Shown: in pieces, positions 1 to 15,915 of the stretch
Position numbering within the stretch: the first letter of the stretch is position 1
How the letters are laid out: each line of letters starts with the position of its first letter
Virus record (IMG/VR): IMGVR_UViG_3300050495_000032
Source of the DNA: a virus
Reading direction: 5' to 3' (one strand)
DNA: 15,915 bases
Made by a program: the position numbers and the translations under genes
Notes under the pieces: model-generated
Databases searched by the model: none
Told to the model about the DNA's origin: nothing
The model's input: the letters and a program-made list of their open reading frames with translations, nothing else

Positions 1-127
1 TAAGGTCAGTGCCCTCAAACATATCCCTTATCGAATCTTCATTAAACTTACCGGCGCCGGCCAAACTATCTGAATAGCCGTACCCACCATGCCGCCAGTA
101 CATCGTAATATTCTCATCGGAGTATTT
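1..127. repeat. Terminal direct repeat, copy 1 (contig-end overlap of a circular molecule)
   Basis: Bases 1-127 are base-for-base identical to 15789-15915. The repeat is bounded by both window ends, and a minus-strand ORF reads in frame across the implied junction. Confidence 0.95.
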
Positions 128-208
128 AAGGGAAATAAGAATGTAAAGGCCTTCACAGCCGGTTATCCAATCCTGACCGAAGGCAGGCAATGTAAATGAA
201 GTAGCCAT
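1..208 (-). CDS. Hypothetical protein, N-terminal part of the junction-spanning ORF (113 aa in total; continues 15915 down to 15655)
   Basis: ATG at 208-206 (plus-strand cat). It translates as MATSFTLPAFGQDWITGCEGLYILISLKYSDENIT and runs in frame into MYWRHGGYGY..., which is track ORF 15655..15891. The track missed the 5' part because it crosses the window edge. Confidence 0.6.
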   Translation of the reverse strand, partial: MATSFTLPAFGQDWITGCEGLYILISLKYSDENITMYWRHGGYGYSDSLAGAGKFNEDSIRDMFEGTDL

Positions 209-221
209 AACGTTAGTTTTT

Positions 222-251
222 AAAAACAGGGGGCGGCTGACCGCTCCCCTG
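222..251 (-). terminator. Intrinsic terminator (10-bp GC stem with one bulged A, TCAG loop, T5 run on the minus strand)
   Basis: Minus strand reads CAGGGGAGCGG-TCAG-CCGCCCCCTG-TTTTT. It lies between the ORF ending at 312 and the ATG at 208. Confidence 0.7.
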
Positions 252-311
252 ATTGTTCTCGTATAGCCGGCCCGTAAAAACCGGCCCGTTAATCAAAACT
301 CACAGTTGCTA

Positions 312-599
312 CTAATTGCCCGCCTTTTCCAGTGTGGCAATCTTTGCCTGTAGTTCCTTTAATCGTTTGGAAAAAAAGGTATGCCACGACATAAACACGC
401 CAATGATGAATTGGCTTTCATCTTCATTAATATCAAGACTAACGACTGTAACTTCCTGAAGTAGTCCGCGAATGGAGAATACAAATTGTTTTGCGGCTGC
501 GGGCGTGCTGTCCGTAACACCTTTGATGATTTCGGTGCACTCACTAATACGTTGTTGATAGTACGCTGTTTTAGCGTATAGCTGATGGATTTGGTTCAT
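312..599 (-). CDS. Hypothetical protein (95 aa, C-terminal coiled-coil-like KRLKELQAKIATLEKAGN)
   Basis: Track ORF 312..644 trimmed to the first ATG (MNQIHQLY, 599-597). It ends TAG-TAG, with a TGA three codons further on. Confidence 0.6.
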   Translation of the reverse strand: MNQIHQLYAKTAYYQQRISECTEIIKGVTDSTPAAAKQFVFSIRGLLQEVTVVSLDINEDESQFIIGVFMSWHTFFSKRLKELQAKIATLEKAGN

Positions 600-698
600 A
601 ACAATAACTTTCGTCAAATATGAGAAATTCCCGGCAATTGGCAAATAAGCGGTAACACTTACACATCAATATAACCGGAATTAGTAAGGAACCCTAAT

Positions 699-728
699 AA
701 AAAAGGGGGCAGACTTGAAAGCCACCCC
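699..728 (-). terminator. Terminator-like hairpin plus T6 run (unit A of a duplicated module)
   Basis: Minus strand reads GGGGTGGC..GCCCCC followed by TTTTTT. The stem is imperfect. The flanks TAATAAAAAAGGGGG and CCCCGTTAA are shared with unit B. Confidence 0.45.
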
Positions 729-796
729 GTTAAACGTTGTCAGCACTTGCACCATACAAGCTGCTAACCATTGAATTTACCTGCCGGCAAGATAAT

Positions 797-824
797 AAAA
801 AAGGGGGTAATAGAAATTACCCCC
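797..824 (-). terminator. Intrinsic terminator (perfect 9-bp stem GGGGGTAAT/ATTACCCCC, 4-nt loop, T6 run)
   Basis: Plus strand reads aaaaaa-gggggtaat-agaa-attaccccc, so on the minus strand the hairpin is followed by TTTTTT. It is the first terminator downstream of the lysozyme gene. Confidence 0.8.
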
Positions 825-883
825 GTTAACCTTATCCTGTAACGATTGCTTGCCCTCACTGGCAGCAACGTACATAACCTTTT

Positions 884-949
884 CTATAAACCTAATCCGG
901 AATCTACCATCTCAACGACGGTAAATACGCAGAGCACAATATAGAGCAT
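884..949 (-). CDS. Possible 21-aa hydrophobic peptide (MLYIVLCVFTVVEMVDSGLGL), TAG-terminated
   Basis: Its ATG at 949 lies 1 nt after the lysozyme TGA (951-953). It is below the track length cutoff and is supported only by position and hydrophobicity. Confidence 0.2.
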   Translation of the reverse strand: MLYIVLCVFTVVEMVDSGLGL

Positions 950-950
950 T

Positions 951-1373
951 TCAGGAAAACCACAAATCAAGTTCCTTATGCCGGCGTGTAACGAGATCCT
1001 GCGATACAACCCCGCCAGCATGTACGTATCTCATCCATTGGGTTTGTAGGGCGTTATCATCGCCGGCATTAATATAGGGCACCATGTCATAAGCATTACC
1101 AATACCCAGATTATAACTGAAATCAAGAAGCGCCACCCACTGCGAAACGGTCAGCGTTCTTTTTACTTTCGGTTTCAACAAATCGTAGTCATGCAGAAAG
1201 TAGGATACCATTTCCGCAAAAGCCTGGGCCCTGGTAATTGTACCGGTGGATCCCGGCGCAGCTGTACCGTACCCCCAGCTGTAACGGGAAACATCCCAGT
1301 AAGGGCGATCCCTGAAACCTTCCACGGTGGGAATGAATGCAGCCAGTTTGTTAATGAGACGAATTTTAAACAT
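951..1373 (-). CDS. Lysozyme, glycoside hydrolase family 24 (T4/P22-lysozyme-like muramidase)
   Basis: N-terminal VEGFRDRPYWDVSRYSWGYGT matches the GH24 catalytic signature E-x8-D...(S/T)-x-G-x-G, with the same E-to-D spacing as T4 lysozyme E11/D20. The track start at 1394 is GTG, so I prefer the ATG at 1373 (MFKIRLINK). Confidence 0.75.
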   Translation of the reverse strand: MFKIRLINKLAAFIPTVEGFRDRPYWDVSRYSWGYGTAAPGSTGTITRAQAFAEMVSYFLHDYDLLKPKVKRTLTVSQWVALLDFSYNLGIGNAYDMVPYINAGDDNALQTQWMRYVHAGGVVSQDLVTRRHKELDLWFS

Positions 1374-1432
1374 CGCCGTCCACGCTATAACCACGGCCAG
1401 CCCCCCAATTACAATATGTTCGGTTTTCAGTT

Positions 1433-1879
1433 TCAGAAGATGTGGATCTGCATTGTAGCACCGCGCAACAACGTAATTGGAAGTACATCAGAAGTGTTCT
1501 GTGCAATCTGCAATGAAAATGTTGTCGCAGCGTTGGCCAATATATAGCCCTTACCCCAAATTCGGTAGTTGCTGGCCACAGCTGAAGCGTTGGCAAAATC
1601 GGCGGCAGCTGATTGCGCAGCATCAAAACGGGTAGGAGTTGTGACATCCACAATAGCCCATTCAGCATTATAAGCGGTAGGGGCAGCCGAACTATTGGCA
1701 CGGAACCGAAAACCACCGGTCGCACCCAATGTAAAAACGCCGCGCATCTCCCATTTTAATTGCTTCCCCGCCGGCAGGGCATAAGTAAACCCGGTCATAT
1801 CTACCAGTACTATACTGCTGGCCACCGCCTGGTTGGCGGCCAACACATTTATTGTTTGGATCCCTTGCGTAAAAGCCAT
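1433..1879 (-). CDS. Hypothetical beta-rich virion protein (spike/fibre-head candidate)
   Basis: 148-aa ORF with an ATG start. It is Ala/Thr/Asn/Gly-rich with alternating beta-strand-like segments and no TM segment. It sits last in the structural block next to the fibre-like ORF. Confidence 0.55.
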   Translation of the reverse strand: MAFTQGIQTINVLAANQAVASSIVLVDMTGFTYALPAGKQLKWEMRGVFTLGATGGFRFRANSSAAPTAYNAEWAIVDVTTPTRFDAAQSAAADFANASAVASNYRIWGKGYILANAATTFSLQIAQNTSDVLPITLLRGATMQIHIF

Positions 1880-1898
1880 AATACATAGTTTTAAAAGG

Positions 1899-2828
1899 TT
1901 AAGTGAGCGTCCACGCGCCCAAAAAAGATTCTGTCACCCATACCGAACCCGTCCATATCAACACCACTGTAGCGCCTACATCTGTACTTACAAGTGCACC
2001 ACTTACGCTTGTCGACAAACTACCAAAGCGTATAGTTTGGCCCGCAGCAGCCTGAACTGTAGAGCCCCCGGCGTTATTTATAGCCAACCTGAAAATGAAA
2101 CCTGAACGGTTTGTAACGGACATATCAGGCAGGTTGAAAGTATTAGCAGCTGAATTTGTAAACAACTTCCCACTGTCCAAATCACGGTCAACATTATATG
2201 CACCGGCCCCTTTGCTTGAAACAAACCTTCGGTAAGTAATTGTCCCGGCGATGCTAACTGTCGCGCCACTGAAGGTCAGGGTACCACCGGGGCCGAACCA
2301 CCACCTTGAATTATTTACATCAATTGCGCCAACCGTAAGACCACTAGCGAGTATTTTAAAAAACCCCGAATCGTCGGCTCGTAACTCGAAAGAATCGTTC
2401 CCTGTGCTTATCTGCAATGCGGAACGCCCAGGGCTGCCAGAATACAAGTTCAAACTTGAAACGCCATTGTCCCCGGATAACAGCGTAATTGTAGGAAGGC
2501 TATTATTGCCCCCCGTTATATTCATAAAGGGGGTTGTATTAACGCCCCCTGTTATAATGATGCGTGTGCCGTCTAAGTAAGTAGTTAAGGCGTTAAGTAT
2601 TGTACGTAACGTAATACCGAACCGGTTCCCGATTGCATCTTCTGTAACTATTTCCCGGTTGCTTAACAACTGTGCGGGCTGCGCAGGATCCGCGGCATCG
2701 TTACCCAACACGATCCTACCCGAAACGCCGTCTACCGACAATCCGTTATCGGCCGACGTTGAAACAAAGGGCGGGCCGCTTTGCTCCCGTTTCTGACTTG
2801 TTTGTAAGCTTACAAGACCAATACCCAT
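1899..2828 (-). CDS. Fibre/spike-like protein (receptor-binding candidate)
   Basis: 309 aa, Gly/Thr/Ser/Asn-rich, with degenerate short beta repeats (GGTLTFSGATVSIAGTITY, ITGGVNTTPFMNITGGNNS). No TM segment. Confidence 0.5.
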   Translation of the reverse strand: MGIGLVSLQTSQKREQSGPPFVSTSADNGLSVDGVSGRIVLGNDAADPAQPAQLLSNREIVTEDAIGNRFGITLRTILNALTTYLDGTRIIITGGVNTTPFMNITGGNNSLPTITLLSGDNGVSSLNLYSGSPGRSALQISTGNDSFELRADDSGFFKILASGLTVGAIDVNNSRWWFGPGGTLTFSGATVSIAGTITYRRFVSSKGAGAYNVDRDLDSGKLFTNSAANTFNLPDMSVTNRSGFIFRLAINNAGGSTVQAAAGQTIRFGSLSTSVSGALVSTDVGATVVLIWTGSVWVTESFLGAWTLT

Positions 2829-2841
2829 ACTTCACTTCTTT

Positions 2842-3198
2842 TTAAACATAGTACAACTGTACAACTTCCACGGCCGGCGTCGCACCAACGGGCGCACGGA
2901 ACGACAGATCTATTTTACCGGTATATACATCACCCCAATGGCCTGATATTGTCCTGCTATCCCCCAAAGCTGTCAGGGGCGTAGCGGATGGAAATATCAC
3001 CATGCCTTGTATTGTGGCGGTCGTGTCGCCCACATTGGTAAACATGAACGCAAAGCAGTTACGCGCCGGCGGGATGTAGGCGTTCTCTGTGTAGATCTGC
3101 ACGGTCATGTTGTACGGCCGATCCCCCAACTTATTCACCAACTCCCGCAACACATCCGGCGTGATCATGGCCGGCGAATTACGTGCACCTATATCCAT
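2842..3198 (-). CDS. Hypothetical small beta-rich structural protein (118 aa)
   Basis: ATG start and tight packing inside the structural block. The composition is typical of a single beta-sandwich. Confidence 0.55.
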   Translation of the reverse strand: MDIGARNSPAMITPDVLRELVNKLGDRPYNMTVQIYTENAYIPPARNCFAFMFTNVGDTTATIQGMVIFPSATPLTALGDSRTISGHWGDVYTGKIDLSFRAPVGATPAVEVVQLYYV

Positions 3199-3204
3199 AA
3201 AGCG

Positions 3205-3522
3205 TTATTTAAGCAACCGGGAGAGCCCGTAAACGATTGCCGCCCCCAGGCTGCCCAGTAAAAAATATTTTAAAACCGGCGTTTCTTTTACAAGGGTTAC
3301 AATGTTGGAATCGTAGAATGTAGAACTTCCATAGTACCCGTAACCCGGCGAAACGAAACGGTAATGAACGGTTCTGTCCGGAACCTCATCAGGATAAATA
3401 TCTGATCCCCCAATGTGCACCCCGGCAGACCCCAACATGTCGCCGGCATCGTTGTAAAACTGAACTTCGCCGGGAATACTTACACCCTGTTCATCCTGAA
3501 GTAAAACCCTGTAAACCATCAT
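3205..3522 (-). CDS. Membrane-anchored hypothetical protein (105 aa, C-terminal TM YFLLGSLGAAIVYGLSRLL)
   Basis: Its start ATG overlaps the upstream TGA as ATGA (3522-3519). The C-terminus is hydrophobic. Confidence 0.6.
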   Translation of the reverse strand: MMVYRVLLQDEQGVSIPGEVQFYNDAGDMLGSAGVHIGGSDIYPDEVPDRTVHYRFVSPGYGYYGSSTFYDSNIVTLVKETPVLKYFLLGSLGAAIVYGLSRLLK

Positions 3523-4205
3523 AAGGCATCTAATTTTGAGATTACAGCCTTAAATAACAGCGGATCGCTTTCCCCCAGTTGCGCCAGCTTTTCAAGATGG
3601 TCAATGAGTTTAGGATCACATCTTTCAAGCTTATCGAGGGCGCCGGCCAACCTGGTCAATTTCTGCTCAGCACTTTCAACGGCAGCCTCACTATTCCCCA
3701 CGCCGGAAATTGTTTGTAGGGGGGTCGCTGCCATCGCAGCAGGCATAACAGGAGCGGCACCACCGAACATTTGACGAACTAAGCCAATAACAGTTCCCAG
3801 CTTTTCTGGGCTTTCCAAATAACCCATAAGTATTGAGTTTATATCGCCTTCGTCATCGTCATCGTCTTTACCCTTTTCCAACGCCTCAATGCGATCCATT
3901 AACTTTTTGTTGTGTCCGGCAATACCCTGCCCGTCGTAGGTGTCCTTTAACTTGAAATTTAAACAGGCGATGTAACCAGCGTTACCAGTCGCGCAGGTCG
4001 GGGCCTGATCACTATCGTACACGCGCAGCGTATAGGTTGCGGTACTTCCCGAAGTGTCGAAACTGTTCAACCAATCGGATAAGGAATCCGGGCCGACCCC
4101 GGAAACAATAAATTGCTTTCCCTGGTAAAGAGCCCAGGCATCGGTTTCGAAGTATTCAAACCTGGAAAGCACCGCATTGATACCTATAAGTTGCACGCCT
4201 GTCAT
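3519..4205 (-). CDS. Hypothetical protein with a beta N-domain, an acidic linker (KDDDDDEGD) and a helical Ala-rich C-domain (scaffold/assembly candidate)
   Basis: 228 aa. It has an ATGA overlap with the upstream gene at 4205-4202. The function is a guess based on domain composition only. Confidence 0.5.
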   Translation of the reverse strand: MTGVQLIGINAVLSRFEYFETDAWALYQGKQFIVSGVGPDSLSDWLNSFDTSGSTATYTLRVYDSDQAPTCATGNAGYIACLNFKLKDTYDGQGIAGHNKKLMDRIEALEKGKDDDDDEGDINSILMGYLESPEKLGTVIGLVRQMFGGAAPVMPAAMAATPLQTISGVGNSEAAVESAEQKLTRLAGALDKLERCDPKLIDHLEKLAQLGESDPLLFKAVISKLDAL

Positions 4206-4699
4206 CGTGAAGGGCCTTGTATTAATCTGTTCTGCGCATCAAGCCTTATGTACCCGCATTCGATCAACACCACGTAAGGGGTGCCGGCGCTCGTAGTACT
4301 GTTGGCATATTGCAGGTAACTTTTTGGAAAGTCAACGTTAACCCAATTATCGAATGTTGTTGTGTTCCTACGGTACGGGATTGCCCCTGTAGTGAACACC
4401 ATATCATTCAGGGTAAGAATTGGAATTGTTTGCCCTTTCTCCCAACCTTCTGCATATATGGTAACCGACATCTTTGCCAGTTCAGCGGCCGGCGCAGTTG
4501 GGTTGCCGCTTATGATCCCATTGGTAAGAACTTCGGCCGAAATGAGCCGCATCCATTTAATTACGATCTTCTGATCTATCGTTGATCGCAATTGTGAAAT
4601 ATCGGGAAACGGCACACGCTGCACGCCGGCGGTAGGCACGTTTACTTCGATAAGTATCGACGGGCCGCGCGGTTCATCCTGCACTAATACTTGTTGCAT
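4202..4699 (-). CDS. Jelly-roll-like capsid-associated protein candidate (penton or small capsid protein)
   Basis: 165 aa, beta-rich, no TM segment. It lies immediately downstream of the major capsid candidate and is translationally coupled to the next gene. Confidence 0.4.
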   Translation of the reverse strand: MQQVLVQDEPRGPSILIEVNVPTAGVQRVPFPDISQLRSTIDQKIVIKWMRLISAEVLTNGIISGNPTAPAAELAKMSVTIYAEGWEKGQTIPILTLNDMVFTTGAIPYRRNTTTFDNWVNVDFPKSYLQYANSTTSAGTPYVVLIECGYIRLDAQNRLIQGPSR

Positions 4700-4728
4700 G
4701 TGATAGAATTTAAAGAGCGATTAAAGAG

Positions 4729-4753
4729 GGCGTCCGGCACGCAGCCGGACGCC
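4729..4753 (-). terminator. Perfect 10-bp GC hairpin downstream of the capsid candidate (terminator or RNA-stabilising stem-loop)
   Basis: ggcgtccggc-acgca-gccggacgcc. On the minus strand it is followed by CTCTTTAATCGCTCTTT, which is T-rich but interrupted. Confidence 0.55.
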
Positions 4754-4785
4754 GCAACTTATCAGGCTTGCTATGCCAAGCGATT

Positions 4786-5493
4786 TTAGTTTACTACTGT
4801 ACTGTTCTGTGCCAGTACCCCGCGATAGATCAATATGCACCGCATAAATGCGGCAGCACTTGCCAGCGCCCCAGGTAAAACAATTTCGGGAACGTAGTTT
4901 TTACTGCCGATCAACAGCAAGTTTGGTTCCTGTGTGATAAAGCCATCCTCAGCCCCGCGGAACTGATCCTTTGGAGATCCCGCACCCAATGCCGCGGTTT
5001 GCTGCGTCTGTGGTTTGTACCAGTGATTTAGCAGCCCCCTGTACGGTATGATCACATCATTGTTAACTTTCGTTGACAGATAACCGTTTGAGTAAAATGT
5101 AGAATCGAGGGCGGCCGCATCGGCAGCGGCAAATACCTGCGTATTACCGTAGGAGTTAAGCAGGTAAGCGGTATCTGTTCGGCTTGTAGGCTGTGCCACA
5201 AAAATTCCGTATTCGGATACTACCAATGAATCTTGAAGCTGTAAACGATTTTCGGTATTGAAAATTACGTTCGTACTGTTGGCCTGATTGGGTGTTACAC
5301 CGAAAGCAAACCGGTTATTGGCTGTATTTAGCTCAACTTCTAGTCTTATTTCGTGCTGGGAAAGCTTTCTTGCATTCACCCAATCCCAACATTTGCGCGA
5401 ATCCTGCCCGAAGCTTTGGATCCACGAATTAAAAAGAACTTGCTTTGCAATGTCGTAACTCATGCGAGCACTTTGGTTGTTCGTGCTATTCAT
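4786..5493 (-). CDS. Major capsid protein candidate (235 aa)
   Basis: Track ORF 4786..5502 starts at TTG, so I prefer the ATG at 5493 (MNSTNNQ). It is Asn/Gln/Ser/Thr-rich, beta-rich and has no TM segment. It is the only gene in the structural block isolated by hairpins on both sides, each within a roughly 90-115-nt untranslated flank. Confidence 0.4.
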   Translation of the reverse strand: MNSTNNQSARMSYDIAKQVLFNSWIQSFGQDSRKCWDWVNARKLSQHEIRLEVELNTANNRFAFGVTPNQANSTNVIFNTENRLQLQDSLVVSEYGIFVAQPTSRTDTAYLLNSYGNTQVFAAADAAALDSTFYSNGYLSTKVNNDVIIPYRGLLNHWYKPQTQQTAALGAGSPKDQFRGAEDGFITQEPNLLLIGSKNYVPEIVLPGALASAAAFMRCILIYRGVLAQNSTVVN

Positions 5494-5556
5494 ACACCAC
5501 AATTTTCAGGTTAAACAATATTGCTTTGCCTTCAAAGGATCCGGATTTTGTAAATA

Positions 5557-5580
5557 GGTACCCGGTAGAAACCGGGCACC
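5557..5580 (-). other. Stem-loop upstream of the capsid candidate
   Basis: ggtacccgg-tagaaa-ccgggcacc. The single A/C mismatch on the plus strand becomes a G-U wobble on the minus-strand RNA, which favours minus-strand function. Confidence 0.45.
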
Positions 5581-5617
5581 TTTGAGCATTACTATTCTAT
5601 GCTTGTAGCCAGTACAA

Positions 5618-6232
5618 TCAATTCATGTAATCAGATCCGGTATTCGTTATCCCGCTGCCACCATCGCAATTTCCAATCGAGCCCATTACGCCACTACCGG
5701 AAGGGATGTAGGCACCCACACCGGAACCGGCGGGCGTATATCCATTGACACGAAACCCTTGCAATTGCGCAGGCGTCCTGCCGGCCAGTTGCGGCGGCGT
5801 TCCACCGATCACCGGTACGTTTTGGTAACCGGCCATCCTATGCCGGCCGATCACCGGTACATTTTGGTAACCGCTGATAACGCCCATTACACGTAACGCG
5901 CGTTTAAGGCCAGCGCCTACCATTATACCCCCGGCAATCTTCTGCACCATCCCGGATGTACCCGAAGATCTGCGCAGCAATAGCAACCCACCGATACCAA
6001 TTTCACCAGCTGTAGCGGCGATCTGTGCGTTTTTAGTCGGCACCGGCACAGGATCCGTGGTTTTTGGTAAGATCTTATCAATTTGTGTGTTAACGACGCC
6101 ACCCAGGAACCAACCCCCGGCAACAGCCGCCAATTTCAAACCGATGTCTTTACTCCCCAGTTTCAACCCACCAATTCCCCCACGACGACGGCGGCGACGG
6201 TGATGCGTTCTGTGTTTTTTTCTGTGTGACAT
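5618..6232 (-). CDS. Basic N-terminus plus Gly-rich multi-hydrophobic-segment membrane protein
   Basis: The N-terminus is MSHRKKHRTHHRRRRRRGG. It is followed by the hydrophobic segments LKLAAVAGGWFLGGVV, IAATAGEIGIGGLLLL and IAGGIMVGAGL, and by an internal GYQNVPVIG x2 repeat. Confidence 0.65.
   Translation of the reverse strand: MSHRKKHRTHHRRRRRRGGIGGLKLGSKDIGLKLAAVAGGWFLGGVVNTQIDKILPKTTDPVPVPTKNAQIAATAGEIGIGGLLLLRRSSGTSGMVQKIAGGIMVGAGLKRALRVMGVISGYQNVPVIGRHRMAGYQNVPVIGGTPPQLAGRTPAQLQGFRVNGYTPAGSGVGAYIPSGSGVMGSIGNCDGGSGITNTGSDYMN
5805..5873 (-). repeat. Intragenic direct repeat (27 nt x2, 26/27 identical, 42-nt period)
   Basis: ccgatcaccggtacGttttggtaaccg at 5805-5831 and ccgatcaccggtacAttttggtaaccg at 5847-5873. 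Each copy encodes GYQNVPVIG. Confidence 0.9.
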
Positions 6233-6260
6233 ATAACTACAATTTGAATGTTAAGCGATT

Positions 6261-6863
6261 TTAAGCGTAGTACTCGATGTTTCCTGTCGTATTCACGTAA
6301 TCGTATACGTTCTTTACTTCGTCATCGGAACTTGTGTTCAGGCTGTTGATAATTTTTGTGATCGCATCGGCAGCCAGCCCGGCGGCGATCGCATAGTTTA
6401 CTATTTCCTGCGATTGGCTGTTTCTGGTCAAATTGCTGGTTTGCGAAACCTGCGGCAGTTGGTAGTTTGTAGGGTACTGTGTGGCTGTGGTCGTTTGCTT
6501 TTTTGTAAGCAGGTAGAGTGCCAAAGCCCCCAGGCCCAAACCGATCAACATTTTGTTGCTACCACCGCTGCCCCCCACACTTCGCCGGCGCGGCCGGCTG
6601 CCGGCCATTACAACCCGGCGTTTACGAGGCCTTGCATGGGTAGTAGTATGTTTACGGCGTCGTTTGCGTTTCCTGCCGGTCATTACGCGCTCAACGCTGC
6701 GGCGTTCAACCTGTTTAACCACCTTGCGGCCGCTGCGGCGTTTACGCCGTTTAGTTGGTTTCTTTTTAACAGATCCCGTTACTTTTCTTTTACGGGGCCT
6801 GTTCCGTTTTGTGGCAACCCTTTTTTTCCTGGCTTTGGGTTTCGACCGGTGTTTTTTTGCCAT
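6261..6863 (-). CDS. Polybasic (protamine-like) domain fused to a TM anchor; candidate membrane-tethered genome-condensing protein
   Basis: Roughly half of the first ~100 residues are Lys/Arg (MAKKHRSKPKARKKRVATKRNRPRKRK...RPRRRS). This is followed by a GGSGGS linker, the TM segment MLIGLGLGALALYLL, and a ~65-aa C-terminal domain. Confidence 0.6.
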   Translation of the reverse strand: MAKKHRSKPKARKKRVATKRNRPRKRKVTGSVKKKPTKRRKRRSGRKVVKQVERRSVERVMTGRKRKRRRKHTTTHARPRKRRVVMAGSRPRRRSVGGSGGSNKMLIGLGLGALALYLLTKKQTTTATQYPTNYQLPQVSQTSNLTRNSQSQEIVNYAIAAGLAADAITKIINSLNTSSDDEVKNVYDYVNTTGNIEYYA

Positions 6864-6868
6864 TGAGT

Positions 6869-7663
6869 TTATTTTTTAGCCATCAAATAAAATAGCAACC
6901 CCAACCCACCAACGAATGCAAGCTTACGACGCCTTCCCAAAAAATTTTCCCCGCTAATTGCAACGGCGGTTAAACCTGCTAAGGCCGCCAAAGGCACTAT
7001 GTTGTTTTTAACAGCCGTCGAAAAATCGGTTTGTAATGGGGTTGTGGTTGTGGTAACCTGCGCAGCTGTTGGTGTCGTTGCGGTAGTGGTGGTTGTCGGG
7101 GTAGCCGTAAACACCACATTGCCCCCGGGATCTGAAGTTACCGGTGGTAGTGTTTGAACCTGCGGAATCGGGTCACTCACTGTTTGGGTTGCAGGATCCG
7201 CGCCGCCACTTTCGTAAAAGGTGCCGGAACTACCGCCGGCATAGCCCGCGGTATCTTTTGCCAATGCCGGTTCCTGCATATGAAGAAGTAACGCCCCAGC
7301 TGTGCCGGCGGCGTTCTCAATTCTTTGTATCTCGTAAAGAGGTAAGTAAGCTGTTGATGTGACGTGTTCAGGATCCTGCCATTTAAAAATGCTGCCATCG
7401 TTGGGGTAAACGTAGTAGCCGGCCGCTGTAATGTCGTTTATTGCGTGCGACATTAGCCAGTCGTACCGGGCCTGCATTTCTATGTGGTAGGCATCCTGCG
7501 ATGCTTGCTGCTGTTCCTGGTATATAGCAGGATCCGAAAAAGGAGAGGGCAGCACTGAAGTTGTTGGCGCATCAAGTAAAGTAATAGAAGGTGCGGAGTA
7601 AAGCGATAAGCCTACAGATCTGCCGTTATCTACGAAACCTCCAATATTTCTATATAATCCCAT
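6869..7663 (-). CDS. Membrane-anchored protein with a Thr-rich linker
   Basis: 264 aa. A globular N-domain is followed by TATPTTTTTATTPTAAQVTTTTTP and then two C-terminal hydrophobic segments (IVPLAALAGLTAVAI, LAFVGGLGLLFYLMA). Confidence 0.6.
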   Translation of the reverse strand: MGLYRNIGGFVDNGRSVGLSLYSAPSITLLDAPTTSVLPSPFSDPAIYQEQQQASQDAYHIEMQARYDWLMSHAINDITAAGYYVYPNDGSIFKWQDPEHVTSTAYLPLYEIQRIENAAGTAGALLLHMQEPALAKDTAGYAGGSSGTFYESGGADPATQTVSDPIPQVQTLPPVTSDPGGNVVFTATPTTTTTATTPTAAQVTTTTTPLQTDFSTAVKNNIVPLAALAGLTAVAISGENFLGRRRKLAFVGGLGLLFYLMAKK

Positions 7664-7693
7664 GCCTCACAATTTCAAACACACAAAAGAAAA

Positions 7694-8116
7694 TCAGTTC
7701 TTTTTGCTACTGAAATAGCCACGTATTAAAGCAGCACCTAAAACAGAGATAGCCACTACCGGCAACACCTGTGTAAGTATCTTTTCATACCACGTTTGTT
7801 CAGCGGCATTTTTATCGGCTTCGGTTTGTGCCCCCTGCGATTGCAGGACGTCAATATTAAAGTCCCCGCTGTGATGTGGCATGTAATAGTAATCCCCGGT
7901 TGCCCCTGGATAAAAGATCCACCATAACGTGTTTCGGTTTCGAGCGGGATCCTGATCCAACCAACCATATACTGTACCCGCTATATCCCCCGATTGAAAA
8001 GTACCTGCGGGGGTAGGTATATACCCTGTATCCGGCGGGTGTAAATAATAGGGCAACGCCTTGTTGGTAACAAGGGCCTTATCAATTATTTCTGAAGCAT
8101 CATATACATCAGCCAT
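7694..8116 (-). CDS. Hypothetical protein with a C-terminal TM anchor (140 aa)
   Basis: The track ORF start at 8203 overlaps the upstream gene by 86 nt. The ATG at 8116 (MADVYDASE) lies 1 nt after the upstream TAG. The C-terminal TM segment is ILTQVLPVVAISVLGAALI. Confidence 0.6.
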   Translation of the reverse strand: MADVYDASEIIDKALVTNKALPYYLHPPDTGYIPTPAGTFQSGDIAGTVYGWLDQDPARNRNTLWWIFYPGATGDYYYMPHHSGDFNIDVLQSQGAQTEADKNAAEQTWYEKILTQVLPVVAISVLGAALIRGYFSSKKN

Positions 8117-8117
8117 A

Positions 8118-8627
8118 CTACACAGGTTTGCGAACAATAACAGAAGGCGTACTACCGCTGCCGGGCGTAGGATCCAACCAAATCTCCCAATCACCATCTT
8201 CAATACTCACATAAACATGATATGGTTCCTTTGCCCTACCGTACCCCACAAAGCAAAATGACGCATCAAAGCAGCAGCCGTACAACCTATTGAGCGATCC
8301 GATTACCCCGGCATTAAAAAGCGCATAATGTTTGCAATCCCCATAACCCCGGTGTAAAATCCCAGTAGGAATTGCCGATGTTTGACTATCAACAGGTTCC
8401 TCCCGGTAATGTATGTAGCTTTTGCAAAAACTAAACAAACGATCCGCAACTACCAGCGGATCCCGATCGTAGAAGTAGTCACTGAATGTGTCGTAGTACT
8501 TCCCATACAACCGGTGAGCGTAACAGATCTCGTTAATGATATCGGGCACGTATTGCCGCTTAGTGACCAATTGCCATTCGTCACGGTACGTCGGCAGCCT
8601 CGACAAAACTTTATCCGCTGTTATCAT
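8118..8627 (-). CDS. Transglutaminase-like cysteine peptidase-fold protein
   Basis: The ordered Cys-His-Asp pattern of the transglutaminase-core superfamily is present: GYGDCKHYALF ... PYHVYVSIEDGDWEIWLDPT (G-x-C-x2-[FY]A, H-x-[WY]-x, DPT). Confidence 0.55.
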   Translation of the reverse strand: MITADKVLSRLPTYRDEWQLVTKRQYVPDIINEICYAHRLYGKYYDTFSDYFYDRDPLVVADRLFSFCKSYIHYREEPVDSQTSAIPTGILHRGYGDCKHYALFNAGVIGSLNRLYGCCFDASFCFVGYGRAKEPYHVYVSIEDGDWEIWLDPTPGSGSTPSVIVRKPV

Positions 8628-8632
8628 ACCCG

Positions 8633-9475
8633 TTAAAAATTTTCTTCGACTTCACTCCAAACAAACCACAAAGCAGCGCCAACAGCGGCCGCCTTTAACG
8701 GATCGGTTTTTACAAAGGATATGAATTTATCTAAAAGTGTTCCGGTACCCGTCGATGTGGTACCGGTTCCCGGATCGGTATCTATATCTGACGTAAGCCC
8801 CGTCGAAGGCCCAGCGGCCAACATTCCATTTACAAATTGCTGTCCGTTGAAACCGGGGCCTGTATAATACTTGTTCCTGTTTTGGTTATCGTCATCGTTG
8901 CGCATTTCAGGAACGGGCGCAACCAAAGGGTATTGGTCAAAAATTGAAAGGTTCCAGCACGTATTGTTGTATGTACTACCGGGAAAAAAGTTCTTTTTTA
9001 AAAACACAGCACGTTCAACCGCTGCCCGGGGTTGATCCATTCTATTTGGATTGTTATTATAATAAGCATCTACTCCTTGCTCAAGCCTCGTAAGGTCAAT
9101 ATCATTATTGATACGAACACCAAAAAGCATTGTAAACACCAAACGGGCCGTTGGAACAATTTCGTCGGGAACGTCATCGGGAACAATATTTCCCTGGCAT
9201 TGGATCTGATCAAGTAAACGCTCCCCCAACACATACTCGCCCGTTGAATACCGTCTACCGTTAATGATGGATCGAAACAACCCGGGCAGATCCCACAGCG
9301 CACCGCTGAAGTTCAACAAAGCGTCTTTAATCGGGCCATCCGGTAATATGCTGTTCCAAATACCGTTTCTAATTTTTACCAGATCCCCAACACTTAAGCC
9401 CGATGCCGTTGTACCGGATAATGGTACTTGACCCTGCGGTACCAGATTGCTATATAACCCGGTTGTAGTTGGCAT
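8633..9475 (-). CDS. Hypothetical virion protein with a C-terminal hydrophobic anchor (280 aa)
   Basis: Its ATG overlaps the upstream TAA as TAATG at 9477-9473. It has a TGTGTTSTGTGT linker followed by LKAAAVGAALWFVW. Confidence 0.6.
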   Translation of the reverse strand: MPTTTGLYSNLVPQGQVPLSGTTASGLSVGDLVKIRNGIWNSILPDGPIKDALLNFSGALWDLPGLFRSIINGRRYSTGEYVLGERLLDQIQCQGNIVPDDVPDEIVPTARLVFTMLFGVRINNDIDLTRLEQGVDAYYNNNPNRMDQPRAAVERAVFLKKNFFPGSTYNNTCWNLSIFDQYPLVAPVPEMRNDDDNQNRNKYYTGPGFNGQQFVNGMLAAGPSTGLTSDIDTDPGTGTTSTGTGTLLDKFISFVKTDPLKAAAVGAALWFVWSEVEENF

Positions 9476-9918
9476 TATACCCCCACGTTATATGTTAAGC
9501 TGAAAGGTTGCTGCATACCGTTTGCATTGACAGCACCGGCAACAACGAGCGCACGTTGACCAACACCACCCGTTAAAATTGCAATGATATCATTAACGAT
9601 TCCCAACGGTTGTAACCGTAGGGTTAACGGTATTTGCCCCTGACTGTTGGCCGGCACGGTTACAGGCACGAAATCGGACACATTTCCGATCAATGTGCCG
9701 TTGCTGGTCACAGATCCCGCCAAACTGTTAATTGTGAAAGTGAGATTGCTAGTGTTCTGAATTACGAGAGTTGCGTAAACTACAGGTGTTAAACCATCGA
9801 GAGAAATCCCGGTAATGTTACCCGGAAAGTAGGTTAAATTATTGGCTGCCCTTGATAAGTTCCATATGTAAATACCAGCAGCCCCCGCCAAAATCAACAG
9901 CACATCAAGCCCGGTCAT
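9475..9918 (-). CDS. N-terminally anchored membrane protein with a LEA_2/WHy-like beta-sandwich pattern
   Basis: The TM segment is LDVLLILAGAAGIYIW. It is followed by ATLVIQNTSNLTFTINSLAGSVTSNGTLIGN...VPANSQGQIPLTLRL, which resembles the LEA14/NDR1-type motif. This is the first gene of the structural block. Confidence 0.4.
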   Translation of the reverse strand: MTGLDVLLILAGAAGIYIWNLSRAANNLTYFPGNITGISLDGLTPVVYATLVIQNTSNLTFTINSLAGSVTSNGTLIGNVSDFVPVTVPANSQGQIPLTLRLQPLGIVNDIIAILTGGVGQRALVVAGAVNANGMQQPFSLTYNVGV

Positions 9919-10076
9919 CTCACAAAGGTTTATACAAGGAAGTTACGAATGGGGAAATATACCAACAATAGTAAGTTTACTAACGTTAAAACGCATCAGT
10001 AAAAAAATCATTACATTGGCCGTCCGCTTATTTTGGGCCAACCGTCGAAGTATTGCAGAAAAAAATATCTGTTATT

Positions 10077-10478
10077 TTACTGAAAATACCCACTCTGTCG
10101 ATGCAAAAGCACCTTTTTTATATCGTTTGGGCAAATTATTCTCCAATGTCCGGGTTCACCATGTACCGGTATTGAGAAACCGACTTGAAACATCTTCAAA
10201 CGCCGTTCCATACAGTCTTTATCTGTCAAATTGCGCCACCGGAGTAATTTCCACTCACTATCCATTACGTACTCACATTCGAGCGTCCACAGTTTACCGG
10301 CCGCGCCCATTTCCATCAACTCCTTTGCCACATCCGAGATATAGGATTTTGGCCCGTCGGGTACATCAAAGACCGGTTTTGGGTTTGTTTGCACCAACGT
10401 GTTTTTTTCCTGGATGTCTTTTTTTAATTGATCCATTCGCGCCTGTACTTCGGGCGTCGGTTTCTGCTCGTTGCTCAT
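10077..10478 (-). CDS. Hypothetical protein (133 aa); its 5' 113 nt overlap the Rep 3' end in another frame
   Basis: ATG at 10478 and TAA at 10077. The composition is well balanced and not shadow-like. No motif recognised. Confidence 0.55.
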   Translation of the reverse strand: MSNEQKPTPEVQARMDQLKKDIQEKNTLVQTNPKPVFDVPDGPKSYISDVAKELMEMGAAGKLWTLECEYVMDSEWKLLRWRNLTDKDCMERRLKMFQVGFSIPVHGEPGHWRIICPNDIKKVLLHRQSGYFQ

Positions 10479-11730
10479 TGTCGAAGGTTGTTTGAATGAA
10501 AGAATTTAGTATGTATAGGTGCTTTTCCAGCAAGGGCGGCGGCCCAAATAACCAGGGTACGAATGTTGCAAAGTTCATTTTGAACACGCGAACCCGATTA
10601 AGGAAAGATCCAAAGCCCAGGTTCTTAAATTCGGTAAGTGTAAATGTGACAGCTGTAAAAAGGCATGAAAAGCCACGGCTATTATGAAACGCCAAATGCG
10701 GGAACTCACTATCGTTTTTGGTAATGTACTTCGTCAGGTAGTTTGCCAATGCAACAGATCCCTTTTTGATTGCGAAATTGATAACGCGTTTTGTTTTGCG
10801 ATGCTTTGAAATGTCGACGCCGTTGTATTTTGAAATAGAAGGTAGGTAGTAGGTTTTGCCGTTATTGCCACATACAGCCCCAGGCATTGAACCCTTTTTG
10901 GCAAGGTTTTTTAAGATCTCCCGCATTCGAAGATTGGCATGGTGCACGTTCATGTAATGGGGAATAGCTATGTGAAAGTGTATTGTGTTTGTGGGATCCT
11001 TATCTTCTTTTAAACGGTCACCGGTTTGACGTTCAGCAATCCATAGGTAGTCCTTTAGCTTATTGGTTTGTCGTAACGTAGTTAACCACGTATTAAAAGC
11101 CTGATAGCAAACGTTATCGGGAGTATGAGCCGGGAACGTCACCGTCCAAAAAAACAGTTCTTTTTTGCCTTTTTGGGTGTTCAGGTAAGCCAAAATCCGA
11201 CCCCTTACCTTCGCCTTGTTAACCCTATACGACTTTTTCCGGTCTTTTTTAGTCAAAAGTTGTTCAGAATCAGGGGAAAAATTTTCTTGTGTGCCAATTT
11301 CTTGCGATATTGCACCCGAACCGCATAAATAGCGATCCGGTTCATCTAATAACAATAACTTTTGAAGGTTGGGGGGCGTCCCGACCTTCTTTTTTTTGCC
11401 CTTGTCTGTATCTGGTTTCTGCGATTCTTTTTTCAACTCTTTACTACTAAGCCATAAACGCCCATTGATGTCAACCGCGCACGCTTCAGATCCTTTGTAA
11501 CGCTCCTTAAACCTGCGTTCATGCAGGAATGTAACGCCCGTTGACGTTAGCTTTAGTTTTAGATCTGGATCCGACCCGCCGGTCATTGATGGTACTTCGC
11601 CTAACTTGATACCTGGAACATTTGGAACGCATGAACTGGGAATTTCGCCGCGAATTTTGCGGATATACGGTGGAGGCGGCTGTAAAGAGAAAGCAGATAG
11701 CGGATTGCTATCACATGCAGGGCGTTGCAT
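10366..11730 (-). CDS. Rolling-circle replication initiator (HUH endonuclease, phiX174 gpA-like two-tyrosine type)
   Basis: Motif I is FFWTVTF (11134-11154). Motif II, the HUH motif, is HFHIAI (10963-10980). Motif III is YLTKYITK (10717-10740), with two Tyr separated by three residues. The motifs occur in the canonical order. The ~190-aa N-terminal extension carries a Lys-rich tract. Confidence 0.85.
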   Translation of the reverse strand: MQRPACDSNPLSAFSLQPPPPYIRKIRGEIPSSCVPNVPGIKLGEVPSMTGGSDPDLKLKLTSTGVTFLHERRFKERYKGSEACAVDINGRLWLSSKELKKESQKPDTDKGKKKKVGTPPNLQKLLLLDEPDRYLCGSGAISQEIGTQENFSPDSEQLLTKKDRKKSYRVNKAKVRGRILAYLNTQKGKKELFFWTVTFPAHTPDNVCYQAFNTWLTTLRQTNKLKDYLWIAERQTGDRLKEDKDPTNTIHFHIAIPHYMNVHHANLRMREILKNLAKKGSMPGAVCGNNGKTYYLPSISKYNGVDISKHRKTKRVINFAIKKGSVALANYLTKYITKNDSEFPHLAFHNSRGFSCLFTAVTFTLTEFKNLGFGSFLNRVRVFKMNFATFVPWLFGPPPLLEKHLYILNSFIQTTFDNEQRAETDARSTGANGSIKKRHPGKKHVGANKPKTGL

Positions 11731-11768
11731 TGATAAACAATTAACTGATTAATAAAACAATAACGCAG

Positions 11769-11799
11769 CAAATATAGGGGAAAGTGGTTATAAAACAAC
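11769..11799 (-). promoter_or_regulatory. Candidate Bacteroidota-type promoter for rep (-7 TATATTTG, -33-like GTTG, 19-nt spacer)
   Basis: The minus strand reads GTTG-N19-TATATTTG, a perfect TAnnTTTG box. The box ends 38 nt upstream of the rep ATG. It is the only perfect TAnnTTTG I found in the intergenic upstream regions I scanned by eye. Confidence 0.35.
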
Positions 11800-12045
11800 A
11801 GCCTGTATAGACGCCCCAGGCGTTTCACCAGACACCATTGAGGTCGGCGCATCTATAAACGCGCAATCATGAGTTGTATCCGGGTTGTAACAAACTGAAA
11901 GGATCGGCAAAGCCGGCTTATAGAATCTGTTGTAACCAACGCTCAACATATCACTCTTAAGAACAGGTGCATCAGTAGGAAATGATTTTAAGTACTCGAT
12001 CAAATTACCAACGGTTACTATTTCTGTTATGTCGTTGTTACCCAT
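11788..12045 (-). CDS. Hypothetical protein (85 aa)
   Basis: ATG start, TAA stop, packed 13 nt after the upstream gene. Confidence 0.55.
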   Translation of the reverse strand: MGNNDITEIVTVGNLIEYLKSFPTDAPVLKSDMLSVGYNRFYKPALPILSVCYNPDTTHDCAFIDAPTSMVSGETPGASIQAVVL

Positions 12046-12058
12046 AGATGTACATGGT

Positions 12059-12373
12059 TTATCTATTAATAAAATGTAACATTGCCAATACCACGTTGAT
12101 AGTAGTCATTACCACAACAAACCAGAAACCAAACCACCAACGGGAATTTGCTGTTAACGGGATCCGTCGTTCGTCTATTTCCACAAAATCAGAATCATAG
12201 TACAGTCTTGTGTCGTTCGCCACATGCCACCCGCAATTCTCCAGGTAGGTGCCCACACGCCAGTAATCGGGGCCGCCCAAACGACCCGACCAAAGCACCC
12301 AGTAGTGGCCGCTCTTACGTCCACCCTTCGCCGAAGGCGAAAAAATTTTTTTATTTTGAGTAGTCAAAAGCAT
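12059..12373 (-). CDS. Hypothetical protein with a C-terminal TM segment (104 aa)
   Basis: ATG start. The Trp-rich soluble part is followed by WWFGFWFVVVMTTINVVLAMLHF. Confidence 0.55.
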   Translation of the reverse strand: MLLTTQNKKIFSPSAKGGRKSGHYWVLWSGRLGGPDYWRVGTYLENCGWHVANDTRLYYDSDFVEIDERRIPLTANSRWWFGFWFVVVMTTINVVLAMLHFINR

Positions 12374-12477
12374 CTAACTGGTTGTTTTAATTGATTGACC
12401 AACAATCGAGGGACGCGTATCGCAAGATTGTTGATTATGGTTTTAAATGCGCCCCCGGTTTCCACCGCGGGGCATTT

Positions 12478-12615
12478 TTATTCCTGGAATGCCACCAACA
12501 GATCTGCGTCTACCACTTGCCACATATCCGGGGTAAATGGAATCAGTTCAAATTGATCAGGATCCGCTACGGTGCCCCACGGCAAAGTTTCGAAAGATAG
12601 AATAGTAAGGATCAT
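12478..12615 (-). CDS. Possible 45-aa ORF (MILTILSFETLPWGTVADPDQFELIPFTPDMWQVVDADLLVAFQE)
   Basis: Hand-translated and below the track cutoff. It fills part of an otherwise empty 285-nt gap. An imperfect hairpin (12445-12478) follows it. Confidence 0.3.
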   Translation of the reverse strand: MILTILSFETLPWGTVADPDQFELIPFTPDMWQVVDADLLVAFQE

Positions 12616-12658
12616 TCCCAAAGTTACGGGGTCACCATGGAAAAAGAATGATCATTCA

Positions 12659-12862
12659 CTAATCGCTATTGCCTAACAGGTAGTAAGGTTCGTCGGCCGT
12701 TTCCGGGCCGTCGTAATCGCCGTCACTCATACAGTCCTGTATAGCCATAATCGTAATTTCCTTAATGCTCAGTTCCGGTTTCTTCTCTTTTTTCCGATTT
12801 TGTTTTTTCCTACGCTCCATTTGCTTCATGGCAGCGTCGTTGAATAGATATAACTGCACCAT
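12659..12862 (-). CDS. Hypothetical small protein (67 aa, basic KKQNRKKEKK tract then an acidic tail)
   Basis: The track ORF start at 12916 lies inside the large palindrome. I trimmed it to the ATG at 12862 (MVQLYLF). It ends TAG-TGA. Confidence 0.5.
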   Translation of the reverse strand: MVQLYLFNDAAMKQMERRKKQNRKKEKKPELSIKEITIMAIQDCMSDGDYDGPETADEPYYLLGNSD

Positions 12863-12876
12863 AGTAGCGTATTTTG

Positions 12877-12993
12877 GCCAACATAGCCTATAAACTTTCC
12901 TTCTGCATTGACGCACCGTTGATTTTGCCGGGCACCCCGGACAAAAATCAACAGTCCGTCAATGCAGAAGGAAAGTTTATAGGCTATGTTGGC
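12877..12993. repeat. 117-nt near-perfect palindrome (long hairpin/cruciform); candidate replication origin element
   Basis: The outer arms 12877-12913 and 12957-12993 are perfect 37-nt reverse complements. The inner arms are 12918-12926 and 12944-12952 (9 bp). The apex is ccggg-cac-cccgg (12928-12940). The element is essentially intergenic. Confidence 0.9.
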
Positions 12994-13247
12994 ATTTCGG
13001 AATTGTCGAAAGGATCTATCTTTCCTAAAACGGCATCGTTATACGCATCCACGCCCCGTTTAACAGCCTTTTCTGTTCGGTCATCCATCTTCATTGCCAA
13101 CCAAACACTAACCGCTAAATCGGCTTTATTACCATCCGTGCGTACAAATACCCTTCGATCACCGTCGGGTTGTTCGTAGAAAACAATCTCAATACGAGAT
13201 CTTCGCACGCTACCGGTCAGCAAACCCCAAAGTTTAGCCCTGATCAT
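12984..13247 (-). CDS. Hypothetical protein (87 aa)
   Basis: ATG start. The TAG stop and the last 10 nt lie inside the right arm of the palindrome. Confidence 0.55.
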   Translation of the reverse strand: MIRAKLWGLLTGSVRRSRIEIVFYEQPDGDRRVFVRTDGNKADLAVSVWLAMKMDDRTEKAVKRGVDAYNDAVLGKIDPFDNSEMPT

Positions 13248-13249
13248 AG

Positions 13250-13489
13250 TTAGAAGTTTTCAGGTTTGATATCAAAAAGGTGAGCAGCGCCCCGTTTCTC
13301 AACTGTATAATAAATACCGTAGAAATTAATAAAAGTCTCAATGTAAGTTACCACATCCCCAGGGTGCAGCGTAAATTCCGGTTCATTTTCCTTTTGATAC
13401 CCTTTACGGGGGTATTTGGTCATTTCGTGGGTGAAACGACTACAGACGCACTCTTTTTTTACGGTCAGTTTATCGCCTGCAATCGGCAT
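13250..13489 (-). CDS. Hypothetical protein (79 aa)
   Basis: The track start at 13495 is TTG, so I prefer the ATG at 13489 (MPIAGDK). The TAA stop lies 2 nt before the next ATG. Confidence 0.55.
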   Translation of the reverse strand: MPIAGDKLTVKKECVCSRFTHEMTKYPRKGYQKENEPEFTLHPGDVVTYIETFINFYGIYYTVEKRGAAHLFDIKPENF

Positions 13490-13592
13490 ACGCAAAAATT
13501 TAATCGTTTAACCATCAAGCCGTTAACTTTCCATTTTTTGAAAAGTTCGGCGCTTTATAAATCCATAGGGCCCGAAATTCAAAAGTTCATCC

Positions 13593-13931
13593 CTAGTAAG
13601 CTAACAGTAATTGATCTTTTAACCTGTTCGCCTCGTTAAGCACAGACTGGGCATCGGGCCAGTTTTCCAATGAATCGTAAGCATGTGCTGTATCAAACCC
13701 GAACACCCACATACCCCGGCACTCATCCGGGCACCAATCCTGCCATGTACCTGAATAAGTCAACCCACCATGAACTTCTATACCCTCGATACTACCGTAA
13801 TCCAACCCAAAATACGGGTGATCGGAAGGAATCGCTACATACCCGTTACCCCAACCGCCTATCAATGGGAATCTTGAAGTAACAGCAAAAGCAACCAATC
13901 TATCAGCCTTTGTTAGTGCCCCCTTTGTCAT
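13593..13931 (-). CDS. Hypothetical protein with a GGWGNGYV...VHGGLTY...GFDTAHAYD motif set (112 aa)
   Basis: The His/Asp-containing motifs look like a small conserved enzyme-like domain, but I cannot name a family from memory. It ends TAG-GGA-TGA. Confidence 0.55.
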   Translation of the reverse strand: MTKGALTKADRLVAFAVTSRFPLIGGWGNGYVAIPSDHPYFGLDYGSIEGIEVHGGLTYSGTWQDWCPDECRGMWVFGFDTAHAYDSLENWPDAQSVLNEANRLKDQLLLAY

Positions 13932-13947
13932 AATACTATAAGTTGAT

Positions 13948-14253
13948 TTATGTTAATTGAGCAGTCAACCGGTCATTTTGCCCCCGGTGCCATATAATGG
14001 AATGGTAGCGCACATTGGTGCCCGAATAAAATTCAACTACGTTTTTTACATCGGTGTACCCAAAACCTGGTTTGTCCTGACAGGGATCACAGATGTACGC
14101 AACCCCCTGATCCTTTGCCCCTGTGATGAAATTACCCTATTTAGGAAACCCCCAGGTTATTGTTACCGGCACTTGTACCATGGTCGGGATACCGGTCAGG
14201 GGACCGCCACAGGCGCAACACCGGCAATACTTTACAATTTCTTCAGCCAACAT
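13948..14253 (-). CDS. Zinc-ribbon-like ORF (101 codons) interrupted by a single in-frame TAG at 14137-14139
   Basis: Hand-translated: MLAEEIVKYCRCCACGGPLTGIPTMVQVPVTITWGFPK-TAG-GNFITGAKDQGVAYICDPCQDKPGFGYTDVKNVVEFYSGTNVRYHSIIWHRGQNDRLTAQLT-TAA. It exactly fills the only large gap (13932-14271) in the gene array. The CxxC pairs lie on either side of the TAG, and the second half has no ATG. Confidence 0.45.
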
Positions 14254-14271
14254 CGGTTCAATTTTTAAAGG

Positions 14272-14481
14272 TTATAAAAGCATTTCAGCGCGTTCAGGGG
14301 GCAGGTTGTTTCTGAATTGCCGCCATTGGCCGGCAAGCGTACCCAACACCCCCCTGGTATCGTTGTAGATCTGTTTTTCGTTAAGATCTGCGGCGTCGCG
14401 TAATGCGCCAACTTTGTCGTATATCTTATCGATATCTTCCGCAATGTCCATAACGTAATCGTAGTAAGACTTTTTTGTCAT
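14272..14481 (-). CDS. Hypothetical helical protein (69 aa)
   Basis: ATG start and TAA stop, 5 nt downstream of the preceding gene. Confidence 0.55.
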   Translation of the reverse strand: MTKKSYYDYVMDIAEDIDKIYDKVGALRDAADLNEKQIYNDTRGVLGTLAGQWRQFRNNLPPERAEMLL

Positions 14482-14486
14482 ATGTT

Positions 14487-14786
14487 TTAATCAAAAGGTT
14501 TCTGTTTACCAAACCCGGAATAATACTCATGGATCAACGGCTTACTGTGAAACGCCCGGATAATTCCAACACCACCCTTAAATATTAACTGCACAATTTT
14601 AGCCGGTTCTTCATTTGCACACCCCTTTAAGCTATCCGCATAGATACATACCGGGTAACCGTTGCGTTGTTCGTTGGTGTCTATAAAGCCGAAAAAGGTA
14701 CGAGCAGAAACACCGTACTTTTTGCATAGCTCATCCAATTCTTTATCAAAACTGTTGATGTGGTCAATTGCCTCTTCACGTGTCAT
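14487..14786 (-). CDS. Hypothetical protein (99 aa), probable paralogue of 14808..15068
   Basis: It shares MT(R/D)(E/R)E...(L/V)C(K/E)K...x29...DSL(K/N)G spacing with its neighbour. Confidence 0.55.
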   Translation of the reverse strand: MTREEAIDHINSFDKELDELCKKYGVSARTFFGFIDTNEQRNGYPVCIYADSLKGCANEEPAKIVQLIFKGGVGIIRAFHSKPLIHEYYSGFGKQKPFD

Positions 14787-14807
14787 GGTAAAATCTTGAT
14801 TTTATGG

Positions 14808-15068
14808 TTAGTTGCCGTCACTGTCCGGATTAGTTAGCCCTTTACTACGTGTCGGGTTCTCCCATCCAGCATCCCGCAGCATAGTGTTTAGCCTGACAAC
14901 AATGTGCTTAAGAAATGTACCGTTTAAACTATCTGTTGGATCAAAGACAGCGAAAGTATTGTCCGTACTATCCGGAGAGATCCAAAGCCCAGCCAAACCG
15001 CGCAGTTTGTGCTTTTCACACACTGCACCGAGATCTTTGTAAACTTCCTGCATTTCCCGATCTGTCAT
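14808..15068 (-). CDS. Hypothetical protein (86 aa)
   Basis: The track start at 15104 lies inside a terminator hairpin. I trimmed it to the ATG at 15068 (MTDREMQEV). Confidence 0.55.
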   Translation of the reverse strand: MTDREMQEVYKDLGAVCEKHKLRGLAGLWISPDSTDNTFAVFDPTDSLNGTFLKHIVVRLNTMLRDAGWENPTRSKGLTNPDSDGN

Positions 15069-15093
15069 ATAGATAAAATTTGTTTGTAGTAAT

Positions 15094-15122
15094 AAAAAGC
15101 GCAAGGTGGAAACCCCGCGCTT
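15094..15122 (-). terminator. Intrinsic terminator (8-bp stem with two G-U pairs on the minus-strand RNA, T5 run)
   Basis: Minus strand reads GCGCGGGG-TTTCCA-CCTTGCGC-TTTTTATT. The two mismatches on the plus strand are G-U wobbles on the minus strand. Confidence 0.65.
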
Positions 15123-15183
15123 ATGTGATAAAATCCATTCTAAAGATAGGGGCAGATGCAGAAGTACCCACCCGTAGCTGTTA

Positions 15184-15205
15184 GACCAAAACAGGGCCGA
15201 AGCCC
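15184..15205 (-). terminator. Small UUCG-tetraloop hairpin plus T-run directly after the stop codon
   Basis: Minus strand reads GGGC-TTCG-GCCC-TGTTTTGG, starting 1 nt after the TAA at 15207-15209. Confidence 0.5.
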
Positions 15206-15206
15206 A

Positions 15207-15431
15207 TTAAACCAATAATAAAAGAACGTGACGGTAATTAGTTCCCGGCATTACCGTTATTTCGTTTTGAACATCTTCACACAACAGGACAGGGCAGGCA
15301 TTTTCTGAATGCCTGACAAACCGGAATATACGGTTTGGGTGGTAAGAATCTCCCGTAACCGCAGATATCAAATAAGTGCTCTTATCAACGAACTCAAACC
15401 GCTGTCCTTCTTTCAATTCCTTCAAAAGCAT
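15207..15431 (-). CDS. Hypothetical protein (74 aa)
   Basis: ATG start and TAA stop, followed by two terminator-like hairpins. Confidence 0.55.
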   Translation of the reverse strand: MLLKELKEGQRFEFVDKSTYLISAVTGDSYHPNRIFRFVRHSENACPVLLCEDVQNEITVMPGTNYRHVLLLLV

Positions 15432-15463
15432 ACCAATCTATTATAAAGTTGTTTGTTAAAGGT

Positions 15464-15488
15464 AACGACCGGGAATTAACCGGTCGTT
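15464..15488. other. Perfect 9-bp hairpin (aacgaccgg-gaattaa-ccggtcgtt) in the 223-nt intergenic region
   Basis: Seen directly. There is no T-run on the minus strand and only a weak one (tgttt) on the plus strand. Function unknown. Confidence 0.5.
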
Positions 15489-15654
15489 TGTTTCCATGTG
15501 TACTACCCAAAAAATGGAATCTCGTTTGGTTGATACGGGCAACGGATTAATGATTGCAATGACTGTAGCGAAAAGAAACTAACTGCCGGGGCTACAGTGT
15601 CGGATCTAACTTAACAGGCCCCCACGGCCCAAATTTTTCAGTCTGAAACCCCCC

Positions 15655-15915
15655 TTATTCCTGATGAGGATGATGCGCAATTTCTTTCGGCACGAACTGG
15701 GGCAGGTACTGGTAGTTCGCTATAACAGGATACAATCCCAGTAAAGCAAACGCGTCGCGTGTGCATGGTACAGGCAGCGCAATTTCTATAAGGTCAGTGC
15801 CCTCAAACATATCCCTTATCGAATCTTCATTAAACTTACCGGCGCCGGCCAAACTATCTGAATAGCCGTACCCACCATGCCGCCAGTACATCGTAATATT
15901 CTCATCGGAGTATTT
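15655..15915 (-). CDS. Hypothetical protein, C-terminal part of the junction-spanning ORF (same gene as 1..208)
   Basis: Track ORF 15655..15891 stays open to the window end. Through the circular junction it continues to the ATG at 208, giving 113 aa in total. Confidence 0.6.
   Translation of the reverse strand, partial: KYSDENITMYWRHGGYGYSDSLAGAGKFNEDSIRDMFEGTDLIEIALPVPCTRDAFALLGLYPVIANYQYLPQFVPKEIAHHPHQE
15789..15915. repeat. Terminal direct repeat, copy 2
   Basis: Identical to 1-127. The unique genome length is therefore 15,788 bp. Confidence 0.95.

Follow-up and report, generated by a model that had tools for sequence, protein, structure and literature searches.

Described phages with an overall design loosely comparable to that of the genome analysed here include FLiP (Finnlakeviridae, infecting Flavobacterium, 9.2 kb) and phiCjT23 (7.6 kb). 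PM2 and P2 replicate by the rolling-circle mechanism and package double-stranded DNA (dsDNA). In Sulfolobus polyhedral virus 1 (SPV1; Portogloboviridae), an archaeal virus, the DNA is condensed in a nucleoprotein core and no packaging ATPase is known. Members of the Microviridae have genomes of 4–7 kb and a major capsid protein (MCP) of roughly 430–550 aa. It is established that an FtsK/HerA-type ATPase is encoded by every bacterial dsDNA phage with a membrane that has been characterised, while the single-stranded DNA (ssDNA) phage FLiP lacks one (PMC5894146).

The window (the whole stretch of 15,915 nt that was analysed) ends as it begins: bases 1–127 are identical to bases 15789–15915. This exact 127-nt terminal redundancy marks a circular unit of 15,788 bp, as the earlier note had proposed, and an ORF of 113 aa (15655–15996) spans the circle junction and extends to position 208. 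The coding share of the unit is 85%. ORFs of at least 60 aa add up to 15.9 kb on the minus strand and to 6.5 kb on the opposite one, and those conserved in relatives are the minus-strand ones, which bears out the claim that all credible genes lie on one strand; every gene described below is on the minus strand. The lone plus-strand gene called by the pipeline (10016–10495, seen in relative L012) is probably spurious. It overlaps a minus-strand ORF (10077–10478) that is kept in relatives L014–L016. We consider it likely that a tailless, uncultivated Bacteroidota phage of a rolling-circle lineage is represented here by its whole circular genome; for this phage we propose non-pumped packaging and a jelly-roll shell.

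The rolling-circle initiator Rep and a protein of 235 aa each have more than 600 homologues, all unnamed, on contigs that never exceed 17.3 kb. The homologues form 314 clusters at 50% identity. Three relatives with terminal repeats (L017, L029 and L031) close into circles of 14.1, 9.3 and 11.6 kb, respectively. Gene order and core are conserved among the relatives, and the core is paired with three types of rolling-circle initiator (PF23343-type, Rep_1 and Rep_trans). No match was found among 50,697 GenBank phages or to any classified family, in agreement with the earlier view of an undescribed genome. Together these genomes probably represent a large lineage of tailless phages of 9–17 kb with capsid candidates unlike those of any described family. 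The window had also been called unusually large. It does exceed FLiP, but members of this clade normally measure 15–17 kb, and contigs of the FLiP group reaching 17 kb had already been flagged (Yutin et al., 2018; PMC5894146).

Rep (10366–11730, 454 aa) belongs to the HUH superfamily. Its first ∼190 aa are Lys-rich and are followed by motif I (FWTVTFP, 193–200), motif II (HFH, 251–253) and motif III (YLTKYITKN), in which Tyr331 and Tyr335 form a Y-x3-Y active site. FWTVxFP, HFH and YLTKYxTKN are invariant across 28 Rep homologues, which together with the two tyrosines confirms the predicted HUH initiator. The match to PF23343 is weak (E = 0.0025), and hhalign aligns YLTKYITKN with YVAKYVNKK of phiX174 gpA without significance. 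Relatives of Rep in cellular genomes come from Bacteroidota in 11 of 11 cases. These chromosomal loci share Rep only and not the structural genes, and two (L002/L003) lie inside non-viral integrative islands of Bacteroidales. A promoter motif of the Bacteroidota −7 type, TAnnTTTG (11769–11776, minus strand), is found 46 nt 5′ of the Rep start codon, and none of 28 genes is preceded by a Shine–Dalgarno-like tetramer. These three features point indirectly to a host that is probably a member of the Bacteroidota.

Upstream of Rep, some 12 small ORFs make up a variable block, accessory or early in nature (11788–15915 and on across the junction to 208). It is little conserved among relatives, and its only family match is that of 13593–13931 to phrog_2164 (function not assigned; E = 9e-17). 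The accessory block described earlier is therefore real, but its size is ∼4.2–5 kb rather than exactly 4.6 kb. It contains a near-perfect 117-nt hairpin (12877–12993) with 50-nt arms that are 96% complementary and are extended by a CCGGG/CCCGG inner stem. Relatives L015 and L016 have equivalent hairpins 5′ of Rep, and we consider this element a candidate replication origin, either a single-strand origin or a Rep-binding site.

The 235-aa protein (4786–5493) is our MCP candidate. No other protein of the lineage is as well conserved: its identity among relatives is 57–85% where that of Rep is 26–58%. The AlphaFold2 (AF2) model consists of N-terminal helices followed by an eight-stranded β-sandwich, single and not double, with low confidence for residues 149–190. 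The adjoining gene (4202–4699) encodes a second conserved protein, of 165 aa, also modelled as a single eight-stranded β-sandwich and a candidate second capsid or penton protein. The two models have pLDDT values of 82 and 75. A GC-rich hairpin (4729–4753, minus strand; ten pairs, nine of them G–C) directly 3′ of the MCP candidate gene is a possible attenuating terminator. In Foldseek searches both models gave weak matches, mostly to single-jelly-roll capsid proteins, all with E > 0.001 and with TM-scores of 0.15–0.47. By TM-score, the 235-aa model is matched best by a capsid protein of SPV1 (6oj0_A; TMt = 0.47, probability 0.51, not significant). SPV1 VP4 is also among its matches, and one SPV1 chain is listed for the 165-aa model. 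Neither PM2 nor P23-77 (VP16 or VP17) appears among the matches listed for either protein, and sequence homology to known capsid proteins was not detected. The description of these candidates as jelly-roll-like stands only at the level of predicted β-sandwiches, while the suggested likeness to FLiP is not supported: FLiP and phiCjT23 are also absent from the matches listed.

The remaining structural genes surround this pair. On the Rep side is a core gene for a membrane-anchored protein of 147 aa (9475–9918) with an N-terminal hydrophobic segment and a weak LEA_2-like β domain. It is followed by a 280-aa protein (8633–9475) whose linker is rich in Thr and Gly and whose C-terminal tail is hydrophobic, and which in some relatives is replaced by a longer protein that incorporates the domain of the next gene. 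That gene, also core, encodes a 169-aa protein (8118–8627) with an invariant Cys98–His137–Asp152 triad of transglutaminase/papain-like type and a weak PF01841 match; in distant relatives its counterpart is the N-terminal domain of proteins of 365–580 aa. A small protein with hydrophobic segments (7694–8203; 140 aa in the gene caller's version) is conserved in near-identical contigs only, and a 264-aa protein (6869–7663) has a Thr-rich linker and one or more hydrophobic anchors at the C-terminus. Two basic proteins come next and are kept in 8–9 loci. The first (6261–6863, 200 aa, pI 11.8, net charge +45, conserved in eight loci) has a K/R tract of ∼100 residues followed by a hydrophobic segment and is, by composition, a candidate membrane-anchored genome-condensing protein. 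The second, a core protein (5618–6232, 204 aa, pI 11.4), has an Arg-rich N-terminus, then a hydrophobic region rich in Gly, and carries the motif GYQNVPVIG in duplicate.

On the far side of the β-sandwich genes lies an acidic 228-aa protein (3519–4205) with a helical C-terminal half, conserved in the core common to distant relatives and possibly involved in assembly or as a scaffold. It is followed by a 105-aa protein (3205–3522) with a C-terminal hydrophobic anchor and a conserved β-rich protein of 118 aa (2842–3198), a minor capsid or vertex candidate. The 309-aa protein (1899–2828), a candidate receptor-binding spike, has a conserved N-terminus and a variable remainder, and weakly matches phrog_613 (E = 1e-4) and a putative Bacteroides cell-adhesion protein (PDB entry 4H40; E = 0.0025). 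An Ala/Gly-rich 148-aa protein (1433–1879) is conserved in part of the family. The block closes with a GH24 phage lysozyme (951–1394; PF00959, E = 4.8e-16), an endolysin that bears out the lysozyme noted earlier. Directly 3′ of it is an intrinsic terminator (803–824, minus strand) in which a T-run follows the GGGGGTAAT stem. At least six structural-block proteins contain hydrophobic segments of transmembrane length, consistent with the many membrane-anchored proteins noted previously. Amino-acid composition is the sole basis on which we propose roles as spike, membrane, scaffold and DNA-condensing proteins. The conserved morphogenetic core comprises the LEA_2-like membrane-anchored, Cys–His–Asp peptidase-like, basic membrane, 235-aa and 165-aa β-sandwich and 228-aa proteins.

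The lysozyme is also the only protein confidently recognised in Pfam, PHROGs, NCBIfam and PDB sequences. A Walker A motif ([AG]xxxxGK[ST]) is absent from all six frames of the window, no relaxed P-loop occurs in any of its open frames of at least 80 codons, and Walker A motifs in relatives are chance matches. Searches of Pfam, PHROG and NCBIfam for terminase, portal, tail protein and integrase were likewise empty, so the reported absence of these genes and of a packaging ATPase is upheld. In the life cycle that we propose, Rep would nick the double-stranded replicative form at or near the long hairpin region and start rolling-circle replication. The genome would not be pumped into a preformed shell; instead, the two polybasic proteins, whose hydrophobic segments would anchor them to a lipid vesicle derived from the virus, would neutralise its charge. 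An icosahedral jelly-roll shell of the 235-aa protein, probably with the 165-aa protein, would form around this core with the 309-aa protein as vertex spike, and progeny would be released by the lysozyme.

The packaged DNA would be single-stranded, the displaced strand as in Microviridae and FLiP, with a probability of a little under one half. Absence of a packaging ATPase and presence of polybasic DNA-binding proteins fit a dsDNA nucleoprotein core of the SPV1 type as well as they fit an ssDNA virus. A dsDNA virion, with rolling-circle replication and with membrane and capsid enclosing a polybasic nucleoprotein core such that no packaging ATPase is needed, is quite possible, if short of probable. 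The two strongly basic proteins point this way, as do the SPV1 chains found with both capsid models, although those matches are not significant, and the PF23343 domain is also present in the Rep of PM2. The coding strand (A 27.1, T 26.5, G 25.0, C 21.5%) is without strong T-bias. Ordinary shotgun library preparation favours dsDNA over ssDNA and the family is present in several hundred assemblies, but bulk metagenomes also capture the replicative form of ssDNA phages. The ATPase common to characterised bacterial membrane-containing dsDNA phages argues against this reading, as does the SSB encoded by one distant relative (L031).

It is unlikely that the window is an extremely diverged member of the FLiP/phiCjT23 group (Finnlakeviridae-like, Bamfordvirae), with a minimal double jelly-roll in the 235-aa protein that AlphaFold mis-modelled. 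The phiCjT23 MCP has just 239 aa and is nevertheless a double β-sandwich, a 40-residue stretch of our model has no resolved structure, and the MCPs of FLiP and PM2 also lack mutual sequence similarity (PMC5894146). Bacteroidota host, circle, one-strand coding, rolling-circle Rep, lytic enzyme and lack of an ATPase would be shared, and Rep_trans occurs in distant relatives as in phiCjT23. However, the model has about eight strands and N-terminal helices, not sixteen strands. With diverse family profiles, hhalign gave probabilities of 0.1–0.7% against the FLiP, phiCjT23 and PM2 MCPs, and profile comparison with FLiP, phiCjT23, PM2 and P23-77 stayed below 15%. The phiCjT23 MCP matches phrog_20547, which none of the family members does, FLiP and phiCjT23 chains are absent among the 50 Foldseek matches listed for the 235-aa model, and the other structural proteins have no match either.

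Still less probable is a rolling-circle plasmid or vesicle-borne element with a conserved block of envelope or surface proteins: capsid homology is undetected, membrane-anchored proteins are many and Rep relatives occur in non-viral islands, but an endolysin closes the conserved structural block, the two best-conserved proteins are soluble β-sandwiches with viral capsids as nearest structural neighbours, no relaxase, partition, toxin–antitoxin or resistance genes were found in the genome, the MCP candidate and Rep are unmatched in 72,556 plasmids, a narrow size range, here 9–17 kb, with gene order conserved is what genomes constrained by a capsid typically show, and IMG/VR files five relatives as viral contigs.

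The window shares with Microviridae (phiX174) a two-tyrosine Y-x3-Y HUH initiator, the lack of a packaging ATPase and, as predicted here, a single-jelly-roll capsid and a small basic protein that binds and accompanies the DNA, but no homology was detected in sequence searches and we know of no membrane proteins or GH24 endolysin in that family. P23-77 (Helvetiavirae; Thermus, 17 kb circular dsDNA, with SH1-like archaeal viruses) is similar in genome size, lysozyme, membrane proteins and adjacent small β-sandwich capsid genes (VP16 of 173 aa and VP17 of 291 aa versus candidates of 235 and 165 aa here), but has a packaging ATPase (ORF13) and no profile similarity to the window. PM2 (Corticoviridae/Vinavirales, 10 kb circular dsDNA) shares the PF23343 HUH domain in Rep, a circular genome and a structural block rich in membrane proteins with a spike gene (a candidate in the window) near its end; its P9 packaging ATPase and double-jelly-roll MCP P2 were not found in the window. 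SPV1, whose capsid protein scores highest by TM-score against the 235-aa model (not significant), has single-jelly-roll capsid proteins, an internal membrane and a basic protein that condenses the genome. Its host is archaeal, its genome is 20 kb of dsDNA and, to our knowledge, it encodes neither a packaging ATPase nor a rolling-circle Rep.

The kinship with FLiP proposed in the earlier note is not supported, on three counts. None of the proteins of the window is similar to the MCP of FLiP or phiCjT23 (hhalign < 1%) and homology is undetected in any structural protein; the capsid candidate is modelled as a single and not a double β-sandwich; and the Rep families differ (Phage_CRI in FLiP, Rep_trans in phiCjT23 and a PF23343-type two-Tyr HUH protein here). 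The genome is also 1.7–2 times larger and adds two polybasic proteins and the Cys–His–Asp peptidase-like core gene. Given the lack of profile similarity and of a FLiP match among the Foldseek matches listed, the sequence and model comparisons make FLiP-like an analogy of design and not membership. The design in common is a circular genome that is coded on a single strand, has a rolling-circle initiator and lacks a packaging ATPase, Bacteroidota hosts (inferred here), a structural block that ends in a lytic enzyme, and several small hydrophobic proteins that, from the genes here, are consistent with an internal membrane.

The first 127 bases of the window (1-127) are identical to bases 15789-15915, and the window therefore consists of one circular unit of 15,788 bp followed by an assembly overlap. 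Open reading frames of at least 60 aa add up to 15.9 kb on the minus strand versus 6.5 kb on the plus strand, and those on the minus strand are conserved in relatives; the unit contains about 28 minus-strand genes, which take up 85% of it. The circular replicon and the single-strand coding described in the earlier note are both borne out, and its factual statements on the sequence stand. A scan of the window for tRNA genes, Rfam families and notable tandem repeats returned none.

A variable accessory block of about 12 small minus-strand ORFs spans the junction, between position 208 on one side and 11788 on the other, transcription running in descending coordinates. The sole family match in this block is that of 13593-13931 to phrog_2164 (function unknown; E = 9e-17), a gene that the window has in common with other phages. 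A near-perfect hairpin of 117 nt is located at 12877-12993. The Rep gene (10366-11730, minus) is followed by the structural block (9918 to 1433, minus) and by a lysozyme gene (951-1394, minus), the product of which belongs to the GH24 phage lysozymes through its PF00959 domain (E = 4.8e-16) and also matches phrog_7 (E = 3.5e-20). An intrinsic terminator (803-824, minus) lies 3' of the lysozyme gene, and beyond it are a 110-aa ORF and then a second terminator-like hairpin. An ORF that is conserved in relatives (10077-10478, minus) shares about 110 nt with the 3' end of Rep in a different frame. A 159-aa gene annotated by a public gene caller on the plus strand (10016-10495; locus L012) overlaps this ORF.

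Among the candidates scored, 692 unnamed homologues were found for Rep and 632 for the 235-aa protein (4786-5493, minus), our candidate for the major capsid protein (MCP). Their contigs are in many cases 14.5-17.3 kb long and in no case longer. Five relatives are present in IMG/VR. An exhaustive profile search with the 235-aa protein yielded 314 clusters at 50% identity, 177 of them with E below 1e-10; with these clusters and hundreds of contigs the lineage is common in public metagenomes, and the genome serves as its complete reference. Gene order is kept across the related loci L014-L023. Terminal repeats are found in L017 (14.1 kb), L031 (11.6 kb) and L029 (9.3 kb), which are therefore circular. 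The distant relatives of 9-12 kb share with the window the LEA_2-like membrane protein (9475-9918), a Cys-His-Asp protein, an Arg/Gly-rich membrane protein and the 228-aa protein (3519-4205), with hhalign probabilities of 83-99.9%, and more weakly the 165-aa protein (4202-4699; 66-68%), while their MCP homologues were obtained via profile search. The shared genes form a coherent morphogenetic module, and a size of 15.8 kb is usual within the clade of the window and among the largest in the wider group.

The lineage is absent from the GenBank phages of INPHARED (August 2025), from Pfam, from PHROGs and from NCBIfam. Against the 50,697 phages, neither megablast of the whole unit nor tblastn of Rep, the 235-aa protein and a 309-aa protein (1899-2828) gave a match, and tblastn of Rep and the 235-aa protein gave none against 72,556 plasmids. 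Searches of essentially all ORFs in the three family libraries were confident for the lysozyme and phrog_2164 only. A full-text literature search returned no description of the lineage, and the supplements of Yutin 2018 contain no FLiP-group contig list for direct comparison.

The window appears to be devoid of a packaging motor, in agreement with the earlier note. The Walker A pattern [AG]xxxxGK[ST] does not occur in any of the six frames, a relaxed P-loop pattern does not occur in open frames of at least 80 codons, and ATPase families from Pfam, PHROGs and NCBIfam have no match. The same holds for terminase, portal, tail, integrase, relaxase and partition families among the window proteins, again as claimed for terminase, portal, tail module and integrase. 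Walker-A-like strings in the loci of the family are scattered chance matches. Those in long ORFs of L021 and L023 were considered and dismissed as chance, given a transmembrane tail and a non-P-loop context; others are found in L030-L032, one of the strings being within a homologue of the peptidase-like core gene.

The 235-aa protein is the most conserved gene product, with 57-85% identity where Rep has 26-58%, and the adjacent 165-aa protein comes next (42-80%). The AlphaFold2 model of the 165-aa protein (pLDDT 82) contains eight strands. That of the 235-aa protein (pLDDT 75) contains two N-terminal helices, about eight strands and one inserted helix, and is disordered at residues 149-190. 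Foldseek searches of both models against the PDB and BFVD gave no match at E ≤ 0.001; the lists above this threshold consist mostly of single-jelly-roll capsids, with circovirus, tymovirus, picornavirus, an NCLDV MCP half-domain and SPV1 (TMt 0.47) among them. Profiles of the capsid-candidate families, including a diverse alignment of 68 members with 34% mean column identity, have no sequence match in Pfam, PHROGs or the PDB, and the 68 superfamily members scanned against protein family libraries have none either. When seven family alignments were compared with PDB sequences no significant match was obtained, the best being that of the 309-aa protein to PDB entry 4H40, a putative adhesion protein (E = 0.0025). 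With weak Foldseek lists and no profile match, a jelly-roll fold for the capsid candidates is therefore plausible but weakly supported by the predicted models. Pairwise hhalign comparison of the beta-rich proteins of the window revealed no paralogy.

A double jelly-roll is not supported for the 235-aa protein, and is kept as a possibility because the MCP of phiCjT23 is only 239 aa long. The comparison with FLiP, PM2 and P23-77 capsids suggested in the earlier note came out negative: hhalign of the capsid-candidate profiles against the MCPs of FLiP, phiCjT23, PM2 and P23-77 gave probabilities below 1%, and no chain of these viruses is among the Foldseek matches listed. All core profiles against all proteins of the same four viruses stayed below 15%. 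The 309-aa protein was also considered as a FLiP-like MCP, prompted by its size and by a weak match to phrog_613 'head protein' (90 residues, E = 1e-4), the sole hint of Caudoviricetes. This was rejected because the FLiP MCP matches no PHROG, and hence not phrog_613, because the hhalign probability is 0.1% and because the protein is a less conserved core gene. Its conserved N-terminus, its variable remainder and a weak match to a putative adhesion protein of Bacteroides fit a putative spike. Between the genes of the MCP candidate and the 165-aa protein there is a GC-rich hairpin (4729-4753; 10 pairs, nine of them G-C), a possible attenuator that shifts the transcript ratio in favour of the MCP.

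At least six proteins of the structural block have one hydrophobic segment of transmembrane length each. These segments are consistent with an internal membrane, and the arrangement would parallel that of PM2- and PRD1-type internal-membrane phages. In the 6261-6863 protein (pI 11.8, net charge +45) a K/R tract of about 100 residues precedes the hydrophobic segment. In the strongly basic Arg/Gly-rich membrane protein (5618-6232) the N-terminus is rich in Arg and a Gly-rich hydrophobic stretch comes after it, and the features of both proteins persist in 8-9 relatives at 28-65% identity. The two would neutralise the genome and tether it to the membrane. A 27-nt direct repeat in the gene of the second protein (5805-5873; 96% identical, 42 nt apart) leads to a duplicated GYQNVPVIG. 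Cys98, His137 and Asp152 are invariant in the 8118-8627 protein, which weakly matches the transglutaminase core. This Cys-His-Asp (transglutaminase/papain-like) domain belongs to the core genes found throughout the lineage; it is standalone in the window and N-terminal in proteins of 365-580 aa in L017 (4712-6454), L029 (7620-9305) and L033 (7826-9049).

Among 28 Rep homologues, motifs I-III of Rep (FWTVxFP, HFH and YLTKYxTKN) show little or no variation. The gpA/gpII-like set of motifs I (uTuT), II (HUH) and III (catalytic Tyr) and the Y-x3-Y spacing of the tyrosines are kept, and Rep is therefore an HUH two-tyrosine initiator. Its earlier designation as phiX174-gpA-type is correct at the motif level only: hhalign probabilities are 1.0% with phiX174 gpA and 0.4% with PM2 P12, neither of them significant, and the active-site motif alone aligns, YLTKYITKN being set on gpA YVAKYVNKK without significance (probability 1%). 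The Pfam match to PF23343 (REP_ORF2-G2P) is sub-threshold (E = 0.0025). This domain is on record for the Rep family members P0096 and P0120, and PM2 P12 carries it as well.

Folded as single-stranded DNA, the hairpin at 12877-12993 has an energy of -63.8 kcal/mol (z = -16.6 versus shuffles). Equivalent hairpins are found upstream of Rep in L015 (3130-3297) and L016 (2355-2487), with arms of 62-63 nt compared with 50 nt in the window. CCTAAAAAC/GTTTTTAGG is common to all three hairpins, and the other stem sequence differs with pairing kept. We infer that the hairpin is an origin element, a candidate single-strand origin or Rep-binding site. Rolling-circle plasmids likewise have such hairpin origins, and the hairpin is for this reason uninformative on single- versus double-stranded DNA in the virion.

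The same structural core is combined with a Rep_1 initiator in L017 (1941-3041; PF01446, E = 1e-14), with a Rep_trans initiator in L029 (5416-6522) and with a clear PF23343-type HUH Rep in L033 (3842-5122). The lineage thus exchanges initiators, always for rolling-circle ones, its replication module being replaced by non-orthologous counterparts. One structural core carrying three unrelated initiators of the rolling-circle type constitutes a natural experiment in such replacement. An SSB gene, in L031, and a DNA methylase are present in distant relatives with low GC content (29-32%; L031:5708-6046 and L032:633-1547), suggesting that host range and accessory repertoire are wider.

All 11 Rep relatives in cellular genomes are from Bacteroidota (Bacteroidales, Flavobacteriaceae, Sphingobacterium, Salinimicrobium and Pedobacter). 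They share Rep alone with the window and are other mobile elements; a reading of these chromosomal loci (L001-L011) as proviruses of the lineage was rejected because only Rep is shared. In Bacteroidales MAGs (L002:6240-10655 and L003:7662-12124) a 294-aa Rep relative of 36-37% identity is part of a small island, between a 409-aa ORF that is tyrosine integrase-like by eye and a 433-aa ORF with a P-loop-like motif. This island appears to be a different, integrative element sharing the initiator family. Two copies of a 661-aa protein with an internal Rep-related domain are found in one Bacteroidales genome (L005:9224-11209 and L006:9128-11113), in a region resembling a larger prophage or mobile element. 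In the window, a Shine-Dalgarno-like tetramer precedes none of 28 genes (5% expected by chance), and three TAnnTTTG motifs occur on the coding strand, two of them between genes, including one that precedes the Rep start by 46 nt. Matches to sigma-70 promoters are not above chance, as expected for a Bacteroidota host. Such a host is likely.

Single-stranded DNA in the virion is quite possible, falling just short of an even chance; double-stranded DNA is a serious, less probable alternative, and the remainder goes to a non-viral element or another explanation. If the DNA is single-stranded, the upper size limit of icosahedral ssDNA phages would be about doubled. If it is double-stranded, the lineage would provide a bacterial example of motor-less nucleoprotein-core packaging, which to our knowledge is so far known from one archaeal virus only. 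Tailless membrane-containing phages are badly under-sampled, and the ATPase-less FLiP and phiCjT23 are central to ideas on the kinship of ssDNA and dsDNA jelly-roll viruses. The genome supplies core genes by which the lineage can be detected, and a capsid hypothesis of two beta-sandwich proteins that lends itself to testing.

In design the window resembles FLiP and phiCjT23, with which it has in common the likely Bacteroidota host, circularity, one-strand coding, a rolling-circle Rep, a lytic enzyme and, as in Finnlakeviridae, no packaging ATPase in six frames or family libraries. It differs from them in showing no MCP homology and a different modelled fold, and its Rep family is distinct from both. 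The FLiP-like design proposed earlier does not extend to membership: in the one test that could be run, core-gene profiles reach at most 0.7% against the FLiP and phiCjT23 MCPs (hhalign), and the AlphaFold2 model is a single sandwich. The general concept is already known, since contigs of the FLiP group reaching 17 kb, with an M13-like Rep and without an ATPase, were reported by Yutin et al. (2018; PMC5894146). That group is defined by FLiP-MCP homology (PMC5894146), unlike the present lineage, which is without it. The adjacent, well-conserved pair of beta-sandwich proteins recalls the two vertical single jelly-rolls of Helvetiavirae (Matshushitaviridae and relatives); they have no similarity to VP16 or VP17, and the packaging ATPase of that group was not found. 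For Corticoviridae/Vinavirales, neither the FtsK/HerA-type ATPase nor a PM2 P2-like double jelly-roll MCP was detected. Microviridae (F-type MCP, 4-7 kb) disagree with the 15.8 kb size and with the lack of microvirus capsid matches in PHROGs and Pfam and of tblastn matches among GenBank phages, Inoviridae/Plectroviridae (Zot/pI-like assembly ATPase, small helical coat protein) with the missing P-loop and the lysozyme, and Caudoviricetes with the lack of family matches for terminase, portal, HK97-fold MCP and tail genes.

SPV1 is not known to encode a packaging ATPase and has basic proteins, and the window recalls it in the combination of the two. The boldest joint reading is a new family-to-class-level group of Bacteroidota phages, with icosahedral membrane virions built from the 235-aa and 165-aa single jelly-rolls and circular ssDNA genomes of 9-17 kb without a packaging motor; we consider it unlikely in its entirety. 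If true, no icosahedral ssDNA phage would be known to have a larger genome, and the group, joining a Helvetiavirae-like two-protein capsid to microvirus-like replication and packaging, would be a candidate intermediate step in how double-jelly-roll viruses arose.

Follow-up and report, generated by a model that had tools for sequence, protein, structure and literature searches.

A clade-specific DNA hairpin under structural selection, a candidate single-strand origin, in an uncultured virus family linked to Bacteroidota

The palindrome and its genomic setting

The stretch of DNA analysed here (the window, 15,915 nt) begins and ends with an exact direct repeat of 127 nt (1-127 = 15789-15915, repeat finder) and is therefore a circularly assembled genome of about 15,788 bp. 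Every long ORF is on the minus strand. The cumulative GC skew is monotonic, without a switch point anywhere in the window, which is uninformative since all genes are co-oriented. The palindrome is intergenic, between the minus-strand ORFs 12984-13247 and 12659-12862. The relevant features are as follows.

12877..12993, no strand: whole palindrome (hairpin or cruciform element), 117 nt; repeat finder, DNA fold, syntenic counterparts in 10 other genomes
12877..12913, no strand: outer arm, 37 nt, perfectly paired with 12957-12993
12957..12993, no strand: outer arm, 37 nt; its last 10 nt overlap the 3' end of ORF 12984-13247
12984..12986, minus: stop codon TAG of ORF 12984-13247, inside the palindrome arm
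12887..12895, plus: duplex motif copy 1, CCTATAAAC; family form CCTA[T/A/C][A/T]AAC
12975..12983, minus: duplex motif copy 2, CCTATAAAC, reading GTTTATAGG on the plus strand
12914..12956, no strand: imperfect asymmetric apex with C-C and C-A/G-T mismatches, a 9-bp stem, a 5-bp apex stem and a loop
12928..12932 and 12936..12940: the 5-bp apex stem, closing the loop cac at 12933-12935 (DNA fold)
12984..13247, minus: upstream gene, 87 aa, without known family, part of the variable region
12659..12862, minus: 67 aa counted from ATG, present in this genome only; first gene past the palindrome
12478..12615, 12059..12373 and 11788..12045: genes of families E, F and A, which follow 12659-12862 and are themselves followed by Rep
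10366..11730, minus: Rep, HUH-type rolling-circle initiator with motifs FWTVTF, HFHIAI and YLTKYITK
13535..13567, minus: conserved element TATGGATTTATAAAGCGCCGAACTTTTCAAAAA in the intergenic gap 13496-13592; candidate double-strand origin, possibly also a promoter

The repeat finder and the DNA fold reproduce exactly what the first-pass annotation had described, namely a near-perfect 117-nt palindrome with 37-nt arms, nested 9-bp and 5-bp stems and a cac loop. Taken further inwards, the arms 12877-12926 and 12944-12993 (50 nt each) are 96% complementary by the repeat finder and by direct reading. Folded as DNA, the plus strand of the palindrome reaches -59.7 kcal/mol (z = -15.6) and the coding (minus) strand -63.8 kcal/mol (z = -16.6), with 0 of 200 shuffles as stable in either case. 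It is the sole hairpin in the window with at least 12 matched pairs (8-mer seed search). The terminator-like hairpins of the window have 5-11 pairs, and there is no T-run beside the palindrome on either strand (flanks ATTTCGG on plus, CAAAATACG on minus), so the earlier remark that it is far longer than the terminator hairpins and lacks a T-run holds. So does the placement of Rep about 1.1 kb downstream on the minus strand, the distance to the Rep start being 1147 nt. Both the missing T-run and the absence of the palindrome from the list of terminator-like sites led us to reject an intrinsic terminator as an explanation.

The first-pass annotation had also raised the possibility of an assembly chimera. 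An independent megahit contig (L001, ENA; k=141) is identical to the window throughout, and both this k and the 127-nt circularising overlap exceed the 117 nt of the palindrome. Since single k-mers bridge the palindrome together with both of its differing flanks, an assembly chimera and a collapsed hairpin end are excluded. A hairpin telomere, a telomere resolution site and a rolling-hairpin terminus were likewise rejected: the centre is asymmetric (17-65 nt across genomes), the flanks differ and k-mers of 127 and 141 nt span them.

Rep is named HUH-type from its motifs and not from family membership, because database support is weak. It has motif I (FWTVTF), HFH and the tyrosine pair Y331-x3-Y335 that characterise two-tyrosine HUH proteins, and residues H251, F252, H253, Y331, K334, Y335 and K338 are invariant among 32 aligned sequences. 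Pfam PF23343 (REP_ORF2-G2P) scores 18.5 bits, under the 27.8 cut-off, and there are no sequence matches to Rep in PDB and no matches in NCBIfam. The best HUH matches in Foldseek (AAV Rep, RepB) are non-significant at E 0.08-0.2; hhalign against phiX174 gpA (E 0.048, also not significant) aligns motif III (YxxKYxxK) only. Rep is unrelated to the 447-aa protein of FLiP (7510-8853 of the FLiP genome), which we take to be the Rep of that phage, and FLiP has no comparable palindrome.

More than 690 relatives of Rep were found, many of them on 15-17-kb contigs from soil and rhizosphere metagenomes. All 61 relatives in genome collections come from Bacteroidota, which is therefore the likely host phylum, and the virus belongs to a large uncultured family linked to Bacteroidota. 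Rep, a 2-kb region and the 33-nt element at 13535-13567 are all absent from INPHARED phages and PLSDB plasmids; IMG/VR gave no close match, and a profile search of it returned 4 contigs. Further genes code for a lysozyme, two arginine-rich proteins and a 235-aa capsid candidate that is 78-98% identical across the family and whose AlphaFold model was unusable (pLDDT 38.7). Comparison of the structural proteins with PHROGs, Pfam and NCBIfam found nothing, and no packaging ATPase was detected in the genome.

Conservation and covariation among relatives

Loci were compared with Rep set on the plus strand, and only contigs reaching the palindrome site were counted. All 11 distinct genomes that cover the syntenic site (the window and 10 others, Rep at least ~53% identical) have a palindrome there. 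The palindromes are 109-200 nt long. They are found 0.63-1.5 kb ahead of Rep, and the conserved 33-nt element precedes them on the coding strand by 0.57-1.06 kb (start to start). The lengths in the other genomes are given below.

L004: 178 nt
L005: 117 nt
L007 = L082 = L154: 133 nt, identical in two independent samples
L008: 200 nt
L009: at least 109 nt (at contig end)
L011: 177 nt
L035: at least 190 nt (at contig end)
L086: 141 nt
L087: 161 nt
L152: 168 nt

The gene order is variable small genes, palindrome, families D, E, F and A, Rep and family C, so that the palindrome marks the head of a conserved gene block that ends in Rep. The arm takes in the upstream stop codon, by 0-28 nt, and 15-170 nt separate the palindrome from the start of the next gene. 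As the overlap with the upstream gene is only 0-28 nt, the arms are mostly noncoding, and an origin of the outer arms by copying of upstream coding sequence was rejected on the same ground.

Each palindrome is built of four layers. The outermost is an arm of 10-49 bp that differs among genomes; it is followed by the 9-bp motif CCTA[T/A/C][A/T]AAC, by a further perfect stem of 10-18 bp (38 bp in L011) and, innermost, by an imperfect asymmetric apex of 17-65 nt. All 11 palindromes contain the motif, in the form CCTAWAAAC, as two inverted copies, and such a pair is present nowhere else. This pair is the only invariant sequence of the palindromes; the spacing between its two copies is 62-136 nt, and its distance to the base and to the apex varies. 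The orientation of the apex asymmetry is constant among relatives: the extra T on the Rep-sense 5' side is also present in L086, the closest relative, and the spacer orientation is the same in L007 and L154, which are one virus from two independent samples. The Rep-sense strand folds slightly better in 10 of the 11 palindromes, which is weak evidence.

The outer stems are uninterrupted over 37-70 bp, and in ten genomes all of their 531 pairs are Watson-Crick, none being of the G-U type; the low-coverage L005 has three stem mismatches. In two groups, the window with L086 and L005 with L007 and L009, inner stem and apex are held in common while the outer arms are unrelated and yet perfectly paired. 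For a covariation count each arm was anchored independently on its own motif copy, giving 29 aligned pairs. Double (compensatory) changes were found in 22 of the 29 (101 cells), one-sided (G-U/G-T) changes in none, and 99.7% of cells are paired. None of 500 shuffles reached the observed values, and slid controls gave 34-46% pairing. The structure came from the same sequences that were tested; given the arm anchoring, the slid controls and an identity of 38% between genomes at the non-motif stem positions, the result is robust. Persistence of the structure despite sequence drift, the main check proposed in the first-pass annotation, is thus strongly borne out within the clade, which supports a structure-dependent cis element. 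The palindrome is a clade-specific DNA hairpin under structural selection. It is, moreover, a clean example from nature of two DNA arms evolving in concert, all 531 pairs remaining Watson-Crick despite ~60% divergence.

The conservation stops at the border of this clade. No hairpin of at least 16 bp was found near Rep in relatives whose Rep is ~48% identical or less (L014, L015, L020-L022, L032, L056, L071, L072, L075/L083, L084 and others), and their syntenic site has no outstanding fold, the best z values being scattered at -3 to -4.6 as against -8.1 for L007. The palindrome is also absent from the integrated or genomic copies in Bacteroidota. This distribution marks it as a clade-specific acquisition that is not essential to the family, so the genomes without a palindrome must prime in a different way. 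Relatives without a hairpin at the syntenic position had been named in advance as evidence against an origin at this site, and the outcome is split, with the palindrome kept in all 11 clade genomes and missing from the relatives at or below ~48% Rep identity. As far as BLAST shows, the gene families D, E, F and A are limited to the palindrome clade too.

A family-wide element as candidate nick site

On the coding strand, the 33-nt element at 13535-13567 precedes the palindrome by 541 nt; by whole-genome comparison it is 88-100% identical even in distant relatives. It has the form TGGATTTAT-N13-TTTCAAA and is shared also by relatives without a palindrome. The spacing between TGGATT[T/C]AT and [A/T]TTCAA is exactly 13 nt in 71 of 72 distinct copies, with a variable, G+C-rich middle, and all 72 are on the Rep strand and upstream of Rep. 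In several clades the element stands 20-60 nt ahead of the rep start codon, which is its ancestral placement. In Bacteroidales genome copies, 3-4 direct iterons (AACCTATAAT or AACCTTTAAT) precede and abut the TGGATTTAT core. Iterons together with an AT-rich invariant core just ahead of rep are the arrangement typical of a double-strand origin (dso) in rolling-circle replicons. Genomes of the palindrome clade have no iterons next to their 33-nt element, and two or three small genes separate it from the palindrome.

The 33-nt element is a much better candidate for the nick site than the palindrome, and we infer that nicking takes place there and not in the palindrome. A nick region is expected to be conserved across the Rep family; 13535-13567 is so conserved, the palindrome is not. 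The element may double as a promoter; it matches neither the sigma-70 nor the Bacteroidota -33/-7 consensus. A stem-loop around the TGGATTTAT core was looked for and rejected, the best stems being of 3-7 bp at scattered positions, and no covariation was seen between variants of the arm motif and variants of the 33-nt element.

There is some resemblance to the phiX174 origin (CAACTTG followed by ATATTAATAAC...), the family element TGGATTTATATAAC agreeing with TTGATATTAATAAC at 10 of 14 positions. Rep and phiX174 gpA also have HFH and the YxxKYxxK pattern in common (YLTKYITK in Rep, YVAKYVNK in gpA). The phiX174 origin sits within gene A whereas the family element is intergenic, and the likeness, in AT-rich sequence and without a test, should be regarded as a lead only.

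Possible roles of the palindrome

The palindrome can be described as a cis-acting DNA hairpin that works in single-stranded form, most likely as a single-strand (complementary- or lagging-strand) origin (sso), an identification to which we give somewhat less than an even chance. It is most likely an sso of a new type and not a dso. The reading is favoured because the palindrome is the only outstanding structure in the genome and a rolling-circle (RCR) replicon requires some lagging-strand start. As in ssos generally, the site is noncoding, the replicon encodes an HUH initiator, and ~100-200 nt of intrastrand pairing are conserved as structure and not as sequence. Compensatory pairing, the lack of wobble, the duplex motif and the constant apex orientation together point to a hairpin selected, or continually re-symmetrised, as DNA, and its action is probably at the DNA level.

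The palindrome would be active as ssDNA during rolling-circle replication and possibly also in the virion strand. Nicking of the coding strand by Rep would occur at the family-wide element, which lies on the 5' side of the palindrome at a distance of ~0.55 kb, and the displaced strand would fold into the 37-70-bp duplex stem. With the rest of the strand SSB-coated, the motif CCTAWAAAC/GTTTWTAGG in the stem could be where the priming machinery lands, be it host RNA polymerase or primase or a protein of the phage, and the second strand would be initiated at the hairpin. Priming of second-strand synthesis by the palindrome is what we infer from these features; an sso is recognised by orientation-specific second-strand synthesis and reduced accumulation of ssDNA, and the constant orientation of the apex asymmetry gives an indirect hint of such orientation dependence. 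The stem has no recognisable promoter-like pattern: a sigma-70 scan gave no enrichment (19 found, 25.5 expected), the Bacteroidota -33/-7 pattern is absent and TAnnTTTG is under-represented.

Among known systems, the palindrome appears most like the ssos of RCR plasmids. ssoA is ~160 nt long and primed by RNA polymerase, and five interchangeable sso classes have been described (PMC5703833, PMC4595007). The classes are host-limited and found at recombination boundaries (PMC5703833, PMC4595007); a conserved RSB motif lies within otherwise divergent hairpins, and the position of the sso is flexible (PMC5703833). Like the ssoA/palA elements of pT181, pE194 and pMV158, the palindrome is an extended hairpin of ~110-200 nt in a noncoding gap of an HUH-Rep replicon, in which structure prevails over sequence and a short motif is embedded in a divergent stem, RSB in the plasmids and CCTAWAAAC in our case. 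Further points in common are that the distance to rep is not fixed, that the site is at a cassette or recombination boundary and that the classes are restricted by lineage or host (PMC5703833, PMC4595007).

The differences are equally clear. palA is imperfect and strictly strand-specific, whereas the arms here are perfectly Watson-Crick paired and nearly symmetric. The ssoA signatures, RSB in the stem and CS-6 (TAGCGT/A) in the terminal loop, are absent: there is no TAGCG in the palindrome of the window, the 11 loops or spacers have no common sequence, and the TAGCGG of L005, L007 and L009 lies within the stem and is not general. The palindrome would not be placed in ssoA on these grounds, and neither Rfam nor the annotated records offer a match for it. 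We would class it as an sso-like hairpin whose arms are perfectly concerted and whose duplex motif is peculiar to it, from a Bacteroidota virus family without cultured members. We know of no sso class described for Bacteroidota. The start of the second strand in rolling-circle replicons of this phylum is uncharacterised, and the virus family, widespread and with genomes of ~15-16 kb, has no isolate; two concrete cis elements are offered here, namely the hairpin, whose duplex motif is invariant, and a candidate nick site present throughout the family.

The minus-origin hairpins [B] and [C] of the Ff phages (f1/M13) provide a second parallel, as they too present a duplex surface for primer synthesis on the viral strand of a Rep-encoding phage. 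The Ff minus origin consists of two imperfect hairpins that mimic a sigma-70 promoter directly 5' of the nick, and many RCR plasmids also have their sso 5' of the nick. Here, in contrast, a single perfect hairpin without a promoter-like pattern lies on the 3' side of the candidate nick, at 0.55 kb, and the analogy presupposes an ssDNA virion, which is an assumption in our case. Several observations speak against an sso: the palindrome is just 3' of the candidate nick where the f1 minus origin is 5', its symmetry is near-perfect while known ssos are imperfect and strand-specific, all ssoA signature motifs are missing, and relatives with the same Rep core and 33-nt element (Rep ~48% identical or less) lack a comparable hairpin anywhere. 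As D, E, F and A are confined to the palindrome clade, a regulatory link to that module is equally compatible with the distribution.

A more far-reaching version would have the ~15.8-kb genome packaged as ssDNA and the palindrome as a new Bacteroidota class of complementary-strand origin, with hairpin-corrected arms and a motif that recruits priming. The arms would then be kept identical by hairpin-templated correction at every single-stranded stage. To our knowledge, ~15.8 kb would rank among the largest ssDNA phage genomes, and we consider this version improbable.

The first alternative to a single-strand origin places the function in RNA. As part of a polycistronic early mRNA, the palindrome would on transcription form a long dsRNA hairpin that serves as an RNase III processing site or as a 3'-end stabiliser or barrier, separating the variable early genes from the D-E-F-A-Rep module. 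Its situation suits such a role, as it lies at the boundary of the two gene modules and fills the entire gap between co-oriented genes, from a stop codon 0-28 nt inside the arm to a start 15-170 nt after the palindrome; the strand of mRNA sense is also the one that folds slightly better (10/11). RNase III acts on ~20 bp or more of dsRNA, and such a helix would form if the region is transcribed, although stems of 37-70 bp far exceed this need. The early-gene RNase III sites of T7 are likewise intergenic between co-transcribed genes and without a U-tract. They are ~50-60 nt long and have internal loops and non-canonical pairs, in contrast to the 37-70 bp of uninterrupted Watson-Crick pairing without G-U and with a conserved duplex motif seen here. 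RNA helices under selection usually tolerate G-U, and the lack of G-U-type pairs (0 of 531) and of one-sided changes is easier to reconcile with pairing at the DNA level, or with correction templated by the hairpin, than with an RNA helix. For dsRNA recognition, a duplex motif that is conserved and sequence-specific would be unusual, and there is no U-tract while ordinary hairpin-plus-T terminators occur elsewhere in the genome. A known RNA family was rejected, Rfam giving only sub-threshold, generic matches to miRNA precursors on both strands. An RNA-level role is in our opinion unlikely, if the least so of the alternatives to an sso.

Somewhat less probable is a protein-binding control site in duplex or cruciform DNA, where the inverted CCTAWAAAC copies would be bound by Rep or by a small clade-specific protein, regulating replication or the expression of the downstream replication module. 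For Rep, the palindrome would be a distant accessory locus comparable to the 'bind' locus of pMV158 RepB, a second recognition site separate from the nick (PMC1851628). The motif pair being the only invariant sequence, and the co-occurrence of the palindrome with the clade-specific genes D, E, F and A, are in line with this. The iteron core CCTATAA of the Bacteroidales copies, which flanks the nick-like core of these distant family members, resembles the arm motif, and the palindrome-clade genomes have no iterons beside their own 33-nt element; the resemblance is, however, that of a 7-mer in AT-rich sequence. The repeats at the pMV158 'bind' locus are direct and 84 bp from the nick, while here the motif copies are inverted within a long palindrome, at 0.55-1 kb from the candidate nick. 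Their spacing of 62-136 nt is incompatible with a fixed dimer on B-DNA, and an operator would leave the 10-49 bp of perfectly paired, non-conserved outer arm unexplained.

It is less likely still that the palindrome is a by-product of intrastrand template switching or mismatch correction in a replicon that is single-stranded part of the time, and is non-functional or at most a recombination hotspot. Perfect arms would be expected from such a process, and so would the rapid turnover of the outer arms in length and sequence even where inner stem and apex are shared, the exact location at the junction of variable and conserved regions and the absence from other clades. It does not account for the retention of one syntenic site in all 11 covering genomes, with Rep down to ~53-55% identity, or for the conserved internal motif and the conserved 10-18-bp stem within it. 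Long palindromes are normally unstable in bacteria (SbcCD), so its retention implies a benefit, and the palindrome should be useful for studying how long palindromes persist instead of being destroyed.

The first-pass annotation had proposed an sso and/or a dso. The sso remains the best single reading, with the structure conserved within the clade; the dso is not supported, as the apex or spacer is not conserved, the palindrome is missing at Rep identities of ~48% and below and there is a better 33-nt candidate elsewhere. In such an origin Rep would nick the apex loop or the arm motif of an extruded cruciform. Many HUH Reps nick within hairpin loops, a long palindrome extrudes readily in supercoiled RF and the motif is present once per strand. 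Yet the apex differs even where the inner stem is shared (L087 compared with L005, L007 and L009), perfect duplex encloses the motif whether the DNA is linear or a cruciform, the palindrome is missing from distant relatives whose catalytic core is the same, and TGGATTTAT-N13-TTTCAAA, with its fixed spacing (71/72), constant Rep strand and ancestral position directly upstream of rep, is far better suited. We therefore regard a dso in the palindrome as very improbable.

Equally remote is another role of a single-stranded hairpin, as a packaging signal of the filamentous-phage kind or a host-recombinase site like CTXphi attP(+): both of these use a long viral-strand hairpin with a specific duplex motif and distant Rep relatives are integrated in Bacteroidota chromosomes, but no integrated copy from the palindrome clade was found (the best genome match, at 42% Rep identity, is a free 13.7-kb contig), the genome has a lysozyme gene and a structural module that does not look filamentous, and no dif-like sequence was recognised.

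The palindrome, whatever its role, leaves a trace in short-k assemblies. The k=31 Logan contigs of three further relatives end at the expected palindrome position: L088, which has the same Rep as L087, starts 30 nt (k-1) inside the palindrome arm of L087, and the contigs L089 and L153 start just ahead of the gene that normally comes next after the palindrome. Such breaks are the expected behaviour of a de Bruijn graph at a real inverted repeat, and in practice the palindrome splits short-k assemblies of these viruses at a predictable point.

The conserved element and repeats near Rep

A conserved element shared across the family is the strongest candidate for the nick region of rolling-circle replication; its place in the window is:

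13535-13567, minus strand: conserved element aTGGATTtAT-N13-TTTCAAAca

It is represented by 72 distinct copies in the relatives compared with the window (loci L004-L115), is found on the strand encoding Rep, the HUH-type rolling-circle initiator, in every case, and in several clades is followed by the rep start codon 20-60 nt downstream. The element possibly combines a promoter role with that of the nick region.

The contig of the closest relative, L086 (NODE_131_length_16373, linear, assembled by metaSPAdes), starts 2 nt ahead of the element's TGGATTTAT core. This start could be accidental, or it could mark a physical DNA terminus where nicking occurs. L095, a chromosomal contig of Riemerella columbipharyngis, carries the conserved TGGATTTAT...TTCAA element twice, at 14246 and 19470 with 5.2 kb between the copies, which might be the borders of an integrated element.

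In the copies from Bacteroidales/Prolixibacteraceae genomes, the conserved core is abutted by 3-4 direct iterons, AACCTATAAT or AACCTTTAAT, distributed as follows:

Iterons some 50 nt 5' of the TGGATTTAT core: L091, L092, L094, L096, L097, L099-L101, L106, L107, L109, L112 and L115

The iteron core CCTATAA is similar to CCTATAAAC, the 9-bp motif present once in each arm of the 117-nt palindrome (12877-12993). In L047, a distant relative with 37% Rep identity, a 33-nt unit is repeated in 6.2 tandem copies (4562-4765, 96% matches). The array lies upstream of Rep, at a distance of about 0.4-0.6 kb, and may consist of iterons or be regulatory.

Genome form and virus family

Positions 1-127 and 15789-15915 of the window form an exact 127-nt terminal direct repeat, therefore the genome was assembled as a circle of ~15,788 bp. 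Every credible gene lies on the minus strand, and the cumulative GC skew changes monotonically. The virus is part of a large family without cultured members, made up of circular elements of ~15-17 kb that come from soil and rhizosphere. Rep has more than 690 homologues and a 235-aa protein more than 640, none of them in INPHARED. All Rep relatives from genome collections belong to Bacteroidota, and some of them, located within large chromosomal contigs, are possible prophages.

Candidate structural and DNA-condensing proteins

Three minus-strand genes are relevant here:

4786-5493, minus strand: 235-aa protein of constant length across the genomes compared
5618-6232, minus strand: protein with an extremely arginine/lysine-rich N-terminus (MSHRKKHRTHHRRRRRRGG...)
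6261-6863, minus strand: adjacent protein with an N-terminus of the same kind (MAKKHRSKPKARKKR...)

The 235-aa protein, the probable major capsid protein, keeps 78-98% identity between genomes in which Rep identity is only 55-80%. It gave no family hit, and its AlphaFold model was unusable (pLDDT 38.7). No packaging ATPase was found anywhere in the window genome, which, together with the arginine/lysine-rich pair, is reminiscent of the DNA-condensing proteins of ssDNA phages. The 5618-6232 gene contains an internal 27-nt direct repeat (5805-5831 and 5847-5873, 96% identical, 42 nt apart), which gives rise to the repeated peptide ..GYQNVPVIG..

Sequences around and similar to the palindrome

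Each genome encodes several paralogous copies of a ~90-aa protein family (MT..Q...FY.....V..K....G..G.WF..):

Window: 14808-15104 and 14487-14786
L004: 8644-8913
L086: 782-1063
L011: 2802-3325

Most clade members have one such copy directly after the palindrome, whereas in the window the copy is sited elsewhere. The palindrome's inner stem and apex (12908-12962) are 74-80% similar to 9878-9908, at the 5' end of the 9475-9918 gene (repeat-finder pairs D10 and I5), probably by chance.

What the first reader, a model, noticed from the sequence alone, without database searches (positions are those of the whole stretch)
13948..14253. Zinc-ribbon-like ORF split by one in-frame TAG: readthrough, recoding or a fresh nonsense allele
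The only sizeable hole in the minus-strand gene array (13932-14271) is filled exactly by a 101-codon frame. The frame runs from the ATG at 14253 to the TAA at 13948-13950 and is interrupted once by TAG at 14137-14139. One CxxC pair (CRCCAC) lies before the TAG and the other (CDPC) after it, so a four-Cys ribbon exists only if the stop is read through. The 63-codon distal half contains no ATG at all. That would leave about 190 nt non-coding in a genome that otherwise overlaps its stops and starts.
Basis: seen in the sequence. Interest (0 to 1): 0.65.

Follow-up and report, generated by a model that had tools for sequence, protein, structure and literature searches.

The report
Recent amber mutation in phage gene
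A small, conserved cysteine-rich gene of an uncultivated 15.8-kb circular phage carries a very recent single-base change (TGG tryptophan to TAG stop), so it is an ordinary nonsense allele and not a recoding or read-through signal.

Summary
A 101-codon minus-strand frame (14253 to 13948) is interrupted once by TAG at 14137-14139, with one Cys knuckle on each side.

The cause is a single G-to-A change at 14138.
- Two contigs from a sister sample match the window over 3.2 to 3.5 kb with no other difference. They read TGG (Trp) there.
- Every more distant relative retrieved at DNA level also reads TGG.
- About 98 representative homologues cross the site in one uninterrupted ORF.

The intact protein models as one compact domain (pLDDT 92). 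Residue 39 lies in a strand. The distal half holds the second Cys knuckle and several of the near-invariant residues.

Genome-wide recoding is excluded.
- Six of 29 genes end in TAG.
- No other gene has an internal stop.
- No tRNA is encoded.

Programmed read-through is unsupported. No relative has a stop at this site, and there is no downstream RNA structure.

An assembly error is unlikely. Six of the nine public contigs carrying the identical neighbouring gene have TAG, and all five of the 10-20 kb ones do. The three of those five that could be compared match the window at every base. The mutant is therefore the dominant, evidently viable genotype.

Best reading: a fresh loss-of-function amber allele of a dispensable accessory gene. 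Host suppression, or selection for the loss, cannot be excluded.

The parts
13948..14253 (-). Interrupted 101-codon gene for a small Cys-rich protein of an unnamed family. The ancestral intact product is P0001.
   Evidence: Translation. An identical 101-aa protein with W39 is found on L001/L002. 98 representative homologues match across residues about 4-86. The AlphaFold2 model is one compact domain with pLDDT 92.4.
14137..14139 (-). Amber codon TAG at codon 39. The single-base difference is at 14138: A in the window, G in the intact allele, read on the minus strand.
   Evidence: This is the only mismatch between the window and L001 (3,489 nt) and L002 (3,171 nt). L010, L009 and L003 also read TGG.
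14137..14253 (-). Truncated ORF actually translatable in this allele: 38 residues (helix 3-9, first Cys knuckle C10/C12/C13/C15, strand 24-31) plus the stop.
   Evidence: The exact 38-aa product is called on 6 public contigs.
13948..14136 (-). Distal 62 codons plus TAA, now untranslated. They encode G40, N41, A50, A52, C55-D-x-C58, E74, Y83 and H84.
   Evidence: Column conservation. dN/dS is 0.07-0.14 among relatives. There is no in-frame ATG; the only in-frame starts are GTG at codon 80 and TTG at codon 96.
14209..14226 (-). First Cys knuckle, C10-R-C12-C13-A-C15.
   Evidence: C12 is present in 96/98, C13 in 87/98 and C15 in 77/98 family members.
14080..14091 (-). Second Cys knuckle, C55-D-P-C58, downstream of the stop.
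   Evidence: C55 is C in 80/98 (H in 17) and C58 is C in 85/98. C15 changing to T/S goes with C55 changing to H (16 of 17 such members), and 12 of the 17 also lack C58.
14272..14481 (-). Upstream neighbour, a 69-aa protein of unknown function. It is syntenic in L003, L009 and L010.
   Evidence: It served as the anchor for counting alleles.
13593..13931 (-). Downstream neighbour, a 112-aa protein (PHROG 2164, unknown function). Its ATG lies 16 nt after the TAA of the interrupted gene, so premature termination could affect it through polarity.
   Evidence: (phrog_2164, E = 9e-17). The polarity effect is an inference, not a test.

Best explanation
The TAG is a very recent nonsense mutation. The change is TGG to TAG (W39amber), one G:C-to-A:T transition at window position 14138. 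It lies in a small conserved accessory gene of an uncultivated circular phage-like genome of 15,788 bp.

Under the standard bacterial code, which this genome uses, translation ends after 38 residues. The peptide lacks the second Cys knuckle and about 60% of a single compact domain, so the protein is lost. The distal 62 codons look intact only because no time has passed for them to decay.

The mutant genotype assembles as complete circular genomes and outnumbers the intact allele among public assemblies. The gene is therefore dispensable under those conditions.

Shown: the one-base difference, the ancestral state, the conservation of the full-length protein, TAG acting as a stop elsewhere in the genome, and replication of the allele across assemblies.

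Inferred: loss of function, dispensability, and that no suppression occurs in the host.
For: (1) L001 (ENA ERZ27257623) and L002 (JGI 3300006051) match the window over 3,489 and 3,171 nt with one mismatch, at 14138, giving TGG.

(2) The outgroups at 89%, 84% and 66% DNA identity (L010, L009, L003) all read TGG. The closest protein representatives (P0008-P0014) have W at this position. TGG is therefore ancestral.

(3) 98 representative proteins, mostly 90-120 aa, align across residues about 4-86 without interruption. W34 and P37 are invariant. N41, Y83 and H84 are present in at least 91 of the 98 sequences.

(4) dN/dS of the distal half among relatives is 0.07-0.14, lower than the proximal half at 0.13-0.48.

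(5) AlphaFold2 with 98 sequences gives pLDDT 92.4 and pTM 0.80 for one domain. Residue 39 lies in strand 38-41.

(6) TAG is a working terminator here. Six of 29 genes end in TAG. For the two of these with a retrieved counterpart in L009 and/or L003, TAG sits at the same position. A second in-frame stop follows 0 to 11 codons after each. No other gene has an internal stop.

(7) There is no tRNA gene, no Rfam element, and no unusual RNA structure after the stop (z = 0.17).

(8) It is not an assembler artefact. Of the 9 public contigs carrying the identical upstream gene, 6 have the 38-aa product, 2 have the 101-aa product and 1 stops short of the site. The TAG contigs come from JGI, ENA (MEGAHIT k141) and Logan assemblies. 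The four that could be compared (L005; L006/L008; L007; L014) are 100% identical to the window.
Against: No reads were available, so allele frequencies within samples are unknown.

The named TAG assemblies may derive from only two or three read sets of one study. That the ERZ27257633 contig carries TAG is inferred from contig counts, not read directly.

As far as can be compared, the only difference between the two haplotypes is a nonsense change. A random substitution in that 3.5-kb stretch has only a 1.7-3.9% chance of being nonsense. This hints at selection rather than pure drift.

Position 39 is variable in the family (W 55/98, then M, S, H, A, V). A suppressed product with another residue there could still work, and the host's tRNA set is unknown.
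Confidence: 0.8

Rival explanations
1. The amber codon is partly or fully suppressed in the natural host, by a suppressor tRNA or by near-cognate read-through. Some full-length protein is still made, and the allele acts as a lower-dosage or conditional version of the gene.
For: The TAG genotype is the dominant one and assembles as complete circles. Residue 39 tolerates several amino acids in the family. The distal half carries no further lesion.
Against: The absence of further lesions is expected anyway, because there is zero divergence elsewhere. Six other genes rely on TAG to terminate. The phage encodes no tRNA. No stimulatory RNA structure follows the stop. The flanks are identical to those of the TGG allele, so no read-through context can have evolved.
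Confidence: 0.1
2. Loss of the protein is adaptive. The nonsense allele swept because the protein is costly or is the trigger or target of a host defence. It would then be an escape mutation rather than a neutral lesion. This is a sub-case of the best explanation and shares the same molecular event.
For: The only difference found between the two haplotypes is a nonsense change, with a prior chance of 1.7-3.9%. TAG contigs are complete and more numerous; TGG contigs are short, at 3.2-3.5 kb.
Against: This rests on a single event. Only 3.5 of the 15.8 kb can be compared with the TGG haplotype. Contig length is a poor proxy for fitness. Nothing is known of the protein's function.
Confidence: 0.12
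3. Sequencing or assembly error: the true sequence is TGG and the gene is intact.
For: The change is a single-base substitution next to a G run (TGGGG to TAGGG).
Against: The same base appears in 6 contigs made by at least three pipelines (JGI, ENA MEGAHIT k141, Logan), plus the window itself with its 127-nt overlap. Two different ENA analyses gave complete contigs (ERZ27252314, ERZ27257633). A consensus from contigs deep enough to close a circle does not carry random errors.
Confidence: 0.03
4. Genome-wide reassignment of TAG to a sense codon, as in crAss-like and other recoded phages.
For: Gene starts lack Shine-Dalgarno motifs, which is compatible with a Bacteroidota host, the host group of many recoded phages. 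That reading is my inference.
Against: There is one internal TAG in 29 genes, and it lies in a small gene of the small-ORF block, not in a structural or lysis gene. Six genes end in TAG, and the two with retrieved relatives keep it at the same position. Reading TAG as sense merges no other ORFs and adds only about 190 nt of coding sequence. There is no suppressor tRNA. The sister genome has TGG.
Confidence: 0.01

Closest known systems
Classical amber (nonsense) mutants of phage genes and natural nonsense polymorphisms (young pseudogenes)
   Same: A one-step change from a sense codon (TGG) to TAG. It yields a truncated product, an intact-looking distal reading frame and an otherwise identical genome. 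The phage stays viable because the gene is non-essential or because the host suppresses the stop.
   Different: This one was found in environmental assemblies, not selected in the laboratory. The gene belongs to an unnamed family of unknown function. The mutant is the majority genotype among the public assemblies.
Stop-codon reassignment in phages (TAG read as Gln in Crassvirales, Lak phages and phAss-1; PMC11210395, PMC10607447, PMC10879173)
   Same: An in-frame TAG in a phage gene whose product makes sense only if the codon is read.
   Different: Recoded phages carry in-frame TAGs in many ORFs (41 in phAss-1, PMC10607447) and can utilize suppressor tRNAs (PMC10879173). Here there is one TAG, no tRNA, and TAG is used as a terminator.
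Programmed stop-codon read-through, for example the Q-beta A1 protein (from my own knowledge)
   Same: A stop codon followed by an in-frame extension.
   Different: In programmed read-through the stop is conserved among relatives, and the short product is functional on its own. Here relatives have Trp, and the 38-residue product is a fragment of a single domain.
Zinc-ribbon and treble-clef small proteins (two CxxC knuckles)
   Same: Two Cys knuckles about 40 residues apart that co-vary across the family.
   Different: P0001 matches no Pfam family, and only 1 of 98 members matches each zinc-ribbon model (PF08271 TFIIB zinc-binding; PF13240 zinc-ribbon). There is no PDB sequence or fold match. 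About one sixth of the family has replaced the Cys set with T/S...H. The domain is about 90 residues, larger than a ribbon.

Membership tests
Recent nonsense allele (young pseudogene) | The closest relatives carry a sense codon at the site, one mutational step away. | tested here: met
   TGG is found in L001/L002 (identical elsewhere), L010, L009 and L003.
Recent nonsense allele (young pseudogene) | The full-length product is a conserved protein under purifying selection on both sides of the stop. | tested here: met
   98 representatives span the site. dN/dS is 0.07-0.14 for the distal half and 0.13-0.48 for the proximal half.
Recent nonsense allele (young pseudogene) | The allele is real in the population, not an assembly error. 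| tested here: met
   6 contigs from at least three pipelines carry it. Reads themselves were not available.
Recent nonsense allele (young pseudogene) | The stop really terminates translation in the host, with no suppression. | not testable with these tools
   The host is unknown. The phage has no tRNA.
Phage TAG reassignment (alternative code) | Many genes are interrupted by in-frame TAG, and coding density rises when TAG is read as sense. | tested here: not met
   One internal TAG in 29 genes. No other ORFs merge when TAG is read as sense.
Phage TAG reassignment (alternative code) | TAG is not used as a terminator. | tested here: not met
   6 of 29 genes end in TAG. For two of them the same position is TAG in L009 and/or L003.
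Phage TAG reassignment (alternative code) | A suppressor tRNA (anticodon CUA) is encoded by the phage. | tested here: not met
   ARAGORN finds no tRNA. Rfam finds nothing.
Programmed read-through | The stop codon is conserved at the site among relatives. | tested here: not met
   All relatives retrieved at DNA level have TGG. The nearest protein representatives have W.
Programmed read-through | A stimulatory RNA structure or context lies 3' of the stop. | tested here: not met
   The 116-nt fold gives z = 0.17 against shuffles. The flanks are identical to those of the TGG allele.
Zinc ribbon (Cys4 two-knuckle domain) | Two CxxC-type knuckles that behave as one unit. | tested here: met
   CxxC at residues 12-15 and 55-58. 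C15 co-varies with C55 (16 of 17 members), and 12 of those 17 also lack C58.
Zinc ribbon (Cys4 two-knuckle domain) | A match to a curated zinc-ribbon family or to a solved ribbon structure. | tested here: not met
   No Pfam, PHROG or NCBIfam hit for P0001. No PDB sequence hit. No Foldseek match with E <= 0.001.
Zinc ribbon (Cys4 two-knuckle domain) | Metal binding. | not testable with these tools
   This needs biochemistry.

The most novel reading that the evidence does not exclude
The amber allele is not a neutral lesion. Either it was selected because loss of this conserved small protein lets the phage escape a host defence or a cost, or it is kept partly expressed by suppression in the host. 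The TGG/TAG pair would then be a natural on/off polymorphism of an unnamed protein family with an unmatched predicted fold.
Probability: 0.12. Interest if true: 0.5.

Novelty: new member of a known kind. Interest (0 to 1): 0.2.

Why it matters
The main value is as a caution. A single in-frame TAG in a compact phage genome looks like recoding, but here one comparison with a sister contig explains it as an ordinary nonsense polymorphism.

There are two modest positive points.

First, nature has supplied an isogenic pair, TGG and TAG, for a conserved and uncharacterised small Cys-rich protein. About 98 representative clusters exist. The family has no Pfam or PHROG entry, a confident structural model and no fold match. 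The knockout is evidently viable in the field, which says the gene is accessory.

Second, the only difference found between the two haplotypes is a nonsense change. That makes a test for selection on loss of function possible once the reads of the sample series are mapped.

Tried and rejected
Searches of cultured phages gave nothing: megablast of window 12500-15915, and tblastn of the 454-aa, 309-aa, P0001, P0095 and P0057 proteins.

Two scans of viral contigs found no relative.

The metagenome-contig scan gave only L004. This is a bacterial DnaJ-domain protein sharing the pattern-selected motif TWGFPKWG, and I rejected it as a relative.

The genome-contig scan failed with the 98-sequence alignment. 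With a 20-sequence alignment it gave only a chance 14-residue match in an Oxalobacteraceae MAG, out of frame with the real gene.

P0034, a 667-aa hit, is a retroelement integrase with an H2C2 zinc domain and not a family member.

The first structure prediction, with 2 sequences, was useless at pLDDT 47. The second, with 98 sequences, was good.

The weak OB-fold/SSB entries in the fold searches have probability below 0.15 and were disregarded.

A paper search for the sample accessions found nothing, so the biome and the number of independent samples remain unknown.

I considered that the Logan contig L013 ends at a SNP bubble. It ends 5 nt before the SNP (its last base is 4 nt short of the base just before the SNP, where a de Bruijn bubble would break), so this is only a hint.

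Pyrrolysine was considered and dropped, because the ancestral codon is Trp in all relatives.

Full report
**Observation.** On the minus strand an ATG at 14253 opens a frame that ends at TAA 13948-13950. It is 101 codons long, with a single in-frame TAG at 14137-14139 (codon 39). The product reads MLAEEIVKYCRCCACGG...TWGFPK*GNFITG...YICDPCQ...RYH...LT. The frame fills the space between the 69-aa gene (14272-14481) and the 112-aa gene (13593-13931).

Two details of the description need correcting.
- This is not the only non-coding hole. Gaps of 447, 306, 285 and 223 nt exist elsewhere.
- The distal half lacks only in-frame ATGs. The in-frame alternative starts are GTG at codon 80 and TTG at codon 96, so no useful re-initiation product is possible.

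**The decisive comparison.** A search with the read-through protein returned P0001. It is 101 aa and identical to the window's product except for Trp at the stop position. The search also returned P0002 (58% identical, 85 aa), which has Trp there too. P0001 is encoded on L001 (ENA ERZ27257623, 3,507 bp) and L002 (JGI 3300006051, 3,171 bp). Both contigs match the window over their aligned length (3,489 and 3,171 nt) with exactly one mismatch, at window 14138. The window has A and the contigs have G in the sense of the gene, which is TAG against TGG. More distant relatives also read TGG: L010 (89% DNA identity), L009 (84%, on a 14.6-kb contig) and L003 (66%). TGG is therefore ancestral, and the window carries a one-step G:C-to-A:T transition, W39amber.

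**The genome.** L001 and L002 run across the window's ends, and the first 127 nt of the window equal its last 127 nt. The window is thus a complete circular genome of 15,788 bp. All of the genes used here lie on the minus strand. The recognisable ones are:
- a lysozyme-type endolysin at 951-1394 (phrog_7, PF00959);
- a weak head-protein match at 1899-2828 (phrog_613);
- a sub-threshold rolling-circle Rep-like match in the 454-aa protein (PF23343).

Nothing resembles a cultured phage.

**Is the full-length protein real?** Yes.
- An exhaustive profile search found 98 representative proteins with E <= 1e-3. Most are 90-120 aa and align across residues about 4-86 in one piece.
- W34 and P37 are invariant. 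C12, N41, Y83 and H84 are present in at least 91 of the 98 sequences. G40, A50, A52, C55, D56, C58 and E74 are strongly conserved. Several of these lie after the stop.
- Among the close relatives, dN/dS is 0.07-0.14 for the distal half and 0.13-0.48 for the proximal half.
- With the 98-sequence alignment, AlphaFold2 gives a single compact domain (pLDDT 92.4, pTM 0.80). Residue 39 lies in strand 38-41.
- The 38-residue product keeps only the N-terminal helix, the first Cys knuckle and one strand.
- The two knuckles behave as a unit. In all 17 members where C15 is T or S, C55 is no longer Cys: it is H in 16 and G in 1. In 12 of these 17, C58 is also lost. This fits a Cys4 site bridging the two halves.
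- The family has no Pfam, PHROG, NCBIfam or PDB sequence match and no Foldseek match with E <= 0.001 in PDB or BFVD. Its function is unknown.

**Recoding and read-through.** The genome uses TAG as a stop.
- Six of 29 genes end in TAG.
- For the two of these with a retrieved counterpart in L009 and/or L003, the TAG sits at the same position.
- Another in-frame stop follows 0 to 11 codons after each TAG.
- No other gene contains an internal stop, and reading TAG as sense merges no other ORFs.
- No tRNA gene and no Rfam family are present.

Phages with reassigned TAG show in-frame TAGs in many ORFs and can utilize suppressor tRNAs (PMC10607447, PMC11210395, PMC10879173). None of this applies here.

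For programmed read-through the stop should be conserved, and it is not. The 116 nt around and after the stop fold no better than shuffles (z = 0.17). The flanks are identical to those of the TGG allele, so no read-through context can have evolved.

**Error or real allele?** The exact 38-aa product is called on 6 public contigs. I grouped the 9 contigs that carry the identical upstream gene by their neighbouring proteins.

| Group | Contigs | Members |
|---|---|---|
| 38-aa product (TAG) | 6 | JGI 3300006042; ENA ERZ27252314; Logan SRR5460462; three not named by the tool |
| 101-aa product (TGG) | 2 | JGI 3300006051; ENA ERZ27257623 |
| Does not cover the site | 1 | L013 (Logan SRR5460455), which ends 5 nt before it |

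All five contigs of 10-20 kb fall in the TAG group. One of the unnamed three is, by inference, the complete 15,929-bp contig of ENA ERZ27257633. The TAG contigs that could be compared are 100% identical to the window over 8.6 to 15.8 kb. The allele is therefore the consensus of several assemblies made with different assemblers, and of at least two ENA analyses. It cannot be a random error. How many independent samples this represents could not be established.

**Interpretation.** The best-supported reading is a very recent amber mutation that truncates a conserved accessory protein. The mutant genome replicates well enough to give closed circular assemblies, so the gene is dispensable in that setting. 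The distal half looks intact because the two haplotypes have no other difference, so there has been no time for decay.

Two refinements remain open.
- The only difference found between the haplotypes is a nonsense change. A random substitution in this 3.5-kb stretch has a 3.2% chance of being nonsense, 1.7% for transitions and 3.9% for G:C-to-A:T. This is a weak hint, from a single event, that the loss was selected.
- Position 39 is variable in the family (W 55/98, M 11, S 6, H 6). A suppressed product could therefore function if the unknown host carried an amber suppressor. Against this, six other genes depend on TAG termination.

**Verdict.** This is a new instance of a well-known kind of event. 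Interest is low, apart from the natural isogenic pair it provides for an unnamed protein family.

Noticed in passing
window 1-127 and 15789-15915: The first and last 127 nt are identical, and contigs L001/L002 run across the junction. The window is a complete circular genome of 15,788 bp. A 113-aa gene spans the window ends (15655 through to 208).
   Followed up: yes
window 12877-12926 / 12944-12993: A large inverted repeat has 50-nt arms, 96% complementarity and a 17-nt loop. It lies in the 121-nt gap between the public gene calls 12659-12862 and 12984-13247, although its left arm overlaps the longer GTG-started ORF 12659-12916. It is a candidate replication origin or strong hairpin. Conservation in relatives was not tested.
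   Followed up: partly
whole window: The genome is almost entirely orphan. Only a lysozyme (951-1394), a weak head-protein hit (1899-2828), PHROG 2164 (13593-13931) and a sub-threshold Rep_ORF2-G2P hit (10366-11730) were found, with no match to any cultured phage. Gene starts have A/T-rich leaders without Shine-Dalgarno motifs, which suggests a Bacteroidota-like host. That host assignment is an inference.
   Followed up: partly
window 13948-14253 (protein P0001 and family A2): The intact protein belongs to an unnamed family of about 98 representative clusters. Its motif is CCxC...W..P.WGN..TG...A.A..CDxC...E(F)...YH. The AlphaFold2 model is confident (pLDDT 92) with no Foldseek match in PDB or BFVD, so the fold may be undescribed. 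One member (P0095) sits on a 19-kb contig with MCM/AAA and HTH genes (L021).
   Followed up: partly
L003 2104-2432: The homologue P0002 ends early at 85 aa. The DNA continues in another frame with ...KYHPITW..., matching the family. One base is missing in a T run. This is either a frameshift allele or a Logan assembly error.
   Followed up: no
L013 (Logan SRR5460455), end of the contig, = window 14143: This 930-bp contig from a sister run is identical to the window and stops 5 nt before the polymorphic base. That could be chance, or a sign that both alleles co-occur in that run. The end is 4 nt short of the base just before the SNP, where a clean de Bruijn bubble would break.
   Followed up: partly
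window 9919-10365: This is the largest gap in the minus-strand array, at 447 nt. It holds a 133-aa minus-strand ORF (10077-10478, which overlaps the start of the 454-aa gene region) and a 159-aa plus-strand ORF (10016-10495) that the public gene calls accept. Which of them is real, if either, is unclear.
   Followed up: no
L009 10001-10234: The gene caller started this relative's copy at Met25, giving 77 aa (P0006). The full 101-codon ORF with the same ATG is present upstream, so this is an annotation artefact and not a truncation.
   Followed up: yes
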